Source of the DNA: Bacillota bacterium
GTDB lineage: Bacteria > Bacillota > Desulfotomaculia > Desulfotomaculales > JBFMEU01
Length of the DNA: 64,000 bases
Reading direction: 5' to 3'
Assembly (NCBI GenBank): GCA_040753155.1
Contig: JBFMEU010000004.1
Coordinates: 1,056-65,055 of the forward strand
The notes beneath the pieces were generated by a model. It saw only the letters and a list, made by a program, of their open reading frames with translations, was not told the DNA's origin and made no database searches. Positions within the stretch are counted from its first letter, which is position 1. Every line of letters begins with the position of its first letter. The position numbers and the translations under genes are program-made. Shown here one piece after another: positions 1-64,000 of this stretch.

Positions 1-2
1 AC

Positions 3-506
3 ATCCGGGAGGACAACACCGGAGAACTATTGAGCGAAGATTTGGAGATCCACTTCCTGGAACCGGAGAAAATAAAGAAACTGAAGCGCAGGCCCAAGGA
101 CGATATCGAAGCCTGGATGCTGTACCTTGGTAATCTTCAAGGAGAGGAAATGGAGGCGATAGCCATGGATAACCCCGGGATCAGGAAGGCCTTGACCATC
201 GAACAGGCATTCATGCGCAACAAGCAGGAGCGCCGGATGTATGAGCTGAGGGAGAAGGCCATGAAAGACGAGATTTCCATGATAGTCGGCGCCATGGCCG
301 AGGGCGAGGTCAGAGGCAAAGTCACGATGGCCCAGGAGGCGATCTGCAAGTACCTGGAGGCCAGGTTCGGGGATGCCTCACGAGCCTTGCAAGGGAGAGT
401 CCGAGAGATCGGTAAAGTAGAAACCCTGGACAAGGTCATCAACAAGATCTACACCGTAGGCTCGCTGGAAGAAGCCGGCGCTCTCATAGAAGGCGCAGTG
501 AACTAA
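3..506 (+). CDS. Rpn/YhgA-like PD-(D/E)XK recombination-promoting nuclease (putative transposase), C-terminal part; 5' end lies outside the window
   Basis: The reading frame is open from nt 3 to the stop at 504-506. The ...ELLSEDLEIHFLEPEKIKK... segment and the helical tail resemble Rpn-family C-terminal regions. Confidence 0.5.
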   Translation: MREDNTGELLSEDLEIHFLEPEKIKKLKRRPKDDIEAWMLYLGNLQGEEMEAIAMDNPGIRKALTIEQAFMRNKQERRMYELREKAMKDEISMIVGAMAEGEVRGKVTMAQEAICKYLEARFGDASRALQGRVREIGKVETLDKVINKIYTVGSLEEAGALIEGAVN

Positions 507-533
507 ACCGGGGGCGAACAAAAAAAGGGCCAG

Positions 534-677
534 TCACCGAAAACGGGTGGATGGTCCTTTACGTTTTACCATGACCCAGGTAAGCTCCCGCAGGGGATGG
601 TCGTTGCAGAGGGAATGGTTGCAGCTTTTGTACTTAAAATACACTTTCAGGCCGTCGTGCTTGGCGATTCCGGTATA
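534..677 (-). pseudogene. transposase internal fragment (IS66/ISBst12-like), cut off at the family-C repeat
   Basis: 47 codons without a start: YTGIAKHDGLKVYFKYKSCNHSLCNDHPLRELTWV... The C-x-H-x-LREL motif is recalled from IS66-group transposases. The fragment ends abruptly at nt 679/680. Confidence 0.35.
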
Positions 678-679
678 AA

Positions 680-801
680 GAAGACTTGGTTCAGGTGGGG
701 GTTTTAACCCCATCTGAACCTTAGTCGCACTTATTTCGAGTTTACAGCCTGTAAGACCCCGACCTAAGAGGGCGGGGTCTTACAGGCTGTGCGAAGATAA
801 A
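680..801 (+). repeat. family-C interspersed repeat, basal 122 bp form (two hairpins)
   Basis: It has hairpin ggttcaggtgggg..ccccatctgaacc and a roughly 20 bp stem acagcctgtaagaccccg..cggggtcttacaggctgt. It is flanked by tATAAA / gATAAA. The same sequence is nested in B copies at 44.2, 52.1 and 54.5 kb. Confidence 0.8.
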
Positions 802-2711
802 GCCGACCAGGTCCCGGACGACTACCGCTACGAAACACTGACCCTAAACAGCAAGGGATTGACCACATTGTCGAAAACCACCCCACCAATGCCGCTGAAT
901 ATACCTCTGGGGAACGCCAGGTCTTTTACACCTACGACGCCAGGTACAACCGGTTAATCAGCACCAGGACCAAACAGGATGCCGCTACCGACATCGAGGT
1001 AAAATTCACCCTTACCCCCGACGGCAAAGAAGTGGCCTCCCAGGCCACCTATGCCAACAGCCGGCTGTTAAGCCAACAAAGCTACAGTTACGATAACTAC
1101 GGCAATGTAATCTCTAGCACCGCCAGGAAAACGGATTCCGAAAACGTAACCATGAATTTTGCATATGGCCCGGAGTACGGCCACGCCTACCTGACGGCGA
1201 AAAGTATCGTTAACAGGGATGCCGACGGTAATGAGTCCGTCATTGACCTTCGTTATGGATACGACTTTGCCTCCGGCAGCAAAACCAGTGAATCTGACGG
1301 CAACGGCAATGTCACCGCCTTCAAATATGATCTGCTGAACAGACTGGCGGAAATAACTAACCCTGACAAAACCACCCGGCACTATGAATACGACGACGCC
1401 GGGAATATCGCTTACTTTACCGATGAAAACAAAAACCGGACCATTTACCACTTCGACAGCCTGGGCAAGCTTACCAGGGTCAGGGACAACCAGCAAAACA
1501 TCGACCTGATCAACCTCAAATATGACGACCAGTATAACCTGCTGCAAAAAACTGACCCCAACGGTAACTACATCGAATACTCCTATGACCAGTTCAACCG
1601 GTTGCTTAAAGTCAACCACCGGGACAGCCGGGGCAAGAAACTGGCTGAAACCGGCGTGCAATACCACGAGGCAATCCAGGACAGGTCGGGTACTTTGCAA
1701 AAGATTACCGTCAGCAAAGAAGCAGGCCCGGGCAAAAAAGACCTGGTGGTCAACTACTACTATGATGCCCGGGAACAACTGGTAAAACAGGGCCGGCTGC
1801 AGGACGGCGAAGAATATTTTGCTGCCTACTCCTATGATTATCTTGACAACCTCACTGAAGAAGCGGACTATAAAGGTAACCGGACAAAATACACCCTGGA
1901 CGGACTGGGCCGGCTGATCCGGCGAACAAACAGCCTGGGCCAAAGCAAAGAATACGCCTACGACTACCTGGGCAACCGGGTGGCCGAAACCGACGAACTG
2001 GGCCACACCATCCGGACGGAGTACGACGCCCTGGGACGGGTCATGGTCAGCAGGGCGCCCTTTGCGGCGGGGAAAGAGCGGGTAACCCGAAACTATTACG
2101 ACGCCGCCGGCAATATAACCCGCACGGTAGACCCCGAAGGTGGCGTAACCAATTACCAGTACAACAGCCGCAACCTTTTAACCCTGGTGGAAAAGGTCAT
2201 CAGCTCCTGGTCATCCGACTTCGTGCAGTATGACTACGACGCCAAAGGAAACCGCACTAAAGTCGCTGCGGGACTTAGTTCCCCCCAGGCTTCGGCCAGG
2301 GCCGAAACCATGTTCGCATACGATTCCCTGGACAGAATCATCTCTTTTACCGACCCCTCGGGCAAAAAGGAAACCTACCGCTACGACCCCAACGGCAACC
2401 TGCTCACCTCAACAGACCGCAACGGCAGGACCTGCCAATACGCCTACGACGGGCTGAACCGGATCGTCAAAAAACAAATCATCTATAACGGCCGCCCGGA
2501 GACGGTGGAGTACAGCTACGACCTGCTGGGCCACCAAACCCAAATGAAAGACGCCCGGGGAGTCACCAGCTACGAATACGACAGCTTAAGCCGCCTGAGC
2601 AAAATCCGGCAGGACAACGGTATCTCCCTGTCCTACGCCTATGATATACTGGACCGCAAAGTGGGCATGACCTCATCTAATCGGCTCGTTGCCTTCCTGT
2701 TGGGTCGGTGA
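801..2711 (+). pseudogene. RHS/YD-repeat protein, internal fragment
   Basis: There are dozens of YDxxGN/YxYD repeats. The frame is open back to the stop at 798-800 inside repeat C, and YD-like sequence (DDYRYETLTLNSKG) upstream sits in another frame. There is no RHS core end or C-terminal toxin tip, and the ORF runs straight into AT-rich DNA. Confidence 0.8.
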
Positions 2712-3162
2712 CTTTAGTTGAACTAAACTAATTACATTGTTACCATTATCCACCACACACAAAAAAGTGTAAGGACTCAATCACGCCCCCACACTTCCGG
2801 TTGCTTTGTTATTCTTTTATAACGGCTTTAAAAAATCCGGCAGCTTTTTAATTGGCTTATCTTTAGCAATACTTTCAGGATGTTTTTTATCTTCCTCACG
2901 AATATGTTTCAAAAATTTTTTCAAATCAAAATCAAATTTCTTACGCCTCTATCTCATAAAAGGGCACGAGTTCTTCTTCTCAGTCGACGGTCTGTAAATC
3001 GGCCAGAGGGGCCGCTTGTCGACATATGCACAGTCAAAAACTCTCCTGTTATATCCTTGTATTACACCGCCACGCCCTTAATCCACCTATTAGCCTTGGC
3101 GTCTTATGTCAATACATCCCTCAAAAATACTTGCAATTCTTGACAAACCCGAATTCGGGTTA

Positions 3163-3432
3163 TCACCATTTCCTCAAAACATCGTGATGCCCAATTGCAT
3201 GGAGTACGAACGTATCGCTTTTACGTTCAAATATAATCCGGATATCGATATTAACGTAAGCTTCCCAAAACGGTGTGCCTTTGATTCGGTGTATTTGAAG
3301 AGAAGGGTGTTTGGGATTATTCAAAATCAAACGTAACGATTTTCTTGCCTGTTTTTGCTCCGTTTGTGATAGTTTGCGAAATTGAACCGCAAAAGGTTCA
3401 GTTAGAATTATCGTCGGCATTCTCTTCACCAA
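3163..3432 (-). CDS. type II toxin, RelE/ParE family
   Basis: 89 aa with the typical ...HRIKGTPFWEAYVNIDIRIIFERKSDTFVLHAIGHHD pattern. It lies downstream of, and overlaps, the antitoxin ORF. Confidence 0.75.
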   Translation of the reverse strand: MVKRMPTIILTEPFAVQFRKLSQTEQKQARKSLRLILNNPKHPSLQIHRIKGTPFWEAYVNIDIRIIFERKSDTFVLHAIGHHDVLRKW

Positions 3433-3697
3433 GCTCTTTCAGTAAGTCATCGGTATTAGTGAATGTTTTGTATTTTCCATTTTGTATTGCTTCAGCGCTA
3501 CGCTTCATTTTTTCCTGCCATTCTGCAGACCAAAAATATTCCTGCTTCTTATCGTGCCATGAAACGGGACGAATAAAAATTCCACCATCCCTTTCTTCCA
3601 TCGCCACATAATCACCTTCACTGATATTAATAGATTTTGCAATTTGGGCTAAACTAATTAACATCCGCTTCTGTACTTGCTGAATTTTTTCAGGCAT
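3398..3697 (-). CDS. type II antitoxin, AbrB/MazE/SpoVT-type DNA-binding domain
   Basis: 99 aa with a SpoVT-AbrB-like N-terminus (ISLAQIAKSINISEGDYVAMEERDGGIFIRP) and an acidic tail. A GAGGGG RBS sits upstream. Confidence 0.7.
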   Translation of the reverse strand: MPEKIQQVQKRMLISLAQIAKSINISEGDYVAMEERDGGIFIRPVSWHDKKQEYFWSAEWQEKMKRSAEAIQNGKYKTFTNTDDLLKELGEENADDNSN

Positions 3698-3712
3698 ACC
3701 GTACCCCTCTTT

Positions 3713-3740
3713 CTGCTATACTGCAATTACAGTATAGCAG
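3713..3740. promoter_or_regulatory. perfect 11 bp inverted repeat, candidate TA operator
   Basis: ctgctatactg-caatta-cagtatagcag lies 16 nt upstream of the antitoxin start on the minus strand. Confidence 0.5.
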
Positions 3741-3809
3741 AATAATGCTGCTGATTCAAGGTTAATTCCTTAATCACCCCCCTACAAGTATCTGATTTTT
3801 TTCGGATAA

Positions 3810-3849
3810 CTGACATCCTCCCACGGGTGAACCTGCGGGAGGATGTCAG
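3810..3849. repeat. 13 bp perfect-stem hairpin, family-D-like variant
   Basis: ctgacatcctccc-N14-gggaggatgtcag; the core acatcctcc resembles the D-module core acattcctcc. Confidence 0.45.
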
Positions 3850-3974
3850 AGAGTTCACCTTTTAACTTTCCCGCCGTGAAGCCCCGTCCTGAGCAAAGCG
3901 AAGGGAGGGGTAGTTCACTAAACGGGACTAGTTATCTAGGTTCGTTTTATGTGATAAGTTGACGTTTTACAGCC

Positions 3975-4109
3975 TATCTCATACTTCGGAAACGCCATGG
4001 ATAAATGATAAATCGCAAGTACGAACAGGTGTGCCTTCTGCCATGCCAGTAAATCTTCAAATGTTTTCGCTGGTTTTCTCATTCTGACTCCTGACTCCTG
4101 AGTAGTTAC
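3975..4109 (-). mobile_element. family-B element copy B1 (truncated; one TIR plus the 5' part of the four-helix-bundle gene)
   Basis: It ends ...attctgactcctgactcctgagtagttac. It encodes MRKPAKTFEDLLAWQKAHLFVLAIYHLSMAFPKYE, the N-terminus typical of 23S rRNA IVS/four-helix-bundle proteins. The far TIR is missing. Confidence 0.8.
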
Positions 4110-4132
4110 CAAGTAATAGAGCAGGCCAAATT

Positions 4133-5659
4133 TCAATCTTTTGCCCGTCGAGCAAGCTCTTTCTCAAACCAGATGGATAATTCGTTTTTAACCCAGGGCG
4201 GCGCCAGTAAATATATTGTGACAGCATAACAACAACATACGGCAAGAATCATAACCAGCGCCATTATGCCTGTGTCGAGGTTGAAAAGGTATAATAATGC
4301 TTTTTTTATAGCAAGGCCACTGACCACAGTAATAAACCCGGCCAGAAAAATCCAGCAGCCTTCAGCCAGAAGGCGCAGATAATTACGCCCGGCCAGATAC
4401 AAAAGCAGCGCCAGCAGCAGGATGTTGACAACCAGGTTGGAAACCGCCACGCCGTTATACCCCAGCAGGGATAAAAGAGCTATTGAGGACAGCCAGTAAG
4501 TAAGGGCGCGTAATGATGTTATCCAGTTAACCAGGCTAAGGCGGGCCCGGGCGTTAAGGCTTACGGCCACCAGCCAGATGAAGCTGTGAAAAGGTATTGC
4601 TGCGGAGAATATTATTAAGGCCGGTACGGCGTCGAGCCATTTTGCGGTGTAGATTATTTCCACCAGCTCCCGGGCTGAGCAGATAATAACTGCCGCCCAC
4701 AGGACATTTACCAGATTAACCCAGGTAAGATAGCGGGTTAGGGCCTTATCCAGTGCCCCTTGCTCATGCTGTAACCTCGAGAACATGGGAAAACTAACTC
4801 TACTGATAATATCCACCAGCATCAGGGGCTTGGTAGCCAGGGAAAGCGCCCAGGTTAACAGCCCCACGGCCGCGGAGCCGGTGAAGATGCCCACCAGGGC
4901 AGGGATAACGGCAGAGGTCAAATGATTGATAATAAGCTGGTATTGATAGGGCAAGCCAAAGCGCAGCAGCTTGCGACCGTCAAACCAGTTGAGGCGGAGG
5001 CGGAACGGCCAGGGGGCGAATACATAGGCCAGGGCGGCCCCTGCCGTGCTTCGCAGCAGGTAGGCCCAGATAAAGCTCCACACCCCGAAGCCTTTGAAGG
5101 CCAGTAATACGGCCAGGCACTGGTACAGAAGCGCTTCAACAGTCTCGATTAAGGCCGGCTTGCCGAAAACCAGCCGGCGTTCCATTTGGACGAAGGATAT
5201 GGAACGCCAGGAGTTTAAAAGCAGGCTGACAGCCATCACCTTGATCATCAGCGGGAAATCAGGCGGCGTCCCGGGATAAAGAGCAGCGATACAGGGGGCC
5301 AGAGCTACCAAGGGGGCCATTAACAAAATAAATAGAATCAACTGCAGGGTAAAGGTTAACTGCAAATCGCCATCATTGATGGAGTCTTTACGCTGGATTA
5401 AGGAAGCCCCCAGTCCCAAATCCCCCAAAAAGCCAAATATTCCGATGATGAATGCCGCTATGGCAAATAAACCGATTTCTTCCGGGCTTAGAATACGGGC
5501 GAGAAATATCCCTCCCGCAAATGTAGCTATTTGAACCAGTACCTGGCGCATAAGAAGAAGGCGGTTTCCCTGAGCCGCGCGGGAGCGAATTTCTTGGGGA
5601 TCGATATTATCCATAGGCTTACCTCGGATTACCCGGCCAGGCGATTTATCTTCGTACAT
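4133..5659 (-). CDS. polysaccharide biosynthesis flippase (MOP/Wzx family)
   Basis: 508 aa with many predicted TM helices and a flippase-like N-terminal region (LLLMRQVLVQIATFAGGIFLARILSPEEIG). Confidence 0.7.
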   Translation of the reverse strand: MYEDKSPGRVIRGKPMDNIDPQEIRSRAAQGNRLLLMRQVLVQIATFAGGIFLARILSPEEIGLFAIAAFIIGIFGFLGDLGLGASLIQRKDSINDGDLQLTFTLQLILFILLMAPLVALAPCIAALYPGTPPDFPLMIKVMAVSLLLNSWRSISFVQMERRLVFGKPALIETVEALLYQCLAVLLAFKGFGVWSFIWAYLLRSTAGAALAYVFAPWPFRLRLNWFDGRKLLRFGLPYQYQLIINHLTSAVIPALVGIFTGSAAVGLLTWALSLATKPLMLVDIISRVSFPMFSRLQHEQGALDKALTRYLTWVNLVNVLWAAVIICSARELVEIIYTAKWLDAVPALIIFSAAIPFHSFIWLVAVSLNARARLSLVNWITSLRALTYWLSSIALLSLLGYNGVAVSNLVVNILLLALLLYLAGRNYLRLLAEGCWIFLAGFITVVSGLAIKKALLYLFNLDTGIMALVMILAVCCCYAVTIYLLAPPWVKNELSIWFEKELARRAKD

Positions 5660-5860
5660 CGTTCATAACTTTATCGATTTGGCTCAAGTCTCCTGCCAGC
5701 CGGTAAGAGGTATCGCTATAGGCCGGCTGCCTGGTAAGGTTGCCCCCGAACAGCAATCTGGCACCGATAAAGCTGATTCAAGGAATAGAACCAGGTCGTG
5801 GCGGTTAAAGGGAGCGCCGTTTCGAGCCGTAAGGGGAAATCCAAACCAGTAACCAGTAAA

Positions 5861-6772
5861 TCAGCTGCGCAGGTATTCATTATAAATGCGCTCCTCATTT
5901 TTCATTCGCAGCAGGCCTTCAGTATGACTTAGCATATCCATGTCAAGAACTTTACCGGCCTTGTCAATGATCAGGCCGGCCCTTAAGGGCCGCTTGGCCG
6001 CCTGGCCGGCCTCATTGGTTGATACCGGTATGATAAGCAGGGGATTCAAGTTGAAGGCGCCGGCTAGCGCAACTGCAAATTCATACCTGCTTACATTAGC
6101 GGCGCCAGCCAGGTTAAATATCCCCGTATGCCTGTCCAGGGCGAGCTCCCGTGAGGCTTCGGCAAGGTTTGCCACATAGGTGGGATTTCCCATTTGATCA
6201 GCCGGTACCTTTACGCTATGACCACACCTTAGATTGTTAATGGCCCTGTGGGCAAAGTTCTTAACAGGGTATTCCCAGCCATAGACCACGGTAACCCGCA
6301 GTATTAAATAGTTAGTCATCTTCCGGATTATTTCGTCTTCAACTTCTAATTTTTGCAAGCCGTAAACATTGACCGGATTGGGCAGGTCATTTTCGGTGTA
6401 AGGCCCATTTTCCCCGTCAAAAACATAATCGGAGGAGTAATATACCAGCTTAATACCGGTCCCGGTCAAGGCGCTGATAACATTGCATGGCCCCTTAACA
6501 TTGATTGCCGCTGAGTCCCCGGGGTGCCGCTCGCACCAGTCCACATGGGGCATGGCCGCGGGAAGATAGATTACATCCGGCCGCATGTTCGCGATTAGCC
6601 TTTTAACAGCCTCTGCATCGGTGAAATCCAGGGGTATAAGGCCCGGGCGGCGATTTTTATAATAGGTGCCGGCCGCTTCACTGCCTGTATTTAGCGACAC
6701 CCGGTAGAGATAGCGCCCGATAAGCCCCGAAGCTCCGATAATAAGTTCTTTCATCCGTGTTTCAAGCTCCAA
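5861..6772 (-). CDS. NAD(P)-dependent sugar-nucleotide reductase, RmlD (dTDP-4-dehydrorhamnose reductase)-like
   Basis: 303 aa with an N-terminal Rossmann motif IIGASGLIGRYL, SDR-like YxxxK context, and RmlD-like length. Confidence 0.65.
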   Translation of the reverse strand: MELETRMKELIIGASGLIGRYLYRVSLNTGSEAAGTYYKNRRPGLIPLDFTDAEAVKRLIANMRPDVIYLPAAMPHVDWCERHPGDSAAINVKGPCNVISALTGTGIKLVYYSSDYVFDGENGPYTENDLPNPVNVYGLQKLEVEDEIIRKMTNYLILRVTVVYGWEYPVKNFAHRAINNLRCGHSVKVPADQMGNPTYVANLAEASRELALDRHTGIFNLAGAANVSRYEFAVALAGAFNLNPLLIIPVSTNEAGQAAKRPLRAGLIIDKAGKVLDMDMLSHTEGLLRMKNEERIYNEYLRS

Positions 6773-6981
6773 TCATAGGGAAGGTAATTTTCAAAAGGGT
6801 CCAGGCGAATGATTTCTGCCGGATCATGGGGCAGTGTAGATGCATTGGCAACCAGGGCTGATAGCAGCCTGATTCGTGGACGGCAAGACGTTGCCGGGCA
6901 TAAAAGACATTAAAAAAGGCACAATAATAAATATAGTATGAGCTTTTCAATCTAATGGTTACTTTCTGTTACTAATCAAAA

Positions 6982-7239
6982 TCATATGGAGCAGAATTTG
7001 TCAGGCTGGTCGAGGCTGCCGATTGTTCTTGGGTCTTCACCGTTTCGGCTCTCCAGAGCCAACATGATGTATCGGATGAACACAATGGCAGTATGCGCCA
7101 CCATAGAGTCATAGGAACGCCCCTGAAACTCTTGGGCCAGCCTGAGATAGGACTTGGACATTTTAAAGAAAACTTCGATGTTCCAACGCTTCCCGTAAAT
7201 GCGGATCACTTCTTTGACCGTGGGCACCGACTTGAGCAC
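6982..7239 (-). pseudogene. IS4-family DDE transposase, C-terminal fragment
   Basis: YGKRWNIEVFFKMSK matches the IS4 Y-2-R-3-E-6-K signature. Only about 85 codons remain and there is no upstream catalytic region. Confidence 0.7.
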
Positions 7240-7357
7240 GCAAATGGTGTGAAGATGTTGTTCTAATACCTTTCTGAGTACGCCGGGAGTGGCGGTCTGC
7301 TTGTTGTGGTAAGGTCACACTTTACAGCCCATTAGAATAGAATGCTAAACCGGATTG

Positions 7358-7488
7358 ATCACTGAACCAATCCGCCCTAAGACCCCCGCCTCTGTAGGCG
7401 GCGGGTTTCAAAGGGCGGTTAAGTCCAGTATGGACTCGGCTAACATTCAGAGGGGGTTGAATCACCCTCTGAATGAAGTCTCGTTCAA
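7358..7488 (+). repeat. family-A 131 bp structured repeat, copy A1
   Basis: atcactgaaccaatccgccc...gaagtctcgttcaa, preceded by ttgat. The flanks ccggattg / caatccgg are reverse complements of each other. Confidence 0.9.
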
Positions 7489-7539
7489 ACGCAATCCGGG
7501 CGCAGGTTAAAAATTCGGGGCATGTAAAGGGGAATAAAA

Positions 7540-8877
7540 ATGCGGGTTGCCATCATGGGTGCAGGATATGTTGGGCTGACCACAGGGGTGGCGCTGGCTT
7601 ATCTTGGTCATAAGGTTATCTGTATTGACAAAAATGAAGAATTAATAAGCCTTTTAAACAGTGGCACCCCCCCTATTTATGAGCAGGGTCTGAGAAGCAT
7701 ATTGCTTGAGGTCAGGGCTAACCTAACCTTTAAAACAACAATTAATGAGGACATTACCGAATCGGAAGTAATTATTCTTGCTGTGGGAACTCCCCCTAAA
7801 GCTGATGGTGATGCCGACCTGTCCCAGGTTGAGGAAGTTGTCAATACTCTGGCAGGCCTTTTAAAGCCCGGTACTCATCCAGTTATAGTCAACAAATCAA
7901 CTGTACCGGTGGGTACCGCCAGACTGATCAAGACAATGCTGGGAAGCGGGGGTAGTTTTAGTGTGGTCGCGAATCCCGAGTTTTTAAGGGAAGGCACTGC
8001 GCTGAGGGATTTTTTATATCCCGACCGGATTGTCCTTGGTGCGGAAGATAATTTAGGCGTTGAGCGATTACGGGAGTTGTACGCCTCAATCATTAGTCAG
8101 GATTTTACCGCCCCCGGCTACCTTACCCGGCCGGCCGGCTATTTTCATCCTGAAATGTTGGTGACAGACTACAATAGTGCGGAGCTTATTAAATACTCAG
8201 CCAATGCCTTTCTGGCCATAAAAATATCCTTCATCAACGAGCTGTCCGGTCTGGCTGAAAGATTGGGTGTCAGTATAAGTGAGGTGGCCCGGGGTATTGG
8301 GTTGGACAGGAGAATTGGCGCCAGTTATCTAAATGCCGGAATTGGCTGGGGCGGGAGTTGCCTTGGTAAAGATATTGGCGCCCTGCGCCATATGGCCGCC
8401 CGCTATAATTATGCCATGCCGCTGGTAGAGGCCGGTGTAATCATTAACAACAAGCAAAGAGTGCTGGCCATGGCAAAGTTGCAAGAGGTCTTGAAAGATC
8501 TTGCCGGCAAAACCATCGGCGTTTTGGGGCTGGCCTTTAAACCTATGACGGATGATCTTCGAGATGCCCCGGCAATTGAGATCATCAGCATGCTATTGGA
8601 GCAGGGGGCCCGGGTTAAAGCTTATGATCCCCTGGCGGTAAATAAGTTTAAAAAAATTTACCATTACCTCCCTGTTGAATGTGCCACAGATGTGATGATG
8701 CTGGCAAAGAATTGTGATGCTATTATTATTGCAACGGATTGGCCTGAATTTAAAGAGTGCTCCTGGGAAAGGCTGGGTAATTTGATGCGGCAAAAAATTG
8801 TGATTGATGGCCGAAACATATTAAAACCCCGTGAAATGAGGAAAATAGGTTTTGTTTACCTGAGCATGGGTCAGTAA
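7540..8877 (+). CDS. ugd: UDP-glucose 6-dehydrogenase
   Basis: 445 aa with N-terminal GAGYVGLTTG and the catalytic GGSCLGKD motif. Confidence 0.9.
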   Translation: MRVAIMGAGYVGLTTGVALAYLGHKVICIDKNEELISLLNSGTPPIYEQGLRSILLEVRANLTFKTTINEDITESEVIILAVGTPPKADGDADLSQVEEVVNTLAGLLKPGTHPVIVNKSTVPVGTARLIKTMLGSGGSFSVVANPEFLREGTALRDFLYPDRIVLGAEDNLGVERLRELYASIISQDFTAPGYLTRPAGYFHPEMLVTDYNSAELIKYSANAFLAIKISFINELSGLAERLGVSISEVARGIGLDRRIGASYLNAGIGWGGSCLGKDIGALRHMAARYNYAMPLVEAGVIINNKQRVLAMAKLQEVLKDLAGKTIGVLGLAFKPMTDDLRDAPAIEIISMLLEQGARVKAYDPLAVNKFKKIYHYLPVECATDVMMLAKNCDAIIIATDWPEFKECSWERLGNLMRQKIVIDGRNILKPREMRKIGFVYLSMGQ

Positions 8878-8926
8878 GGGGTACAAAAGCAGGTAATTTA
8901 TGATCATAGGGATCAGAATTTGGTAT

Positions 8927-9044
<118 letters not shown>

Positions 9045-9136
9045 TTTGGTATAGCCCCGGATATAAATTGGTTTTATTTGGTTTTAACTGCTCCTTGATT
9101 TTTTTGGCCTGCCGTGTTACAATTACCGATGCAAAT

Positions 9137-9211
9137 GCGGGTGTAGCTCAATGGTAGAGCATCAGCTTCCCAAGCTGAGGGTTGAGGGTTCGATCCCCTT
9201 CACCCGCTCCA
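9137..9211 (+). tRNA. tRNA-Gly (anticodon CCC), CCA encoded
   Basis: A cloverleaf can be drawn by hand: acceptor gcgggtg/cacccgc, anticodon arm tcagc-ttCCCaa-gctga, T-loop ttcgatc. Confidence 0.9.
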
Positions 9212-9345
9212 ATAACAATGCAAGGCTTTCCCGATGGGGAAGGCCCTTTTTATGCCTATCTTGCTGCCGGAGAGAGCAGCCGGTTTTCCATTGAAGTGGT
9301 AACTTGTAATAAAACCCCCGAATTGGGCATGGTAATTTTCCAGGG

Positions 9346-9374
9346 TTGCCAGGGGATAAACATAGGCTTATAAT
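9346..9374 (+). promoter_or_regulatory. sigma-A type promoter candidate for the SCIFF operon
   Basis: TTGCCA, 17 nt spacer, TATAAT, about 35 nt upstream of the SCIFF start. Confidence 0.5.
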
Positions 9375-9407
9375 TTAAGAAACAACTGAAGGGAGACGGT
9401 TAAATAA

Positions 9408-9560
9408 ATGGGCAAGCACATTAAGACCTTGAACCGGGGCTCATTGCAGTCTACGGTTAAGGATGACGGTTGCGGGCAGTGTCAGACATCCTGTCAGTCA
9501 GCCTGCAAAACATCCTGCACCGTGGGCAACCAGGTCTGTGAGAGGGAATCGTCGAAGTAA
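9408..9560 (+). CDS. SCIFF (six-cysteines-in-forty-five) ribosomal peptide precursor; absent from the supplied ORF track because it is only 50 aa
   Basis: MGKHIKTLNRGSLQSTVKDDGCGQCQTSCQSACKTSCTVGNQVCERESSK is close to the canonical SCIFF core GCGxCQTSCQSACKTSCTV. A GGGAGA RBS is present. It lies directly upstream of the maturase. Confidence 0.9.
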   Translation: MGKHIKTLNRGSLQSTVKDDGCGQCQTSCQSACKTSCTVGNQVCERESSK

Positions 9561-9564
9561 GCCG

Positions 9565-9600
9565 AGAGCCTGATCCCCTGCGGGATGGGGCTCTTTTTTT
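9565..9600 (+). terminator. hairpin plus U-tract between precursor and maturase (partial terminator/attenuator)
   Basis: agagcc..atccc-ctgc-gggat..ggctct followed by ttttttt. Confidence 0.6.
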
Positions 9601-9620
9601 AATTTTCGGGGGTTGTTGTA

Positions 9621-10970
9621 ATGATTCATAAGTTTACTTTTGACGGCGCGAACATTGTGCTTGATGTCAATAGCGGCGCCGTACATGTGTTTGATGATTT
9701 AGCGGCGGGGCTGCTGGAGGAGCTGCCTATAACGCCGGAAGGACGGGTTGAGTTCCCGCCGGGAAAAGCAGGCCGGCCCGCTGAGGCGCAAGCTGAAATT
9801 GAGGGACTGGTAAGGGAGGGCCTGTTATTCAGCCCCGAGCCCCTGCCCCGGGGTTACCATCCGGCTGACCGGGGTATTACCAAGGCCCTTTGCCTGCATC
9901 TGGCCCATGACTGCAACTTGCGCTGCCGCTATTGCTTTGCGGGGCAGGGCCATTTCGGCGGTCCCCGCGGCCTGATGTCAGTTGAGACTGGTAAAAAGGC
10001 ACTGGATTTGCTGCTGTCAAGGTCGGGGCCAAGGCGCCGGGTTGAAGTGGACTTTTTTGGCGGGGAGCCCCTGCTTAACCTCGGGGTGCTCAAGGAATTG
10101 GTGCGGTATGGCCGGGATAAAGCAGTGGCCCTGGGTAAGGAAATCAAGTTTACGGTTACCACCAATGCGCTGCTGCTGACACCTGCCGTGGGCGATTACC
10201 TGAACCGGGAGCAGCTTAGTGCTGTGCTCAGCCTGGACGGACGGCCGGAAATCCATGACCGGATGCGCCCCTTTCCCGGTGGCGCCGGCTCATACCGGCA
10301 GGCGCTGGAAAACGCGGCTCGCTTTGTTGAGTCCAGGGCAGGCGCTGATTACTATGTTCGGGGTACTTTCACCCGTTACAACCTGGATTTTGCCGCAGAT
10401 GTGCTGCACCTGGCCGGTCTTGGGTTTAACCGGGTCTCACTGGAGCCGGTTGTAGCCGGCCCGGAAGATGATTACTCCTTTCGCGAAGAGGACTTGCCGC
10501 GGCTATTGTCAGAATATGAAGTCCTGACCAGGGAACTTTTAACCTTATACCGCCGGGGCCGCCCGCTGGACTATTTTCACTTCAACATTGACCTGGCTGG
10601 CGGACCTTGTCTGGCCAAGCGGCTATCGGGCTGCGGGGCGGGCTATGAATATCTGGCCGTAACCCCGGAGGGAAGCATTTATCCCTGCCACCAGTTTGTG
10701 GGCCGGCCGGGCTTTAGCATGGGCAATGTGCGGTCAGGGCTGCAAGAAGGGCCAATTGCGCAGCAGTTTCAGCAGGCCCATGTTTACAATAAGGACGACT
10801 GCCGGTCTTGCTGGGCAAAATTCCTGTGCAGCGGCGGCTGTCATGCCAACGCGGTTTCCTTTAATAACAGCCTGGTCCAGCCCTACCGGACTGGATGCGT
10901 AATTACCCGCAAGCGGCTGGAGTGCGCCCTGTACCTAAAGGCGGCAGTGGCCGGGATAATAACCTGGTAA
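9621..10970 (+). CDS. SCIFF radical SAM maturase (SPASM-domain thioether-forming enzyme family)
   Basis: 449 aa with the CNLRCRYC radical SAM motif, a Cys-rich C-terminal SPASM region, and adjacency to the SCIFF precursor. Confidence 0.9.
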   Translation: MIHKFTFDGANIVLDVNSGAVHVFDDLAAGLLEELPITPEGRVEFPPGKAGRPAEAQAEIEGLVREGLLFSPEPLPRGYHPADRGITKALCLHLAHDCNLRCRYCFAGQGHFGGPRGLMSVETGKKALDLLLSRSGPRRRVEVDFFGGEPLLNLGVLKELVRYGRDKAVALGKEIKFTVTTNALLLTPAVGDYLNREQLSAVLSLDGRPEIHDRMRPFPGGAGSYRQALENAARFVESRAGADYYVRGTFTRYNLDFAADVLHLAGLGFNRVSLEPVVAGPEDDYSFREEDLPRLLSEYEVLTRELLTLYRRGRPLDYFHFNIDLAGGPCLAKRLSGCGAGYEYLAVTPEGSIYPCHQFVGRPGFSMGNVRSGLQEGPIAQQFQQAHVYNKDDCRSCWAKFLCSGGCHANAVSFNNSLVQPYRTGCVITRKRLECALYLKAAVAGIITW

Positions 10971-11148
10971 ATCTAGCGGTACTGAATGTGCAAATGGGAG
11001 AAAATAGCCAAGCAAACCGGAATATAATAGATGTAGGGCGCCATTTTCAACAGCTGAGACCGGTTGGCGGCCGGGTCGAGTTTATGCTATAATTTGGTCA
11101 GGCTTCAACATGAAGCTGCCAATTTCTACTTATTGTGGCACGTTATTC

Positions 11149-11279
11149 ATCACTGAACTAATCCGCCCTAAGACCCCCGCCTCTGTAGGCGGCGGGTTTC
11201 AAAGGGCGGTTAAGTCCAGTATGGACTCGGCTAACATTCAGAGGGGGTTGAATCCCCCTCTGAATGAAGTCTCGTTCAA
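11149..11279 (+). repeat. family-A repeat, copy A2
   Basis: Full-length copy preceded by ttcat. It sits between a TATAAT-containing candidate promoter and the M23 peptidase gene. Confidence 0.9.
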
Positions 11280-11405
11280 TAGTTGGTTAATTACTTGTTC
11301 CTGTACCAAAGACAGAAGGGAGATGACAGTTTGCCTCGTACCCGGCCTGAGAGGCCTGGCCAAGTTAATTTTTTCGGGTCAAAATGCTGGTGTTTAAATG
11401 GTTCG

Positions 11406-12710
11406 ATGCGGTTATTGGTATTGGCGGGGCTGGCGTTATTATTAACGGCAACCTTGGCTTTTACAAATTATAAAGCTTGCGCGGTAATGGTGGATGGTAA
11501 AACGGTGGCTCTGGCCACCAGCAAGCGGGAAGCCGCCATGGTAATCGGGCAGCTTCAGGAACAGTATAACAACGGTACCGGACAACCCATGGAACTGAAC
11601 GCCGGCCTGTCCTTGAAAACCGTATGGGTATTAAAAAGGGATGCCCTGGCTGGTGAGCCTTTGAAGGAACTCCTTGCGGAAGCCCCCATTTTCCAGAGCA
11701 ACGGGATTGGGATAGCCGTGGACGGTAAAGTAATTGTCGCAGTGGAAGACGAGTCCACGGCCCGACAAGTTCTGGAGGCCTTGAAAGAGCGTTATAGTGT
11801 AGGCGGGGAGATGCAGGTTTCCTTTGCGGAAAAGGTGGAACTGGTGGATGTGCAGGTTCCCGGGGCAAGGCTGCTGGGTTTTGACACGGCCTTTGAGTAC
11901 ATATGTACCGGGGGAGAAGAGGTGCAATCATACGCCCTGCGGGAAGGGGACAACCTATGGGATTTGGCCCTCCGGACAGGAACTTCAATGGAGGAGCTGG
12001 AGGCGGCAAACCCGGGTGTCAGACACGATCAATTGCAAATTGGGCAAGTCATCAATTTAAGCCGGAGCACCCCGCTGATTACAGTGATTGCCAGCTGTGA
12101 AACAACTATCAAAGAGGATATACCTTTCCAGGTGCAGGAAAAGCAAGACAATAGCCTGTATGTTGGTGAGCGCAGGGTTATACAGGCAGGTCTGCCCGGT
12201 GAAAAGGAAGTGAAGTACCGGCTGGTGTACCGTAACGGCCTGGAGGCTGAGCGGGAAGTGTTGTCTGAAAAAGTTGTTAAAGAGCCGGAGCACCGTGTCG
12301 TGGCCAGGGGGGCCAGGATGCTGGTGGCATCCCGCTCCAGTGGCTCAAGTCTGTTGGCCTGGCCTGCCGGCGGCGGCATAAGCTCACCCTATGGTATGCG
12401 CAGTGGGCGGATGCACACCGGCGTGGATATTGCGGCCAACCATGGCGCGCCTGTAGTTGCCGCCGAGGCGGGCAGGGTTATGTCCGCCGCCTACCAGGGT
12501 GGCTATGGGCTGATGGTCCAGATAGATCACGGAGGCGGGGTTGTTACCCGCTATGCCCACCTGTCCAGTGCCGCTGTAAAGTCAGGTCAGCAGGTGAAGA
12601 GAGGCCAATTTATTGGTCGTGTCGGCAGTACTGGTAATTCCACAGGCCCCCACCTGCATTTTGAACTATTGATGAATGGTCAGCACAGAAACCCGATCAA
12701 TTACATGTAG
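11406..12710 (+). CDS. LysM + G5 + M23 family peptidoglycan metalloendopeptidase
   Basis: It has a signal/TM segment MRLLVLAGLALLL, a LysM segment (YALREGDNLWDLAL...), a G5-like segment, and M23 motifs HTGVDIA and GSTGNSTGPHLHFE. The track start at 11283 runs out of repeat A2, so I prefer the ATG at 11406. Confidence 0.8.
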   Translation: MRLLVLAGLALLLTATLAFTNYKACAVMVDGKTVALATSKREAAMVIGQLQEQYNNGTGQPMELNAGLSLKTVWVLKRDALAGEPLKELLAEAPIFQSNGIGIAVDGKVIVAVEDESTARQVLEALKERYSVGGEMQVSFAEKVELVDVQVPGARLLGFDTAFEYICTGGEEVQSYALREGDNLWDLALRTGTSMEELEAANPGVRHDQLQIGQVINLSRSTPLITVIASCETTIKEDIPFQVQEKQDNSLYVGERRVIQAGLPGEKEVKYRLVYRNGLEAEREVLSEKVVKEPEHRVVARGARMLVASRSSGSSLLAWPAGGGISSPYGMRSGRMHTGVDIAANHGAPVVAAEAGRVMSAAYQGGYGLMVQIDHGGGVVTRYAHLSSAAVKSGQQVKRGQFIGRVGSTGNSTGPHLHFELLMNGQHRNPINYM

Positions 12711-12869
12711 TTGGCTTGGCAAAAATGGCGTATACTATCCCGCATCCAGCAGGAATAAGCTGGTGCGGGATAATATTTTTCCAGCAGAATTTGCTTTAAA
12801 TGAGCCTGGAAATGTTATAATATTGGAGACAGATTGGCTATCACGCGCACTTGCTTCTGAAAGAGAGGG

Positions 12870-13475
12870 ATGTCAATGTCTGAAAAAAAATCCTTTGTCT
12901 CCCGCGCCAGGTATAAAAAACCCCAGCGCATAGCTTTTATAGTAATCATCGCGCTCATTTCCGTAGGCCTGGTGTTGCCTTCCATGATGTGGGCCTTTAC
13001 CAGTTGGTGGGCCCCTGATGATGATGGACAGGCTATAAATGAGTACCTGCCCCCGGTTGAGCGGATCGCCAAACTTGAGGAGCAGGTAAAGGAGAACCCC
13101 GGGGATGCCCGGGCCTGGGCCGGCCTGGCCGAAGCATACTATAACAATCACCAGCTTGCTGAGTCGATTGACAAATATAAAAAGGCCCTGGAGCTGGAGC
13201 CCGGTAATAGCGTCTGGAGAACGGAACTGGCCCGGATCTGTTTTATTAACAGTAATTATGATGAGGCTATTGCTCAAATCGAAGAGGAATTATCAAAACA
13301 TCCTCAGAATCACTTGGCCTATTACTACTATGGGCAATTCTTGGCTTACGGCAAGGCTGACTATGCAGGCGCCATTACCCAAATGGAGAAATATATTGAA
13401 CTTGCCGGCTCCGGCGGGGAAGTGCCCAAGGCACGGCAGATGATTGAGGAATGGGCAAAGCATACTGAAAAATAA
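12870..13475 (+). CDS. membrane-anchored TPR repeat protein
   Basis: 201 aa with an N-terminal TM helix followed by TPR-like repeats (AWAGLAEAYYNNHQLAESIDKYKKALELEP...). Confidence 0.6.
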   Translation: MSMSEKKSFVSRARYKKPQRIAFIVIIALISVGLVLPSMMWAFTSWWAPDDDGQAINEYLPPVERIAKLEEQVKENPGDARAWAGLAEAYYNNHQLAESIDKYKKALELEPGNSVWRTELARICFINSNYDEAIAQIEEELSKHPQNHLAYYYYGQFLAYGKADYAGAITQMEKYIELAGSGGEVPKARQMIEEWAKHTEK

Positions 13476-13657
13476 GGTAAGTATTCAGTAAACCCGGTAG
13501 AAGCACGACGTTATCGTTAGCGAACGACGCAGCAGAGCCGGTAACGTACCCGGCGCATATATGCAAAATAAGTTCACCTGCCCGCACAGGTGTAATTAAT
13601 TACCGGTATTAACACCCGCCAATTTTTTTTATAATTGATTTGTTAACCGAATAAACC

Positions 13658-14587
13658 ATGAGCAGCAGGTTGGCGGAGGTGCAAATGACTGGCGGTATTA
13701 TTAATGAATCACGCCATAACAGGCGTTTGTGGGCCGGTTCGAAGCTTAAGCTGATTATTGGCCTGGCGGCGGCGGTAACCATGCTTGCCGCCCTGATATT
13801 TTCAAGGGCGCCGGGCGGCATTAAAGGACATGCCTACGACATATATCGCGAAGCGGCCAAAATTAATATAATGGTTCGCACTTGGGGCTGGGAAACCCTT
13901 GAGAGTGAGCATTTTTTAGTCCGCCACAAACCCGGGGGCAAGGAAGGCGCTCTTCTGGTACTGGCTGCCGCGGAAAAATTTTATTTTCCGGTGGCAGATG
14001 AGTTTGGTTATAGCGGTAGGGGCAAAATACCAATCATTGTTTATCCATCCAGAGAAGAATTAAACGCCAGTTTTGGCTGGCCTGCCAGTGAGAGTGCCAT
14101 GGGCGTTTACTGGGGAGGTGTTATCCGGGTATTGTCCCCGGAGGTCTGGATTCCGGAGTCGGAGAATACAGCGGCGGTATTTATGGATTCCGGTCCGATG
14201 GCTCACGAGTTGACGCACTTGGTTGTTGATTATATAACTAAGGGCAACTATACCCGCTGGTTCACCGAAGGAGTTGCCCAGTACCACGAATATAAACTTA
14301 CCGGATTCCTGTTTGCTGAGCCGGGAGGGGGTCTGGGGCAGGAGCTTTACCGGTTGCGGGAGATGAATCGCGGTTTTGATGCCCTGCCGAATCAAGCCCT
14401 GGCCTACCGCCAGTCATTATCCGCAGTTGAGTATATTGTTGAATTCTATGGGGAGGACAGTATGCATAGGATAATTAGAGAGCTGGGATTGGGGCGTGAC
14501 CTGAACCAGGCATTCAGACAAGTATTAGGAATAGACCTGGCAGAATTCGAAAGGGAATGGCATCTTTGGTTAAGGGAAATTAATTAG
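13658..14587 (+). CDS. MA-clan (HExxH) metallopeptidase-like protein
   Basis: 309 aa with an N-terminal TM segment and an HELTH zinc-binding motif. Confidence 0.5.
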   Translation: MSSRLAEVQMTGGIINESRHNRRLWAGSKLKLIIGLAAAVTMLAALIFSRAPGGIKGHAYDIYREAAKINIMVRTWGWETLESEHFLVRHKPGGKEGALLVLAAAEKFYFPVADEFGYSGRGKIPIIVYPSREELNASFGWPASESAMGVYWGGVIRVLSPEVWIPESENTAAVFMDSGPMAHELTHLVVDYITKGNYTRWFTEGVAQYHEYKLTGFLFAEPGGGLGQELYRLREMNRGFDALPNQALAYRQSLSAVEYIVEFYGEDSMHRIIRELGLGRDLNQAFRQVLGIDLAEFEREWHLWLREIN

Positions 14588-14697
14588 TGTTCTTGTCAAA
14601 AAATGTTGCCTGCGGGAAGGAAATATTGGTTAATGTGCTGAATGTTAGCTTAAATAGTATAAACCAGGTGTCTGTCAGGGAGGATAAATGTAAAGTT

Positions 14698-15945
14698 ATG
14701 GACAAAATATATATCGCCGGGGGCAAGCGGCTTCAGGGTCGCTTACGTATCAGCGGTTCAAAGAACGCCTCCCTGGCCATTCTTAGTGCCAGTATTATGG
14801 CCAGTGATGTTGTGGTGTTGGAAAACATACCTGATATCAGTGATATCAGGGTTTTAATTGAAATCCTTCAGCATCTCGGGGCGGATGTTGATTGGCTTGA
14901 ACCAGGCATCTTGCAAGTATTGGCTCCGGAGCAGGTTATAGAGCAGGCGCCCTACCACCTGGTTAAAAAATTGCGGGCTTCCAACCTCCTGCTGGGACCA
15001 ATGGTTGCCCGCTATGGATTGGCCTCAATAGCATTGCCCGGGGGTTGCAACATCGGGGTTCGTCCCATGGATCTCCACTTCAAGGGCCTGATTAGCATGG
15101 GCGCCGGGATGGAGTTGGAGCGGGGCTTTATCAAAGCCAACTCCAGGCGTTTAAAGGGTGCCAGAGTATACCTTGATTTCCCGAGCGTTGGCGCTACGGA
15201 AAACATTATGATGGCGGCATGTCTGGCAGAGGGACAAACGATTATCGAAAACGTGGCCAAAGAACCTGAGATAGTTGATTTGGCCAACTTTCTCAATTGT
15301 ATCGGGGCCCGGGTAAGGGGGGCCGGAACCGACATTATAAAGGTGGATGGTGTTCCGGAGCTGAGTGGTTGCCGGTATGCGGTTATTCCAGACCGTATTG
15401 AAGCCGGTACGTACATGGTAGCTGCCGCCGCTACAGGCGGAGATGTTATTTTTGAGAATCTCATTCCTCTTCACATGGAGCCCCTTAGCGCCAAGTTGCG
15501 TGAAGCTGGTGTTTCCGTAACGGAGGGTGAAGGTATTTTGCACGTTAAGGTAACCGGGCCTCTTCAGCCTATTGATATCAGGACCCTGCCCTACCCTGGT
15601 TTTCCAACAGACATGCAGTCACAGGTAATGGCGATGTTATCAACAGTGCCTGGCACCAGTCTGGTGGTGGAAAATATTTTTGAAAATCGCTTCAGGGTAG
15701 CTGATGAGCTAAAGCGCATGGGCGCCCAAATCAAGGTAGAGGGCCGGATGGCTGTGATCGAGGGAGTAGAGGCCCTGCACGGCACCCAGGTTAAGGCTTC
15801 GGATTTGCGGGCCGGTGCGGCCCTGGTGGTGGCGGGCTTGATGGCTGACGGCAAAACGGAGATTGCTGACGCGGTGTATGTGGACAGGGGTTATCATGAC
15901 CTGGAGGGTAAACTGCGCAGCATTGGAGCTGAGATATGGAGATAA
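14698..15945 (+). CDS. murA: UDP-N-acetylglucosamine 1-carboxyvinyltransferase
   Basis: MDKIYIAGGKRLQGRLRISGSKNA... is a canonical MurA N-terminus with a GGGAGG RBS. The track start at 14587 is an upstream extension. Confidence 0.9.
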   Translation: MDKIYIAGGKRLQGRLRISGSKNASLAILSASIMASDVVVLENIPDISDIRVLIEILQHLGADVDWLEPGILQVLAPEQVIEQAPYHLVKKLRASNLLLGPMVARYGLASIALPGGCNIGVRPMDLHFKGLISMGAGMELERGFIKANSRRLKGARVYLDFPSVGATENIMMAACLAEGQTIIENVAKEPEIVDLANFLNCIGARVRGAGTDIIKVDGVPELSGCRYAVIPDRIEAGTYMVAAAATGGDVIFENLIPLHMEPLSAKLREAGVSVTEGEGILHVKVTGPLQPIDIRTLPYPGFPTDMQSQVMAMLSTVPGTSLVVENIFENRFRVADELKRMGAQIKVEGRMAVIEGVEALHGTQVKASDLRAGAALVVAGLMADGKTEIADAVYVDRGYHDLEGKLRSIGAEIWR

Positions 15946-15952
15946 GGAGTCA

Positions 15953-15979
15953 ACGGCCCGGAGGGGCCGTTTTATTTTC
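15953..15979 (+). terminator. rho-independent terminator after murA
   Basis: acggccc-ggag-gggccgt followed by tttattttc. Confidence 0.7.
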
Positions 15980-15998
15980 GTTAAGGTGTTCTATTTTT

Positions 15999-16061
15999 AT
16001 CACTGGACTCGGCTAACATTCAGAGGGGGTTGAATCCCCCTCTGAATGAAGTCTCGTTCAA
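15999..16061 (+). repeat. family-A repeat, copy A3 (63 bp internal-deletion form keeping both termini)
   Basis: atcact is joined directly to ggactcggctaacattcagaggggg...cgttcaa. It is preceded by tttat. Confidence 0.85.
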
Positions 16062-16267
16062 GCTTTAGGCCAGCTTACTTTTACAGTTAACTTGCATTCC
16101 TCTTCATCTTCGTCAAATTTAATTTTATATTCCAGTTCAACGTCATCAGGCACATGGATTTCCTGACTCTCAATGTTCAGGCTGCCACCTCTTAAACCTC
16201 CCGCTACTTCCATGATAAATTTAATAAAGTCCTGCTTGCCGCCCGTAAATTTTTCTGAGAAATCCAT
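16058..16267 (-). CDS. amphi-Trp domain protein (small acidic protein)
   Basis: 69 aa ending ...KLTVKVSWPKA, with the pattern expected of the amphi-Trp family. Its stop codon is formed by the last bases of repeat A3. Confidence 0.55.
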   Translation of the reverse strand: MDFSEKFTGGKQDFIKFIMEVAGGLRGGSLNIESQEIHVPDDVELEYKIKFDEDEEECKLTVKVSWPKA

Positions 16268-16328
16268 AAAATCAGGCCTCCATATTGTTTTTTATATGAT
16301 ATGTGCGTTGATTTAAGAATGTGCCAAG

Positions 16329-16528
<200 letters not shown>

Positions 16529-16627
16529 GTGCCAATGGGACAAGTATTTGGTGAACAGTTGGCTTAACACCATAGTACTGGTTGCTTCATAGTATAAAGG
16601 AATTAGACTTCGACGGGAGGTTTTAGA

Positions 16628-17632
16628 ATGCAGGAAAATACGGACCGGCTGGCCCGGGAGGTGCTGCGCCGTTACCGTATCGAACCGGATTGGATACGAC
16701 TGGTTCAGGGCGGCGGTATTAAAACCGTCTGGCAAGTTGCCGCCGGAAGCCGGTCTCTTTGTCTTAAGCGGCTCCGTCATACCCGGGACAGGGCTCTTTT
16801 TTCAGTGGGAGCCCAGGCGTATATGGCCGGTAAAGGGGCGGCGGTGAGTCCGGTACTGCTTCTCCCGGGTGGTGATTTGATGGTTGAACACGAGGGGTAT
16901 AATTATGTCCTCTACCAGTGGTTCAAAGGCCGCGGCCTGAATTTGTCCCGCAAAGAGGATTTGGCCCGGGGCGTAAGGGGTTTGGCGGCCTTTCACCGGG
17001 ATTCCGCCGGTTACAACCCTCCCCCCGGCGCCCGGGTTTCATCAAAACTAGGCAGGTTGGGGAACTACTACGCCTCGGTAACCAAACGTTTGCTGCAGTG
17101 GCAGGAGCAGGCGCTGGAGCTGGGACAAAACAGTTTAGCCCGGGCCTACCTGGGAGAAGTTGAGGCAGCCCTGGAAATGGCCGGCCGGGCTATGACGTTG
17201 TTGGATCAGTCAATTTACAGTTCCTGGAGCGACCAGTTTGCCGGCGACGCGGGTCTTTGTCATCAAGATTTTGGGGATGGCAATGCGCTCCTTGTTGATA
17301 ACAAGCTGCACATCCTGGACCTGGACGGGGTAACCTTTGATTTGCCTGTCCGGGATTTGCGCAAGCTGCTCTTAAAGCAGATGTCCTCCAGGGGTAAATG
17401 GGACGAAGCATTGCTGCAGGATACTTTAAGTTGGTATAGTGAGATTTATCCTCTTAATCCCTCACAAATTCAGGTTTTGTTGATAGATTTGTTCTTTCCT
17501 CACGAGCTGCACGACAGTGCCAAGAACTATTTTAAAAAGGGCAAAAGTATAAAAGCCGCTGAAATACACCGGGCCGGAGGGGCTCTGCGCCGCAAGAAGG
17601 AATTCCTGGGCAATTATTTATCACTGAACTAA
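16628..17632 (+). CDS. CotS-family spore coat protein kinase-like protein
   Basis: 334 aa with an HQDFGDGN catalytic-loop motif and an aminoglycoside-phosphotransferase-like fold. The last codons SLN-stop lie inside repeat A4. Confidence 0.75.
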   Translation: MQENTDRLAREVLRRYRIEPDWIRLVQGGGIKTVWQVAAGSRSLCLKRLRHTRDRALFSVGAQAYMAGKGAAVSPVLLLPGGDLMVEHEGYNYVLYQWFKGRGLNLSRKEDLARGVRGLAAFHRDSAGYNPPPGARVSSKLGRLGNYYASVTKRLLQWQEQALELGQNSLARAYLGEVEAALEMAGRAMTLLDQSIYSSWSDQFAGDAGLCHQDFGDGNALLVDNKLHILDLDGVTFDLPVRDLRKLLLKQMSSRGKWDEALLQDTLSWYSEIYPLNPSQIQVLLIDLFFPHELHDSAKNYFKKGKSIKAAEIHRAGGALRRKKEFLGNYLSLN

Positions 17633-17750
17633 TCCGCCCTAAGACCCCCGCCTCTGTAGGCGGCGGGTTTCAAAGGGCGGTTAAGTCCAGTATGGACTCG
17701 GCTAACATTCAGAGGGGGTTGAATCCCCCTCTGAATGAAGTCTCGTTCAA
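17620..17750 (+). repeat. family-A repeat, copy A4
   Basis: Full-length copy preceded by tttat. It bridges two cotS-like genes. Confidence 0.9.
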
Positions 17751-17772
17751 CCTAGCCGAAGGGGAGAAAAGA

Positions 17773-18828
17773 ATGTTTGCTGAACCAGGTCACCAGGCTA
17801 CAATGGCGCAGCTGGTGGGGCCGGAAGAAATTTTGACGCAATATCACCTTGACGTAGCCGGCATCAGCCTGATCCGCGACAAAGGCAAGAAAAGGGTTTG
17901 GCGGATAACCACACCAGCCGGGGATATGGTTTTGAAAAAAATGCCCGGGACAGCGGGCCGCTCCCGATTTATCGCCCGGAGCATCCGCTATCTTGAGCAA
18001 GCCGGAGCAGGTGTGCCGAACCTGATATCCACCCGGAGCGGTGATGACGTAGCCGTTCTGGGCCAGGAGAATTATCTTCTGATGGAGTGGCTGTCCGGGA
18101 ACCAGCCGGATTACCGGGCCCACTTTGGTTTAATTATGCAAGGTCTGGCCCAATACCACAAGGCTTCAGCAGGCTTTAAACCCTTTGCGGAGGGCGGAGC
18201 CAGGCAACACCTCAACAATTGGCCGGACGGATACGCGGCTAAAATGAATGAACTGATTCTTTTTAGGGAGCAGGCGGCCAGGGACAGGGGAGGCCGGTTC
18301 GAACAATTGTTTCTAGGCCAGGTGGATTACTTTTTAGCCCGCATAAAAACTGTACAAAGATTATTAAGCCAATCTTGCTACGCAGAATGGAACAGGGATT
18401 TTAGATCCCGGGGCGGGCTTTGTCATCAGGATTTCACTCCCAAGAACCTGCGGTTGCAAGGGGACGGCAGGTTGCGCATTCTTGATCCGGATTCAGTCAC
18501 CATCGATATCCCGGCCCGGGACCTGCGCAAAATATTTAACAAAGTAATTAAAAAGTACAGGCCCGGGGATCCCTTAATGCTGCAGCGGATGGAAAGTTCT
18601 TATCAGGAGTATAACCCGCTTACCCGGGAGCAATGGGAGGTAGTTTTTACCGACCTTTATTTCCCGCACCTCTTTTGCGGGGCGGCGAACAAATATTTTA
18701 CGAACCGGGCTCCGGATTGGCCCAAGGATAAACATGTGTCCAAACTGGCGGGAATTATTGAAACAGAACGCCATAAGGCGGAGATTCTGGCTGACCGGCT
18801 TAACATCAGGGAAGGTGATCTTTTTTGA
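17773..18828 (+). CDS. CotS-family spore coat protein kinase-like protein (second paralog)
   Basis: HQDFTPKN motif. The ATG at 17773 has a GAAGGGGAG RBS. The track start at 17692 lies inside repeat A4. Confidence 0.75.
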   Translation: MFAEPGHQATMAQLVGPEEILTQYHLDVAGISLIRDKGKKRVWRITTPAGDMVLKKMPGTAGRSRFIARSIRYLEQAGAGVPNLISTRSGDDVAVLGQENYLLMEWLSGNQPDYRAHFGLIMQGLAQYHKASAGFKPFAEGGARQHLNNWPDGYAAKMNELILFREQAARDRGGRFEQLFLGQVDYFLARIKTVQRLLSQSCYAEWNRDFRSRGGLCHQDFTPKNLRLQGDGRLRILDPDSVTIDIPARDLRKIFNKVIKKYRPGDPLMLQRMESSYQEYNPLTREQWEVVFTDLYFPHLFCGAANKYFTNRAPDWPKDKHVSKLAGIIETERHKAEILADRLNIREGDLF

Positions 18829-19961
18829 GGGTAGCGCTTATCTGCAGCGAAAAACTGCCGGTGCCCCCGGTGCGGGGGGGTGCGATTCAGCAGTATATCG
18901 AAGGCATATTGCCCTATCTTGCCCAAGAGCATGAAATCACAGTATTGGGAATCGCTGACCGTGACCTGCCGGAACAGGAGAAGCAGGGGCGTATTACTTA
19001 TTTAAGGTTCCGGACCGGGTCCCGGACAGATTACATAAAGTCTGTGGCCGGCGCCCTGGCCAATGGACAGCATGATGTAATCCACACCTTTAACCGGCCC
19101 CGGGCGTTAATCGAGTATTGCCGGGCCGCTCCCGAAGCCCGTCATATCTTAAGTGTCCATAATGATATGTTCGCGCCCGATAAAATAGGGCCGGAAGAGG
19201 CTGGTTTTTGTCTGGAACATACCGAAGTGGTGGTAACTGTCAGTGATTATATCCGCAAAAACATTGAAAATCTTTACCCCCGGGCTCGAGGCAAAGCGGT
19301 TACCGTTTATTCAGGTGTGGATCCTGAACGATTTCGGCCCGGGTGGACTCCGGAGGGGCTTAAGCTGACATCTTCGGTCAGGGAGCGTTATGGAATTGGC
19401 TATGCCAGAGTAATCTTACTGGTTACCCGGTTTTCTGAAAAGAAGGGCGCCCATGTGGTCATCAAAGCCATGGAGCAGGTGCTTCGGGAAGACCCCGGGG
19501 TAGTGCTGCTGGTGGTGGGCAGCCGATGGTACGGCAGCAATAAGGTTAATGATTACGTGGCCCAACTCTATAATCAGGCCCAGGTCCTGGGCAATCAGGT
19601 TATCTTTACAGGTTTTGTACCCCCGGTCCGGATGCCCGAATACTTTGCCTCCGGGGATATTTTTGTCTGCGCCTCCCAGTGGCAGGAGCCTCTGGCCCGG
19701 GTTCATTATGAAGCGATGGCGGCGGGACTGCCCATTATCACCACCAACCGGGGGGGCAATCCCGAGGTGGTGGCCGGTAAGGGTAACGGGATTATCCTGT
19801 GCGGGTATGATCAGCCGGAGGATTTTGCCTGGGCCATTAAACATCTCCTGGCCAACCCGGCAATTGCCCGGGAGATGGGCAAGAAAGGCCGGCAGTTGGC
19901 CGAGACTGTATATAGTTGGGCTAGAGTGGCCCGGGATATATTGAAGTTATATGCTAAGTAA
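18825..19961 (+). CDS. family 4 glycosyltransferase, CotSA-like
   Basis: 378 aa with the GT4 C-terminal EPLARVHYEAMAAGLPIITT motif. Its start overlaps the cotS-like stop. Confidence 0.8.
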   Translation: MRVALICSEKLPVPPVRGGAIQQYIEGILPYLAQEHEITVLGIADRDLPEQEKQGRITYLRFRTGSRTDYIKSVAGALANGQHDVIHTFNRPRALIEYCRAAPEARHILSVHNDMFAPDKIGPEEAGFCLEHTEVVVTVSDYIRKNIENLYPRARGKAVTVYSGVDPERFRPGWTPEGLKLTSSVRERYGIGYARVILLVTRFSEKKGAHVVIKAMEQVLREDPGVVLLVVGSRWYGSNKVNDYVAQLYNQAQVLGNQVIFTGFVPPVRMPEYFASGDIFVCASQWQEPLARVHYEAMAAGLPIITTNRGGNPEVVAGKGNGIILCGYDQPEDFAWAIKHLLANPAIAREMGKKGRQLAETVYSWARVARDILKLYAK

Positions 19962-20045
19962 ATAAGCAAAAAGGGTGAACGCGTATCCTGGGTTTTCTGC
20001 GTACCGTATGGTATAATAATGCAAATTGTCTTCGGGGTGTATTTT

Positions 20046-20153
20046 ATGCTGGACAATAAAATCAGGTCGGCCTTAAGGGAAATATTCGGCGCCTGCAAAG
20101 ATGTTTTAGCAGTATACCTATTTGGCTCTTATTTAAAGGAAATATCCTGGTAA
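20046..20153 (+). pseudogene. nucleotidyltransferase (MNT-type) N-terminal fragment
   Basis: A 35-codon ORF, MLDNKIRSALREIFGACKDVLAVYLFGSYLKEISW. It has the AVYLFGS motif but stops before the catalytic region. Confidence 0.45.
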
Positions 20154-20261
20154 CAGCATATTTTTAGCTTTTTTGGGACAAGTATGAAAGTATAATGTAG
20201 TTGCAATAAATCACCGGGTCCCGGCAGGGCTGGAGAAGAAGTAAGGAGCTAAAGAGAGATT

Positions 20262-21995
20262 ATGAAGGTTACGGAACCAGAAAAGGGCAACTTGATGGAT
20301 GCGCATGAAGAAGGTGAAGCAGAAAATAGAGCGGCCAGGGCCTCCAACTTTATTCAAAACATAATCAGCGAAGACTTTAAAACCAATAAGTATGGTGGCC
20401 GGGTCCATACCAGGTTCCCCCCGGAGCCCAACGGTTACCTGCATATCGGCCATGCCAAATCCATCTGCCTCAATTTTGGCCTGGCGGCTGCCAATAACGG
20501 GCTTTGCAACCTGCGATTCGATGACACCAATCCCAGTAAAGAGGATATAGAATTTGTCGAATCAATTAAATCAGATGTCAGGTGGCTTGGGTTTGACTGG
20601 GGGGATCGGGTGTTTTACGCCTCGGACTACTTCGAAGAGTTGTATGCGTACGCTGTCCGCCTGATCAAGGCCGGCAAGGCTTATGTCTGTGATCTGAGTC
20701 CGGAAGAAATCAGGGCCTATCGCGGCACGTTAACTGAGCCGGGTAAGAACAGCCCTTACCGGAACCGGCCGGCGGAGGAAAACCTCGACTTGTTTGAGCG
20801 TATGAGGGCAGGTGAATTTGAGGATGGCTCCCGGGTGCTCCGGGCTAAAATAGACATGACCTCACCCAACTTGAACCTGCGGGATCCGGTGCTCTACCGT
20901 ATCTTAAGGGCGACCCATCACCGGACCGGGGATCAATGGCGCATTTATCCCATGTACGACTATGCCCACCCCCTGTCCGACTCCCTTGAGGGCATTACCC
21001 ACTCCATTTGCACCATGGAATTTGAGGACCACCGGCCCCTTTACGATTGGGTGCTTGAGGTGCTGGGTTCCTACCGCCCGCAGCAAATTGAGTTCGCCCG
21101 GCTTAACCTCAGCCATACCGTGATGAGCAAGCGCAAGCTCAGAAGACTGGTGGAGGATGGTTATGTTAACGGCTGGGACGACCCCCGCATGCCCACCATC
21201 TCCGGCTTGCGCAGGCGGGGCTACACCCCCGGGGCCATCCGGGACTTTTGTGACCGCATCGGGGTGGCCAAGGCGTACAGCTTTGTCGACATAGCCATGC
21301 TGGAGCACTGTATCCGGGAGGACTTGAACCGCCAGGCGCCACGGGTCATGGCGGTGCTGCGGCCCCTCAAGGTAATCATTGACAATTACCCGGAAGGTCT
21401 GGTGGAGGAACTGGATGCCGGGATTAACCCGGAGAATCCCGAACTGGGCGTGCGGAAAGTTCCTTTCTCCCGGGTCGTGTATATTGAGCGGGATGACTTC
21501 CAGGAAGATCCCCCGAAAAAATTCTTTCGCCTGGCCCCGGGCCGGGAGGTGCGGCTAAAGCATGCCTATATCATCAAGTGTGAGCGGGTGGTCAAGGATG
21601 AGCAAACCGGCGAGGTGGTGGAGCTGCGCTGCTCCTATGACCCGGAGACACGCAGCGGCCTGGCCACGGATGTCCGCAAGGTAAAAGGGACACTGCACTG
21701 GGTTTCCGCAGACCATGCCCTGAAGGCGGAGGTAAGGTTGTATGACCACCTGTTCACCAAGGAAAATCCCGAGGAGGAAGAAGACTTTAGGGCCAACTTA
21801 AATCCAAGCTCCCTGAAGACCCTGACTTCGTGTCTGGTTGAGCCCGGCCTGGCCGGCGCCGCGCCGGAAACCCGCTATCAATTTCTCAGGCAGGGATATT
21901 TTAGCGTGGACCCTGATTCGGCAGGGGATAAGCTGGTGTTTAACCGGATTGTTTCGCTGAAGGACACCTGGGCCAAAATCCAGCAAAAAGCATAA
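20262..21995 (+). CDS. glnS: glutamine--tRNA ligase
   Basis: HIGH (YLHIGHAKS) and VMSKR motifs with GlnRS-like sequence throughout. The start could instead be the ATG at 20295. Confidence 0.9.
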
Positions 21996-21998
21996 TCA

Positions 21999-22046
21999 AG
22001 GGACGGGCTGCTTTTTCGCTCTGCGAAAAAGCAGCCCGTCCCTTTT
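21999..22046 (+). terminator. rho-independent terminator after glnS
   Basis: An 18 bp stem agggacgggctgcttttt/aaaaagcagcccgtccct followed by ttttt. Confidence 0.8.
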
Positions 22047-22168
22047 TGGTCATTGCTTAGACTACAACCAATTTTCTGCTTTTTTTAGAATGTCCTTTCG
22101 AGCTGAAACGAATCCCGTTTTGCGTCTGACAACACCTTTTTGAGAACCTCATCCACATAGGAAAAAAC

Positions 22169-22318
22169 ATGGCGGTAGGAGTGGTTGGGTTTGCCGGTCT
22201 GTCCTCAACAATGAGCGCCAACGTACTTGAGCGAACCCGGGAGTTCGGCGTGATGAGCGCAATTGGGGCGCCTCCATCCACTGTACGCCGCCTCGCCGTT
22301 CTTTGGGGTATGAAGTAA
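22169..22318 (+). pseudogene. FtsX-like ABC transporter permease fragment
   Basis: A 49-codon ORF, MAVGVVGFAGLSSTMSANVLERTREFGVMSAIGAPPSTVRRL. It matches only the conserved ERTREIG-type loop of MacB/FtsX permeases. Confidence 0.5.
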
Positions 22319-22425
22319 CAGTTGATTCAAAAAGGTAATTAATGTATAATCTATTGCAAGAGTTGCTGGATCTGCAAATGGTTAAGTGAGGATAAACTGG
22401 CCCGGTATGATCGGCCATTAGTGAG

Positions 22426-22842
22426 GTGAAGACGGTGACCCCGGAAGTAATTATAACTGTTACCAAGGAGTATTTGGCAACACAGCCGGACGTGGCTGTG
22501 GCCTATATTTTTGGTTCAGTCGCCCGGGGACGCATGTGGGCTCACAGTGACGTTGATGTTGCCGTGATCTTTACCCCGGAAGTGGGGGATAAGCCGGCCC
22601 GGTTTGATCGGCGTCTTGAGTTGGAAATGGCGCTCGGAGACCTGGTGCACAAGAATGTGCAAGTGGTCGATTTTGAAGCGGCCCCGGTGCTACTGCGCTA
22701 TCAGATCCGAAAACACGGCCGGGTGATCGCAGATAAGGATCCGCCACGCCGCGTCAGGCTTGAAGCGGCCGCCATCGGTGAGTACCTTGATTTTCAATCC
22801 ATACGCCAATTCTGCACCGCGGCGAAATTAAGAAGGTTGTAA
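22426..22842 (+). CDS. mntA: type VII TA antitoxin, MntA-type nucleotidyltransferase
   Basis: 138 aa with YIFGSVARG...DVDVAV NTase motifs, immediately upstream of a HepT-like gene. Confidence 0.8.
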   Translation: MKTVTPEVIITVTKEYLATQPDVAVAYIFGSVARGRMWAHSDVDVAVIFTPEVGDKPARFDRRLELEMALGDLVHKNVQVVDFEAAPVLLRYQIRKHGRVIADKDPPRRVRLEAAAIGEYLDFQSIRQFCTAAKLRRL

Positions 22843-22844
22843 GC

Positions 22845-23264
22845 ATGGTTGATCGTGACTTCATCCAGCGAAAACTTGATCGGTTGGTCGAGTATATAAC
22901 CGACCTCGAGGAGCAGCGGCATATCACTGTGGCGGATTGGGAAGCCAACAAGATGCTGCGCAATCACCTGGAGCGCACACTGCAAAAAACAGTGGAGAGT
23001 TGCCTGGACATTGGAAAGCACCTCATCGCCGATCTGAACCTGCGCACGCCGGAAGATTATAAAGACATAATTGTGATCCTGACTGAGGCTGGAATTCTAC
23101 CACGGGAAAAACTGAGCAAATTCAAGAAAATGGCGCAGTTTCGCAACGTAATCGTCCATGATTATGAGAAGATTGATCCGCACGTAATCCTGGATATTCT
23201 ACGCAAAGATCTGGATGACCTGCGACTCTTTGCGCGGGCCGTCCGAGACTGGATCGGTCCTTGA
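22845..23264 (+). CDS. hepT: type VII TA toxin, HepT (DUF86) RNase
   Basis: 139 aa with the RxxxxH motif (FRNVIVHDY). It starts 3 nt after mntA. Confidence 0.8.
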   Translation: MVDRDFIQRKLDRLVEYITDLEEQRHITVADWEANKMLRNHLERTLQKTVESCLDIGKHLIADLNLRTPEDYKDIIVILTEAGILPREKLSKFKKMAQFRNVIVHDYEKIDPHVILDILRKDLDDLRLFARAVRDWIGP

Positions 23265-23787
23265 GTTCTGACATATAGTACCACGAATAGTACCATCTCA
23301 ATCGCCTTGGCCCTGTCGATACGAAATATGTTATTTTTTCATGGTTTATTTGGGAAAGCCCTCTCGGTTTGACTCAGGTCTTAAATGTCGAGAGGGCTTT
23401 AATTTGTTTTTCAAATTTATTTCTGTATTCTCTATGTCGTCCTGAGCGATGGTGATTTTTTTCCTTTGGTTCCCGGTAGTCCCGCCAGCATGTCGGCCGG
23501 GATGGTGATGCTGCCCGCGCCGGTGGAGAAGGTCAGAGCGCCCGTCCCTTTTTAAGGGGCGAATATGAGCCGCATTGTAAGCCCACAGGTCGCCGAAGGC
23601 GAATTTGTTCTTTCTAGAATATGCAGGGGGTGATTTTTTTTGTTTTTGTGTTATATAATGCGGGTATGGAAAAAGGACTATATTACCCCTTGAATCAGCA
23701 ACCTGGAAGCTATACCCTACAGCCAACCACCCGGCTGGACTTTTTCAGGGGACACTAATATGCAGCAGATACAGGAGGAGTATATTC

Positions 23788-26700
23788 TTGAAGACACTGG
23801 GTTTGTGCATCGGGGCCTCCAATATCAGCCTGGTTCTGGCGGCCGGAGACGAAAAAGGCGGGGTCGTAGTGGCGCAGGCCGGGACGATACCTCACGAGGG
23901 CAATCCCCGGCAAGTCATAGCCGGTATGATTGACGACGATTTGCTGCGGTCCGTGGACGGCTTTGCCGTAACCGGGCGGAAGTTGAAAAACATGCTCAAG
24001 GCGCCCTCCCTGGCCGAGCCGGAGGCGGTTGAATACGCCTATCGTTACCTGCGGGAGACCTGCCCGGATGCGGAGGCCATCGTCAGCGCCGGGGGAGAAA
24101 CCTTCATGGCCTACGGGCTTGACCGGAGCGGGCAGATCATTAATGTCCACACAGGCAACAAATGCGCTTCCGGAACCGGGGAGTTTTTTTTGCAGCAAAT
24201 CAAAAGGATGGATTTAAGTGTTCAGGAGGCCGTGGTCGTCGCCGACCTGGATCAGCCCTATATAGTTGCGGGGCGGTGCTCGGTTTTCTGCAAAAGTGAT
24301 TGCACCCATGCCCTGAATAAAGGCGCCTCCAAGGGCCGGGTGGTGGCCGGGCTGTGCCGGATGATGGCGGTTAAAATTACGGAGCTGCTGAAAAAAACCC
24401 GGCCCCGGAAGGTGCTTCTGGTGGGCGGCGCCTCGGCCAACACAGCCATGCTCAGCTATCTCCGGCAGGAAATCAAGGAGTTATATATACCTGCCTACGC
24501 CACCTGCTTTGAGGCCCTGGGGGCGGCCCTCTGGGCACGGGAAAGGCCGGTGAGGCCCGCGGGGGGCTGCGGGGACTTGTTTGCGCGGGGGGCAAGTTCT
24601 TTTTCCTTTTTGCCCCCCCTGAAGGACTTCTTGCCCCGGGTGACCTTCAAGGAGGCCGCCCGGGGGGCTGCCAGGGCGGGGGACAACTGCATCGTGGGGC
24701 TGGATGTGGGCTCCACCACCACCAAGGCGGTGGTGCTGAGAACCTCCGACAACGCTGTCCTGGCGGGCTGTTATCTGCGCACCAGCGGGGACCCGGTCCA
24801 GGCCGCCAGGAACTGCTACCGGGAACTGACCAATCAGCTGCCGGAGCAAATAAACATTAGCGGGCTGGGGGTAACGGGCTCGGGCCGGCAAATCGCCGGA
24901 CTGCATGCCTTGACTCCGGCCGTGATTAACGAAATCATTGCCCATGCGGCGGCGGCGGTGTACTACGACCCCCGGGTGGACACAATTTTTGAAATCGGGG
25001 GCCAGGACGCAAAATATACTTACTTGACCAACGGAGTTGCGGCGGACTATGCCATGAATGAGGCTTGCTCGGCCGGAACGGGCTCTTTTCTGGAGGAAGC
25101 GGCCGGGGAATCTCTGGACATCCTTACCGAAGATATCGGGGAGGTTGCCCTGGGCAGTGCCAGGCCGCCCAATTTCAGTGACCAGTGTGCGGCCTTCATC
25201 TGCAGTGACATCAAAAGCGCCATCCAGGAAGGTATTGAGATTGAGGATTTGGCAGCGGGCCTGGTGTATTCCATTGGCCTTAACTACATCAACCGGGTTA
25301 AGGGGAACAGGGCCGTAGGGCGCAAGGTGTTTATGCAGGGGGGCGTGTGTTATAACAGGGCAGTCCCGGCAGCTATGGCCGCCCTTACCGGCAAGGAAAT
25401 AATTGTGCCGCCGGAGCCCGGCTTAATGGGGGCCTTTGGTGTGGCCCTGGAGGTAAAAAGCAAGCTTGCCCTGGGTCTGCTGCCGGTTATGGAGTTTGAT
25501 CTGGCTGAGCTGGCCGCCCGGGAGGTTGCCCGGGGGGAGCCCTTTACCTGTGCCGGGGGCAAGGAAAGGTGCGACCGGAAGTGCCTGATTAATATCATCC
25601 AGATTAAAGGTAAGAAATATCCTTTTGGCGGCGCCTGCAATAAATATGTTAACCTGATTCAGGATCGTCAGCTGCTGAATACAGAGCAGTACGACCTGGT
25701 AAAGCTGCGGGAAAAACTGGTTTTTGACAAGTACGGCCGGGATTGGGGCGCCCGTTTGCTGCCGCCCAACAATAAAACGGTGGCTGTGAATGACGCCCTG
25801 ATGACCAACACATTGTTTCCCCTGTACTATAATTTTTTCCAGGCCCTGGGCTTTGAGGTGATAAGCGGCGGGGCTGTTGACAGGGAGAGTGTGGAAAGGC
25901 GGGGCGCCGAATTTTGTTTTCCCGTGGAAATCGCCCATGGCACTCTTGGGAGTCTGTGCAAAAAGAGCCCGGATGTGTATTTTCTGCCCCATGTGAAGTC
26001 GATGATTGTCCCCGGAGGAATCGAGGCAAGTGTAACCTGCCCCTTGGTCCAGGCGGAGCCTTATTACCTGAAAACTACCTTTGACGAGTTAAAAGACAAG
26101 GTGGTGCTGTCCCCGGTCCTTAATTTCTCCGGCGGCTACGAAAAGGAGCGGGACACCTTTGTGGCTATAGGCAGGCAGCTGGGTATCCGGGCCAGATCTG
26201 CGGGCCGGGCCTTTGACCTGGCGGTACAGGCCCAAAGGGCTTTCCACAATGAATGCCGGCAAAGGGGAGAGGAATTCCTGGCGGGGCTGGAGGCCAATCC
26301 CGGGGAAACAGCCGTTGTGCTTTTTGGCCGTCCCTATAATGCCTTCACCGGCAAGGCCAACATGGGGATACCGCAGAAATTCGCCACCCGGGGTTACCGG
26401 ATCATCCCCCATGACTTCCTGCCATATGGTGGCGAGGAGCCTGACGAGGGCATGTATTGGGCCCAGGGCCAGATGATCCTCAAGGCGGCAAAGCTCGTCC
26501 AGCGCCATCCCCAACTGTTTGCCGCTTATATTACCAACTTCAGCTGCGGGCCGGATTCATTCCTGGTAGGGTACTTCAGGGATTTAATGGGGCAAAAGCC
26601 GTCCTTGACTTTGGAGTTGGACAGTCATACTGCGGATGCCGGGTTGGACACCAGGATTGAGGCGTTTTTAGACGTAGTTAAAAGCCATATGGAAATCAAC

Positions 26701-28101
26701 CGGCACAGCCGGCCGGTCGTAGCCGGGGCCTTTACACCGGCTAAAATCATCACCGAAAACAACAAAACCCTGGTGGTAAGCTCCCGGGGTGAAAAATATC
26801 CCCTAACCGACCCTCGGGTGCATGTCCTGGTTCCTTCCATGGGCGACCCGGGCTCACGGCTGCTGGCCGCCACCTTGCGGCACGTCGGGGTCAAGGCGTC
26901 GCCGGCGCCGTCCCCCACCAGCCTGGAGCTGAAGCTGGGCAAGGGCTATGCCTCGTGCAAGGAGTGCCTGCCCCTGATTTTAACCGTGGGCAGCCTGATG
27001 AGCTACCTGGAGACCAGGGTTGACAAGGATGAAATCCTGATTTACTTTATGCCGAAAACATCAGGGCCCTGCCGGTTTGGCCAGTACAATGTGCTGATGA
27101 AAAACCTGATTGCGAAGATGCGCTGCGAGAATGTGACCATGATTTCCCTGACCTCCGACAACAGCTATGCCGGCTTTGGGACCAACTTTTCCCTGCGGGC
27201 CTGGCAGTCGGTAATTATTGCCGATGTGCTGGAGGAAATTTACAGCGCGGTGCTCACCATGGCCAGGGACAGGGAAAAGGCCCTGGAGGTTTACAACCTG
27301 GTGTGCAAAAAAATTGTCTATAGCGTGGAAAGGGATGACTGGGAAGGGCTGCGGCGGGTTTTACAGCAGTCGGCCAGTGCCCTGATGACCATTGAAAAGG
27401 TCCGGGAGCTGGAACAGGTGCCGAAGGTGGCCTTAACGGGTGAAATCTATGTCCGCAGGGATGGCTTTTCCCGGCAGTATCTGGTGGAAAGGCTGGCCCG
27501 GGAGGGCATCATGGTCAAAACAGCGCCGGTGGCCGAGTGGCTATACTATTGTGACTATCTGGTCAAGTACAAATACGTGGTTCACGCCAACCTGAGGGAC
27601 AGGCTGCGGGTGTACGGGCTGCAGTATTTCAAAAAACACTACGAAAAGGCTATCAAGGAAATCATGGCCCGGAGCGGATTCTACCACATTCACCTGCTGG
27701 ATGTGGAAAGGATGATTGACAGCGTTGCCGACCTGATCTCGCCCAGGCTCACCGGGGAGGCCATCCTCACGGCAGCGGCCGCTTTTACCGAGCTGGTGGA
27801 GGATGTGGCCGGGGTAATCTCCCTGGGGCCCTTCGGCTGCATGCCCGGGCGGATTGCGGAGTCCATCGTCAACGGCCGGCTGAACGAGAAAAAAATAAAA
27901 GTGGCCCGGGATAAGGACCTGGTGGCCAGGGTTATGGAGCGTTACCCGTCCCTGCCTTTTCTGGCCATGGAGACGGACGGCAATGCCTTTCCCCAGAGCA
28001 TCGAGGCCAGGCTGGAGATTTTCTGCCTGCAGGTAAAAAGATTGCATGACCTGATAAGTGAAGTTAAGGCGGTCTTACAATTAAGAAATACTTTGACCTA
28101 A
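23788..28101 (+). CDS. fused BadF/BcrA/HgdC-type ATPase (x2) plus 2-hydroxyacyl-CoA-dehydratase-like domains (CoA-substrate-specific enzyme activase-related giant protein)
   Basis: 1437 aa with two acetate/sugar-kinase-fold ATPase modules (GLDVGSTTTKAVV, EIGGQDAKY) followed by long dehydratase-like regions. TTG start with an AGGAGG RBS. Confidence 0.75.
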   Translation: MKTLGLCIGASNISLVLAAGDEKGGVVVAQAGTIPHEGNPRQVIAGMIDDDLLRSVDGFAVTGRKLKNMLKAPSLAEPEAVEYAYRYLRETCPDAEAIVSAGGETFMAYGLDRSGQIINVHTGNKCASGTGEFFLQQIKRMDLSVQEAVVVADLDQPYIVAGRCSVFCKSDCTHALNKGASKGRVVAGLCRMMAVKITELLKKTRPRKVLLVGGASANTAMLSYLRQEIKELYIPAYATCFEALGAALWARERPVRPAGGCGDLFARGASSFSFLPPLKDFLPRVTFKEAARGAARAGDNCIVGLDVGSTTTKAVVLRTSDNAVLAGCYLRTSGDPVQAARNCYRELTNQLPEQINISGLGVTGSGRQIAGLHALTPAVINEIIAHAAAAVYYDPRVDTIFEIGGQDAKYTYLTNGVAADYAMNEACSAGTGSFLEEAAGESLDILTEDIGEVALGSARPPNFSDQCAAFICSDIKSAIQEGIEIEDLAAGLVYSIGLNYINRVKGNRAVGRKVFMQGGVCYNRAVPAAMAALTGKEIIVPPEPGLMGAFGVALEVKSKLALGLLPVMEFDLAELAAREVARGEPFTCAGGKERCDRKCLINIIQIKGKKYPFGGACNKYVNLIQDRQLLNTEQYDLVKLREKLVFDKYGRDWGARLLPPNNKTVAVNDALMTNTLFPLYYNFFQALGFEVISGGAVDRESVERRGAEFCFPVEIAHGTLGSLCKKSPDVYFLPHVKSMIVPGGIEASVTCPLVQAEPYYLKTTFDELKDKVVLSPVLNFSGGYEKERDTFVAIGRQLGIRARSAGRAFDLAVQAQRAFHNECRQRGEEFLAGLEANPGETAVVLFGRPYNAFTGKANMGIPQKFATRGYRIIPHDFLPYGGEEPDEGMYWAQGQMILKAAKLVQRHPQLFAAYITNFSCGPDSFLVGYFRDLMGQKPSLTLELDSHTADAGLDTRIEAFLDVVKSHMEINRHSRPVVAGAFTPAKIITENNKTLVVSSRGEKYPLTDPRVHVLVPSMGDPGSRLLAATLRHVGVKASPAPSPTSLELKLGKGYASCKECLPLILTVGSLMSYLETRVDKDEILIYFMPKTSGPCRFGQYNVLMKNLIAKMRCENVTMISLTSDNSYAGFGTNFSLRAWQSVIIADVLEEIYSAVLTMARDREKALEVYNLVCKKIVYSVERDDWEGLRRVLQQSASALMTIEKVRELEQVPKVALTGEIYVRRDGFSRQYLVERLAREGIMVKTAPVAEWLYYCDYLVKYKYVVHANLRDRLRVYGLQYFKKHYEKAIKEIMARSGFYHIHLLDVERMIDSVADLISPRLTGEAILTAAAAFTELVEDVAGVISLGPFGCMPGRIAESIVNGRLNEKKIKVARDKDLVARVMERYPSLPFLAMETDGNAFPQSIEARLEIFCLQVKRLHDLISEVKAVLQLRNTLT

Positions 28102-28108
28102 GACCAGG

Positions 28109-28138
28109 AGGGTTAAAACCCCGCCTGAACCAAGTCTT
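28109..28138 (-). repeat. family-C left-end fragment
   Basis: The reverse complement reads gaagacttggttcaggcggggttttaaccc and is preceded by tataaa, as in copy C1. It abuts the stop of the giant gene. Confidence 0.65.
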
Positions 28139-28921
28139 CTTTATAACCCTGCAAATACGTAAAGGTCCCCGAGTTTGTGGGTAAAGCTTGATTTGGCAGC
28201 CACTTCCTATGGAAAAGTAGAATTGAGTTTTGTTAGAATAGGTTAGATAGGGGGCATTAGATTTTGGAAGTAAACGAAAAAATACAATTAAAGCAGAAGG
28301 AATAATTTAAAACGCCACGAATATTTTCTAAAGGCATCCGTATCATTATGATCCTTTGCCCGTCAGTTTGGTGTCCTTGGTAGACAGCCCTGGCAGCGGA
28401 AAAATGGAGAGGGGAAAATTTTTACGTTCAGGGTTGTTAGCAATCACATATATTTATTAATTCCAAAGGAGGTATGAAGCAAGCAGTCACATCCGATGAT
28501 GCGTCGCAAAGACACGTTGTGAAAGTCGGGCGCGAAGGTTAGAACAACCAGGCGGCGGGTAACACCCCCTTCCGGGCAGAACGTACGGTTTATAGGCCGA
28601 CGGCGGGATTTCGCAAGAAAGACCACCCGGTACATAAGCGAAAGCTTATGGCTGAGCAGTTGAATCCTGTGACACTGCCTCTCGTTAGTCGACGGGAGAG
28701 AAATCTAGATAAATCTGATTTGTTTAGATTTCAGAAACCAGGTATGGAATAACCAGCAAAAACAGTCCGTTGTTTGATTGGATGACAGACTATAGTGGAC
28801 ATGCCGTGCCAAGTGCAGCCGTGCCGGCTGCCGGAGCTTGCTTCCCGGGGCTCCTGCCGGGGCCGGGAGTCGGGCTGTAATGATAAAAGGCGTCCTAGTT
28901 AACAAAAAGGAGGTATTGCTA

Positions 28922-30346
28922 GTGGCTTTTGAACCGAAACCTGTAAGGGAAATGAAGGAAATAAAGTACGAAGAGGCCCGGATTTACACCAATGAAGAAA
29001 TTAACAACTATACCGAGGAAGAGCTGAAGAATTTTAAAATCAAGCATGATATTCCCATGCTGGAAGAAATGGAAAAGGGCCCGTGGCCCAGCTTTGTGGC
29101 CGATGCCAAGCAGCTGGCCCTGCACAGAAGAAAGCTCGCCGATGACAGAATGCTGGTGGCCAGGGACGGCGCCGAGGACCTCCTGGGCGTGCTGGAACTG
29201 TCCTTTGTAGACGGGGAAACCCACTGGAAGCACGGCGGTATCGTTGGTGTTATGGGTTATGGCGGCGGCATCATCGGCCGGTATTCCGATGTTCCGGAGA
29301 AATTCCCCGCTGTGGCGCACTTCCACACTGTTCGTCTTAACCAGCCCGCCAGCAAGTTCTACAACACCGACTTCCTGCGCACCGTCTGCGACCTCTGGAA
29401 TTACCGGGGCAGCGGTATGATGAACCTGCATGGCTCCACCGGCGACCTGGTTATGCTGGGCACGACCACCGAACAGTTAGAGCCCATTTTCTTTGAAATG
29501 ACCCACGTCATGGACCAGGACATCGGCGGCTCCGGTTCCAACCTCCGCACCCCTGAGTGCTGCATCGGCAAGGCCCGCTGTGAGTATGCCTGCTATGACA
29601 CCCAGGAACTGTGCTATGAACTGACCAACTACTACCAGGACGAACTGCACCGTCCGGCTTTCCCGTACAAGTTCAAGTTCAAGTTTGACGGCTGCCCCAA
29701 CGGCTGTGTTGCTTCCATCGCCCGCGCCGACCTGTCCTTTATCGGAACCTGGAAAGATGACATCAGAATCGACCAGGATGCCGTAAAGGCTTACATTGCC
29801 GGAGATATCGTTCCCAACGCCGGGGCCATGGCGGGCCGCGACTGGGGTAAGTTTGACCTTAAAAAAGAAGTTTTGGATCTGTGCCCCACCAAGTGTATGT
29901 GGATGGAAGACGGCGAGCTCAAGATTGACAATGCCGAGTGCACCCGCTGCATGCACTGCATCAATGTTATGCCCAGGGCCCTGAAGCCCGGCCAAGAGAC
30001 AGGCATCAGCCTGCTGTGCGGCGCCAAGGCCCCTATTCTGGACGGCGCCCAAATGTCCGTGCTGCTGGTTCCCTTCATGAAGGCCGAGCCGCCCTACGAC
30101 AACATCAAGGGCATGATTGAAAGAATTTGGGAGTACTGGATGGAAGAAGGCCGGAACCGTGAGCGCGTGGGTGAAACCATTCAGCGCGTCAGCCTGCCGA
30201 AATTCCTTAAGGCCATTGGGCTTCCGCCTGCCCCGCAAATGGTTAAAGAGCCCCGTTCCAACCCGTACATCTTCTGGAATGAAGAAGACGTGCCCGGTGG
30301 CTTTGAGCGGGATATTGCAGATTACCGTAAGAGACACAAGAGATAG
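28922..30346 (+). CDS. dsrA: dissimilatory sulfite reductase alpha subunit
   Basis: [20 protein letters not shown], siroheme/FeS Cys clusters and a ferredoxin-like insert. The GTG at 28922 lies 9 nt after AAGGAGG. The track start at 28838 lacks an RBS. Confidence 0.9.
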
Positions 30347-30360
30347 GGGGGGTAATAGTT

Positions 30361-31548
30361 ATGAAACTATCTTTAGACAGACTGGGCCGGTATAATCCTG
30401 AAAAACCGCAGGAAGACAGGCTCACCGACCTGGGGCCGAGGCACTATTGGGAGTATTTCCCGCCGGTAATTAAGGAAAACTACGGTAAGTGGGCTTACCA
30501 CGAAGTTCTGGAACCCGGTGTGCTGGTGCACGTTTCTGAGACCGGGGCCAGGGTGTTTACTGTCAGGTGCGGTGGCGCCCGTTTCATGACCGTTCAGCAT
30601 GTCCGGGAAATTTGCGACATTGCCGACAAGCATTGCGGCGGTTATGTACGTTTCACCACCCGTAACAACATCGAGTTCATGGTGGACAGCCTGGAAAAGG
30701 TGGAAGCGCTGAAAGCTGATTTGGCCGGTCGCAAGTTCTATTCCGGCAGCTTTAAGTTCCCCATTGGCGGCACCGGCGCAGGGATCACCAATATTGTGCA
30801 CACCCAGGGCTATATCCACTGCCATACCCCGGCCACGGACGCTTCTTCCATGGTTAAAGCCGTAGCCGACGAACTTATGGAATACTTCCAGGGCATGCAG
30901 CTGCCGGCCAAGCTGCGGGTTTCCATGGCCTGCTGTCTGAACATGTGCGGCGCCGTGCACTGCTCGGACATCGCCCTGCTGGGTTACCACCGCAAGCCGC
31001 CCATCATTGACCATGAGAACATCAGCAAGCTTTGTGAAATTCCCCTGGCCATTGCCGCCTGTCCTCTGGGGGCCATTTCGCCCGATAAGACAGCCGATGG
31101 CAAGAAAACGGTCAAGATTAAGAACGAGCGCTGCATGTTCTGCGGAAACTGCTACACCATGTGTCAGGCCCTGCCCCTTTCTGACAAAGAAGGTGACGGC
31201 GTGGTGGTTCTGGCCGGCGGCAAAATCTCCAACCGGATCAGTCAGCCCAAGTTCTCCAAGGTAGTTGTGCCCTACCTGCCGAACAACTTCCCGCGGTTCC
31301 CGGAAACGGTTGACGCCGTTAAGAAGATTGTTGAAGCCTATGCTGCCGGCGCCAACAAGTACGAGCGTCTGGGCGACTGGGCCGAGCGCATCGGCTGGGA
31401 AAAATTCTTCGAGAAGTGCGGGCTGGACTTCAGCGAGCACCTCATCGACGACTACCGCCTGGCCTACGACACCTGGCGGACCAGCACCCAGTTTAAGTTC
31501 ACCGACACTGCCTGGGAAGTCTGCAAGGCAGCCGGCGAAGAGGACTAA
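30361..31548 (+). CDS. dsrB: dissimilatory sulfite reductase beta subunit
   Basis: [21 protein letters not shown] and CxxCxxC ferredoxin-domain motifs. It starts 14 nt after dsrA. Confidence 0.9.
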
Positions 31549-31641
31549 GTACAGCTTGCGGTTTTTAACTTGCGGGGACAGACCTTTTTACAGGGCTGTC
31601 TCCGTATTTAATCCGTATTTTTAAAAGGAGATGTGTTACAC

Positions 31642-31875
31642 ATGGAAGAGCTGAAAAAAGCTATTCTGGAGTTTGCTGAATCCAGCAAAAAAACCAAATT
31701 CTACTTCAAGGACATGGAAAAGGGAGTTCAGAAAATAATTCCCGAGGCCAAGATGCGCGAAATTAAAAAGGCCGCCAGTGAACTTGTCAAAGAAGAAAAG
31801 TTGATTTACTTCTCCACCGGCAGCAGCACCATGTACGGCTTAAAGGGCCGGGGCATGACCGAAGATCCCGAATAA
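31642..31875 (+). CDS. dsrD: DsrD (small winged-helix protein of the dsr operon)
   Basis: The KFYFKDM...KKAASELVKEEKLIYFSTGSSTMYGLKG pattern and its position after dsrB. An alternative GTG start lies at 31633. Confidence 0.8.
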   Translation: MEELKKAILEFAESSKKTKFYFKDMEKGVQKIIPEAKMREIKKAASELVKEEKLIYFSTGSSTMYGLKGRGMTEDPE

Positions 31876-31884
31876 AAAACAAAA

Positions 31885-31938
31885 AAGGGGCAGGCTGCTT
31901 TTTTCGCCAAGCGAAAATAGCAGCCTGTCCCCTTTTTT
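31885..31938 (+). terminator. rho-independent terminator after dsrD
   Basis: aggggcaggctgct...agcagcctgtcccct followed by ttttt. Confidence 0.8.
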
Positions 31939-32070
31939 GTTAAGTAGAGTATATTGCCAGCCTCGACTTTTTTACTTTTGGGGCGGGAGTTTTGTTTTGG
32001 ATTTGCGGGTAAATGAATTATAATAAACCTTAGGGATACCATGCAATAATTATACAGAAAGGCTGATCGG

Positions 32071-32697
32071 ATGAAAAAACCGCAGAGTTCAGATGCGTTT
32101 ATTGCTGAGCAGGTTAATATTTTAAAGGAAAACCCCGAATGCGCCAACGCCCAGTACAATCTGGGGGTAAACTTGATGGAGCAGGGCCGGCTTGAAGAGG
32201 CCATCCCATTTTTTGAAGAGGCTATAAGCAATAGCGGCCGGATGTTTGAGGGTTGTGTCAACCTGGGCTACATCTACTTCAAGCTGGGCGAACTGGACAG
32301 GGTTGTGGAATATAATCAAAAGGCGGTGGAAATAGAGCCGCGGTATGCCCGGGGCTACGCCAACCTGGGTTTTGCCTGCCTGCAGCTGGAGCGAACCGAT
32401 GAGGCCATCGAGTTCCTGGAAAAGGCCATCGAGCTAAATCCGGAAATGGCCCAGGCCTGGAGCAATCTGCTCAATGCCTATCTTCAGAAAGAGGATATTG
32501 CCAGGGCCATTGAGATTGGCGCCAAGCTGGTGGAAAACGCCCCGGAGTTTTCTCTGGCCCATAATAATCTTGCCTTTGCCTACTATGTGAATGAAGAATA
32601 CGACAAGGCCATCAAGCATGTTAACCGGGCCAGGGAGTTGGGCTTTCCGGTCCACCCCCGGTTCCTGGAGCAACTGGCGCCTTACCGGGAACAATGA
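32071..32697 (+). CDS. TPR repeat protein
   Basis: 208 aa containing five or more TPR units (AQYNLGVNLMEQGRLEEAIPFFEEAI...). Confidence 0.65.
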   Translation: MKKPQSSDAFIAEQVNILKENPECANAQYNLGVNLMEQGRLEEAIPFFEEAISNSGRMFEGCVNLGYIYFKLGELDRVVEYNQKAVEIEPRYARGYANLGFACLQLERTDEAIEFLEKAIELNPEMAQAWSNLLNAYLQKEDIARAIEIGAKLVENAPEFSLAHNNLAFAYYVNEEYDKAIKHVNRARELGFPVHPRFLEQLAPYREQ

Positions 32698-33332
32698 TTA
32701 ATAACTATAAGGACTTATTTGAGGCGTATGAGTCGCTGGTGGCAAGGGCGGATCAGGCATTTGAAAAACTTCAGGGCGAGTATGGCGATTGCGTTAAGTG
32801 CAGGGTCCAGTGCGCTGACTGCTGCACCTCTATATTTGGTCTGTTTCCCATTGAGTCGGTCTACCTGAATCATCACTTCAACCAGCTGGATGATGTGGTG
32901 AAGCAGGAGGTACTGGCAAGGGGGGACCTGTACGAGCAAAATTTGCTAAAACTGCAGAATAAGATGCGGGAGCTTGATCCCGGCCAAAGGGACGAGGCCC
33001 TGGCCAGGGAAAGGGTTGCCTGCCCCCTCTTAAATAATGAGCAAAAGTGCGCCATTTATCAACACCGGCCCATAACCTGCCGGGTGTACGGCATCCCCAC
33101 CGTGATTAGCGGCATGGTTCACTCCTGCGGCAAGGCCGGCTTTGCAAAGGGCCGGTCCTATCCCGCCTTTAATCTGGACAAGATCTACCGGGAGCTGTAC
33201 CACCTGTCAGGGGCGCTGCTGGAGGCTTCGGGCCACCCCGGCCCGGCGGAGCAGGCAGGCCTGCTGCACTCTGTAATCAGGGCAATCAAAACCCCGGCCG
33301 AGGATTTGCTCAAAGACATTAACAGTGACTAA
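32694..33332 (+). CDS. YkgJ-family cysteine-cluster (putative Fe-S/zinc) protein
   Basis: CVKCRVQCADCC and CAIYQHRPITCRVYG motifs. Its start overlaps the TPR gene stop. Confidence 0.65.
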   Translation: MINNYKDLFEAYESLVARADQAFEKLQGEYGDCVKCRVQCADCCTSIFGLFPIESVYLNHHFNQLDDVVKQEVLARGDLYEQNLLKLQNKMRELDPGQRDEALARERVACPLLNNEQKCAIYQHRPITCRVYGIPTVISGMVHSCGKAGFAKGRSYPAFNLDKIYRELYHLSGALLEASGHPGPAEQAGLLHSVIRAIKTPAEDLLKDINSD

Positions 33333-33444
33333 GCATTACAGGGCAGGGTATGGGTAATTGACGTTCTCCCCATGGCTAAATGCCAGGGGATTCGAAAATC
33401 CGTGAATTAAGTGCTATAGTGTAACCATATGTAAGGGAATATCG

Positions 33445-33705
33445 CCTGCAGCAGGCACCTATCCCTTGGGCTCAGAGCTGCGTGCCGAAAAGACTTGCGG
33501 CTGGTCGTTAAGCGGGGCTACAGGCCCTGCAAATTGTGCGTGCCAGGTTATTCGTGTTTAAAAACGTTACCTCACATTCAGAATTGCGCTTGTGTTTTAT
33601 TACTGTTACCTGCACGTTTCGGGCCTTAGCCCCGCTAAACTCCGTCGCCGAGTCTTTTGGCGGCACTCCGCTAAATCGCCTGCAGGGATAGGATACCTGC
33701 TGCTT
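33445..33705. repeat. family-E foldback element (about 260 bp imperfect long hairpin)
   Basis: Left arm cctgcagcaggcacctatccc...ttaagcggggcta pairs with right arm tagccccgctaaa...gggataggatacctgctgc. The centre is AT-rich. The left arm recurs at 53410-53520. It lies between convergent genes. Confidence 0.7.
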
Positions 33706-33745
33706 GTGCAGCATTGACCTTTGAATGCCGGCAATAATGAGCAAT

Positions 33746-34849
33746 CTAGATGTAAAGCCTGGCCAGGGCTTCTTTGGCCAGTTGGCCTACAGTTTTTTCT
33801 TCCAGGCAGCCGTCCTGATAAACTTTTACCGGATGGGGGTCATCCCCCAACTTTTCCAGATAGCCACTGGCCTCCGGCACCCCCAGATAACCAAACAGCA
33901 GCGCTGCATAGCCCCTGACTTCGGGATTGGGGTCGCTCAGGCAGGGTATAAAGCGAAATATCGATTGCCGGATCAGGTGCGGCCTGGCTCTGGCCGCCCG
34001 GCCAATGGCTTTGAGGATCAAGGGCCTTAGCTTTTCGTCCGCCAGGAACTGGTAAAGCCTGGGGGTGTAGCTGATAAACAGGTCCGGCGCGTTGCCGATG
34101 ATTTCCCCGATGGTATCAATGGCCCCCCAGCTGGAAGCTGCGCTATCGGAAACAGAATTAAGCAGCCTTTGCAGCAAATTGGAGATGAACCCGGGGTCTC
34201 TTTGGGCGATGACTGCGGACACCTGCCCCAGAATATCAGCCGTGCGCAGGCGAAGTTGCATGTCGCTGGAGTAGATCAGCCGCTGCAGGTCCCGGATGAT
34301 CCTTTTATCCTCGCCGGCTATGGCCAGCAGGGGCGGCAGCCGATAGGCGGTTACCATTTTTTCGACCTCGGCCCTGGTAAAGGATTTGGGGCCGGTTTCC
34401 GTCGGGGTTGAAGCTGGCTGTACCGGAGTTGAGCGCATAATTTTTCTTTTCACACCGCCGGTGGTGACTTCCTGGATATCGTCTTCCATCCGTATAAAGT
34501 ACAGGGCTCCGCGCACCCTGCGTCCCCGGAAAGAGCCTCCGGGCACTAGCACATGGCTTTCCAGGTCGTAATGTTCCACCAGCTTTTCCAGGTAATCCTC
34601 ACCCGGGTACAGGCTCCAGGCTAAATCCCAGTCCATGTTGCAGGCAAAAACCAGGGCTTCTATGAAGGCCGAGCCCAGATTATGTCCGGTAACATCGCAT
34701 GCGAATACGGCACCGCAATCACAAATACCCACAGGCATTTCTTCCAGCCTGCGGGTTTCCAATTCCTGCGGCCTGTTGACCGCCAGGCCGCAAAAGGGGC
34801 ATTCCGGGCGGCGCGTAACTTCCTTGGGCCTAAATCCTCTGGCATTCAT
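33746..34849 (-). CDS. HEAT-repeat protein with an N-terminal Cys-rich segment
   Basis: 367 aa with N-terminal CPFCG...CDCG and C-terminal HEAT/PBS-lyase-like repeats (LSDPNPEVRGYAALLFGYLG). Confidence 0.5.
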   Translation of the reverse strand: MNARGFRPKEVTRRPECPFCGLAVNRPQELETRRLEEMPVGICDCGAVFACDVTGHNLGSAFIEALVFACNMDWDLAWSLYPGEDYLEKLVEHYDLESHVLVPGGSFRGRRVRGALYFIRMEDDIQEVTTGGVKRKIMRSTPVQPASTPTETGPKSFTRAEVEKMVTAYRLPPLLAIAGEDKRIIRDLQRLIYSSDMQLRLRTADILGQVSAVIAQRDPGFISNLLQRLLNSVSDSAASSWGAIDTIGEIIGNAPDLFISYTPRLYQFLADEKLRPLILKAIGRAARARPHLIRQSIFRFIPCLSDPNPEVRGYAALLFGYLGVPEASGYLEKLGDDPHPVKVYQDGCLEEKTVGQLAKEALARLYI

Positions 34850-34878
34850 AGAAGGTTATCTTGCTCCTTAACTTAAGA

Positions 34879-35121
34879 CTATTCCGGACCTGGAATCTCC
34901 AGGGTCGAACACTTATTCCCGGAGCTGCAGGATTTGGTGGTAACAGTAGGCTTGCTGCCGCCCTTAGCGGAACCCATTGCGTAATTTGTTGCGCTGATGA
35001 CCCGCTCCAGCATGTCGGATTGACACTTGGGACAGCTTAGTTCCACTTTGGCGCCGGCGCTGACAAACAGCTTTTCAAAAAGCTCGCCGCACTTCAGGCA
35101 TCTGAATTCATAAATAGGCAT
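34879..35121 (-). CDS. FmdB-family zinc-ribbon protein
   Basis: MPIYEFRCLKCGELFE...CPKCQS matches the CxxC-CxxC FmdB signature. AAGGAG lies 10 nt upstream of this ATG. Confidence 0.8.
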   Translation of the reverse strand: MPIYEFRCLKCGELFEKLFVSAGAKVELSCPKCQSDMLERVISATNYAMGSAKGGSKPTVTTKSCSSGNKCSTLEIPGPE

Positions 35122-35178
35122 CTTATCCAAGCTCCTTAATTATGATAAATCAACTGTCCCGCCCTTGCATCGCCGTTA

Positions 35179-35240
35179 GTAACTATTCAGGTATTCAGTT
35201 TCTCATTCTGACTACTGACTCCTGACTCCTGAGTAGTTAC
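35179..35240 (-). mobile_element. family-B element copy B4 (62 bp minimal form: the two TIRs only)
   Basis: gtaactattcaggtattcag-tttctc-attctgactactgactcctgactcctgagtagttac. A perfect 8 bp direct repeat cgccgtta lies on both sides. Confidence 0.85.
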
Positions 35241-35624
35241 CGCCGTTATTATATCAGTATAGTATGTGCGTGTCAAAGACTCAACCCTGCTGGCCCGGGA
35301 GAAACCCATTTACCTCCTGTGGACATGCCGTAAAAAATCAAACTATAATTAGATTGTCCACCTGGTTGCTCAAAACCACTATTGTGAAAATTTTATTATA
35401 AAAAAAAGCATATTTTTAGAAGGATTTGTTTGAAGCGCAACGAAAGATATATAGGGTTCTCTGTAGGCCTGTAAAAAAGCGCGCTTTATTCAGTCCCTTG
35501 ACGCGCGTTTTTTATGCTCTGACTCCGGGTGCCTGCTATGACAGGCCGGTTGCCTTCATCCGCCATTACAAATCAATCGCCGCCTTTGCAGCGCCGCTAG
35601 TCCGGTCCGAAACAAGCCGGGGTG

Positions 35625-35695
35625 CTGCCGGCGCGGAGCACTGGAGTGAGCGGTGATAATGCCGTACCTTAACACCGGTTTAACTGAATATATAC
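35625..35695 (+). repeat. family-F 71 nt conserved motif, copy F1
   Basis: ctgccggcgcggagcactggagtgagcgg...ccttaacaccggt...ctgaat..atac. It is about 80 percent identical by eye to 54783-54853 and lies about 135 nt upstream of the ferredoxin-dsrMK genes. Confidence 0.6.
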
Positions 35696-35830
35696 ATTAA
35701 ATGGTTGACAGGCAGCCTGCAGGTTGGCGGGTTAACCGTTTAAATAGTGTGGGGGCAATCTCAATAACCTTGAGCTTGTCAACATGAGTATGGTATGGAT
35801 CACACGCAAAAAAATAAGGAGGTGAACCTG

Positions 35831-36019
35831 GTGTATAACATTACAATCGATCGCGATAAGTGCGAGGGCTGTGGGGATTGCGTTGAGAACTGCCCGGCTT
35901 CCATCCTCGAAATGGTAGACGGCAAGGCCGATCTTACTGGTGATGCCAGTGAATGCTTGGGCTGTGAAACCTGTGTATCCGCGTGCCCTTCCGAGGCCGT
36001 GACTCTGGAGGAGGTTTAG
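35831..36019 (+). CDS. 2x[4Fe-4S] ferredoxin
   Basis: 62 aa with CEGCGDCVENCP and CLGCETCVSACP motifs. GTG start lies 8 nt after AAGGAGG. Confidence 0.85.
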   Translation: MYNITIDRDKCEGCGDCVENCPASILEMVDGKADLTGDASECLGCETCVSACPSEAVTLEEV

Positions 36020-36283
36020 TTCCAGTTGGCCAAAAGGAAATCATGTTAGGATCCGAAAAGGGAGTAGGGGACTCAATTTGTATTGAGGGGTTAGCTTTTC
36101 GGCAGTAAAACAAAACATGATTCCACCGGGGCGCGGGTTAGCGAAAAGGACACTGGCCGGACTGTCGCTAAAGGGCGGTCAGTCCGGCTTCCATGATTTG
36201 TTATCCCGGTTGCGCAGCGCAGTATTTGCAACACCGAGGACAGTCGCGTTAAATTCGCGGAACGGTCCCGAGGAGGTGTATCC

Positions 36284-37099
36284 GTGAGGTTTCTAATTGC
36301 ACAAGTACTCCCGTACATTACAGTAACCATTTTTACCCTGGGGGTATTGTACCGGCTGGGCCGGTGGGCAGGTGCCAGAAGGGTGCATAACATCAACCTT
36401 TCTCCCTGGGTGCCTGACAGTGGTCAGATGACGGTCCGGATTGGTACTGAAGCGTTTTTGTTCCGCAGTCTTTGGATTTTTGACAAGGGCCTATGGGTTG
36501 GCGCTATTGCCATGCACCTTGCCCTGCTGAATATTATCGGCGGGCACATTGTGGGTTTTGGTTTCCTGGGTGAGCAGTTTGCCTACATTCCCGGTATTAC
36601 CGTTGAAATGAGCAAGGCCGCGTCTGATATGCTTGGAAAAATCTTCGGCATTATCCTGTTTGTAGCATTGGCCTACTTATTGCTGCGGCGCCTGACCATC
36701 CCGGCGGTAAAACAGGTGAATAGAACCAGTGACATTTTCTGGCTTGTTTTCCTGCTGGCGCTGGTGGGTATCGGCAATCTGATGCGTTTTGTCTACGAAT
36801 TTCACATGCCTTATGAGCACATCTATGCCTACATGGCGCACCTGTTCACCTTCCAGTCCGTTATGGGCTTACCGGCCCTGGACAACTACTTTTTCCTGGC
36901 TCACTTCCTGCTTGTGCAAATCATGTTAATCCTGTTGCCTTTCAGCAAGTTATTGCATTTGTTTGGTATGTTTGGGATGCGGTGGCTCCTGCACCAACCC
37001 TATCAAGATCCCGCCCCCGGCTTGCCCAATGTCGATGTTCAGGCTGCCCGCAGGGCAGGGCTGGGCGTGCCGGCCGGCGATTCCTCAGGGGGGGTGTAA
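36284..37099 (+). CDS. dsrM: DsrM (NarI-like membrane b-type cytochrome)
   Basis: 271 aa with about 5-6 TM helices and conserved His residues. It lies directly upstream of dsrK. Confidence 0.8.
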   Translation: MRFLIAQVLPYITVTIFTLGVLYRLGRWAGARRVHNINLSPWVPDSGQMTVRIGTEAFLFRSLWIFDKGLWVGAIAMHLALLNIIGGHIVGFGFLGEQFAYIPGITVEMSKAASDMLGKIFGIILFVALAYLLLRRLTIPAVKQVNRTSDIFWLVFLLALVGIGNLMRFVYEFHMPYEHIYAYMAHLFTFQSVMGLPALDNYFFLAHFLLVQIMLILLPFSKLLHLFGMFGMRWLLHQPYQDPAPGLPNVDVQAARRAGLGVPAGDSSGGV

Positions 37100-37103
37100 C
37101 TAG

Positions 37104-38486
37104 ATGCCTGAATATAAAGGTATGGTACAGCCTGTCCGGGCTACCGACGCCGAGATGAGAAAAATTCACATGGAGCCGGTACCCGATGAGCAAAAACCGC
37201 AAAAAGCTTTGGAATATCTTGACTATGCCCGTAAGAACTACCGCTCCTTCGTGCTGGCCATGGAATCCTGTGTAAAATGCGGCCAGTGCGCAGAAAACTG
37301 CCACACTTACCTGGGTACCAAAGATATCCACAATATTCCCACCAACCGGGCTGAGCTTATCCGCAAGATTTATAAGCGCTATTTTACCCTGGAAGGCCGC
37401 TGGTTCGGCAAGTTGGTCGGGGCCGAGGACATCAGCCTGGATGTAATCGAGCAGTGGTATTCTTATTATTACCAGTGCAGCCAGTGCCGGCGCTGTGCCC
37501 ATGTGTGTCCCTTCGGGATTGATACCTGCGAAGTGACCTTTATCGGCCGCCAGTTGTTACACTGGCTTGGCATTGTCCCCAAGCTGCACGCCAACGTGGG
37601 TGCCGCCATGGAGAAGGTGGGCAACCATACCGGCCTGCCCAAGCCGGGTATTGTGGATACCCTGGAGTTCATGAGTGAAGAAATCATGGACGAATTCGGG
37701 GTTGAGGTGGAATTCTCCGTTGACAAACCGAACTCGGATATTATTTATATTCCGTCTTCGGCGGACTTCCTGTTAAACCCCTATACCCTGATGGGCGCCG
37801 GCATGTTTTTCACTTATATCGGAGCCAACTGGACAATTCCCAGTACGGTTACCGAAGCCGGTAATTTCGGTCTGCTGTTTGACCAGCACTATACCCAGCG
37901 GCATAACGTGATGCGCTTGTTGAACGCCGCCCAGGCCCTTAACGCCAAGAAGATTGTCTGGGGTGAGTGCGGGCACGGCTGGCGGGCAGCCAAGATGTAT
38001 GTTCCATCCCTGGCCGATCGTCCGGTGCGCTGGCCGATAACCCATATTCATGATGAAATTGCCGAACTGATCCGCGCCAATCAACTGAAGTTGGATCCCA
38101 CCAAGATCACTCAGCCCGCCACCCTGCATGAACCGTGCAACTATGTCCGGGCCTGCGGCCTGAATGAGAATATGAGCACCATTATCAAGAGCTGTGTGTC
38201 CGATTTCCGGGAAATGAGTCCCAACGGGGCCAACAACTTCTGCTGCGGCGGCGGCTCGGCCATTCTGTTTGACGATCCGGAAATGTACCAGCGCCGGATT
38301 CTGCTCAGCAGTAAAAAAGCTGAACAGGTACGGGCCACCGGTGTCGGGGCCAACGGGAACGGCATTCTCTGTGCGCCGTGCTCCATCTGCAAGGCTCAGC
38401 TGTATCCCATGGTGGAAGAGCATGAGCTGGGAGTTGAGGTCAAGGGTCTGGTTGACCTGGTTGGCAAGGCGCTGGTTTGGAAATAA
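37104..38486 (+). CDS. dsrK: DsrK (HdrD-like Fe-S protein with CCG domain)
   Basis: CVKCGQCAENC and CSQCRRCAHVCP clusters, plus a CCG motif NFCCGGGSA. Confidence 0.85.
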   Translation: MPEYKGMVQPVRATDAEMRKIHMEPVPDEQKPQKALEYLDYARKNYRSFVLAMESCVKCGQCAENCHTYLGTKDIHNIPTNRAELIRKIYKRYFTLEGRWFGKLVGAEDISLDVIEQWYSYYYQCSQCRRCAHVCPFGIDTCEVTFIGRQLLHWLGIVPKLHANVGAAMEKVGNHTGLPKPGIVDTLEFMSEEIMDEFGVEVEFSVDKPNSDIIYIPSSADFLLNPYTLMGAGMFFTYIGANWTIPSTVTEAGNFGLLFDQHYTQRHNVMRLLNAAQALNAKKIVWGECGHGWRAAKMYVPSLADRPVRWPITHIHDEIAELIRANQLKLDPTKITQPATLHEPCNYVRACGLNENMSTIIKSCVSDFREMSPNGANNFCCGGGSAILFDDPEMYQRRILLSSKKAEQVRATGVGANGNGILCAPCSICKAQLYPMVEEHELGVEVKGLVDLVGKALVWK

Positions 38487-38644
38487 AGGCCTGGTCTAAA
38501 CTTATTGACTAAAAGGCGGATTTGATGGTATCCTTGTACCAGGCAATGTACGTTGCCTTAATTGGAAATAGTTGTTGGCGACGGGCTTAAAAGTCTGGCG
38601 ACAACCGGTTTTTAAAAAAATCTTTTTATGGAGGTGCCCCAAAT

Positions 38645-38962
38645 ATGGCTACCATTAATATTGATGGTCATGAAATTGAACTGGATGAGGATGGTTTCAT
38701 GGTTGACCCCGATCAGTGGACAGATGCTGTAGCAATTGCCTTTGCCAAAGACGAAGGAATCGACGCGCTCACCGAAGACCACTGGAAAGTTATCCGGTAT
38801 CTCCGGGATTACTACAAACAATACCAGATTGCTCCCATGATCCGGAAGCTCTGCAAAGAGACCGGCTGCAGTCTGAAGTATATCTATGAGTTGTTCCCCA
38901 CTGGTCCGGCCAAGGGTTCCTGCAAACTGGCCGGCTTGCCGAAGCCGACCGGCTGCGTATAA
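38645..38962 (+). CDS. dsrC: DsrC (TusE/DsrC/DsvC family)
   Basis: 105 aa. The C-terminal ...CKLAGLPKPTGCV carries the two conserved Cys residues. Confidence 0.9.
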   Translation: MATINIDGHEIELDEDGFMVDPDQWTDAVAIAFAKDEGIDALTEDHWKVIRYLRDYYKQYQIAPMIRKLCKETGCSLKYIYELFPTGPAKGSCKLAGLPKPTGCV

Positions 38963-38981
38963 TAATAGAAAAATAAAACCT

Positions 38982-39003
38982 GCGGGCGGCTATAGGCCGC
39001 CCG
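38982..39003 (+). terminator. GC-rich hairpin after dsrC (weak U-tract)
   Basis: cgggcggc-tatag-gccgcccg. Confidence 0.4.
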
Positions 39004-39160
39004 ACTTAATCTAGGGTAAAGCTGGCTTTGCCAGCTCAATTAATAACACCCCAAGGCACACACGTATAACATCTTCAGGCCCGCCGGGCCAAGATGCCGA
39101 CGGCTGTGCCTGAATTTTTTACCTGCTGCGGGGCGGGAGACTTAGAGACGGGGATGAGCT

Positions 39161-40585
39161 ATGACACAGCAGCAAATTAATATACCACGGCTGGTTATCG
39201 GAGCGCCGCATGGCCGTTCGGGCAAGACAACCGTAACCCTGGCCCTGGTTTCCGGACTTCTTGGCCGGGGGGTGGACGTGCAGCCCTTTAAAAAAGGCCC
39301 GGATTTTATTGATCCCGGCTGGCTGTCCCGGCTTACCGGCAAGCCCTGCCGGAATTTGGACAGCTTTATGATGAGCCGGGCAGATATTCGGCAGTCTTTT
39401 GCGCGCAGTGCGCGCCATTCCGGGATTGCTGTAGTTGAAGGGGCCATGGGCCTGTTTGACGGGCTGGACCTGGAGGGCAGCGGCAGTACCGCCGAGATCG
39501 CCAAGATTATCAAGGCCCCGGTCATCCTGGTGGTGGACACTACCAGAATGACCCGCAGTGTGGCCGCCATGGTGAACGGGTACCGGCACTTTGACCCGGA
39601 CCTTGAGGTGGCTGGCGTAATACTGAACAAGGTGGCCAGATCCAGGCATGAAAACATGCTCCGGGCCGCCGTAGAAAAGTACTGCGGCCTGCCGGTGCTG
39701 GGTGTTTTGCCCAAGGGAAATGAATTTAATATACCCGACCGGCATCTGGGCCTGATTCCGGCCGCCGAGGACAGTGAACTGGCCTCAATGGTGGATCATG
39801 CCGGCCGGCTGGCCGGTAAATATCTGGATTTGGACGGCTTATTGGCCATTGCCGCCCAGGCCCCGTCCCTGGACGATGTAGATGGTTCGCCCGGCCCGCT
39901 GCTTACAAGTCTTGATATGGGCGGCCTGCGCCCGTTAAGGCGGCGGGCTGGGGTGGGGCTGGCCCTGGACCGGGTGTTTACCTTTTACTACCCCGAGAAT
40001 TTGGAGGCCCTGACAGCGGCCGGCGCCGAGCTGGCGCCCTTTGATACCCTGAGGGATACCAAATTGCCGGAGGTGGACGCCCTGTACATCGGCGGCGGCT
40101 TCCCCGAGGTCTTTGCCGGTCAACTGGAGGCCAACGAGAGCTTGCGAGAGCATATAAGGCAAATGATTGAGTCGGGCCTGCCTGTTTATGCCGAGTGCGG
40201 CGGCCTGATGTACCTGGGCCGGCAGGTGGCCTGGCGGGATCAGGCGCACCGCATGGTGGGGGCCCTGCCCTTTGACGTGGAGATGTTAGACAAGCCCCAG
40301 GGCCACGGCTATGTTGCCCTCCAGGTGGAGGGGGATAATCCCTTTTTTGCGGGGGGTGCCGAAATCAGATGCCATGAATTCCACCATTCCAGGGTTATTA
40401 ACCTGGACCCCGGCGCCAGGTTTGCCTTTCGGGTGAAACGGGGCAAGGGCATTGACGGCCGGCAAGACGGACTGGTTTACCGCAATGTTGTGGCGGGATA
40501 CAGCCATATCCATGCTCTGGCGGCGCCTGATTGGGCGGAAAATCTGGTTCGCCGGGCCGAGGTTTTCCGGCACGGGAGTGGATAA
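39161..40585 (+). CDS. dsrN: cobyrinic acid a,c-diamide synthase-like amidase (DsrN)
   Basis: 474 aa with a CbiA-type P-loop (GAPHGRSGKTTVT) and a glutamine amidotransferase C-terminal domain (YAECGGLMYLG). It sits in a dsr context. Confidence 0.8.
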   Translation: MTQQQINIPRLVIGAPHGRSGKTTVTLALVSGLLGRGVDVQPFKKGPDFIDPGWLSRLTGKPCRNLDSFMMSRADIRQSFARSARHSGIAVVEGAMGLFDGLDLEGSGSTAEIAKIIKAPVILVVDTTRMTRSVAAMVNGYRHFDPDLEVAGVILNKVARSRHENMLRAAVEKYCGLPVLGVLPKGNEFNIPDRHLGLIPAAEDSELASMVDHAGRLAGKYLDLDGLLAIAAQAPSLDDVDGSPGPLLTSLDMGGLRPLRRRAGVGLALDRVFTFYYPENLEALTAAGAELAPFDTLRDTKLPEVDALYIGGGFPEVFAGQLEANESLREHIRQMIESGLPVYAECGGLMYLGRQVAWRDQAHRMVGALPFDVEMLDKPQGHGYVALQVEGDNPFFAGGAEIRCHEFHHSRVINLDPGARFAFRVKRGKGIDGRQDGLVYRNVVAGYSHIHALAAPDWAENLVRRAEVFRHGSG

Positions 40586-40593
40586 TAGTGACA

Positions 40594-40646
40594 GGGGGAG
40601 CAGGTTACTCTTGCTTTTGAAGAGTAAACCTGCTCCCCTTTATTTT
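40594..40646 (+). terminator. rho-independent terminator after dsrN
   Basis: aggggagcaggttactctt/aagagtaaacctgctcccct followed by ttatttt. Confidence 0.8.
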
Positions 40647-40658
40647 GCTTTAGGAAAT

Positions 40659-40793
40659 GTAACTACTCAGGAGTCAGTAGTCAGGAGTCAGTAGTCAGAA
40701 TGAGAAAACCAGTGAAAACATTTGAAGATTTACTGGTATGGCAGAAGGTGCACCTGTTTGTACTTGCGGTTTATCGTTTATCCATGGCGTTTC
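40659..40793 (+). mobile_element. family-B element copy B5 (left TIR plus gene 5' part; right end lost)
   Basis: gtaactactcaggagtcagtagtcagg... The remnant ORF 40700-40813 reads MRKPVKTFEDLLVWQKVHLFVLAVYRLSMAF and then diverges. Confidence 0.8.
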
Positions 40794-40829
40794 GTGCAGA
40801 GGGAACTGAATAAGCGCGCGTTTTTAAAC

Positions 40830-40928
40830 CTATTTCTTGGGTTTTTGGGCGGCGGAGCGGAAGCCCAATACAAACATCACAATGCCTCCCGCCACCAGGA
40901 AAATGATAAAAAGTATGGTTGCAGTCAT
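40830..40928 (-). CDS. 32 aa hydrophobic peptide (hypothetical; not in the ORF track)
   Basis: MTATILFIIFLVAGGIVMFVLGFRSAAQKPKK with an AAGGAG RBS 8 nt upstream. It lies downstream of the 92 aa ORF on the same strand. Confidence 0.35.
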   Translation of the reverse strand: MTATILFIIFLVAGGIVMFVLGFRSAAQKPKK

Positions 40929-40978
40929 CTTGGCAACTCCTTATAAGGTTTTGGCAGAGGGTACCGGCTTGTTGCGCC

Positions 40979-41257
40979 TTAGTGTTCCTTGCGGGGCAGT
41001 TCGCCCGGCCCGCGGTTATTATCCAGCATCCGGGCCACCAGCCTCAAGGTGGCTACGGTATTTGTCAGCAGGGCCTCATATAATAAAACCGGCAAAACGT
41101 CATGCAGGTTGGGTTGGAGCTCCCCGGCCGCCACTTTGCGCTGAATAATGTCACCGGCCCTGTTTAAAGAGGCATTCACCAGGCGGGCTATTTCATCCTG
41201 GTGTTCCTGCATAAACTTATCCACATTAATGACCGGCTTTTTTTCCCCTTCCGGCAT
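40979..41257 (-). CDS. hypothetical protein
   Basis: A 92 aa ORF with an RBS-like GGAAAGGAAG upstream. I recognise no family. Confidence 0.4.
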   Translation of the reverse strand: MPEGEKKPVINVDKFMQEHQDEIARLVNASLNRAGDIIQRKVAAGELQPNLHDVLPVLLYEALLTNTVATLRLVARMLDNNRGPGELPRKEH

Positions 41258-41486
41258 TTTAACACTTCCTTTCCCCGGGGATATTCTCTCCGGGTTTCAA
41301 ATAGTCCTCTTTCCAACCTGGAAAATTGCGTACATTTACGGCCGGCCCGGATCATAACGTGCCCCCTGCCGGTCTAAGGGCGTCTTTGGCAGATGCAAAA
41401 ATTGGGGCCCGGATTGCCTTAATTATCTACATACAATTTGCAGTTGGCAGGAAGAATATGCAGTAAGTATTGGCGAGCTTATCAAA

Positions 41487-42221
41487 ATGGAAGGGGGCAA
41501 AGCCCGTATGGGGCAAAGGGTACAAAACAGGTCAATTTATCTTGCCGTCGGGGTATTATTGCTTTTGGTTACGGCCCTGGTGCTATACTCCGAGGCCGAA
41601 GCGCAAAACCGCACTCTTTATTGGGGCTCCAGAGGCGCGGACGTAACACGGGTACAGCAAAGGTTATCCCAGTGGGGTTATTACCGGGGCTCTATTGACG
41701 GTATTTATGGCCAATTAACATTTAATGCCGTGCAGGCCTTCCAGCGAAAAAACGGCCTGCCGGTTACCGGTACGGTAGCGGAAAGAACATGGGCCGCCCT
41801 GGGCCTGGCTGCCGCGCCTGCCCGGCAACCGGCGGCTCCTGTAACCCGGGGCACGCCGGCCCGCCCGGTCAGTGACTCGGTCAACCTGCTGGCCCGGGTA
41901 ATTGAGGGGGAGGCGGCCGACGAGCCCTATATTGGCAAGGTAGCCGTGGGGGCGGTAATTATGAACCGGGTACGCAGCCCCGCCTTTCCCAAGACCCTCA
42001 GCGGAGTTATTTACCAGCCCCATGCTTTTGAGTCGGTGACCAACGGCCAGTATAACCGCCCGTTATCCCAGGACTCAATCCGGGCTGCCCAGGCGGCCCT
42101 GAACGGCTGGGACCCCAGTGGCGGCGCCCTGTTTTTTTGGAATCCGGCCAAGCCGGTCAGCCCCTGGATTTGGTCCAGGAACATTATTAACCGCATCGGG
42201 CGGCATGTATTTGGTTTATAA
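41487..42221 (+). CDS. sleB: spore cortex-lytic enzyme SleB
   Basis: A PG-binding domain (GSRGADVTRVQQRLSQWGYY) plus a Hydrolase_2 domain (VAVGAVIMNRV...). It is followed by ypeB. Confidence 0.85.
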   Translation: MEGGKARMGQRVQNRSIYLAVGVLLLLVTALVLYSEAEAQNRTLYWGSRGADVTRVQQRLSQWGYYRGSIDGIYGQLTFNAVQAFQRKNGLPVTGTVAERTWAALGLAAAPARQPAAPVTRGTPARPVSDSVNLLARVIEGEAADEPYIGKVAVGAVIMNRVRSPAFPKTLSGVIYQPHAFESVTNGQYNRPLSQDSIRAAQAALNGWDPSGGALFFWNPAKPVSPWIWSRNIINRIGRHVFGL

Positions 42222-42233
42222 GGGGGACGGACT

Positions 42234-43601
42234 ATGCGCTACAAAAGTTTCTTGCCTTGGGTTGTCGGCCTGCTGGCTGTAGCCTTGGTTGGCTACTGGG
42301 GCTATCAGCAGTATTCCGCCCGGGAGTCGATGCGGGTATATGTGGGCAATAGCTACCAAAGAGCGTTCTTTAACGTCATAGACCATGTAAGAAACATTGA
42401 GGCTATGCTGGCCAAGGGCCTGGTTGCGGCGGACCGGCAGCAGGATTTAGAGCTCTTTACAGATGTGTGGCGGCAATCAAATGCCGCCCTGGACAACTTG
42501 GCCCAGTTGCCGGTATCAGATGCGCAAATAAGCCGTACGGCCAAATTTCTGACCCAGGTGGGAGATTACTGCCATTCCCTGGTGCTAAAAACAGCTGAAG
42601 GTCAGACTATTGATGAGGAAAACTGGCAAACCTTGAACCGGCTTTACCGGCAGTCGTCAATTCTGCACCGGGAATTACTGGCAATTAATGATAACGTTAC
42701 CAATGGGCGGTTTGACTTTTACAAGCTGGCCGGGGAGGCCGGCCGTAAGCTCGGGCCCACCGGGCGCAACCTGGCAGACGCTAATTTTTCTACCATTACC
42801 AAGCAAATGCAGGATTACCCGAGCCTCATTTACGACGGTCCCTTTTCAGACCACCTGGAGCGGGTCAAACCAAGGGGCCTGAACAATGAGCAAATAAACC
42901 AGGCCCAGGCCAGGCAAAGGGCTGAGCGGTTTATTGAGAAGCGCCGGGGAACAACCTATACAGGCCGTGTAACAGGGGAAGTGGAGGGTGCCATTCCCGC
43001 CTACCGGGTTGAGGTAATACCTGAAAGGGGCGGTGAGCGCAGGGGCCCTGCGGCAAGTATGGACTTATCCCGGCAGGGGGGAGAAGTAATCTGGATGCTG
43101 CAGCCCCGAAACATCGGCGAGGCCAGATGGGAAACCGACCGGGCCAGAGAAAAGGCACAAAAGTTTCTGGCCGAGCGGGGCCACAAAAATATGGTAGCCA
43201 GATACTTTCAGCGGCTGGACAATGCGGTAACCTTTAATTTTGCCGCCAAAGAGGGCGATGTAATCCTGTACCCCGACTTAATCAAGGTGACCGTGGCCCT
43301 GGATAATGGCGAGGTGGTGGGCTACGATGCTAAAGGATATTTGATGGCCCACCATGACCGCAAACTGCCGGAGCCCAAGGTTTCCCGGGAGGAGGCGGCA
43401 GCCTTGATCACTCCCCGTCTGAGAGTAGAAGAGGGCCGCCTGGCGGTAATTCCCGACGGCGTGGATAAGGAAAAGCTGACCTGGGAATTCGAAGGGGACT
43501 TGGACAAAGAGACCTTTCTGGTTTACATTAATGCCCTGACCGGCCGGGAGGAAAACATACTGCGGCTGTACAAAACAGACCAGGGCACGCTGGCGATGTA
43601 A
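42234..43601 (+). CDS. ypeB: germination protein YpeB
   Basis: 455 aa with an N-terminal TM helix, C-terminal PepSY repeats, and the conserved sleB-ypeB pairing. Confidence 0.8.
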   Translation: MRYKSFLPWVVGLLAVALVGYWGYQQYSARESMRVYVGNSYQRAFFNVIDHVRNIEAMLAKGLVAADRQQDLELFTDVWRQSNAALDNLAQLPVSDAQISRTAKFLTQVGDYCHSLVLKTAEGQTIDEENWQTLNRLYRQSSILHRELLAINDNVTNGRFDFYKLAGEAGRKLGPTGRNLADANFSTITKQMQDYPSLIYDGPFSDHLERVKPRGLNNEQINQAQARQRAERFIEKRRGTTYTGRVTGEVEGAIPAYRVEVIPERGGERRGPAASMDLSRQGGEVIWMLQPRNIGEARWETDRAREKAQKFLAERGHKNMVARYFQRLDNAVTFNFAAKEGDVILYPDLIKVTVALDNGEVVGYDAKGYLMAHHDRKLPEPKVSREEAAALITPRLRVEEGRLAVIPDGVDKEKLTWEFEGDLDKETFLVYINALTGREENILRLYKTDQGTLAM

Positions 43602-43610
43602 GAGCTCAAT

Positions 43611-43787
43611 GTAACTACTCAGGAGTCAGGAGTCAGAAGTCAGGAGTCAGAATGAGAAAACCAGCAAAACATTTGAGATTTACTGATATGGCAGAAGGCG
43701 CACTTGTTCGTACTTGCGGTTTATCGTTTATCCATGGCGTTTCCGAAGTATGAGATATACGGTCCATTCTGACTCCTGAGTAGTTAC
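43611..43787 (+). mobile_element. family-B element copy B6 (both TIRs plus frameshifted gene 5' part)
   Basis: gtaactactcaggagtcaggagtcagaagtcaggagtcagaatgagaaaacc...attctgactcctgagtagttac. The flanking direct repeats are gagctcaat / gagttcaat (8 of 9). Confidence 0.85.
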
Positions 43788-43826
43788 GAGTTCAATTATT
43801 TCCAGTTCCCGCTGGCCGGTTTTCCG

Positions 43827-43855
43827 TTGACACTGCCGGCAACCCGTGCTATAAT
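43827..43855 (+). promoter_or_regulatory. consensus sigma-A promoter of the T-box leader
   Basis: TTGACA, 17 nt spacer, TATAAT. Confidence 0.75.
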
Positions 43856-43861
43856 TGGCGC

Positions 43862-44129
43862 TGAAGTCATTAAAGCACGGTTATGACGGGGAATAAGGGT
43901 TTAGGAGAATCTCTCAGCGAGCCGGGGTTGGTGCGAGCCTGGCAGAGGAATAAACCTGCCGCCACCCCTGAACTGCAGACCGAAACCCGCGGTAAACGCC
44001 GGGGGGATTAAGTCGGGCCGGCCGCCGCCGTTACCGGCTCCGAGAGGACTGTGCCTTGGCAGGTACAGTCAAGCAGGGTGGTACCGCGAGACATGGTCTC
44101 GTCCCTTAGGGGGCGGGACCTTTTATTTT
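43862..44129 (+). promoter_or_regulatory. T-box riboswitch leader
   Basis: Stem I elements (agcgagccggggttggtgcgagcc), the T-box sequence agcagGGTGGTACCGCG at 44071-44088, and terminator ggtctcgtccc/ggggcgggacc plus ttttatttt. I cannot assign the specifier codon confidently; the loop reads ggaauaaaccu. Confidence 0.8.
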
Positions 44130-44233
44130 GTAACTACTCAGGAGTCAGGAGTCAGGAGTCAGAATGAGAAAACCAGCGAAAACATTTGAAGATTTACTGG
44201 TATGGCAGAAGGCGCACCTGTTTGTATTTGCTG

Positions 44234-44358
44234 TTTATCTTCGCACAGCCTGTAAGACCCCGCCCTCGCATAAGGAAAGGGGACACACCTGCTGAAGCTT
44301 GGGTATTTCTCTGGGGACAGGAATGTCCCCAACGTATGGGTTAAAACCCCGCCTGAAC
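44234..44358 (-). repeat. family-C repeat nested in B8 (partly deleted)
   Basis: tttatcttcgcacagcctgtaagaccccgccctcgcataagg...gggttaaaaccccgcctgaac matches the reverse complement of 52086-52309, with an internal deletion between two ggaatgtccccaac repeats. Confidence 0.75.
44279..44330 (-). repeat. family-D hairpin module (split form)
   Basis: Reverse complement of ggggacattcctgtcccc...aggtgtgtcccc. Confidence 0.6.
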
Positions 44359-44422
44359 GTGACTCCTGACTCCTGAATTCTGAATACCTGAGTAGCTACA
44401 AGAAAGGAGTGATTACGGGATT

Positions 44423-44902
44423 ATGAAGGAAATACTTGAGCTGTTGGAATTCGATGCCAGGCTGACCGCCAATGAGATTGCCGTTATGCTGAACATGGAC
44501 CTGGCGGAAGTCCGGCGCTCCATCAAAGAATTGGAAGACAATAAAACCATTTTAAAGTACATTACCCTGGTGAACTGGGAAAAGGTCGGCGAAGAAAAGG
44601 TGAGCGCCTTTATCGAGGTGCGTACCACCCCCCAGCGGGATGTGGGGTTTGACGCCGTGGCCGAGCGAATCTACCGCTTTCCGGAGGTGCGCAGCGTCAG
44701 GTTGATGAGCGGGGTCTATGACCTGGCCGTGTTTATTGAAGGGCGGACGATGAAGGAAGTGTCCCACTTTGTATCCACCAAACTGGCCACCATTGAGGGT
44801 GTGGTCAGCACCACCACCCACTTTGTTTTAAAGACTTACAAGCAAGACGGCGTCATACTGGATGACGCAGAGGAAGATAGAAGGCTGGTGATATCGCCAT
44901 GA
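44423..44902 (+). CDS. Lrp/AsnC family transcriptional regulator
   Basis: 159 aa with an N-terminal HTH (LELLEFDARLTANEIAVMLNMDLAEVRRSIKELE) and a C-terminal RAM domain. Confidence 0.8.
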   Translation: MKEILELLEFDARLTANEIAVMLNMDLAEVRRSIKELEDNKTILKYITLVNWEKVGEEKVSAFIEVRTTPQRDVGFDAVAERIYRFPEVRSVRLMSGVYDLAVFIEGRTMKEVSHFVSTKLATIEGVVSTTTHFVLKTYKQDGVILDDAEEDRRLVISP

Positions 44903-46119
44903 CAACAAACTGGCAGGAAATGCTTAACCCCAGGGTGCGCAACATGCCCCCCTCGGGCATCAGGCGTTTTTTTGACCTGGTAACGGAAACCAAAGGGGTT
45001 ATTTCCCTGGGAGTTGGTGAGCCTGATTTTGTCACCCCCTGGCATATTCGGGAGGCCTGCATCTATTCCCTGGAAAAGGGCTTCACCATGTACACCTCCA
45101 ACCTGGGCCTGCTGGAGCTGAGGGAGGCCATAGCCCGGGATCTGGCGGGAAGTTACGGGGTAAAATACGACCCCCGGAGCCAGATTCTAATTACGGTGGG
45201 GGTTAGCGAGGCTTTGGACCTGGCCTTTCGGGCCCTGGTTTGCCCGGGTGACGAGGTGCTGATTCCGGAGCCCTCCTATGTTTCCTATGCGCCGGGTGTT
45301 ATCCTGGCCGGTGGGACGCCCGTAATGATGCCCACCACCATGGAGAATAATTTTCAACTGACTGCCCGGCAAGTGGAGGCAGCCATTACACCGGAGACCA
45401 AGGCCCTGTTATTGTGCTACCCCAACAATCCCACCGGCGCCGTTATGGGGCGGGAAGAACTGCTGAAAATTTCCGAGGTGGCCCGGGCCCGCAACCTGAT
45501 TGTGATTTCCGACGAGATCTACGATAAGTTGACCTATATTGGTGAGCATACCTGCCTGGCCGCTCTGCCGGAGATGCGGGAGCGGACGGTGCTGCTGAAC
45601 GGTTTTAGCAAGGCCTACGCCATGACCGGCTGGCGGGTGGGGTACGCTGCCGGCAATCCGGACTTTATTGAGGCCATGACCAAAATTCACCAGTATTCCA
45701 TGCTTTGTGCCCCCATCACCGCCCAGATGGCCGCCCTGGAGGCGCTGAAAAACGGCGCCGGCGGCATGCAGCGCATGGCGCAGCAGTACAACCGGCGCCG
45801 GCACCTGGTAATGCAGAGCTTCAAGGATATGGGCCTGCCCTGCTTTGAGCCCGGCGGCGCCTTTTACGCCTTTCCCCAGGTATCAATTACCGGCTTGAAA
45901 TCCGAGGCCTTTGCCGAGGAGCTTTTAAAAGAGGAGCAGGTGGCCGTTGTTCCCGGTAATGCCTTCGGCCCCTCGGGGGATGATTTTGTGCGCATTTCCT
46001 ATGCCGCCTCGGTGGACGATTTGGGTGAGGCCTTCCGGCGTATGGCCCGCTTTGTCCGCAGGCGCGGCGTCAAAGGCCGGGCCGGTTCTCATGTCATTCC
46101 CCTGGCTGCGGTAAAGTAA
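44899..46119 (+). CDS. class I/II PLP-dependent aminotransferase (aspartate/aromatic aminotransferase-like)
   Basis: 406 aa with NPTGAV and the SKAYAMTGWRVGY lysine motif. Its start overlaps the regulator stop. Confidence 0.85.
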   Translation: MTTNWQEMLNPRVRNMPPSGIRRFFDLVTETKGVISLGVGEPDFVTPWHIREACIYSLEKGFTMYTSNLGLLELREAIARDLAGSYGVKYDPRSQILITVGVSEALDLAFRALVCPGDEVLIPEPSYVSYAPGVILAGGTPVMMPTTMENNFQLTARQVEAAITPETKALLLCYPNNPTGAVMGREELLKISEVARARNLIVISDEIYDKLTYIGEHTCLAALPEMRERTVLLNGFSKAYAMTGWRVGYAAGNPDFIEAMTKIHQYSMLCAPITAQMAALEALKNGAGGMQRMAQQYNRRRHLVMQSFKDMGLPCFEPGGAFYAFPQVSITGLKSEAFAEELLKEEQVAVVPGNAFGPSGDDFVRISYAASVDDLGEAFRRMARFVRRRGVKGRAGSHVIPLAAVK

Positions 46120-46150
46120 CAGCTCAGGAAAACAGGTTGTAAACACAGGA

Positions 46151-46185
46151 GGCGGTTCTTACCTTGAGAGCCGCCTTTTTCCCGG
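46151..46185 (+). terminator. rho-independent terminator after the aminotransferase
   Basis: ggcggttct-tacctt-gagagccgcc followed by ttttt. Confidence 0.65.
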
Positions 46186-46190
46186 GTTGG

Positions 46191-46254
46191 TGAGTCAATG
46201 GGGACGGTTCCTGGTGACTCAGTTGAGTCACCAGGAACCGTCCCCATTGACTCA
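46191..46254. repeat. perfect 31 bp inverted repeat with a 2 nt spacer (64 bp palindrome)
   Basis: tgagtcaatggggacggttcctggtgactca-gt-tgagtcaccaggaaccgtccccattgactca. The core ggggacggttcc resembles the D-module core ggggacattcc. Confidence 0.9.
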
Positions 46255-46314
46255 AGGGGGTTTTTCAGAAATCTAGAAGGATTTTGTCAGATGACAGAGA
46301 ATTATATGTCTTTG

Positions 46315-46421
46315 ATCACTGAACTAATCCGCCCTAAGACCCCCGCCTCTGTAGGCGGCGGGTTTCAAAGGGCGGTTAAGTCCAGTATGGACTCGGCTAA
46401 CATAACACCGGTTTCGTTGAA
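46315..46421 (+). repeat. family-A repeat, copy A5 (third hairpin replaced or deleted)
   Basis: It matches A through ...ggactcggctaacat, then reads aacaccg-gtttcgttgaa. It is preceded by ttgat. Confidence 0.8.
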
Positions 46422-46549
46422 TGCAGGCGCCCGGGTTTTTTGGAGGTATAAGAGCCGGGGTTTAAAGGTTTTTCCGCCCTGGTTATTTTTATGTTCCTGG
46501 CGCCGCCCCGGGGTGTGCCGTCACCTAAGAGCAAGGAAGTGGAAAGCTT

Positions 46550-47848
46550 ATGATCTGGAATCAACAGCAAGAATGCATGAGCAGGGAGGAACTGCGCTCC
46601 CTGCAACTGGACCGGCTGAAGGAAACAGTAAGCCGGGTATACCACCGGGTTCCTTACTACCGGGAGCAATTGGACAGCCTGGGCCTGCGCCCGGCGGATA
46701 TTAACAGGCTGGAGGATGTACGGCTGCTCCCCTTTACAACTAAAACAGCATTGCGGGACAACTATCCCTACGGGCTATTTGCCGTGCCGATGAAAGAAAT
46801 CGTCCGGCTGCATGCCTCCTCGGGCACCACCGGCAAACCTACCGTGGTGGGCTATTCCCGCCGGGATCTCGGCACCTGGTCCGAACTGGTGGCCCGGGTG
46901 GTTACTGCCGCCGGGGTCGGGGACGGAGATGTGGCCCAGGTTTGTTTTGGCTACGGCCTGTTCACCGGCGCCTTTGGCCTGCACTACGGCCTGGAGCGGG
47001 TGGGCGCAGCCATTGTGCCCTCCTCGGTGGGCAACACGGAAAAGCAAATTATGCTCATGCAGGACTTTGGCGCCACTGTCCTGGTGGGCACCCCCACCTA
47101 TACGCTGCATATGGGCGAGGTGGCCAGGAACATGGGGGTGCGGCCGGGAGACCTTAAGCTGAGGGTGGGCCTGTTCGGCGCTGAGGTCTGGACCGAGAAT
47201 ATGAGGTCTGAGCTGGAGCAGCTGTGGGGCATCAAGGCCACCGACAACTACGGGCTCAGCGAGATCATGGGCCCCGGTGTGGCCGGCGAGTGCACAGCGT
47301 CCCCGGGCCTGCACATCAGTGAAGATCACTTCCTGGTGGAAATTATCGATCCCGATACCGGGGAATCCCGGGGCCCCGGTGAGGAAGGGGAGCTGGTGAT
47401 TACCACCCTGACCAAGGAGGCCCTGCCCATTATCCGCTACCGCACCCGGGACATCACCGTGCTGAATGAAGAGCCCTGCCCCTGCGGGCGCACCCACGCC
47501 CGGATGCGCAAGGTGCGCGGCCGCACCGACGATATGCTGATTATTTCCGGGGTTAATGTGTTCCCCTCCCAGATTGAAAGTGTGCTTATGGAAATCAGGG
47601 GGGTATCACCCCATTACCTGATTATCCTGGGCAAGAAGGGCTACCTGGATTATCTGGAAGTGCAGGTGGAGCTGACCGACGAGGCCTTTACCGGTAACTT
47701 CCGGGACCTGGAGGCTCTGGAGGCCCGGATCCGGGGCCGCCTGCAGAGCGTCCTCAGCATCAGCCCCAGGGTGCGCCTGATGGAGCCCCACTCCCTGGAG
47801 CGCAGCATGGGCAAAGCGGTGCGGGTAATCGACAACCGTCATAATTAG
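46550..47848 (+). CDS. phenylacetate--CoA ligase family (PaaK/F390 synthetase-like adenylate-forming enzyme)
   Basis: 432 aa. The [17 protein letters not shown]-binding motif and overall length are typical of PaaK. Confidence 0.8.
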
Positions 47849-47850
47849 AT

Positions 47851-47869
47851 GTCGGGCGTCGGAAAACCA
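47851..47869 (+). repeat. B'-type (GC-rich heptamer) end fragment
   Basis: gtcgggcgtcggaaaacca parallels B gagtcagaatgagaaaacca and the 50087-50110 array. It starts 3 nt after the paaK-like stop. Confidence 0.4.
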
Positions 47870-47923
47870 CCGTGCCGGTTCCTTTTAAGCCATAAGTTAG
47901 TCGAGTTGTTAGAGGAGTACTGG

Positions 47924-47951
47924 GCAGACAAGGGGACGTCCCCTTGTCTGC
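47924..47951. repeat. perfect 28 nt palindrome
   Basis: gcagacaaggggac|gtccccttgtctgc; the core is ggggacgtcccc. Confidence 0.85.
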
Positions 47952-47984
47952 CCCTGTCTGTGGTCCAGCCTGCCGGGAAACCTG

Positions 47985-48115
47985 TTGAACGAGACTTCAT
48001 TCAGAGGGGGATTCAACCCCCTCTGAATGTTAGCCGAGTCCATACTGGACTTAACCGCCCTTTGAAACCCGCCGCCTACAGAGGCGGGGGTCTTAGGGCG
48101 GATTAGTTCAGTGAT
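47985..48115 (-). repeat. family-A repeat, copy A6 (inverted orientation)
   Basis: Full-length reverse complement (ttgaacgagacttcattcagaggggg...ggattagttcagtgat), preceded in element orientation by ttaat. Confidence 0.9.
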
Positions 48116-48173
48116 TAACAAGGATTGCTTTTAAAACTTTTCAGTATCTGCCTGCCGGGTTATAATAATGTAA

Positions 48174-49904
48174 ATGTGGAAAGGGCTGATTCATTTGCAC
48201 AAGGAAGTTTTGGTGACGGCAACCGGTATAGTTGAGCAATACAGAACCCGGCTGGCAGAGTGTCTGGCCGCCGCCCTGGAGCGGGCTGGGCGGGAGGGCG
48301 GTTTGCCGGAGGTGGATCTGCCCCGGTTTGTGATTGATGCGCCCAGGGAGTCGGACCATGGTGATTTTGCCACCAACCTGGCCATGATGCTGGCCCGGCC
48401 CGCCAAAATGGCGCCGCAAAAAATTGCCGGGGCCCTCGTAAATAACCTGGACTTGAAAGGAACCCGGGTGGAGCGGGTGGAAATTGCCGGCCCCGGGTTT
48501 ATAAATTTTTATTTGGAACCTGGCTGGGCACTGGAGGCCCTGCCCCAAATCGAGCGGGAGGACGAAAACTACGGCCGGATCAGCCTGGGTAAGGGTAAAA
48601 AGGCGCAGGTGGAGTTTGTCAGCGCCAACCCCACCGGCCTGCTGCACATGGGCAATGCCCGGGGCGCAGCCCTGGGAGACAGCCTGGCGTCCATTTTAGA
48701 CTATGCCGGGTATGAGGTGGAGCGGGAGTTTTACATAAATGACGCGGGTAATCAAATAGAACACTTCGGCCGCTCCCTGGAGGCGCGGTATCTCCAGTTG
48801 CTGGGGCAAGAGGCGGAGGTTCCCGGGGAGGGCTATCACGGGGAGGATATCCTGGACACGGTCAAGGGGTTTGCCGCCCTGCACGGGGACAAGTACCTGG
48901 GGGCGAACGGGGAAGAGCGCCGCGGGGCGCTGGTTGAGTTTGCCCTGGCGGAGAAACTTGGCGCCATAAAAAAAGCCCTGACCGATTTCAACGTTCATTA
49001 TGATGTCTGGTTTTCGGAGCAGTCCCTCCATGACAGCGGCCAGGTGCGGCGGGCCCTGGACATGCTCCAGGAGCGGGGCTGCCTATACAGTCACGAGGAT
49101 GCCCTGTGGTTCAAGGCCACGGACTTTGGAGTGGAAAAGGATGAGGTGGTTGTCCGGAACAATGGGATACCCACCTATTTTGCCGCCGATATTGCCTACC
49201 ACTTGAATAAATTTGAGCGGGGCTTCCAGTGGGTGATCAACATCTGGGGGGCCGATCATCACGGTCATGTGCCCCGGATGAAGGCGGTGGTGGAGGCCCT
49301 GGGCTACGATCCGGAGAGCCTGCGCATAATTATCATGCAGCTGGTTCGCTTGTTCCGGGGCGGTGAGGTGGTGCGGATGTCCAAACGCACAGGGCAGTTC
49401 ATAACCCTGGAGGAGCTGGTGGAGGAAGTTGGCCGGGATGCGGCCCGCTATTTCTTTGTTATGCGCAGCTCCGACAGCCACCTGGAATTTGACCTGGACC
49501 TGGCCAAGAGCCATTCCAATGATAATCCGGTTTACTATGTCCAGTATGCCCACGCCAGGATCTGCAGCATCTTAAGGCAGCTGGCCGGGCAAGGCCGTCC
49601 CATGCCCCGGGCCGCCGAAGTAAACCTGGGTGTGCTGAGCAATGAGGCGGAGCTGGCCCTGGCCCGGCGCCTGGCCGATTTTCCTGAGGAAATCGGTGCT
49701 GCCGCAACACAACTGGCCCCGCACCGGATCGCCCGCTATATTCACGAAGTGGCCGGGCTGCTGCACAGTTTTTATAACAGTCACCGGGTGATTACCGATG
49801 ACCTGGCTGTCAGCAGCGCCCGGCTGGTTTTGGTGAACGCCGCCAGGGTGGTTTTGCGCAACGCTCTGAACATACTGGGGCTTTCAGCCCCGGAAAGAAT
49901 GTAA
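48174..49904 (+). CDS. argS: arginine--tRNA ligase
   Basis: SANPTGLLHMGNARG (HIGH-type) and the MSKRTG motif. The true start may lie a few codons downstream of 48174. Confidence 0.9.
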   Translation: MWKGLIHLHKEVLVTATGIVEQYRTRLAECLAAALERAGREGGLPEVDLPRFVIDAPRESDHGDFATNLAMMLARPAKMAPQKIAGALVNNLDLKGTRVERVEIAGPGFINFYLEPGWALEALPQIEREDENYGRISLGKGKKAQVEFVSANPTGLLHMGNARGAALGDSLASILDYAGYEVEREFYINDAGNQIEHFGRSLEARYLQLLGQEAEVPGEGYHGEDILDTVKGFAALHGDKYLGANGEERRGALVEFALAEKLGAIKKALTDFNVHYDVWFSEQSLHDSGQVRRALDMLQERGCLYSHEDALWFKATDFGVEKDEVVVRNNGIPTYFAADIAYHLNKFERGFQWVINIWGADHHGHVPRMKAVVEALGYDPESLRIIIMQLVRLFRGGEVVRMSKRTGQFITLEELVEEVGRDAARYFFVMRSSDSHLEFDLDLAKSHSNDNPVYYVQYAHARICSILRQLAGQGRPMPRAAEVNLGVLSNEAELALARRLADFPEEIGAAATQLAPHRIARYIHEVAGLLHSFYNSHRVITDDLAVSSARLVLVNAARVVLRNALNILGLSAPERM

Positions 49905-49920
49905 TGGGGGGTGCGTCTTC

Positions 49921-50085
49921 GTGCGTGAAATAATTCTTGCTGTTCTCACCGGGTTTGTGGTGGGCATGATTTTTGCCAAGCTCAAGCTGCCGATTCCGGC
50001 GCCCCCCACCCTGGCCGGGGTGCTGGGCATTGTAGGCCTTTTCCTGGGGTACCTGGTGGGCACGAGATTGGGTTGGGGACAGTAA
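49921..50085 (+). CDS. XapX-domain (DUF1427) small membrane protein; not in the ORF track
   Basis: GTG start, 54 aa: VREIILAVLTGFVVGMIFAKLKLPIPAPPTLAGVLGIVGLFLGYLVGTRLGWGQ. The KLPIPAPP motif is as recalled for the XapX domain. Confidence 0.55.
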   Translation: MREIILAVLTGFVVGMIFAKLKLPIPAPPTLAGVLGIVGLFLGYLVGTRLGWGQ

Positions 50086-50086
50086 T

Positions 50087-50325
50087 GGGCGTCGGACTTC
50101 GGGCGTCAGAAAAAGCAAGGCACAGATACATATTGACACAGTTCGCTATACGGAGATAGAATATTGAAGTGATTGACAGAGAAGCCACCCGATATTTGTC
50201 AGAATAAGCAAGTTCTTTTATTTCTATGCAGACAGCATCATTGACCCCATGGGTGGTTTTTGAAGGTACAGGCTTTGGTTTAAAGGGTCTTGGGACTTCC
50301 GACGTCTGACGCCCGACTTCTGACG
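50087..50325. repeat. B'-type inverted heptamer arrays bracketing the pyrG upstream region
   Basis: Left gggcgtcggacttcgggcgtcaga (50087-50110) and right gggacttccgacgtctgacgcccgacttctgacg (50292-50325) are imperfect inverted repeats with 7 nt periodicity. TTGACA-N17/18-TAGAAT lies between them. Confidence 0.6.
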
Positions 50326-50335
50326 ACCAAAATAG

Positions 50336-51952
<1,617 letters not shown>

Positions 51953-52122
51953 ACCGACCACACTTTACTTCAGCTTTGGTATGGCCAAAGCTTTTGTTAC
52001 TATTCAGGTATTCAGAATTCAGGAGTCAGGATTCAGAATGGACCGTAGATCTCATACTTCGGAAACGCCATAGATAAACGATAAAGAAGACTTGGTTCAG
52101 GTGGGGTTTTAACCCATACGTT

Positions 52123-52153
52123 GGGGACATTCCTCCGAAGGAGGTGTGTCCCC
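52123..52153 (+). repeat. family-D hairpin module
   Basis: ggggacattcctcc-gaa-ggaggtgtgtcccc replaces catctg in the basal C hairpin loop. Confidence 0.7.
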
Positions 52154-52212
52154 TGACCGCTAAACCTTAGTCGCACTTATTTCGAGCTTACAGCCTGTTA
52201 ATCCCATTAGTT

Positions 52213-52264
52213 GGGGACATTCCTGTCCCCAGAGAAATACCCAAGCTTCAGCAGGTGTGTCCCC
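52213..52264 (+). repeat. family-D hairpin module (split/extended form)
   Basis: ggggacattcctgtcccc-agagaaatacccaagcttcagc-aggtgtgtcccc lies inside the long C hairpin. Confidence 0.6.
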
Positions 52265-52445
52265 TTTCCTTATGCGAGGGCGGGGTCTTACAGGCTGTGC
52301 GAAGATAAACCGCAAGTACGAACAGGTGCGCCTTCTGCCATACCAGTAAATCTTCAAATGTTTTCGCTGGTTTTCTCATTCTGACTCCTGACTTCTGACT
52401 CCTGACTCCTGAGTAGTTACAAGTTTTTTTTGAGGAGGGGTTTGC

Positions 52446-53393
52446 ATGAAGCGCAAGGTAATAGCCGCGGCTGTAATTGCCGTGGTCCTGATTTCCCTGG
52501 TGGCAGCCTCCGCCCGCCTGGCCAGCCGGGATTTAATGGCTGCAGGGGCGGGCAAAGACCGGGTGGCCGTACTGCATATCAGCGGGGTGATTATGGGGGG
52601 CAAGGGTGTAGGCGGCCTTTTCGGGGCAACCACCGGGGCTGACGATATGATGGGCCTGCTGCGGGAGGTTGGCCGGGATCCCTCCATCAAGGCCGTGGTG
52701 TTAAGAATTAACAGCCCTGGCGGCACCACCGGGGCCTCCCAGGAACTGGGCATGGAAATAGAGAGGCTGCGGGAGTCGGGGGTGGTAGTGGTCGCCTCCA
52801 TGTCTGATGTGGCAGCCTCCGGGGGCTACTGGATTTCAGCCTGCAGCGACTACATTATGGCCTCACCCGGCACAACCACCGGCAGTATCGGGGTGATTAT
52901 TGAAACCCAGGACCTGCAGGGCCTGTATGATAAATTGGGCATAGACAGCGACGTATTCAAGAGCGGGCCCCATAAAGACATGGGTTCCCCCAACCGGGAC
53001 CTTACGCAAACCGAAAGGGCCATTTTGCAGGGCATGGTGGATGATCTGTACCAGCAGTTTGTTGACGTAGTGGCCAAAGGGCGGGACCTGGACCGGGCGC
53101 AGGTGCTGGAGATTGCTGACGGGCGGGTCTTTACCGGCCGCCAGGCCATGGAGGCCGGGCTGGTGGATGAAATGGGGAATTATTATGATGCCGTGGCCAA
53201 GGCCGCGGAGTTGGCCGGCATCGAGGGTGAGCCGGAAATTTATGAGCTTGAACCCCTTGGGGGCTGGCAAAGCTTGCTGGGTGAAATTCGCCTGGGCCGG
53301 CTGGCGGGTCCCTGGCAGCAGCAGCCCGTCCCTGTGCCCGCAGGACTGTGGCTGCTGGACCCCAACCTGCCGGCGGGATATTATGCCCGGTAG
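52446..53393 (+). CDS. sppA: signal peptide peptidase SppA (36K type)
   Basis: 315 aa with an N-terminal TM helix and the GGYWISA serine motif region. Confidence 0.85.
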   Translation: MKRKVIAAAVIAVVLISLVAASARLASRDLMAAGAGKDRVAVLHISGVIMGGKGVGGLFGATTGADDMMGLLREVGRDPSIKAVVLRINSPGGTTGASQELGMEIERLRESGVVVVASMSDVAASGGYWISACSDYIMASPGTTTGSIGVIIETQDLQGLYDKLGIDSDVFKSGPHKDMGSPNRDLTQTERAILQGMVDDLYQQFVDVVAKGRDLDRAQVLEIADGRVFTGRQAMEAGLVDEMGNYYDAVAKAAELAGIEGEPEIYELEPLGGWQSLLGEIRLGRLAGPWQQQPVPVPAGLWLLDPNLPAGYYAR

Positions 53394-53409
53394 ATATACT
53401 CATCTTATT

Positions 53410-53520
53410 CCTGCAGCAGGTACCTATCACCTTGGCTCAAGAGCTGCGAAAATTGGGGACATTCCCCACAGGGGTGTGTTCCCATACCTAAGCCAAAGAC
53501 TTGCGGCTCGTCGTTAAGCG
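53410..53520 (+). repeat. family-E repeat, copy E2 (left arm only, with a D module inserted)
   Basis: cctgcagcaggtacctatcaccttggctcaagagctgcg-[D]-gccaaagacttgcggctcgtcgttaagcg aligns to 33446-33513. Confidence 0.7.
53455..53483 (+). repeat. family-D hairpin module inside E2
   Basis: ggggacattcccc-aca-ggggtgtgttccc. The 43 nt insert at 53449-53491 is absent from E1. Confidence 0.6.
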
Positions 53521-53583
53521 TTGAGAACCAGTGATTTTTCCCAATATATGTATTTTAGCCGTTGCTTGAGAGGGGGCATCTTC

Positions 53584-54372
53584 ATGGCGGAAGATAAACA
53601 GCAGTCCAGTAGCATGGAACCCGGGGATGCGGGCGACGCGGCGATTGACCTGAACCAGGACAAGGACAGCGGTAAAGACCCGGTTGCTGCGGGGCTGGCT
53701 GGCGGTGAGGCCTGCCCCATTGATTCGGGCGCACTGGTACCGGGCCGGGAGGGGCTATTGGAACTGATCTACGGGGTGCTTTTTGACCCGGCCAATACCT
53801 TTCGCTGTATTGCCCCCCGGCCGCCAATACTGTTAACTTTAATTATTTTTTCCCTTTTGAACTTAACCCTCTCCCTGATGGGGTATATTGTTATTGCCAG
53901 ACTATTTTTTGCCGATGTCGCAACACCCCTGGCCAACTGGTATTTGCACGGTCTGGGTCCGCTTCTGGTGCTGGGGGGGCTTGCTGTTCACTATACCAAA
54001 TGGTTTGTTTACAGCGGTTTGCTAAACCTGCTGGCAGAGCTACTGGGGGGCCGGGGCCGGGCCCGGAGTGTTTTTGTTGTTTACGGGCTGGCCGGAATTC
54101 CCACCGCCCTGATGGCACCCGTCCTGATGCTGTTTTTAGTCATCCTGCCGCCGGGCTTTCCCGGCCTTCCCCTGGCGGTACTTACCGCCCTGGGGGTGGT
54201 TGCCTGGAGTACGGCGCTCCTGGTGGTGGGGATCAGGGAGGCGCACAGCCTGTCCACCTACCGGGCCGCCCTGGTGGTTGCAACTCCGGTGGCTGCCCTG
54301 TTTATAGCCCTGATCTGCGGTTTTTTGTTGTTAATAGCCATTTCGGCCCGGCTGTACACTTTGTTCGGCTAA
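53584..54372 (+). CDS. Yip1-family multi-pass membrane protein
   Basis: The ATG at 53584 has a GAGGGGG RBS. A low-complexity N-terminus is followed by LLELIYGVLFDPANTF and five TM helices. Confidence 0.5.
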   Translation: MAEDKQQSSSMEPGDAGDAAIDLNQDKDSGKDPVAAGLAGGEACPIDSGALVPGREGLLELIYGVLFDPANTFRCIAPRPPILLTLIIFSLLNLTLSLMGYIVIARLFFADVATPLANWYLHGLGPLLVLGGLAVHYTKWFVYSGLLNLLAELLGGRGRARSVFVVYGLAGIPTALMAPVLMLFLVILPPGFPGLPLAVLTALGVVAWSTALLVVGIREAHSLSTYRAALVVATPVAALFIALICGFLLLIAISARLYTLFG

Positions 54373-54513
54373 TATTATTTGGCCGGCCTGAAGGGATTTC
54401 TTTCCATAGCAGCGAATGCATATCATTATTATTCAGGTATTCAGAATTCAGGAGTCAGAATTCAGAATAACCGTATATCTCATACTTCGGAAACGCCATG
54501 GATAAACGATAAA

Positions 54514-54637
54514 GAAGACTTGGTTCAGGTGTGGTTTTAACCCATACGTTGGGGACATTCCTCCGAAGGAGGTGTGTCCCCTGACCGCTAAACCTTAGTC
54601 ACACTTATTTCGAGCTTACAGGCTGTGCGAAGATAAA
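54514..54637 (+). repeat. family-C repeat nested in B10 (124 bp form; long hairpin collapsed)
   Basis: gaagacttggttcaggtgtgg...cgagcttaca|ggctgtgcgaagataaa. The deletion lies between cttaca repeats. Confidence 0.75.
54551..54581 (+). repeat. family-D hairpin module
   Basis: Identical to 52123-52153. Confidence 0.7.
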
Positions 54638-54782
54638 CCGCAAGTACAAACAGGTGCGCCTTCTGCCATACCAGTAAATCTTTAAATGTTTTTGCTGGTT
54701 TTCTAATTCTGACTCCTGATTTAAAAAAGGATTTTTCTCTTATAACGGCGTATGTATATTAATCATAAATTTATAAGCAGCC

Positions 54783-54853
54783 CTGCCGGCGCGGAGTATT
54801 GGAGTGAGCGGCGCCAACGCCGCGCCTTAACACAGGTATTCCTGAATGCATAC
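54783..54853 (+). repeat. family-F 71 nt conserved motif, copy F2
   Basis: ctgccggcgcggagtattggagtgagcgg...ccttaacacaggt...ctgaatgcatac. It overlaps the track start codon at 54846. Confidence 0.6.
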
Positions 54854-55565
54854 TGGTTTTCTTGCTGAGGAGGTAGTGTTAACATTGGTTCTAATCACGG
54901 AAACGCTTTTGGCCATGCGTTGCCCTGATTGTGGCAAGCTGGAATATCATAAGGTTTCCCGTTTCGGTTTCAGCGGCGCCAGAATAATAGAAATTTTTTG
55001 TGCTTGCGGGGCGCTGAAGTTAACCATCAGCACCAAGAACCGGAAGGATTTTTGGCTGCAAATTCCCTGCGTGGTTTGTGAGGCCAAGCATCTCCGCAGT
55101 ATCCCCGGCAAGAAGCTGTGGTCAGGTCAGGTGGTGTACCTGTGCTGCCAGGAAACGGGCCTGGAATTGGGCTATCTGGGACCCGGGGACCAGGTCAGGG
55201 AACTCGCTCCCGGCTTTGAGGATGATATGGAGGCACTGGCCGGCGAGCTGGGTGGCGACGAGTATTTCCACAATTCCGATGTTATGTACGAGGTGCTTAA
55301 CCGCCTCCATGACATTGCCGAGAACAGCTCCTTGTACTGCCAGTGCGGCAACCAGCGGATTGAGGTGGACATTTTCCCCGACCGGCTGGAACTGCACTGC
55401 AAAGACTGTGACAGTGTGAATATCATTTATGCCGAAACAGATGACGATTTACGGGTTATTCTGCAGGTGGAAACCATTGAGCTTACCCGCAGCGGCTTTG
55501 GCTGCCTGGACAGCCTGGTTAACACCAGCAAGCCCAAAAAGACCAGGCGGAAAAGAAATAAGTAG
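54846..55565 (+). CDS. hypothetical zinc-ribbon protein (start uncertain, possibly 54879-54915)
   Basis: Contains CPDCG...CACG and CQCG...CKDC pairs and a basic tail KPKKTRRKRNK. A GAGGAGG RBS lies at about 54868. Confidence 0.5.
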   Translation: MHTGFLAEEVVLTLVLITETLLAMRCPDCGKLEYHKVSRFGFSGARIIEIFCACGALKLTISTKNRKDFWLQIPCVVCEAKHLRSIPGKKLWSGQVVYLCCQETGLELGYLGPGDQVRELAPGFEDDMEALAGELGGDEYFHNSDVMYEVLNRLHDIAENSSLYCQCGNQRIEVDIFPDRLELHCKDCDSVNIIYAETDDDLRVILQVETIELTRSGFGCLDSLVNTSKPKKTRRKRNK

Positions 55566-55673
55566 CTGGAAAAACCCCCCTCCGGGGGGTATAATTATTT
55601 TAGTGAGATTTTGGTATACTTTTTACAGGGCCTGCCAGACAAATGTAAATTTCAAGAGGAGGTCAGCAAAATT

Positions 55674-56528
55674 ATGGCACTTGTTCCCATTGACGTATTG
55701 CTAAAGGAGGCTGCGTCCGGCGGCTATGCCGTGGGCGCCTTTAACTGCAACAACATGGAGATTGTCCAGGCCATTGCCGCCGCTGCCCGGGAAGAGCGGG
55801 CGCCGGTAATTATGCAGGCCAGCCAGGGGGCCATCAAATATGCCGGCATAGACTATATCGTGGCTATGGTGCGGGTGGCGGCCGGGGAGGCCGGGGTTCC
55901 GGTGGCGCTGCACCTTGACCACGGCACCAGCTTTGCCCAAGTGATGCAGTGCATAAGGTCCGGCTTCAGCTCGGTAATGATCGACGGATCAAAACATGCC
56001 CTGGAGGAAAATATAGCCTTGACCAACCTGGTGCTGCAGGCTGCCCGGGCGGTGGGGGTTTCTGTTGAGGCCGAGCTGGGTAAAATAGGCGGTACCGAGG
56101 ATGATATTGTGGTTTCCGAGCGGGAGGCGCTGTTCACCGATCCAGAGGAGGCCCGCTATTTTGTTGATCGCACCGGGGTGGACGCCCTGGCGGTGGCCAT
56201 CGGTACGGCCCATGGTCAGTATAAGGGGGTCCCCCGGCTGGATTTTGACCGGCTGCGGAAAATCAGGTCCCTCATCGATACCCCCATCGTGCTCCACGGC
56301 TCCTCCGGCGTACCCGACGACGCCATCCGGGAGGCCATTGAGATCGGGGTGAGTAAAATCAACATTGACACCAACATCCGGGAGGCCTTTACCGATCGCA
56401 CCCGGCAGGTTGTGGCTGACCAGCCCGGTGAAATCGACCCCCGCAAGATACTGGGCCCGGCCCGGGAGGCGGCCACCGAAATCATCAGGGAAAAAATTCG
56501 CCTCTTTGGCAGCTCCAACAGGGTCTAA
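55674..56528 (+). CDS. fba: class II fructose-1,6-bisphosphate aldolase
   Basis: [24 protein letters not shown], the LHLDHG motif, and a GAGGAGG RBS. The track start at 55611 is an extension. Confidence 0.9.
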
Positions 56529-56562
56529 GCCAGGAATAAAAAGAAATTGGAGGGTTGAGAGC

Positions 56563-57207
56563 ATGAGGCTTTTTATCGACACAGCCAATATTGATGAAAT
56601 AAAAAGCGCCTATGAGCTGGGTGTAATCAGCGGTGTTACCACCAATCCATCCTTGATCGCCAGGGAGGGGCGGGACTTTGTCCAGGTGGTCAGGGAAATA
56701 ACCGCCATCGTTGACGGGCCTGTCAGCGCCGAGGTGATAAGCCCGGACGCGGCGGGTATGCTGGCCGAGGCCAGGGAGCTGGCGGCAGTTCACCCCAATA
56801 TCGTGATTAAAATTCCCATGACCGCCGAAGGCCTCAAGGCCACCAAAATATGCGCCCGGGAGGGCATCAAGACCAATGTCACCCTGGTGTTTTCCGCCAA
56901 CCAGGCCCTGCTGGCCGCCCTGGCCGGGGCTACTTATGTCAGTCCCTTTGTCGGTCGCCTGGACGACATCGGCTACGAGGGCATGGATTTGATTGCCGAT
57001 ATTATTACCATTTTCGACAACTTCGGCTATGACGCGCAGGTTATTTCCGCCAGCATTCGTCATCCCATGCATGTAACCGAATCGGCTAAAGCCGGGGCGC
57101 ATATCGCAACGGTGCCCTATAAGGTGCTGATGCAAATGGTTAAGCACCCCCTGACTGATCTGGGGGTGGAAAAGTTCCTGGCCGACTGGAACCGGGCGCC
57201 CAAGTAA
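56563..57207 (+). CDS. tal: transaldolase / fructose-6-phosphate aldolase (short type)
   Basis: [14 protein letters not shown]...GVTTNPSL, 214 aa, with a GGAGGG RBS. The track ORF from 56365 overlaps fba in another frame. Confidence 0.9.
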
Positions 57208-57514
57208 CGCCTTGACTTTAGTGACAAAGCAGAGATATACTTAATTAGTCCCTCGATTTTTTACTCCTACCGGTAATAAGTATCCCCGCAGCTTATTTAC
57301 TGGCCTGCCTTATCCGTGTCAATGCTGTGGCCGCAGTATTGGCAGCCATGTTTTTCAAGTTTATGGTTCCAGTATTTTATGCTTTAAACATAATGACCGG
57401 CATGGCCCTTTTGGGCCGGTGGCCGGGACAGTGGTTATGGAGCAAATAGCAAGCCTGAAGTGGCCGGAGTACCTGTCTTATTTATATAAATAATAATCAT
57501 CCACTGAAGGAGGG

Positions 57515-58792
57515 ATGCCCTTGAATTACTCCGATCTGGAAGGTAAAACCATGGTTGAACTTTACCGTTTGGCCAGGGAAATGGACCTTATAGGTTATTC
57601 CCGCCTCCGCAAGAAGGAGTTGATTTTTGAATTAATCAAGACCCAGACGGAGAAAAACGGGCTTATCTACGCCAAGGGAGTGCTGGAAATACTCCCGGAC
57701 GGGTACGGCTTTCTGCGGCCGTTTCAGTATTTACCCAGTCATGATGACATTTATGTATCTTCCTCCCAAATTAGGCGTTTTGACCTGCGCACCGGTGATC
57801 TGGTGGCCGGGCTGGTTCGTGGCCCCAAGGATAATGAGCGCTATTTCGCCCTCCTGCGGGTGGAGCAGGTTAACGGTCAGGATGCTGAACTGGCCGCCGA
57901 GCGCCTGCACTTTGACGGCCTCACACCCCTCTATCCTCAAGAAAGAATAAAACTGGAAACCTCAGCCGACCGGCTGTCCACCAGGATCATTGATCTCATT
58001 GCCCCCCTGGGCAAGGGGCAAAGGGGTCTGATTGTAGCCCCCCCCAAAGCCGGCAAAACTGTTTTACTCAAGGAAATAGCCAACAGCATCAGCCACAACT
58101 ATCCTGATGCTTACCTGATGGTGCTGCTGATCGACGAGCGGCCTGAGGAAGTCACCGACATTGAGCGCTCTGTGCAGGGTGAGGTGGTCAGCTCCACCTT
58201 CGATGAGCCGCCGGAAAACCACGTCAAGGTGGCGGACATGGTGCTGGAGCGGGCCAAGCGCCTGGTGGAGCACAAGCAGGATGTGGTCATCCTGATGGAC
58301 AGTATCACCCGCCTGGCCCGGGCGCACAACCTGGTGGTGCCTCCCAGCGGGCGCACCCTGAGCGGCGGTGTTGACCCGGCGGCCCTGCACCGCCCGAAAC
58401 GGTTTTTCGGGGCGGCCAGGAACCTGGAGGAGGGCGGCAGCCTGACCATATTGGCCACCGCTCTGGTGGAGACCGGCAGCCGCATGGATGACGTTATTTT
58501 TGAAGAATTCAAGGGAACCGGCAATATGGAGCTGATTCTCGACCGCCGGCTGGCCGACAAGCGTGTTTTCCCGGCCCTGGACGTGCTTCGCTCGGGAACC
58601 CGCAAAGAGGAGCTCTTACTAAATAAAGAAGAGTTGGAGTGGATGTGGCAGCTGCGCAAGGGTTCCGCCGGCATGGCGCCCTGGGAGGTAATGGACCTGC
58701 TGCTGGACCGGATGAAAAGAAGCAAGTCCAATGCCGAGCTGATGCAGAATATGCGTCTGCAGCACCGCCGGCCGACCATATCCACCAAGTAA
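57515..58792 (+). CDS. rho: transcription termination factor Rho
   Basis: N-terminal Rho_N domain ([27 protein letters not shown]), an RNA-binding domain, and a Walker A motif PPKAGKT. The TTG at 57521 is an alternative start. Confidence 0.95.
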
Positions 58793-58811
58793 TAGCATCG
58801 TAAAATAAGTA

Positions 58812-58850
58812 GGCGGGCTGCTTTTCCCCGGGAGAAGCAGCCCGCCACTT
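58812..58850 (+). terminator. rho-independent terminator after rho
   Basis: ggcgggctgcttttc-cccggg-agaagcagcccgcc followed by acttt. Confidence 0.65.
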
Positions 58851-58874
58851 TTACTGTGAAAATAGTCCTGATTA

Positions 58875-59043
58875 GTAACTACTCAGGAGTCAGGAGTCAG
58901 TAGTCAGGAGTCAGAATGAGTCTTGGATACGGTGATATTTACGAAACAAAACTTCTCTTGTAAGAGGTTGGTAAATTGCTGGAAGCATATTCTCGGGGCA
59001 TTCTGAATTCTGACTCCTGAATTCTGAATACCTGAATAGTAAC
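58875..59043 (+). mobile_element. family-B element copy B7 (both TIRs plus the 3' end of the four-helix-bundle gene)
   Basis: The left TIR runs up to atgag, then LGYGDIYETKLLL-EVGKLLEAYSRG-like C-terminal coding remnant, then the right TIR. A perfect 8 bp direct repeat cctgatta lies on both sides. Confidence 0.85.
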
Positions 59044-59152
59044 CCTGATTATAATACTGGATATGGTGTGCAGCTCCAGGTTGCTAATTTCAAGAATAAG
59101 GCTTATAGGTAAACTTCGCTAAACACTACAACCTCCAGCATTTTTGGGGCAA

Positions 59153-61354
59153 CTAGCCGGCCGTGAGGGCGCGGACCAGGATTTGGGCCGCCTCGCCCCG
59201 GGTGATGGTATCCGACGGCGCAAACTTGCCCTCCTTGAGGGGGAGCAGGCCCAGCCCCGCCGCCGAGGCGGCGTAGCCCCGTTCGGCCTCGGGCACGGCG
59301 CCGGCGTCGGCAGCCTCCAGCTTGAACAGGGCGGACAGCCTGGCCAGGGGGCCGTAGCCCCGGGCGTTAACCAGCAGCCGGGCCGCCTGCAGTCTTGTTG
59401 CCGGCGCTTCAGGGTCAAGCCGGCAGCCGGTGTCAAGGATGCCCAGGGCCAGGGCCTGCCTCATAAAGGGCTGGTACCAGGGCTCATTTTCTCCGGGCGT
59501 GCGGTCCGGGTAATAATAGCTCGGGCTGTAGGCCGACACCAGCATGGCAATCAGCTCGGCCCCGGTAATCTGGTCGTTGGGGCGGAACAGGTTATTATCA
59601 CTGCTGACAATGCCTGCCCCGGCCAGGAGCAGAATGTCTTGTTCTGCCGGGTGACCGGCAATGTCGCTGAACTCAATGTTTTTATCTTTAACCGGGTTGC
59701 CCTCGAAGTCAAGCTTGTTGCCGGTGCGGGCGTCAATCATAAACTCCAGCCGCATTTCCGGCCGGTACATCAGGGCGTAGGACGGCTCACGCTCCGGCTT
59801 CCAGTGGTGATAGCGCTGCAGGTATTCCAGGGTCAGCGGGTTTTTGACCGCATAGATTTCATTGGCCTTGCTGCGGGCCAGAATGCCCTCGGGTTGCGGG
59901 AAGTCAGTGTTCCACCAACGCAGATTGTAGCTGGTTATTTCACCGGTGGTGGAGTTGATGGTTACGTTAAAGCCGTTATCCGGAAAGGGGATCTCATTTA
60001 CCAGGCGGGCGTAGTTAAAACCATAGGCCCTGGGCAGCGGATCCCCCGTTTTGGGCCAGGGGCCCGGTTCCCGGGTGGTGCGGCGCAGTTCGACCTGCTT
60101 GAATTTTTCCGGCTGCAGCCGCTGCAGCAACTCTTCTGCCTTAACCCGGGCCTCGGCCTCACTCAGGTTAACCGCCGGGGCCTTATAGTCCTCCTCGCGC
60201 TGGTATGAACTAAAGCTCTGCAGTTCGCCGGAGAGGGCGTCCACAGTCAGATTTACGCTTACGGTATCGTCCTGATTGGCATAGGTGAAGTACCAAACCT
60301 TGCTTCCCGGCGCGCTCCAGCTTGAGGAAAGACTTGAGTGCCTGAGATTGACCCCGGCCGGCAGCCGGTAAGCCTGCTCAGCCTTATTGCGGGCCGCCTC
60401 AATGCTTAAGAGTCCCCTTGTTTTCTCCACTACAGCAGATTCCTCGGGGCTTAGAGCGGCTGTTTCATTGGTGACTAAGCCGCTTCCACCGGCCCGCATA
60501 TCTGAGTAGAGGTAATAGTATTGATCATCCGGGTCAACCAGCTTCCCGGTCAGGGCGTCCAGCAGAAAGCCTCCTTCCCGCGGCTGGTAGACCAGGTACG
60601 GCCTCTCGCCGGTATCCCGCTCCCGGGAGCCGGTGTATACATAGACCAGTTCCAGGCCTTCGCCGTTAAAGATTTGCCTGGCCCGCTCCAGGCTGATGCG
60701 GCCGGCGGCCGGCGGCAGTTTGAGGTTATTGTTCCATCTCACCTGGAATTCCTGGATCTCTCCCGTTTCCCCGTTAACTGCCACGTTAATGCCGTTTTCT
60801 GATACCGGTATGCCGTCACTGAGGCGCATAAACCTGTAGTAATGAACATAGGGGTAGTCCCTGATTCCCGGCCCCGGCAGGGGCTGTACAAACCCATTGC
60901 TGTCAGGGGCGAGTTTTGTCTGGGCGAACCGTTCCGGTTGCAGCTGCCGGGCAAAATTTTCGGCTATTTTTTGGGCCTCCTGGCGGCTGTGCCGGGGCAG
61001 GCCGCTGTACCTGGTTCCCGGCTGAACGTGCTTGTACATATACATGGACATGATTTCGCCGCTCACGGCATTTACCGTCACGTGTAAATCACCGCCCCCG
61101 GAGCCTTCGCTGAACCAGCGGAGATTCCAGAAGGCCCCCTCGGTGTCTTCTGATGAAAAGCTGGAGTTGAACTGCTTGAACTCCGGGGGAACCGGAACAT
61201 TTTGCTTGGCGATGCCGATGGCCTTTTCCAGGCTCACCCCGGCCCCCCGCTCCCCGGCGCCGGGATTGGCCGGCGCCGGGGAAACCGCCAGCAAACAGGC
61301 CCAGAGCAAAGCCAAAAGCACAATACCGGCACGTTTTTTAGATTTACTTTCCAT
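59153..61354 (-). CDS. secreted SLH-domain cell-wall protein with repeated PepSY-like modules
   Basis: 733 aa with a signal peptide (KKRAGIVLLALLWACLLAVSPAPA), internal repeats, and three C-terminal SLH-like segments (FSDIAGHPAEQDILLLAGAGIV...). Confidence 0.65.
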   Translation of the reverse strand: MESKSKKRAGIVLLALLWACLLAVSPAPANPGAGERGAGVSLEKAIGIAKQNVPVPPEFKQFNSSFSSEDTEGAFWNLRWFSEGSGGGDLHVTVNAVSGEIMSMYMYKHVQPGTRYSGLPRHSRQEAQKIAENFARQLQPERFAQTKLAPDSNGFVQPLPGPGIRDYPYVHYYRFMRLSDGIPVSENGINVAVNGETGEIQEFQVRWNNNLKLPPAAGRISLERARQIFNGEGLELVYVYTGSRERDTGERPYLVYQPREGGFLLDALTGKLVDPDDQYYYLYSDMRAGGSGLVTNETAALSPEESAVVEKTRGLLSIEAARNKAEQAYRLPAGVNLRHSSLSSSWSAPGSKVWYFTYANQDDTVSVNLTVDALSGELQSFSSYQREEDYKAPAVNLSEAEARVKAEELLQRLQPEKFKQVELRRTTREPGPWPKTGDPLPRAYGFNYARLVNEIPFPDNGFNVTINSTTGEITSYNLRWWNTDFPQPEGILARSKANEIYAVKNPLTLEYLQRYHHWKPEREPSYALMYRPEMRLEFMIDARTGNKLDFEGNPVKDKNIEFSDIAGHPAEQDILLLAGAGIVSSDNNLFRPNDQITGAELIAMLVSAYSPSYYYPDRTPGENEPWYQPFMRQALALGILDTGCRLDPEAPATRLQAARLLVNARGYGPLARLSALFKLEAADAGAVPEAERGYAASAAGLGLLPLKEGKFAPSDTITRGEAAQILVRALTAG

Positions 61355-61627
61355 GTTTGTTAATGCCTCCCATCAATTTACTTCTTACCATATTGACGAA
61401 CAAGTCTCCGGTTTTGTTTCCTAATACAGCATTATTTGTGAAGCCTCTTCTGCCTGTGCTTCGCTTAGAGAAGAAGTAATTTATGGAAAACTGGTATAAA
61501 AACAGCAGTATTGGGAATAATCTAAAACAAGCTGCCCTACATCCGGCTGCGCGCCGGCAAGTTGGCGCCGGCCCCAAATGGGTCCTCGGGCACCGGCGGG
61601 GTAATTTATAGAGGGGTAAGAGTAGGA

Positions 61628-62560
61628 ATGTATGCAAAAGTAAAAAAGCTAAGGGAATATAAAATTGAATTAACCATGCTGGCCGCCCTGGCCGTGTTTC
61701 TGGGCTGGATGTTTGTCCAGGCCGGGCTGGCCGAGGCAAGGCTGGATGAGCTGATTTCCGGCGGCTCCGACTATGTCAGCCCGCCGGCGGAGCAGTCGTC
61801 GGCTGTGGTCCCGGCGGAAGAAGATGTTGAGCAAATCAGTATCTACCACGTTCGGGAGGGTGATACCCTGTGGGGGATTGCCGGAAAACTCAACTTGGAT
61901 GTCAACCGGCTGGCGGCAGTTAACAACCTGGATATGGATAATGCGCACCTGCTTTATCCGGGCCAAACGCTAAAGGCGCCGGGCGAGATAATCACCCACC
62001 GGGTTCAGGCCGGGGAAACCCTGCTGCACATTGCTTCCCGCTACCGGGTGCCGGCCGGGGCCATTGCCAGTCATAACAATCTGGATAACCCGGACCTGCT
62101 GGTGGCCGGCCAGGAACTGGTCATTCCCGGTGGCGGCGGACGGGATCTGATGCCCCCGGCTGTTTCCAGGACCCTGCCCCTGGGGCAGCTGGCCTGGCCG
62201 ACGGTAGGCTGGATCAGCTCCCACTATGGTATGAGGGACGGCCGGATGCACCAGGGACTTGACATAGCCGCGGACCATGGGGCGCCCATCCGGGCGGTCA
62301 GGTCCGGCTATGTAACCTTTGCCGGACCCCGGGGTACTTACGGCCTGACAGTAATCATTGACCACGGCGGCGGCCTGCAAACCCTGTACGCCCACTGTGC
62401 CAGCCTGCTGGTAACTGAGGGGCAGCAGGTCAAGGCCGGCGAACTGATCGCCCGGGTAGGCAGCACCGGGAGGTCAACCGGTCCGCACCTGCACCTGGAG
62501 GTGCTGCTGGACGGCATACCCTACGACCCGGTATTGTGCTTGCAGCGCATGTACGGATAG
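61628..62560 (+). CDS. LysM-domain M23 family metalloendopeptidase
   Basis: Two LysM segments (YHVREGDTLWGIAGKL, HRVQAGETLLHIASRY) and M23 motifs HQGLDIA and GSTGRSTGPHLHLE. The start at the ATG 61628 is preferred over 61562. Confidence 0.8.
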   Translation: MYAKVKKLREYKIELTMLAALAVFLGWMFVQAGLAEARLDELISGGSDYVSPPAEQSSAVVPAEEDVEQISIYHVREGDTLWGIAGKLNLDVNRLAAVNNLDMDNAHLLYPGQTLKAPGEIITHRVQAGETLLHIASRYRVPAGAIASHNNLDNPDLLVAGQELVIPGGGGRDLMPPAVSRTLPLGQLAWPTVGWISSHYGMRDGRMHQGLDIAADHGAPIRAVRSGYVTFAGPRGTYGLTVIIDHGGGLQTLYAHCASLLVTEGQQVKAGELIARVGSTGRSTGPHLHLEVLLDGIPYDPVLCLQRMYG

Positions 62561-62571
62561 GAAACAAGATG

Positions 62572-62633
62572 AAATGGGGGCGGGCAACTTTTTGGCAAAA
62601 AAAGTTGCCCGCCCCCATTTTTATAGCTATAAT
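62572..62633. terminator. long perfect hairpin, bidirectional terminator candidate
   Basis: aaatgggggcgggcaacttttt-ggc-aaaaaaagttgcccgcccccattttt. Confidence 0.75.
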
Positions 62634-62650
62634 GAACCGGGTGATGATAG

Positions 62651-63898
62651 ATGTACCATCTTATCTTTGCCGATGAGCAAGGCAGGTTTTATGACCGGCG
62701 AAACCTTTCAGCAGCAGGGCGTACCGGCGACAGGCTGGTGGAAATCCTGCCCGAAGACATGATTGAGCTGCCTCCCGGCGCCTCCCTGGTGATGCTGCCG
62801 GATAGAGCCCCGGTGGGCCTGAGACACTCTTTTGCCTCCCTGGACCGGGTACCCGGAACCCTTGAGCCGGCAGTGGCGGTCGGCGCGCTGCTGCCCCAGG
62901 GGTACACCCGAACTTTGTTGCCGGCTTTTCGCCGCGCCCCGGCCGGCAGGCCGCTGCCCCTGCTGGGCTATGCGGCGGTGGGCTGGCGGGAGGGCAAGGT
63001 TTGGACGGCGGCCCGGCGCACCGACGACCCCACCCGCTGGGCTCCGTCCTGCTTCAATACAGCGGAGCTGCCCGGGCTGGTTCAGGACCGCCTGGCAAGA
63101 TCAAATAGCGGCCTGCTGCGCCACCTGGCCCGCTGTGCTCTGGAATACAGCTGCTACACCGCCCAGAACATTTTTTACCGCCGCTGGGAGGGCGGGCTGC
63201 CGGTTTCCCCGGTCTGCAACGCCCGCTGCCTGGGCTGTATTTCCCGGCAGCCCGCGGAATGTTGCCCGGCTCCCCAGTCCCGGATTGCCGCCGTTCCGCC
63301 CTTGAAAGAGGCGGTGGAGCTGGCGGCGGGGCACCTGGAGCAGGCCCCGGAGGCCATTATCAGCTTCGGCCAGGGCTGTGAGGGGGAACCGTCCCTGGCG
63401 GCGGATACTGTGGCCGGGGTAATCAGGCAAACAAGAGCCAGAACAGGCCGGGGCACCTTGAACATGAACAGTAATGCCGGTTATACAGCCGGCGTGCAAA
63501 AAATTTGCGCCGCCGGGCTGGACTCCGTCAGGATCAGCCTGATCAGCGCCCGGGACGAAGTCTACCGGGCTTACTGCCGCCCCCGGGATTACAGCCTGGC
63601 GGACGTGCGCCGCTCCCTGGCCGTCTGCCGGGACCACGGCGTTCATATGGCCCTGAACCTGCTGGTGTTTCCCGGCCTGACCGACCGCTGCGGGGAAATG
63701 GAAGCCCTGCTGGACCTCATTGAAGAAGCGGGGGTGGAGCAGGTTCAGCTGCGCAATTTGAACATCGACCCGGACCACCTGTGGCAGATGCTGCGCCCCG
63801 GGGAAGACGAAATACTGGGCATCCCGGCGCTGATTGACGCCCTGAAGGACATCCCGGGCCTGGAAGTGGGCAATTTCAGCCGGCCCCTGCGGGGTTGA
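62651..63898 (+). CDS. radical SAM protein (unassigned subfamily)
   Basis: 415 aa with the CNARCLGC CxxxCxxC motif and a TIM-barrel-like remainder. Confidence 0.65.
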   Translation: MYHLIFADEQGRFYDRRNLSAAGRTGDRLVEILPEDMIELPPGASLVMLPDRAPVGLRHSFASLDRVPGTLEPAVAVGALLPQGYTRTLLPAFRRAPAGRPLPLLGYAAVGWREGKVWTAARRTDDPTRWAPSCFNTAELPGLVQDRLARSNSGLLRHLARCALEYSCYTAQNIFYRRWEGGLPVSPVCNARCLGCISRQPAECCPAPQSRIAAVPPLKEAVELAAGHLEQAPEAIISFGQGCEGEPSLAADTVAGVIRQTRARTGRGTLNMNSNAGYTAGVQKICAAGLDSVRISLISARDEVYRAYCRPRDYSLADVRRSLAVCRDHGVHMALNLLVFPGLTDRCGEMEALLDLIEEAGVEQVQLRNLNIDPDHLWQMLRPGEDEILGIPALIDALKDIPGLEVGNFSRPLRG

Positions 63899-63903
63899 GC
63901 TTC

Positions 63904-64000
63904 ATCACTGAACTAATCCGCCCTAAGACCCCCGCCTCTGTAGGCGGCGGGTTTCAAAGGGCGGTTAAGTCCAGTATGGACTCGGCTAACATTCAGAGGG
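63904..64000 (+). repeat. family-A repeat, copy A7 (cut by the window end)
   Basis: atcactgaactaatccgccc...ggctaacattcagaggg, preceded by ttcat. It starts 6 nt after the radical SAM gene stop. Confidence 0.9.

What the first reader, a model, noticed from the sequence alone, without database searches (positions are those of the whole stretch)
3975..59051. Ten copies of a TIR-bounded miniature element built from a four-helix-bundle (23S rRNA IVS-protein / Avd-like) gene cassette, with 8-9 bp flanking duplications
**What the sequence shows.** Ten loci share the termini GTAACTACTCAGG... and ...CCTGAATAGTAAC (imperfect terminal inverted repeats). The loci are 3975-4109, 8927-9044, 16329-16528, 35179-35240, 40659-40793, 43611-43787, 44130-44399, 51996-52420, 54424-54719 and 58875-59043.

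- Between the termini lie different subsets of one gene. Most copies keep its start, MRKPAKTFEDLLVWQKAHLFVLAVYRLSMAFPKYE.
- Copy B7 instead keeps the 3' end (LGYGDIYETKLLL..EVGKLLEAYSRG).
- Copies B2 and B4 keep only the TIRs.
- Six copies are flanked by direct repeats: tttggtat, cgccgtta and cctgatta (each perfect, 8 bp), gtgccaag/gtgccaat, aagctttt/aagttttt, and gagctcaat/gagttcaat.

**Interpretation.** This is the signature of transposition followed by internal deletion (MITE-like behaviour). The cargo, however, is not a transposase. It is the four-helix-bundle family known from 23S rRNA intervening sequences and related to DGR Avd proteins.

I know of no description of this gene family as the core of a dispersed TIR/TSD element. 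No intact copy and no cognate transposase is visible in this window.
Basis: partly seen in the sequence, partly recalled or inferred. Interest (0 to 1): 0.85.

Follow-up and report, generated by a model that had tools for sequence, protein, structure and literature searches.

The report
IS66-mobilised four-helix-bundle miniature transposon
The window holds ten decayed copies of a roughly 430-bp hitch-hiking transposon whose only gene is the four-helix-bundle protein known from ribosomal-RNA intervening sequences. Its ends are identical to those of ISBst12-type (IS66-family) insertion sequences, which explains how it moves and ties an old rRNA puzzle to an ordinary transposase family.

Summary
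Ten loci share the termini GTAACTACTCAGG / CCTGAATAGTAAC, heptamer arrays (AGTCAGG/AGTCAGA/ATTCAGA) and fragments of a PF05635/TIGR02436 four-helix-bundle (4HB) gene. Six of the seven complete copies have 8-9 bp flanking duplications.

A 98-99.7 % identical strain supplies three filled-versus-empty sites, each with an 8-bp duplication, so transposition is recent.

Intact copies of 430-626 bp (TIR, heptamers, 121-aa 4HB ORF, heptamers, TIR; no transposase) occur in several other phyla.

The 13-bp termini and the 8-bp duplication are those of ISBst12-group (IS66-family) insertion sequences. This was read from plasmid and metagenome IS copies and agrees with published ISDge4 data. The elements are therefore non-autonomous ISBst12-group elements: a mobile insertion cassette and its MITE derivatives.

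The cognate IS was not found in the window, and the rest of this genome could not be searched.

The same heptamer-hairpin + 4HB cassette, without the outer GTAACT, forms the helix-45 intervening sequence of at least 49 metagenomic 23S rRNA genes and of Coxiella.

The 4HB protein is under strong purifying selection. Its function is unknown.

The parts
3975..4109 (-). Copy 1: 5' TIR (4097-4109), heptamers and the 4HB N-terminal coding part. Truncated on the window-left side, so no TSD can be read.
8927..9044 (+). Copy 2: both TIRs and only heptamer repeats between them (118 bp). Perfect 8-bp TSD tttggtat at 8919-8926 and 9045-9052.
16329..16528 (-). Copy 3: 200-bp MITE of the common deletion type (ATG...IYGP fused to the 3' heptamers). 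TSD gtgccaag/gtgccaat.
35179..35240 (-). Copy 4: 62-bp minimal element (TIRs, heptamers, start codon only). Perfect TSD cgccgtta.
40659..40793 (+). Copy 5: 5' TIR, heptamers and the N-terminal coding part. Truncated at the 3' side.
43611..43787 (+). Copy 6: 177-bp MITE of the common deletion type, directly after the ypeB stop codon. TSD gagctcaat/gagttcaat. The RNA folds into a 25-bp terminal stem (-64.8 kcal/mol, z = -6.2).
44130..44399 (+). Copy 7: chimeric copy made of the 5' end, part of a nested second repeat and 3' heptamers. No TSD. It lies between the T-box leader (43874-44109) and the downstream operon.
51996..52420 (-). Copy 8: common-type MITE carrying a 218-bp nested repeat (about 52086-52303). 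TSD aagctttt/aagttttt. Precisely absent from the sister strain, where the target aagctttt occurs once.
54424..54719 (-). Copy 9: the same type with a shorter nested repeat (about 54514-54631). The outer TIR is mutated (CATTATTATTCAGG) and the other end lacks its last 8 bases.
58875..59043 (+). Copy 10: a different deletion, with the start codon fused to the C-terminal coding part (LGYGDIYETKLLL.EVGKLLEAYSRGILNSD). Perfect TSD cctgatta.
35304..35311 (.). Empty target site (acccattt). It is occupied by a 200-bp copy in the sister strain (L069 2871-3070, flanks acccaatt/acccattt).
33313..33320 (.). Empty target site (aaagacat) inside the last codons of ORF 32694-33332. It is occupied in the sister strain, where the element's left terminus starts at L069 1011 and AAGGATAT is duplicated on both sides.

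Best explanation
**What it is.** The ten loci are non-autonomous members of the ISBst12 group of the IS66 family of insertion sequences. The parent unit is a mobile insertion cassette of about 430 bp. Its layout is: a 13-bp terminal inverted repeat (GTAACTACTCAGG), a variable array of heptamers (AGTCAGG-like), a 121-aa four-helix-bundle ORF (PF05635) whose last codons and stop lie in the 3' heptamers, a second heptamer array, and the inverted terminus. It encodes no transposase. The window carries only internally deleted derivatives (MITEs of 62-425 bp).

**How it moves (inferred).** An ISBst12-type DDE transposase encoded elsewhere recognises the 13-bp ends. It inserts the element with an 8-bp (occasionally 9-bp) staggered target cut, probably copy-and-paste as reported for ISDge4.

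**RNA (predicted here; cleavage known only from Coxiella).** When transcribed, TIR plus heptamers form a stem of about 25-37 bp that buries the Shine-Dalgarno sequence and start codon. This is the same architecture as the RNase III-processed helix-45 intervening sequence of 23S rRNA, which carries the same cassette without the outer GTAACT.

**Shown here:** copies, TSDs, empty sites, identity of the termini with autonomous ISs, intact relatives, purifying selection on the ORF, and the presence of the cassette in 23S genes.

**Inferred:** trans-mobilisation in this genome, RNase III processing, and any role of the 4HB protein.
For: - **Copies and TSDs.** for the window. In other genomes 14 of 30 TIR pairs have 8-bp flanks with at most 1 mismatch, against about 0.01 expected.
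- **Recent mobility.** Three insertion polymorphisms with 8-bp duplications separate two strains that are 98-99.7 % identical.
- **TIRs suffice.** TIR-only or foreign-core copies with TSDs exist (window copies 2 and 4; L035, L058). The ends alone are enough, and the 4HB gene is not needed in cis.
- **Intact elements.** L039 (626 bp, long heptamer array), L006 (430 bp) and L051 (432 bp) have no transposase.
- **Autonomous ISs with the same ends.**
  - Metagenomic ISBst12-type ISs (PF03050 + DUF6444; identical 498-aa transposase at 6 different sites in one sample) start GTAACTACTCAGGCTTAA and end CAGCCTGAGTAGTTAC. Their perfect 8-bp direct repeats include TGCAAATG, GTTCTTTC, GCAAGATG and CACTTTTG.
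  - B. thuringiensis p142098 IS: GTAACTACTCAGCTTC, direct repeat TCAAATTG/TCAAATTA.
  - G. thermoleovorans IS: GTAACTATTCAGCC, direct repeat ATTTTCAT.
  - G. kaustophilus pHTA426 IS: GTAACTATTCAGCCCG, direct repeat GACGAGTT.
  - Published ISDge4: TIRs GTGACTACTCAGCA / GTAACTGCTCAGCA, 8-bp direct repeat, experimentally transposing (PMC12898284).
- **Hairpin.** The full element folds at -165 kcal/mol, z = -8.
- **Selection on the ORF.** pN 0.13-0.27 against pS 0.51-0.96 among ORFs from different phyla.
Against: - No ISBst12-type transposase lies in the 64-kb window or in about 10 kb beyond it in the sister strain. The rest of this genome could not be searched, so co-residence of the cognate IS is unproven.
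- None of the 67 genome loci carrying the terminus had a transposase next to it.
- The autonomous ISs found with 13/13 identical ends come from unidentified organisms with 42-46 % GC, not demonstrably from Desulfotomaculia-like Firmicutes.
- The internal sequence is not derived from the IS, so this is not a classical deletion-derived MITE.
- The strong conservation of the 4HB protein is not explained by simple hitch-hiking.
Confidence: 0.8

Rival explanations
1. The element is autonomous. The 4HB protein itself, perhaps with host factors, catalyses or directs its transposition, making it a new kind of transposase-less mobile element.
For: - The intact element encodes only this protein, and it is under strong purifying selection across phyla.
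- Ralph and McClelland proposed in 1993 that the IVS ORF serves mobility (cited in PMC4990558).
- No transposase was found near any copy.
Against: - The 4HB fold (2GSC, 2RLD) has no known nuclease or DDE chemistry.
- Copies lacking the gene still show fresh TSDs, and none of the ten window copies, nor either extra copy in the sister strain, has an intact ORF.
- The 13-bp ends and the 8-bp duplication are exactly those of a DDE transposase family.
Confidence: 0.04
2. The 4HB protein is an element-encoded accessory factor. It would help or regulate ISBst12-type transposition, standing in for the TnpA/TnpB proteins that this subgroup lacks, or it would bind the heptamer hairpin. The cassette would then be a partner of the IS rather than mere cargo.
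For: - Purifying selection on the ORF.
- The heptamers and the ORF always travel together, both in ISBst12-bounded copies and in 23S IVSs.
- The relative Avd is described in the literature as a nucleic-acid and polymerase-binding accessory protein. This rests on my own knowledge, plus the weak HMM hits.
Against: - There is no direct evidence.
- MITEs without the ORF transposed recently.
- The Coxiella protein appears not to be made in vivo (PMC4990558).
- No similarity to IS66 TnpA/TnpB was detected in the Pfam scan.
Confidence: 0.12
3. The copies spread through an RNA intermediate, by reverse transcription with an Avd-like helper, as in diversity-generating retroelements.
For: Weak Avd similarity (NF033474 20-26 bits, PF22296 20.7 bits, phrog_3206). 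The element is transcribed as a hairpin in rRNA contexts.
Against: - The Avd scores are far below the family cut-offs (80 and 40 bits).
- No reverse transcriptase, template repeat or variable repeat is in the window.
- Precise TIRs with a fixed 8-bp TSD are the mark of a DNA transposase, not of retro-insertion.
Confidence: 0.02
4. A transposase of another family that also makes 8-bp duplications (IS256, ISL3, IS6, IS1595 and others) moves the elements, and the match to ISBst12 ends is coincidental.
For: Several IS families give 8-bp duplications (general knowledge). The cognate IS was not seen in this genome.
Against: A 13/13 terminal identity, and 12/12 to two further Bacillota ISs, has a chance probability below 1e-7 per comparison. 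The terminal GTAA is the hallmark of IS66-family ends (my own knowledge of the ISfinder family table), and the fetched and published ISs agree: ISDge4 and the ISs in L100, L102, L105, L106 and L107.
Confidence: 0.02

Closest known systems
ISBst12-group insertion sequences of the IS66 family (e.g. ISDge4 of Deinococcus geothermalis, ISGka4-family IS on pHTA426)
   Same: Identical terminal 12-13 bp (GTAACTACTCAGG / GTAACTATTCAG), an 8-bp target duplication, and a stop codon inside the end repeat.
   Different: Those are autonomous elements of 1.5-1.6 kb with a 450-500-aa DDE transposase (PF03050). The element here has no transposase. It carries heptamer arrays and a 4HB gene that no fetched IS contains.
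Mobile insertion cassettes (MICs) and MITEs, such as the cyanobacterial MITE Nezha. The Bacillus cereus MIC231 is a further example recalled from memory, not checked here.
   Same: Small, TIR-bounded, TSD-flanked and multi-copy. They are moved in trans by a related IS. They show filled and empty sites between relatives and a stable predicted RNA hairpin (PMC3184786).
   Different: Here one conserved passenger gene under purifying selection is found in many phyla. Subterminal heptamer arrays vary from 2 to about 30 units. The same cassette also lives inside 23S rRNA.
ORF-containing 23S rRNA helix-45 intervening sequences (Coxiella burnetii IVS with S23p; Leptospira IVS)
   Same: Same size (428-465 nt), same protein family, the same heptameric repeats directly upstream of the ATG with copy number varying between strains, and the same terminal inverted repeat forming an RNase III stem (PMC4990558). 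At least 49 metagenomic 23S genes carry the cassette with the CAGGAGTCAG heptamers.
   Different: - The IVS copies lack the outer GTAACT of the IS end and show no TSD.
- None of the metagenomic 23S genes had GTAACTAYTCAG next to the helix-45 flank.
- Their proteins form a separate subfamily: mean 41 % identity (local alignment) to the transposable type against 54 % to Coxiella S23p.
- The window copies are intergenic, not in rRNA.
Avd accessory protein of diversity-generating retroelements
   Same: Four-helix-bundle relatives, with weak HMM similarity.
   Different: The scores are far below the family thresholds, and no RT, TR or VR partners are present.

Membership tests
Non-autonomous element (MITE/MIC) of the ISBst12 group, IS66 family | Terminal inverted repeats matching those of the autonomous IS | tested here: met
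   13/13 identity to metagenomic ISBst12-type ISs. 12/12 identity to the B. thuringiensis and Geobacillus ISs. 12/14 identity to published ISDge4.
Non-autonomous element (MITE/MIC) of the ISBst12 group, IS66 family | Target-site duplication of the family's length (8-9 bp) | tested here: met
   Six of seven complete window copies, three empty-site comparisons and 14 of 30 pairs in other genomes. The ISs themselves give 8 bp.
Non-autonomous element (MITE/MIC) of the ISBst12 group, IS66 family | No transposase gene inside; small and multi-copy | tested here: met
   Elements of 62-626 bp whose only ORF is the 4HB gene.
Non-autonomous element (MITE/MIC) of the ISBst12 group, IS66 family | Cognate autonomous IS present in the same genome, and mobilisation by it | not testable with these tools
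   No transposase in the window or its neighbouring contigs.
Classical (type I) MITE, meaning an internal-deletion derivative of its parent IS | Internal sequence derived from the parent IS | tested here: not met
   The interior is heptamers plus 4HB gene fragments. The fetched ISs show neither heptamers nor 4HB sequence.
PF05635 / TIGR02436 four-helix-bundle (23S rRNA IVS) protein | HMM match above the curated threshold | tested here: met
   Intact relatives score PF05635 121.6 bits (cut-off 33.8) and TIGR02436 113.8 bits (cut-off 24). The 40-aa window fragment scores 25.5 and 17.8 bits, below cut-off only because it is truncated. The closest solved structure is 2GSC.
23S rRNA intervening sequence | Located in a 23S rRNA helix (9, 25 or 45) and excised by RNase III | tested here: not met
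   Rfam finds only a T-box and a tRNA in the window, and all ten copies are outside rRNA. RNase III cleavage cannot be tested here.
23S rRNA intervening sequence | Terminal inverted repeat stem enclosing an S23p/4HB ORF with upstream heptamer repeats | tested here: met
   for the element. for Coxiella and the metagenomic IVSs.
DGR Avd | Avd HMM above threshold and linkage to a reverse transcriptase with TR/VR | tested here: not met
   NF033474 20-26 bits against a cut-off of 80, and PF22296 20.7 bits against 40. No RT among the neighbouring genes.

The most novel reading that the evidence does not exclude
The heptamer-hairpin + 4HB cassette may be one ancient selfish unit that travels in two vehicles. 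One is an ISBst12-bounded transposable cassette that jumps within and between genomes of many phyla. The other is the helix-45 intervening sequence of 23S rRNA.

On this reading the transposable form is the long-sought dispersal route of ORF-bearing IVSs, and the IVS would be the cassette minus the outer 6 bp of each IS end. The strongly conserved 4HB protein would be an element-encoded factor acting on the heptamer hairpin or on ISBst12 transposition, rather than passive cargo.
Probability: 0.3. Interest if true: 0.8.

Novelty: new variant of a known kind. Interest (0 to 1): 0.62.

Why it matters
- It gives a concrete and testable mechanism, trans-mobilisation by ISBst12-type IS66-family transposases, for the spread of a gene family present in thousands of genomes whose only claim to fame was sitting inside 23S rRNA intervening sequences.
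- It shows that this cassette is currently active in an uncultured spore-forming sulfate reducer. It breaks assemblies and inserts within operons, gene ends and regulatory leaders.
- It links two literatures, IVS biology and IS66/MITE biology. The ten full-text searches made here found no paper connecting them.
- It raises a clear question: why is the 4HB protein kept under strong purifying selection in a hitch-hiking element?

Tried and rejected
- **Cyanobacterial guess.** My first guess of a cyanobacterial STRR/Nezha-type repeat was wrong about the host. YpeB/SleB, DsrAB/DsrC/DsrMK and a T-box mark a Desulfotomaculia-like Firmicute. Nezha's IS family could not be verified.
- **Transposase next to the termini.** Looking in 67 genome loci found only host genes such as RecJ, ValS, RarA and FdhD.
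- **Viral contigs.** No copy of the 19-mer terminus.
- **Defence role.** PADLOC gave no hit.
- **Rfam.** Nothing at the elements.
- **Fetching reference ISs.** D. geothermalis pDGEO01 and E. coli pB171 were not in the collection.
- **tblastn with a canonical IS66 TnpC.** The search saturated on enterobacterial three-ORF IS66 elements and did not reach the ISBst12 group.
- **23S helix-45 flank followed by the full IS terminus.** Zero hits. The IVS form therefore does not keep the IS end.
- **Taxonomy of the ISs with identical ends.** It could not be obtained, because the sources give no names.


Full report
**1. The observation.** The motif GTAACTACTCAGG (up to 2 mismatches) occurs 18 times in the window against 0.66 expected. 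Its mirror CCTGAATAGTAAC occurs 17 times against 0.94 expected. Reading the ten loci and BLASTing them against the window confirms a single repeat family with 92-98 % identity and no extra members.

Each copy is built from the same parts:
- an outer 13-bp end;
- a run of heptamers (AGTCAGG, AGTCAGA, ATTCAGA);
- an ATG eight bases downstream of a GGAG;
- pieces of one ORF;
- a mirror-image heptamer run;
- the inverted end.

Of the seven copies with both ends, three have perfect 8-bp flanking repeats, two match at 7 of 8, one at 8 of 9, and one (44130-44399, a chimera) has none. The chance of at most 1 mismatch per pair is about 4e-4.

The copy that keeps the 3' coding end is the tenth locus, not the seventh. 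Five window copies share one identical internal deletion junction, so a deleted derivative multiplied.

**2. Host and surroundings.** The window encodes YpeB/SleB, DsrAB, DsrC, DsrMK-like proteins and a T-box leader. It is therefore a spore-forming sulfate-reducing Firmicute with 54 % GC. No gene in the window, or on the neighbouring contigs, has a transposase domain.

**3. Direct proof of mobility.** Exact-protein look-ups recovered a 100 % identical contig (L068) and contigs of a sister strain with 98-99.7 % identity (L069, L078). Three sites differ:
- Copy 8 (51996-52420) is precisely absent from the sister strain, where aagctttt occurs once.
- The sister strain has a 200-bp copy at window 35304-35311, where acccattt is single in the window and duplicated there.
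- The sister strain has another copy inside the last codons of ORF 32694-33332, flanked by AAGGATAT on both sides.

These are classical filled and empty sites with 8-bp duplications.

**4. The intact element and its distribution.** The taxa span Bacillota, Desulfobacterota, Verrucomicrobiota, Acetothermia, Thermotogae, Nitrospirae, Deinococcota, Bacteroidota and Nostoc. Most hits lie next to fragments of the same ORF.

Among 30 inverted TIR pairs, 8 have perfect 8-bp flanks and 6 have one mismatch. Intact units are L006 5291-5720 (430 bp), L051 2119-2550 (432 bp) and L039 2669-3294 (626 bp, with about 30 heptamers). Each contains only a 121-122-aa ORF. The L039 protein is nearly identical to the window fragments.

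The protein family assignment is secure:
- PF05635: E = 2e-35.
- TIGR02436: E = 4e-33.
- Avd models: only sub-threshold similarity.
- Closest solved structure: the XCC0516 pentamer 2GSC.

About 8000 database proteins match at E < 1e-10, and the best 120 are 78-96 % identical. Older, fixed copies sit inside operons (pheS|4HB|pheT; aminotransferase|4HB|mcsA) and on Nostoc plasmids. In these the outer end has decayed but the heptamers remain.

Elements of only 49-146 bp, with or without foreign cores, still have duplications (L035, L058). The ends are therefore what matters for movement.

**5. The transposase family.** An 8-9 bp duplication with ends beginning GTAA is the hallmark I recalled for IS66, and I then tested it.
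- A 2026 paper reports that ISDge4 transposes experimentally. It belongs to the ISBst12 group and has a single 449-aa transposase. Its TIRs are GTGACTACTCAGCA / GTAACTGCTCAGCA and its duplication is 8 bp (PMC12898284).
- I fetched ISBst12-group ISs from plasmids. G. kaustophilus pHTA426 has GTAACTATTCAGCCCG / GTATCTATTCAGCCCAG with direct repeat GACGAGTT.
- B. thuringiensis p142098 has GTAACTACTCAGCTTC/…CTTA with direct repeat TCAAATTG/TCAAATTA.
- G. thermoleovorans has GTAACTATTCAGCC with direct repeat ATTTTCAT. More divergent ends occur in Octadecabacter and Streptomyces.
- A profile of eight such transposases found thousands more. One identical 498-aa transposase sits at six different sites in a single sample (L108-L113). 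Those copies and the related ISs examined (L114-L123, L194) begin GTAACTACTCAGGCTTAA and end CAGCCTGAGTAGTTAC, and perfect 8-bp duplications were readable at four insertions.

The MITE ends are thus identical over 13 of 13 bases to autonomous ISs of this group. I conclude that the family is a non-autonomous ISBst12-group element. The intact form is a mobile insertion cassette, and the window copies are its MITE derivatives. What remains unproven is that such an IS resides in this particular genome.

**6. Relation to 23S rRNA intervening sequences.** The Coxiella IVS paper describes a 428-444-nt element in helix 45 (PMC4990558). It has a 28-bp terminal stem cut by RNase III, an S23p ORF, and tandem heptamers (GACAGAT) just upstream of the ATG whose number varies between strains. 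The full sequence in its Table S3 shows the same layout as the element here, but without GTAACT and without a duplication.

I then scanned metagenomes in two ways:
- The helix-45 5' flank followed within 30 nt by the complete IS end gave no hit.
- The same flank followed by the heptamer pair CAGGAGTCAG gave 69 loci, where only a few would be expected by chance by my rough estimate.

Of the 69 loci, 57 have the 3' 23S flank, and most enclose 446-465 nt. Of 54 ORFs, 49 are 4HB proteins (E down to 6e-43). Three loci checked with Rfam are bacterial LSU rRNA.

The IVS ends (for example GCGG|ATTCAGGAGTCAGAATTCAG… …CTGAATTCTGACTCCTGGAT|GGTAG) equal the MITE ends minus the outer six bases. Their proteins form a sister subfamily: mean 54 % identity to Coxiella S23p and 41 % to the transposable type (local alignments).

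The heptamer-hairpin + 4HB cassette therefore exists in two settings. The data do not show which came first, nor that ISBst12 transposition put it into rRNA.

**7. RNA and selection.** The intact element folds with a terminal stem of about 37 bp that buries the Shine-Dalgarno sequence and start codon (-165 kcal/mol, z = -8.05). Window copy 6 folds at -64.8 kcal/mol (z = -6.2).

Among seven ORFs from different phyla, non-synonymous differences are 0.13-0.27 per site. Synonymous differences are 0.51-0.96, mostly saturated; dN/dS is 0.07-0.19 where it could be computed. The protein is thus functional and old, while the 19-base ends stay identical. This fits constraint by a transposase, and possibly by the RNA stem. 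The function of the protein is unknown. PADLOC gives nothing.

**8. Novelty.** Ten full-text searches, covering PF05635, IVS protein with mobile or IR terms, the sequence string itself, IS66 with IVS/4HB/MIC, ISBst12 and Nezha, found no paper connecting this gene family or the IVS with IS66/ISBst12 elements. Targeted term searches inside a 2024 review of prokaryotic MITEs found no mention of IS66, passenger genes or mobile insertion cassettes.

The mechanism class (MIC/MITE moved in trans) is well known. The cargo, its phylum-wide conservation, the heptamer arrays and the rRNA connection are the new parts. I rate it a new variant of a known kind, with interest 0.62.

Noticed in passing
window 7354-7488, 11143-11279, 17614-17750 (+) and 47982-48115 (-): A second dispersed repeat of about 137 bp with four copies at 97-100 % identity. 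It folds into two strong GC-rich hairpins (-74.6 kcal/mol, z = -10.1). No Rfam family matches above threshold, and no obvious TIR or TSD is present.
   Followed up: partly
window about 52086-52303, 54514-54631 and 44240-44358; also 675-801 and 28110-28144: A third repeat with GGGGACA…TGTCCCC hairpins is nested inside three of the 4HB MITEs, at a GATAAA duplication, and also occurs on its own. Copies 8 and 9 carry the same nested insertion, so the composite was itself copied.
   Followed up: partly
window 43874-44109 (T-box) and 44130-44399 (copy 7): A T-box leader (94.4 bits) is separated from its downstream operon (AsnC-type regulator at 44423, aminotransferase at 44899) by a 270-bp hairpin-forming MITE copy. 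This could affect read-through regulation.
   Followed up: no
L069, left terminus at 1011 (sister strain), matching window 33313-33320: A MITE copy sits inside the last codons of the ORF that ends at window 33332 (Pfam CxxCxxCC hit). Downstream of that ORF, about 430 bp of the window (33323-33754) is replaced by different sequence in the sister strain.
   Followed up: partly
L070-L074 and L076-L077 (Logan contigs): The five short-read contigs carrying ypeB (L070-L074) all end 27-28 bp inside MITE copy 6, at window 43637-43639. L076 and L077 both end at window 16024, about 300 bp before copy 3. At least at copy 6, the repeat breaks assemblies of this organism.
   Followed up: no
L089 4001-4384 and L079 4001-4366: Intact 4HB cassettes are fixed inside essential operons (pheS|4HB|pheT; aminotransferase|4HB|mcsA-mcsB-clpC). 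They are found in many samples with only 25-64 nt of spacer on each side.
   Followed up: partly
L039 2682-2905: The 5' heptamer array is expanded to about 30 units. Array length ranges from 2 to about 30 units between copies, as reported for Coxiella strains. This suggests replication slippage.
   Followed up: no
window 22426-23264 and 1032-2711: A HepT-like ribonuclease gene (22845-23264), with a small upstream ORF that may be its antitoxin partner, and an RHS-repeat protein fragment (1032-2711). Both are unrelated to the finding.
   Followed up: no

Follow-up and report, generated by a model that had tools for sequence, protein, structure and literature searches.

On the forward strand of the 64-kb stretch of DNA that we analysed (the window), a promoter, a T-box leader and an intrinsic terminator are followed by a 270-bp element, E7, and then by a pair of overlapping genes. 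The first gene (44423–44902) encodes an alaR-like regulator of the Lrp/AsnC family (159 aa), and the second (44899–46119) encodes an alaT-like class I PLP aminotransferase (406 aa), whose start overlaps the stop of the regulator by 4 nt. Both genes are intact, and comparison with the orthologous locus L020 gave dN/dS values of 0.018 for the regulator and 0.086 for the aminotransferase, indicating strong purifying selection.

The promoter (43827–43855) matches TTGACA-17-TATAAT at 12/12 positions, as an earlier reading made from the sequence only had proposed. Its −35 hexamer TTGACA lies at 43827–43832 and its −10 hexamer TATAAT at 43850–43855, with a spacer of 17 nt and a TG before the −10 hexamer. 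A promoter scan of 43500–44600 detected this one strong promoter-like site. The same TTGACA-17-TATAAT is unchanged in the orthologous loci L020, L022 and L025, and L001 carries TTGACA-17-TACAAT. For the leader promoter of L026, the match was judged by eye.

The T-box leader and its alanine specifier

A covariance-model search matched the leader (43874–44109) to the full length of the T-box family in Rfam (RF00230, model positions 1–219) with a score of 94.4 bits (E = 2.1e-19), which clears the gathering score of 93 bits by a narrow margin. The match spans Stem I, the Stem II/IIA-B region, Stem III and the antiterminator, and it bears out the complete T-box leader described in the sequence-only reading. 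Orthologous leaders from seven other genomes/MAGs scored 67–99 bits; the present leader is on a par with them and retains all positions that are invariant among the eight. Features of Stem I in the RF00230 alignment include the UGA...GA base, GCC plus A before CCCC, CAGCGAGCC and GGUUGGUGCGAG, and the usual S-turn letters are unmatched. The T-box sequence AGGGTGGTACCGCG, also given as AGGGUGGUACCGCG, lies at 44075–44088 and contains the bulge UGGU (44079–44082), the predicted partner of the ACCA terminus in an uncharged tRNA.

The terminator (44095–44129) consists of an 11-bp stem with 8 GC pairs (44095–44120), a UUAG loop and the U-tract TTTTATTTT (44121–44129); the strong terminator ending at 44129 was thus confirmed. 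Antiterminator and terminator share GGUCUCGUCCC, which is the 3' strand of the former and the 5' strand of the latter, with the U-tract next to the terminator stem. Compensatory changes in the terminator stem were found among orthologues at alignment columns 280/305 and 281/304.

The alignment to RF00230 also defined the specifier loop. Both the covariance-model alignments and the alignment of the eight leaders place the specifier at GCC (43961–43963), an alanine codon; the next base, 43964, is the purine A, and after it comes CCCC, which makes up the 3' strand of the basal helix of Stem I. GCC plus the purine was invariant in 8/8 leaders (alignment columns G100 C101 C102). These results ruled out the candidates AUA, AAC and ACC entertained by the sequence-only reading: the string that contains them, ggaauaaaccu (43947–43957), lies above the specifier loop, where it belongs to the 3' strand of the helix. 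RNAalifold applied to the eight leaders also proposed a long-range pairing of UGCCGCCC in the specifier region with GGGUGGUA in the T-box sequence. We rejected it as an artefact of two conserved G/C-rich strings, because its pairs show no variation and conflict with the covariance-model architecture. Judged by the model match and the conserved specifier, the leader is a genuine T-box with alanine specificity.

An alanine specifier fits the alaRT-type operon downstream, and this arrangement is kept in seven relatives. The sequence-only reading had noted that the regulator–aminotransferase pair is not a classic aminoacyl-tRNA synthetase target. It is not an unusual one for alanine T-boxes: in the RegPrecise reconstruction, 'alaS; alaRT' are given as genes with Ala T-boxes in both Clostridium cellulolyticum H10 and C. 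novyi NT (PMC3766115, Additional file 2). We assign the aminotransferase putatively to the AlaT type, on the basis of the gene pairing, the specificity of the T-box and its best NCBIfam match, PRK07682, whose 565 bits fall under the 620-bit cut-off. In B. subtilis, AlaT is the chief alanine-forming transaminase.

The inserted element and its family

E7 (44130–44399), called B8 in the sequence-only reading, is a decayed, non-autonomous element with terminal inverted repeats (TIRs), and it contains a nested small repeat, in agreement with the composite 270-bp insertion reported right after the U-tract. It opens at 44130 with the first G of GTAACTACTCAGGAGTCAG, directly after the end of the U-tract at 44129; 23 nt separate its end at 44399 from the regulator ATG at 44423, again as read earlier. 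The two arms of the terminal stem are the left terminal repeat (44130–44163; GTAACTACTCAGG, then GGAGTCA heptamers) on the 5' side and the right terminal repeat (44360–44399; TGACTCC heptamers, ending in CCTGAGTAGCTAC) on the 3' side. The inverted repeats, GTAACTACTCAGGAGTCAG... and ...CCTGAGTAGCTAC, pair over 9+16 bp inside the element.

Between these arms lies an open frame of 43 codons (44164–44295), and a GGAG stands 6 nt ahead of the ATG of this frame. Its first ~25 codons (44164–44239, MRKPAKTFEDLLVWQKAH...) correspond to the N-terminus of a PF05635/four-helix-bundle (23S rRNA IVS protein) gene, and the rest of the frame runs into the nested repeat. This fragment of a second small repeat (44240–44359, TTCGCACAGCCTGTAAGACCCC...) was inserted at TTTATC and carries the GGGGACA...TGTCCCC hairpins that the sequence-only reading had termed C/D hairpins; a standalone copy of the same repeat is present at about 697–806 of the window. 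Compared with another copy of the family in the window, E8, E7 has two internal deletions and a diverged right end. By these similarities, E7 is an internally deleted derivative of a 23S-rRNA-IVS-type four-helix-bundle cassette (PF05635) together with the fragment of the second repeat.

The family to which E7 belongs is represented by 10 copies of 62–425 bp in the window. In the window we counted 12 occurrences of the GTAACTACTCAGGAGTCAG motif, 10 of them exact and two with 3 mismatches, where shuffled sequence would be expected to give 0.00. Six of the seven complete copies are flanked by target duplications of 8–9 bp with at most one mismatch each. E7 is the exception: its flanks TTTATTTT and AAGAAAGG match at 1/8 positions, that is, there is no target duplication, so its history must include a deletion or something beyond simple transposition. 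A second copy, E6 (43611–43787, forward strand), lies between ypeB and the leader promoter, 10 nt past the stop of the former and 39 nt short of the −35 hexamer of the latter; it has a 9-bp target duplication (GAGCTCAAT/GAGTTCAAT) and is missing from the orthologous intergenic region of L020 and L021. The ten copies all occupy intergenic DNA flanked by protein-coding or tRNA genes, and the window holds no rRNA. Because the copies lie outside rRNA, we describe the family as IVS-like rather than as IVS.

A 40-aa frame reconstructed for the family, which has its N-terminal residues in common with the E7 frame, matched positions 1–30 of PF05635 (E = 1.6e-5) and also TIGR02436; it falls under the PF05635 cut-off because of its truncation. 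Full-length relatives of 121 aa with the same ends exist and score 120.3 bits. No partner transposase was found for the family. The terminal GTAA and the 8-bp duplication are, we presume, reminiscent of the IS66 family, although a literature search yielded no support for this. Metagenomes contributed 33 further loci of the family; none overlapped this window, so they added no filled/empty comparisons. On other contigs, one copy separates a glmS ribozyme from glmS, with 35 nt left to the start codon of that gene, and another follows a Moco riboswitch. These copies indicate that such insertion positions are tolerated.

We compared the locus with seven orthologous loci, three from the closest relatives, whose regulators are 98, 91 and 88% identical, and four from more distant Peptococcaceae/Desulfotomaculum-type genomes. 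All seven had the same promoter, the same T-box and the same order of Lrp/AsnC and aminotransferase genes, without the element; the leader is joined to the genes by 19–95 nt from U-tract to ATG. In the relative with the 98%-identical regulator the empty site reads TTTTTTATTTT-CTACAGTCTAACAGG-AAGGGAGTGATTACGGGACATG, and the filled site in the window reads TTTTATTTT-[270 bp]-AAGAAAGGAGTGATTACGGGATTATG. The three closest relatives have a spacer of 9–15 nt before the Shine-Dalgarno sequence, and this spacer is gone at the E7 locus. Empty sites were thus seen in relatives for both E6 and E7. E7 adjoined the gene in 5/5 samples that encode the identical regulator. We concluded from the seven element-free loci that the insertion is real and lineage-specific.

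Read-through RNA and consequences of the insertion

A standard scan of 44130–44422 returned no sigma-70-type promoter-like site matching at 9/12 positions or better. A laxer scan in and after E7 gave, at best, −10 hexamers with 4/6 matches accompanied by −35 hexamers with 3/6 or fewer. No second intrinsic terminator was found within 44130–44422. Because neither a sigma-A-like promoter nor an intrinsic terminator appears in or after E7, read-through transcripts should carry the element. The predicted fold of this RNA (−118.8 kcal/mol, z = −4.9) has terminal helices of 16, 9 and 7 bp, the 16-bp helix being the longest uninterrupted one in the terminal stem, and thus contains the TIR-to-TIR stem that the sequence-only reading had expected in the 5' untranslated region.

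The Shine-Dalgarno sequence of the regulator gene, AAGGAG (44404–44409), stands close to this stem, and its GGAG is 13 nt from the ATG, which is long. In the minimum-free-energy fold AGGAG (44405–44409) pairs with CUUUU (44120–44124) at the base of the terminal stem. The thermodynamic model gave the Shine-Dalgarno sequence a mean unpaired probability of 0.42, compared with 0.68–0.86 in the relatives. The terminal stem may therefore mask the Shine-Dalgarno sequence mildly, and with the lower predicted accessibility expression may be reduced rather than unchanged. Strong sequestration has moderate backing from the same values, and we retained it as a rival explanation below.

The sequence-only reading had offered two consequences of the insertion. 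One, an uncoupling of tRNA sensing from expression, lacks support because the choice between termination and read-through is made at the U-tract, before transcription reaches E7, and no substitute promoter can be seen. The other, a putative processing or translation layer supplied by E7, can reasonably be inferred. By analogy with known elements, the terminal stem is a plausible candidate substrate of RNase III.

We consider it probable that the locus is an alanine T-box attenuator of an alaR-alaT-type operon into which a dead element has been inserted, with alanine control kept and an effect on expression that is near-neutral. Uncharged tRNA-Ala would bind the leader through its GGC anticodon, pairing with GCC (43961–43963), and through its free ACCA end, pairing with UGGU (44079–44082). 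Its binding would stabilise the antiterminator and allow RNA polymerase to pass the terminator at 44095–44129. In this species only, a dead mobile element of 270 bp appears to have landed between the U-tract and the ribosome-binding site, the original short spacer being lost and no target duplication being left. Since the decision precedes transcription of E7, and since E7 brings neither a promoter nor a terminator, alanine control is most likely retained. In the read-through mRNA the ends of E7 are predicted to fold into a long imperfect helix within the 5' untranslated region. RNase III would probably cut this helix and detach the leader from the coding part, as IVS and Correia elements suggest by analogy. 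On balance, the insertion is probably nearly neutral, or it shifts translation start and mRNA stability modestly.

An alternative is that the insertion strongly damps or silences the operon, the stem hiding the Shine-Dalgarno sequence and the 270-nt, mostly untranslated stretch inviting premature termination or decay, such that the T-box gates a poorly expressed mRNA. The pairing of AGGAG with CUUUU, the reduced accessibility and the long GGAG-to-ATG spacing favour this explanation, but the change in accessibility is a moderate one, predicted only by a thermodynamic model. Both genes are also intact under selection (dN/dS 0.02–0.09), the insertion is present in the 5/5 samples, and other family copies also lie shortly before start codons, 35 nt from that of glmS and, in the case of E8, 26 nt from another one in the window. 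We regard silencing as unlikely. It is quite improbable that E7 has been co-opted as an additional regulatory layer, for example through translation of the 43-codon frame or a regulated RNase III cleavage that tunes alaRT. The GGAG before that frame is compatible with such a role, as is the Staphylococcus aureus met operon, where RNase III cleavage of a T-box-controlled leader is reported to shape mRNA stability (PMC7913692). Co-option is at odds, however, with the visible decay of E7 (the deletions and diverged right end relative to E8), with an upstream frame that is a truncated gene remnant entering an unrelated repeat, and with the closest relatives, which manage without the element.

That E7 supplies a promoter of its own, leaving the genes independent of tRNA-Ala and the T-box as an orphan relic, we judge very unlikely. 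Mobile elements in general can carry outward promoters, but both scans failed to reveal a convincing sigma-70-type site in or after E7, and copies of the family that adjoin genes occur in both orientations, which speaks against a promoter acting in one direction. The T-box, moreover, keeps all of its invariant positions and scores like the leaders of the relatives. An assembly artefact, in which a metagenome contig was misjoined through the repeat, would agree with the missing target duplication and with three short-read contigs that break within the right repeat. It is nevertheless extremely unlikely, given that the gene order sleB-ypeB-leader-regulator-aminotransferase is common to the six closest relatives (L019–L024). 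A contig of a different sample record (ERZ22146367), which may not be an independent assembly, is identical over 6,480 bp, and a JGI contig spans 44150–44399 and both genes with one base different. The insertion itself is certainly present, because every contig that reaches the upstream side of the gene ends in the right repeat of E7.

Relation to known systems

Ala T-boxes before alaRT have already been catalogued in Clostridium species, and each ingredient of the locus is of a known kind. The alaRT T-boxes of Clostridia (PMC3766115) share with the present leader the RNA family, the specificity, the kind of operon (Lrp/AsnC regulator plus aminotransferase) and the terminator/antiterminator mechanism. 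They differ in that the present locus belongs to a lineage of uncultured, spore-forming Bacillota that is related to Desulfotomaculum/Peptococcaceae, and in one species a 270-bp insertion splits the leader from its genes. In addition, the model alignment of this orthologue group seems to lack the usual AGUA/GAA S-turn positions in the specifier loop. T-box biology gains little from another alaRT Ala T-box. The locus is of more use as a natural construct: about 270 nt of structured foreign RNA stand between the terminator and the ribosome-binding site of an operon that has apparently not been killed, providing a handy test of whether the co-transcriptional decision is independent of downstream sequence. 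In the searchable literature we found no report of a MITE placed precisely between a riboswitch-type terminator and the ORF that follows.

The Correia elements of Neisseria and ERIC are likewise small TIR elements, non-autonomous and located in intergenic DNA and 5' untranslated regions; their transcribed stems are RNase III substrates and can alter mRNA levels (review PMC10969869). In mRNAs that carry Correia elements, RNase III cuts at the TIRs. The present family is unrelated to them in sequence, and it derives from a protein-gene cassette, not from an IS whose transposase can be recognised. The S. aureus met leader is likewise a T-box transcript in which RNase III processing affects the stability of the operon mRNA (PMC7913692); cleavage there is in the native leader, whereas here the putative substrate is foreign DNA placed after the leader.

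The closest counterparts of the element are the IVS of 23S rRNA with their S23p protein, described in Coxiella burnetii and Leptospira (PMC4990558). Common to both are terminal inverted repeats forming a long stem, heptamers before the start codon, a PF05635 ORF and a unit of roughly 0.4–0.5 kb. In the Coxiella S23p IVS, which has terminal repeats and heptameric repeats before the start codon, RNase III cuts mid-stem (PMC4990558). Excision by RNase III has been demonstrated for these rRNA elements, in rRNA only, and we infer it for the present family. Unlike the IVS, the family copies are scattered in intergenic DNA rather than in rRNA, and most are internally deleted and flanked by 8–9-bp direct duplications. 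The newer lead from this locus, beyond the T-box itself, is that IVS-type elements appear to behave here as transposons. E7 and its relatives tie the puzzling 23S rRNA IVS/S23p cassettes to dispersed, target-duplicating repeats, for which closely related genomes provide clearly filled and clearly empty sites.

We tentatively propose, as a possibility that falls short of being probable, that the S23p/four-helix-bundle IVS cassette is a true transposable element. In this lineage it would have spread through intergenic DNA with 8–9-bp duplications, spawned deletion derivatives, and persisted in leaders since RNase III would remove the stem from the RNA. If this is true, insertions between a riboswitch and its gene would be nearly harmless. 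Hypotheses on the origin and mobility of the 23S IVS elements date from the early 1990s (recounted in PMC4990558), and both questions would become directly testable with the present family.

The T-box leader and its target

The leader region began with a forward-strand promoter, TTGACA (43827–43832) and TATAAT (43850–43855) separated by a 17-nt spacer, which matched at 12/12 positions and had TG ahead of the −10 hexamer. This was the sole strong promoter-like site found by a promoter scan of 43500–44600. An Rfam scan of the window placed a T-box leader (RF00230, whole model) at 43874–44109 on the same strand with 94.4 bits (E = 2.1e-19; gathering score 93), and the T-box call made from sequence alone thus held under the covariance model. 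The T-box sequence AGGGUGGUACCGCG (44075–44088) was followed by an 11-bp terminator stem including eight GC pairs (44095–44120) and then by TTTTATTTT, whose last base is 44129; all are on the forward strand, as are the genes downstream. The 159-aa Lrp/AsnC regulator gene (44423–44902) had its ATG 23 nt past the end (44399) of a 270-bp block, and the 406-aa class I aminotransferase gene (44899–46119) had a start overlapping the regulator stop. The sequence-only description of promoter, T-box, terminator, block and genes agreed base for base with the 43600–44700 sequence and the Rfam scan. Both genes were intact, and dN/dS against the closest relative (L020) was 0.018 for the regulator and 0.086 for the aminotransferase (dS 0.47–0.67), indicating strong constraint.

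We gathered seven orthologous leaders, four by genome scan (Desulfotruncus arcticus, two Peptococcaceae MAGs and one Desulfotomaculum MAG) and three from contigs whose encoded regulators were 98, 91 and 88% identical to that of the window. All seven loci had a T-box (67–99 bits) directly 5' of the same gene pair. In the RF00230 alignment the specifier loop carried GCC-GCC-A on its 3' side, directly ahead of the basal helix strand CCCC; GCC at 43961–43963 was invariant in the eight-way leader alignment, with A or G next and CCC(C/U) after that. The specifier candidates proposed earlier (AUA, AAC, ACC) belong to the helix above the loop; the specifier is the invariant GCC. The T-box bulge UGGU is predicted to pair with an ACCA 3' end, and the discriminator base of tRNA-Ala is A73. 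An alanine codon fits a position ahead of the aminotransferase gene. In B. subtilis, alanine is formed mainly by the transaminase AlaT (YugH) (bioRxiv 10.1101/562850).

The target had been considered unusual. The pair indeed encodes no aminoacyl-tRNA synthetase, but a RegPrecise-based survey had already catalogued the Ala T-box regulon 'alaS; alaRT' in Clostridium cellulolyticum and C. novyi (PMC3766115, Additional file 2). The alaRT pair is therefore a known T-box target, and the window leader is one more T-box of an already known sort. The specifier loop of the window (43894–43901/43955–43964), like the same positions in L001–L003, L012, L020, L022 and L025, had gaps at the model's 5' AGUA motif and was without the S-turn 3' GAA. 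In this group of alaRT-leader orthologues the loop appears reduced, with about 4 nt on its 5' side and NN-GCC-R on its 3' side.

The block between terminator and gene

The block opens at 44130 with GTAACTACTCAGGAGTCAG, of which the window holds 12 occurrences (10 of them exact and two differing at 3 positions) versus none in 100 shuffles. The closest relative (L020/L021) has an empty site, its leader end reading ...GGGGCGAGGC TTTTTTATTTT CTACAGTCTAACAGG AAGGGAGTGATTACGGGACATG, and the filled site of the window reads ...GGGGCGGGACC TTTTATTTT (270 bp) AAGAAAGGAGTGATTACGGGATTATG. Other relatives also joined U-tract and ATG directly, over 19–95 nt. The ypeB–regulator intergenic distance was 822 nt in the window versus 381 nt in L020, a difference accounted for by the block and a further member of its family (43611–43787), likewise missing from relatives. 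In all contigs encoding the identical regulator (five samples) the element's right end abutted the gene, and an independent JGI contig spanned 44150–44399 with a single base change. Judged by these comparisons, the block is an insertion, lying exactly after the U-tract as had been proposed, and is not a rare variant.

Its composite nature was also borne out: a second small repeat (TTCGCACAGCCTGTAAGACCCC ... CCAAGTCTTC; 44240–44359) is nested at TTTATC inside a terminal inverted repeat (TIR) element. This repeat, which bears GGGGACA...TGTCCCC hairpins, recurs within the family copies at 51996–52420 and 54425–54722, in all three cases at the same TTTATC site, and stands alone at ~697–806; it apparently duplicates TTTATC (TTTATC/TTTATA at the standalone copy). 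Compared with the copy at 51996–52420, the T-box copy has lost two internal segments. Unlike its siblings it lacks a target duplication (1/8 matches), and the window has lost the 9–15 nt of spacer that the three closest relatives have ahead of the Shine-Dalgarno sequence. From the absent duplication and lost spacer, we infer that a deletion came with or after insertion of the T-box copy.

The element family and other repeats

Ten family copies of 62–425 bp, all intergenic, were present in the window (3950–4109, 8927–9044, 16329–16528, 35179–35240, 40659–~40800, 43611–43787, 44130–44399, 51996–52420, 54425–~54722 and 58875–59043). On its left the basic unit has the end sequence GTAACTACTCAGG and then GGAGTCA heptamers, next an ATG and a short frame (MRKPAKTFEDLLVWQKAHLFVLAVYRLSMAFPKYEIYGPF, ending in a stop), and on the right TGACTCC/TGAATTC heptamers with the terminus ...CCTGAATAGTAAC. 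Direct target duplications of 8–9 bp flanked 6/7 complete copies; no transposase partner was found for the family. The short frame matched positions 1–30 of Pfam PF05635 (23S rRNA intervening sequence protein; E = 1.6e-5) and also TIGR02436 (four helix bundle protein). A metagenome scan with a 22-mer across the last heptamer and start codon returned 33 loci, four of which had a full 121-aa ORF (PF05635, 120 bits; matches to PDB 2gsc and 2rld) whose C-terminus (…ILNSDS, then stop) continued into the right-hand heptamers. Because this full ORF has the same ends, the short copies are internal-deletion derivatives of a ~0.45-kb PF05635 gene cassette.

This anatomy is that of the Coxiella 23S rRNA intervening sequence (IVS), with terminal repeats in a 28-bp stem and an S23p ORF that has heptameric repeats ahead of its start (PMC4990558). 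Duplicated targets, the contrast of filled with empty sites, and the deletion derivatives suggest that IVS-type elements transpose, and that in this lineage S23p/IVS cassettes act as mobile elements that duplicate their target. A MITE within a 5' UTR is an already known phenomenon; such cassettes as mobile elements, a by-product of the T-box analysis, are less expected.

The 118-bp copy at 8927–9044, nearly all heptamer repeats, lies 92 nt 5' of the window's single tRNA gene (9137–9208, 72.7 bits). In an AT-rich organism, full-length 121-aa cassettes (L037, reverse strand, ~8900–9350; L054, 3240–3690) lie directly 5' of an alaS-like ORF (MNYMTSNQIREIFLKFFESKGH); there was no T-box match in L037 and none at the gathering threshold in L054, and a 6S RNA match lay elsewhere on the L037 contig. 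Their 22 nt around the start codon were identical to the window copies and the protein had, by eye, visibly diverged, which may point to constrained cassette ends or to horizontal spread. A third repeat family of ~100–137 nt (TTCATCACTGAACTAATCCGCCCTAAGACCCCCGCC...; 7352–7488, 11143–11279, 17614–17750, 46309–46445, 63901–64000; partial copy 16004–16064) is unrelated to the other two, and one copy lies just 3' of the aminotransferase gene.

Read-through transcripts and regulation

It had been suggested that the insertion could uncouple tRNA sensing from expression. The T-box decision is co-transcriptional, made with polymerase at the U-tract before the element is transcribed. The window leader had an intact U-tract and kept all positions that the eight leaders share. 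Inside the element we found no terminator-like sites and no promoter-like sites of at least 9/12, and a laxer promoter scan gave at best 4/6 at −10 with at most 3/6 at −35. Family copies adjoin genes in either orientation, which argues against a directional promoter in the element. Because the decision precedes the element, the leader is intact, promoter and terminator were not found and the genes are constrained, uncoupling is unsupported.

A TIR-to-TIR stem in read-through RNA, in contrast, was recovered in the predicted fold, in which the two element ends pair in helices of 16 bp (44145–60/44361–76), 9 bp and 7 bp (total −118.8 kcal/mol, z −4.9). Chance pairing of CUUUU in the U-tract with AGGAG of the ribosome-binding site may lengthen the stem. 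In the model, the Shine-Dalgarno sequence was unpaired with a probability of 0.42 in the window versus 0.68–0.86 in relatives, a predicted loss of accessibility of moderate size. The left-arm GGAGUCA heptamers (44145–44163) are themselves repeated Shine-Dalgarno-like strings, and the right-arm UGACUCC heptamers (44360–44376) contain repeated anti-Shine-Dalgarno-like CUCC.

By analogy with IVS elements and with Correia elements in mRNAs, for which there is RNase III precedent (PMC10969869), the terminal stem is likely an RNase III substrate. For T-box-controlled transcripts, RNase III processing of the S. aureus met leader is a precedent (PMC7913692). Cleavage would release the leader from the mRNA and unmask the ribosome-binding site, and a processing layer on the alaRT transcript is, by the same analogies, plausible.

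Three insertions between leader RNA and gene were found, including the T-box case, too few for calling enrichment. In other metagenome contigs, one family copy (L027, 1330–1700) separates glmS from its glmS ribozyme (94 bits), stopping 35 nt short of the start codon, and another (L055, 6948–7272) lies ~45 nt past a Moco riboswitch and its terminator. Given these two cases, insertion between a cis-regulatory RNA and the gene it controls is evidently tolerated.

What the first reader, a model, noticed from the sequence alone, without database searches (positions are those of the whole stretch)
44130..54719. Three-level nesting (D inside C inside B) and deletion derivatives give a relative chronology of the repeats
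**Shared insertion.** In B9 (51996-52420) the gene remnant is split at GATAAA by a 224 bp family-C element (52086-52309). That C element carries two family-D hairpin modules which are absent from the basal 122 bp C copy at 680-801. B10 and B8 carry the same C insertion at the same position.

**Distinct deletions.**
- B10 has lost the long C hairpin between two cttaca repeats.
- B8 has lost about 90 nt between two ggaatgtccccaac (D) repeats, plus the B segment up to the right TIR.

**Implication.** Either the B::C::D composite was itself copied to three loci after the nesting events, or it is a preferred recombination product. B9 still has flanking 8 bp repeats, which favours the first reading. 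This is an unusually explicit record of serial colonisation of one small element by others.
Basis: seen in the sequence. Interest (0 to 1): 0.65.

Follow-up and report, generated by a model that had tools for sequence, protein, structure and literature searches.

The report
Nested mini-transposons that move together
Three sites in this bacterial chromosome carry copies of one small non-coding transposon that has two other kinds of tiny hairpin elements nested inside it. Closely related strains show that the whole nest was inserted as a single unit, which makes it a clean but fairly ordinary example of mobile-DNA nesting.

Summary
B9 (51996-52420) is a 200-bp inverted-repeat element (B) interrupted after GATAAA by a 224-bp hairpin element (C, 52086-52309). 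C carries two palindromic modules, D1 at 52118-52159 and D2 at 52206-52277. B10 and B8 have the same junction plus deletions between direct repeats.

**New evidence.**
- Three assemblies 99.6-99.9% identical to the window lack B9 precisely. They keep one copy of an 8-bp target that flanks B9 on both sides (7/8 match), so the composite moved as one unit.
- At least four further composite loci exist in metagenomes of the same species.

**Revised chronology.**
- Free-standing C+D1+D2 elements with the same junctions occur in Desulfotruncus and related MAGs, so D entered C before C entered B.
- The 122-bp copy is not demonstrably basal.
- "Same position" is weak evidence. C always sits next to ATNAA, and B has only two such sites, both on one strand.

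**What the elements are.**
- B is an internally deleted four-helix-bundle (23S-IVS-like) gene cassette with heptamer-repeat ends and 8-bp duplications.
- C resembles IS200/IS605-type non-autonomous elements.
- D is REP-like.
- No transposase was identified for any of them.

These are new members of known kinds, of moderate interest.

The parts
51996..52420 (+). B9: intact composite B::C::D1::D2 (425 bp) with both terminal inverted repeats
   Evidence: It is absent as a unit from L001, L002 and L003.
51988..51995 (.). Left copy of the 8-bp target duplication of B9 (AAGCTTTT)
   Evidence: The empty site reads ..GGCCAAAGCTTTTTTTGAGG.. in L001/L002/L003.
52421..52428 (.). Right copy of the target duplication of B9 (AAGTTTTT, one C>T change)
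52086..52309 (+). Family-C element (224 bp) inside B9. The register is ambiguous by 6 nt (an equally valid reading is 52080-52303). It abuts the second ATAAA of B.
52118..52159 (+). D1 palindromic module (42 nt) inside hairpin 1 of C
   Evidence: Compared with the D-less C in L098.
52206..52277 (+). D2 palindromic module (~72 nt) replacing the tip of hairpin 2 of C
52248..52379 (-). Remnant of a four-helix-bundle (PF05635) gene: 24 codons of B reading on into C/D2. The RBS and ATG lie in the heptamer block of the B end.
54425..54719 (+). B10: composite with a 100-bp deletion between the two CTTACAG repeats, two changed bases in the left terminus and a truncated right end. It is fixed in all strains seen.
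   Evidence: (L101)
54514..54637 (+). C remnant of B10 (hairpin 1 + D1 at 54546-54587 + linker; hairpin 2/D2 deleted)
44130..44399 (-). B8: composite with a 90-bp deletion between the two GTTGGGGACATTCCT repeats (a D1/D2 fusion at 44266-44335) and a ~58-nt deletion removing the inner left arm of B and the left B::C junction. It has no target duplication and is present in both strains.
680..801 (+). Free-standing short (122 bp) C element with two strong hairpins
   Evidence: -44.6 kcal/mol, z -11.75
28066..28145 (-). Divergent or partial C copy (left hairpin module) preceded by TATAAA
53451..53483 (+). Free-standing D-like palindrome (TTGGGGACATTCCCCACAGGGGTGTGTTCCCA) in the sppA-yip1 spacer
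16329..16528 (+). Reference uninterrupted B copy (200 bp) with an 8-bp duplication GTGCCAAG/GTGCCAAT. It carries both ATAAA sites (positions 79 and 86).

Best explanation
B8, B9 and B10 are copies of one composite non-autonomous transposon.

**The carrier (B).**
- B is a miniature element with ends GT[T/A]ACT followed by about five tandem heptamers, A[G/T]TCAG[G/A], in inverted orientation. It makes 8-bp target duplications.
- It is an internally deleted derivative of a cassette that, in full-length form, holds only a 121-aa four-helix-bundle (23S-rRNA-IVS-protein family) gene.

**The passenger (C).**
- C is a hairpin-ended element without terminal inverted repeats that always lies immediately 5' of ATNAA.
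- Read on the other strand, it lies 3' of TTNAT and itself ends in TTTAT. That is the layout of IS200/IS605-type 'peel-and-paste' elements and their gene-less derivatives.
- Each of C's two hairpins carries at its tip a REP-like palindromic module (D1, D2) of a family that also occurs alone.

**Order of events.**
1. Inferred from other genomes: D modules entered C long ago, and C+D1+D2 circulated as a free element.
2. Inferred: such a C landed beside the second ATAAA of a B copy.
3. Shown for B9, inferred for the others: the composite was mobilised through B's ends by a transposase supplied in trans. B9 is a recent insertion that is still polymorphic.
4. Shown: older, fixed copies (B8, B10) lost internal segments by deletion between 15-nt and 7-nt direct repeats. 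They also lost or mutated their termini, which should make them immobile.

The enzymes that move B, C and D were not identified.
For: **Composite moved as a unit.**
- L001 (JGI 3300040748), L002 (SRR6231011) and L003 (SRR22746113) are 99.6-99.9% identical to the flanks. They read GGCCAAAGCTTTTTTTGAGG where the window has AAGCTTTT-[425 bp]-AAGTTTTT.
- L004, L005, L006 and L092 carry the filled allele.

**B is a true TIR/TSD element.**
- Perfect 8-bp duplications flank the copies at 8926-9044, 35204-35240, 58875-59043 and L103. They are 7/8 at 16329-16528, 43610-43792 and B9.

**More composite loci with different flanks.** L097 = L102, L099, L100 and L098.

**Enrichment of C in B.**
- 3 of the 5 C copies in the window lie in B, although B holds only 14 of 191 ATAAA sites.
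- The binomial P is 0.0035.

**C target rule.**
- In 88 copies the left side reads NATAAA and the right side reads ..GAT+NAA.
- The sister family A is inserted in a B copy exactly 5' of the first ATAAA, with no duplication (L103).
- ISGst2 and ISGst5 of Geobacillus use TTTAT and TTCAT as the adjacent motif, and gene-less PATE-like copies exist there (PMC10055086).

**Hairpins.**
- C-short folds at -44.6 kcal/mol with z = -11.75.
- Five pairs of hairpin 2 show compensatory changes across species.
- C-long keeps both basal stems with D on top.

**C::D predates B::C.** All four D states and D1/D2 fusions occur in other genomes. The identities are given.

**D as an independent family.** About 11 free copies occur at unrelated loci, plus 53451-53483 in the window.

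**B's origin.** PF05635 matches at E = 1.6e-5. The full-length cassettes L105 and L109 have the same heptamer ends.
Against: - Only B9 has an assessable target duplication. B8, B10 and the complete composite L102 have none or have damaged ends.
- No donor copy identical to B9 was found. The closest is 98.7% over 237 nt (L100).
- L098 carries a D-less C at the same site and shares private SNPs (TTTTAATCC, GTCACAC) with the D-bearing L097/L102. SNPs among composites are reticulate. So a single-origin, purely transpositional history is too simple.
- No transposase with matching ends was found for B or C. The one IS605 copy seen in D. arcticus (L066) has unrelated ends.
- C's two hairpins are unlike each other, whereas in classical IS200/IS605 elements the two end hairpins resemble each other (my knowledge, not tested).
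- Strand bias of C versus GC skew is only 2:1 (44:22, p = 0.009).
Confidence: 0.75

Rival explanations
1. Independent hits. Free C+D1+D2 elements inserted separately into three (or more) pre-existing B copies, always at the same place, because B offers only two permissible target motifs.
For: - C is strictly associated with ATNAA.
- B has exactly two such sites on one strand, so a repeat hit at the same site and orientation has probability about 1/2.
- L098 shows a different C form at the same site.
- An unrelated B-like element in D. arcticus (L091) independently holds a C at another ATAAA.
- Family A used the other ATAAA of B (L103).
Against: - At the B9 locus the whole of B plus C is absent from the empty alleles, not C alone.
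- C is rare outside B in this window. Finding 3 of 5 copies in 7% of the ATAAA sites has P = 0.0035.
- All D1-bearing composites of this species share the CTAAACC variant.
Confidence: 0.12
2. Ectopic gene conversion. B copies were already at the three loci, and the C::D insert spread between them by homologous recombination, using the ~90- and ~110-bp B arms.
For: - SNP sharing among composites is reticulate. Examples: ATAACCG is shared by B10 and L102, CCATAG by B9 and L102, and GTCACAC by B10, L097 and L098.
- The four combinations of D1/D2 presence across C copies also suggest recombination in the conserved linker.
- B8 and B10 have no duplications to argue otherwise.
Against: - It does not explain B9, where the empty allele lacks B altogether.
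- The homology arms are short.
- It still needs a first composite.
Confidence: 0.1
3. There is no third level. D1 and D2 are not foreign elements but lineage-specific expansions of C's own hairpins. The long form would then be ancestral, and the 118-122-bp form a deletion derivative.
For: - D modules sit at the same two positions in two divergent C backbones, the arcticus type and the CAGCCTG type.
- The D2 'insertion' is not a clean insertion: it replaces ~14 nt of the hairpin tip.
- C is demonstrably deletion-prone.
Against: - D-type palindromes with the same conserved ends (TTGGGGACATTCC...GGTGTGTCCCC plus TTAG..CTTA or CGTT..GACCG flanks) stand alone at unrelated loci in several genomes and at 53451-53483.
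- A D1-like unit is nested in the loop of another D1 in L100.
- The short form is by far the commonest: 48 of 66 copies in D. arcticus, and it is also the form in Oceanobacillus.
Confidence: 0.2
4. C is a structured cis-regulatory or small RNA gene family rather than a mobile DNA element.
For: - C has very stable conserved hairpins with covariation.
- Many copies end 10-40 nt upstream of an RBS and start codon.
Against: - No Rfam family matches at gathering or relaxed thresholds.
- Orientation relative to neighbouring genes is mixed: 33 copies oppose both neighbours and 21 match both.
- There are dozens of near-identical copies per genome at unrelated loci, with a fixed adjacent pentamer.
- C occurs inside another repeat.
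Confidence: 0.05

Closest known systems
Bacterial MITEs (miniature inverted-repeat transposable elements), including nested MITEs
   Same: B is short and non-coding for any transposase. It is multi-copy, bounded by terminal inverted repeats and flanked by fixed-length (8-bp) target duplications. It shows a presence/absence polymorphism between strains, and other small elements are nested inside it.
   Different: - B's ends are built of tandem heptamers.
- Its interior is a remnant of a four-helix-bundle gene, not of a transposase gene.
- No cognate insertion sequence is known.
- From memory, GTAA-starting inverted repeats with 8-bp duplications recall the IS66 family. This is a lead that was not tested.
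IS200/IS605-family non-autonomous elements (PATEs) and their TAM/TEM logic, e.g. ISGst2 (TTTAT) and ISGst5 (TTCAT) of Geobacillus stearothermophilus (PMC10055086)
   Same: - C and its sister family A have no terminal inverted repeats.
- They have subterminal hairpins at both ends.
- They have a fixed pentamer next to one end (TTNAT) and a similar pentamer as the last bases of the other end (TTTAT in C).
- No duplication is demonstrable for family A.
- Gene-less copies are present in high number.
   Different: - No TnpA or TnpB with matching ends was found.
- The two end hairpins of C are dissimilar.
- The middle base of the adjacent pentamer is free.
- Strand bias is only 2:1.
- For C the 6-nt register ambiguity cannot exclude a short duplication.
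REP / REPIN elements (repetitive extragenic palindromes; PMC3116915, PMC3733652)
   Same: D modules are 33-75-nt imperfect G+C-rich palindromes with conserved stems (GGGGACA/TGTCCCC). They are dispersed in intergenic DNA, and the loop is variable.
   Different: - D lacks the GTAG or CGTC head that defines the two REP superfamilies.
- No RAYT gene was seen.
- D is found preferentially at the tips of other elements' hairpins.
23S rRNA intervening sequences with an S23p / four-helix-bundle ORF (e.g. Coxiella burnetii IVS, PMC4990558)
   Same: B and its full-length relatives combine a PF05635 ORF, a variable number of tandem heptamers immediately upstream of the start codon, and flanking inverted repeats able to form a long stem.
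   Different: - B copies lie in ordinary intergenic DNA, not in helix 25/45 of 23S rRNA.
- They are flanked by 8-bp duplications.
- The ORF is truncated to ~38 codons.
Very small mobile repeated elements (small dispersed repeats) of cyanobacteria (Elhai et al. 2008)
   Same: As I recall that paper, these are tiny palindromic repeats found nested in one another and inside other mobile elements, often preserving hairpins. This is the behaviour D shows here. I know the paper from memory; only its title was seen, in reference lists.
   Different: The phylum, sequence and size are different. The comparison rests on memory and was not tested.

Membership tests
MITE (for B) | Terminal inverted repeats | tested here: met
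   GTTACTATTCAGG.../...CCTGAGTAGTTAC plus inverted heptamer blocks in all intact copies
MITE (for B) | Target-site duplication of constant length | tested here: met
   The 8-bp duplication is perfect in 4 copies and 7/8 in 3 copies. The empty site for B9 confirms it.
MITE (for B) | No transposase gene inside; many copies | tested here: met
   Copies are 170-200 bp and hold only a 38-codon PF05635 remnant. There are 10 copies in 64 kb and 58 clusters of remnant peptides in public data.
MITE (for B) | Cognate autonomous IS with the same ends | not testable with these tools
The full-length relatives L105 and L109 carry only the four-helix-bundle gene.
IS200/IS605-type non-autonomous element / PATE (for C) | No terminal inverted repeats; subterminal hairpins at both ends | tested here: met
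IS200/IS605-type non-autonomous element / PATE (for C) | Insertion next to a specific 4-5-nt motif, with a similar motif as the element's far terminus | tested here: met
   88 copies show NATAAA on one side and GAT+NAA on the other. C and A occupy the two ATAAA sites of B.
IS200/IS605-type non-autonomous element / PATE (for C) | No target-site duplication | tested here: inconclusive
   For the sister family A in L103 there is no duplication. For C in B, GATAAA lies on both sides, so a duplication of up to 6 bp cannot be excluded from sequence alone. In free copies the two sides often differ, which argues against a duplication.
IS200/IS605-type non-autonomous element / PATE (for C) | A Y1 HUH transposase (TnpA) in the same genome acting on matching ends | tested here: inconclusive
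Its ends do not resemble C. The window's own genome is not available.
IS200/IS605-type non-autonomous element / PATE (for C) | Strong orientation bias relative to replication | tested here: inconclusive
   44:22 relative to local GC skew in D. arcticus (p = 0.009) and 16:11 in other genomes
REP / REPIN (for D) | Short imperfect palindrome, dispersed, extragenic | tested here: met
REP / REPIN (for D) | Conserved GTAG or CGTC head | tested here: not met
   D copies begin ..TTAGTTGGGGACA or ..ACGTTGGGGACA. Neither tag is present. The tags are as defined in PMC3733652.
REP / REPIN (for D) | Associated RAYT gene | not testable with these tools
   This needs the whole genome. Nothing of the kind was found in the ~0.8 Mb of loci held.
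23S rRNA IVS / S23p element (for B) | PF05635 ORF preceded by tandem heptamers and bounded by inverted repeats | tested here: met
   The Coxiella description is in PMC4990558.
23S rRNA IVS / S23p element (for B) | Located within a 23S rRNA helix and excised by RNase III | tested here: not met
   All B copies here are intergenic between protein genes. There is no rRNA in the window.

The most novel reading that the evidence does not exclude
The carrier element B would show that four-helix-bundle (S23p) cassettes of the kind known as 23S rRNA intervening sequences are active transposons. They would make 8-bp target duplications, perhaps with the four-helix-bundle protein itself as a mobility factor, since full-length cassettes encode nothing else. 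The D modules would be a new kind of ultra-small element that seeks the tips of DNA hairpins, including those of other mobile elements. The passengers could thereby be spread by a carrier that uses a different transposition chemistry.
Probability: 0.25. Interest if true: 0.65.

Novelty: new member of a known kind. Interest (0 to 1): 0.4.

Why it matters
**For annotation.**
- It explains ten or more repeat-filled intergenic regions in 64 kb of an uncultured Desulfotomaculia-like bacterium.
- It also accounts for dozens of spurious 22-69-aa "four helix bundle protein" calls in public MAGs.

**For mobile-DNA biology.**
- It is a clean, population-supported case in which a hairpin-type (probably single-strand) element and its REP-like riders are propagated as passengers of an inverted-repeat element.
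- It shows that nesting order cannot be read as time order when the inner composite already exists as a free element and insertion is target-specific.

**The wider point.** The link between B and the S23p-ORF intervening sequences is the part that could matter more widely. The origin and mobility of those sequences has been an open question since the 1990s (PMC4990558). Here a relative shows target duplications and an insertion polymorphism.

Tried and rejected
- **Rfam.** I searched at gathering and relaxed thresholds. Only a T-box and a tRNA were found, and no family matches B, C or D.
- **Cis-regulatory RNA idea for C.** Rejected, because orientation versus neighbouring genes is mixed.
- **L055 as a candidate autonomous C.** The left end is followed by unrelated DNA, so it is only a truncated end.
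- **L066 IS605 copy as C's partner.** Its ends do not match.
- **Segmental duplication.** The flanks of B8, B9 and B10 share nothing.
- **Window proteins near repeats.** No transposase was found; 30-506 is a PD-(D/E)XK fragment.
- **Exact look-up of the B9 composite ORF.** It is not on record.
- **Source genome.**
  - The closest is D. arcticus, at 77% over 2.6 kb.
  - So no genome-wide census of this organism was possible.
- **Literature.**
  - Searches for described repeats in Desulfotomaculum, or for four-helix-bundle elements with target duplications, found nothing relevant.
  - The one targeted read of the REP paper (PMC3733652) for Desulfotomaculum, Firmicutes or nesting found no mention.
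- **Clean insertion rule for D.**
  - I tried to derive one from three filled/empty comparisons.
  - The D1 event looks like a clean 42-nt insertion.
  - The D2 and L100 events are replacements or copies that include flanking bases.
  - No rule could be stated.

Full report
**What is there**

The window is chromosomal DNA of an uncultured Bacillota bacterium.
- The genes around the finding include a T-box leader, an AsnC-type regulator, argS, pyrG, sppA and rho.
- The same strain is present in ENA assembly ERZ22146367, where L092 is 100% identical over 17.8 kb.
- The closest cultured genome among the fetched loci is Desulfotruncus arcticus, at 77% over 2.6 kb.

Self-comparison finds ten copies of family B in 64 kb.
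- Seven copies are assessable for a target duplication: six in the window (the intact copies, B9 among them) and L103, a copy from a related strain. All are flanked by 8-bp duplications.
- The duplications are ATACCAAA, CGCCGTTA, TAATCAGG and AACCAATT (perfect) and three 7/8 cases.
- Each end is GT[T/A]ACT followed by about five tandem heptamers, A[G/T]TCAG[G/A], in inverted orientation.
- On the minus strand, the heptamers supply an RBS and ATG for a 38-codon open frame. This frame matches the first 30 positions of PF05635, the 23S rRNA intervening-sequence / four-helix-bundle protein family (E = 1.6e-5; NCBIfam).

**Check of the observation**

- B9 (51996-52420) is B plus 224 bp at 52086-52309, between CGATAAA and CCGCAAG.
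- The insert is the 122-bp element of 680-801 plus two blocks. One is a 42-nt block in hairpin 1 (D1, 52118-52159). The other is a ~72-nt block at the tip of hairpin 2 (D2, 52206-52277).
- B10 has both junctions and D1. It lacks the 100 bp between the two CTTACAG repeats.
- B8 (minus strand) has the right junction. It lacks the 90 bp between the two GTTGGGGACATTCCT repeats and a further ~58 nt that include the left junction.
- The flanks of the three loci are unrelated.

**The decisive new evidence**

Exact-protein look-ups of the neighbouring sppA gene returned contigs from other samples.
- Three of them (JGI 3300040748, SRR6231011, SRR22746113) are 99.6-99.9% identical to the window on both sides.
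- They read GGCCAAAGCTTTTTTTGAGG where the window has AAGCTTTT-[B9, 425 bp]-AAGTTTTT.
- Four others carry the filled allele.

The whole composite is therefore one insertion/excision unit, bounded by B's ends and an 8-bp duplication. In the 99.6-99.7% identical strain from JGI sample 3300040748, B10 and B8 are present with the same structure. They are therefore older, fixed copies, and B9 is the young one.

A scan of JGI metagenomes with the right B::C junction found four more composite-bearing contigs of the same species at other loci. A peptide that reads from B into C led to a complete composite in a 55-kb contig (L102).

C is over-represented in B. Three of the five C copies in the window lie in B, although B holds only 14 of 191 ATAAA sites (P = 0.0035).

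**What C and D are**

A scan of reference genomes with C's left end gave more than 85 loci. Most are in D. arcticus. Others are in D. alcoholivorax, in five MAGs and in one Oceanobacillus.

*Features of C.*
- In 88 copies with both ends, the left side is NATAAA and the right end is ..GAT followed by NAA.
- The sister family A has the same architecture and occurs five times in the window.
- In L103, family A is found inside a B copy as a 62-nt insert exactly between CCATGG and ATAAACG, with no duplication.
- Both families therefore sit immediately 5' of ATNAA. On the other strand they lie 3' of TTNAT and end in TTTAT (C) or GTTCAA (A).
- This is the adjacent-motif / encoded-motif layout of IS200/IS605 elements. 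Geobacillus ISGst2 and ISGst5 use TTTAT and TTCAT and have gene-less PATE-like relatives (PMC10055086).
- C-short folds into two very stable hairpins (-44.6 kcal/mol, z = -11.75). Hairpin 2 keeps pairing through compensatory changes in five pairs across species.
- Orientation relative to genes is mixed, and no Rfam family matches. I therefore read C as mobile DNA, not as an RNA gene.

*Limits on membership of IS200/IS605.*
- No matching TnpA was found. The one IS605 copy seen has other ends.
- C's two hairpins differ from each other.
- Strand bias is only 2:1.

*Features of D.*
- D modules are imperfect palindromes, GGGGACA...TGTCCCC, with conserved outer flanks.
- About eleven stand alone at unrelated loci in other genomes, and one stands alone in the window (53451-53483).
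- In C they sit on top of preserved basal stems.
- One metagenome copy has a D1-like unit inside the loop of D1, a fourth level of nesting (L100).
- D lacks the GTAG or CGTC tag of classical REPs (PMC3733652).

**Revised chronology**

- C occurs in other genomes in all four states (no D, D1 only, D2 only, both), and as D1/D2 fusions of the B8 type.
- B9's C aligns over its whole length with free C+D1+D2 copies of D. arcticus, D. alcoholivorax and BRH_c8a (84-88%).
- Its D2-bearing part is 97-98% identical to free copies in MAG Soudan_19.
- D-in-C is therefore older than C-in-B, and the 122-bp copy is not shown to be basal.
- B has exactly two ATNAA motifs, both on one strand. "Same position and orientation" is thus expected half the time for independent hits and cannot carry the argument alone.
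- L098 is a B with a short, D-less C at the same site. It shares private SNPs with a D-bearing composite, and SNPs among composites are reticulate.
- At least one further event took place: a second insertion, gain or loss of D modules, or recombination between copies. I cannot resolve which.

**Deletions**

- Both deletions in B8 and B10 lie between direct repeats (15 and 7 nt).
- Similar deletions recur in other genomes.
- This fits slippage in hairpin-rich DNA. That mechanism is inferred.

**Origin of B**

- All 58 close homologues of the B peptide in public data are truncated, at 22-69 aa.
- Some of them read into nested C (P0050) or nested A (P0035, P0051).
- Longer queries reach intact 121-aa genes.
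- In those genes the start follows tandem heptamers, and the last codons run into the inverted heptamer block that is B's other end (L105, L109).
- The Coxiella 23S intervening sequence likewise has an S23p ORF preceded by a variable number of heptamers and bounded by inverted repeats. Its origin as a transposable element has been only a hypothesis (PMC4990558).
- Searches of the paper library for a link between such cassettes and target duplications found nothing.

**Verdict**

- The elements are undescribed members of known kinds: an inverted-repeat MITE, an IS200/IS605-like gene-less element and a REP-like palindrome.
- Nesting and piggy-back mobilisation are known phenomena.
- The enzymes that move the elements remain unidentified.

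Noticed in passing
L105:470-1010; L109:200-1000; window B copies: Intact 121-aa four-helix-bundle (PF05635) genes in other Bacillota are framed by the same heptamer-repeat ends as B. In Phosphitispora fastidiosa the upstream array is about 400 bp long. The full-length cassette encodes nothing but this protein, yet its deletion derivative B shows 8-bp target duplications and an insertion polymorphism. The Coxiella 23S intervening sequence has the same ORF-plus-heptamer design.
   Followed up: partly
window 7352-7491, 11143-11282, 17614-17753, 46309-46445, 63901-64000; short modules at 16004-16064 and 47985-48019: Family A is a ~140-bp hairpin element with the same architecture as C. It is flanked by TT[C/G/T]AT on one side and ends in GTTCAA. 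Its 62-nt hairpin module occurs alone and, in a related strain, inside a B copy at the other ATAAA site (L103).
   Followed up: partly
window ~46210, inside the perfect palindrome 46186-46250: The 99.6% identical JGI strain has extra DNA inserted in the stem of this long terminator-like palindrome (end of L093, start of L001). The inserted element was not identified.
   Followed up: no
window 43610-44422: Two B copies bracket a T-box leader (43874-44109). B8 lies between the leader's terminator and the RBS of the AsnC-type regulator gene (44423). Read-through transcripts must therefore cross 270 nt of hairpin-rich repeat.
   Followed up: no
L100:~680-760 (minus strand): A D1-like unit is nested in the loop of another D1, which makes four levels of nesting. 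It carries 2 + 4 nt of its usual C flanks (AT...CTGA). This looks more like copying by template switching than like clean transposition.
   Followed up: partly
L098 (Ga0048257_102739), minus strand ~8440-8748: A B copy carries a short, D-less C at exactly the same site as the D-bearing composites. It shares private SNPs (TTTTAATCC, GTCACAC) with one of them. This is unexplained: it could be a second insertion, gain or loss of D modules, or gene conversion.
   Followed up: partly
L091:3396-3640 (D. arcticus): A different B-like heptamer-ended element holds a deleted C at another ATAAA. This is an independent C-in-B nesting in another species.
   Followed up: no
L072:4117-4240 (Oceanobacillus sp. 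Castelsardo): A 124-bp C-type element with a conserved hairpin 1 and linker but a covarying hairpin 2 occurs in a member of the Bacilli. The family therefore spans two classes of Bacillota.
   Followed up: no
L019, L079 (MAG Soudan_19) versus window 52160-52309: The D2-bearing part of C is 97-98% identical between this organism and a MAG with which the window shares no other match longer than 400 bp among the fetched loci. This suggests recent horizontal spread or strong constraint.
   Followed up: no
window 8926-9044: This B copy has no interior at all. It consists of two ends with an expanded heptamer array (about 12 units) and a perfect 8-bp duplication, so heptamer number is unstable.
   Followed up: no
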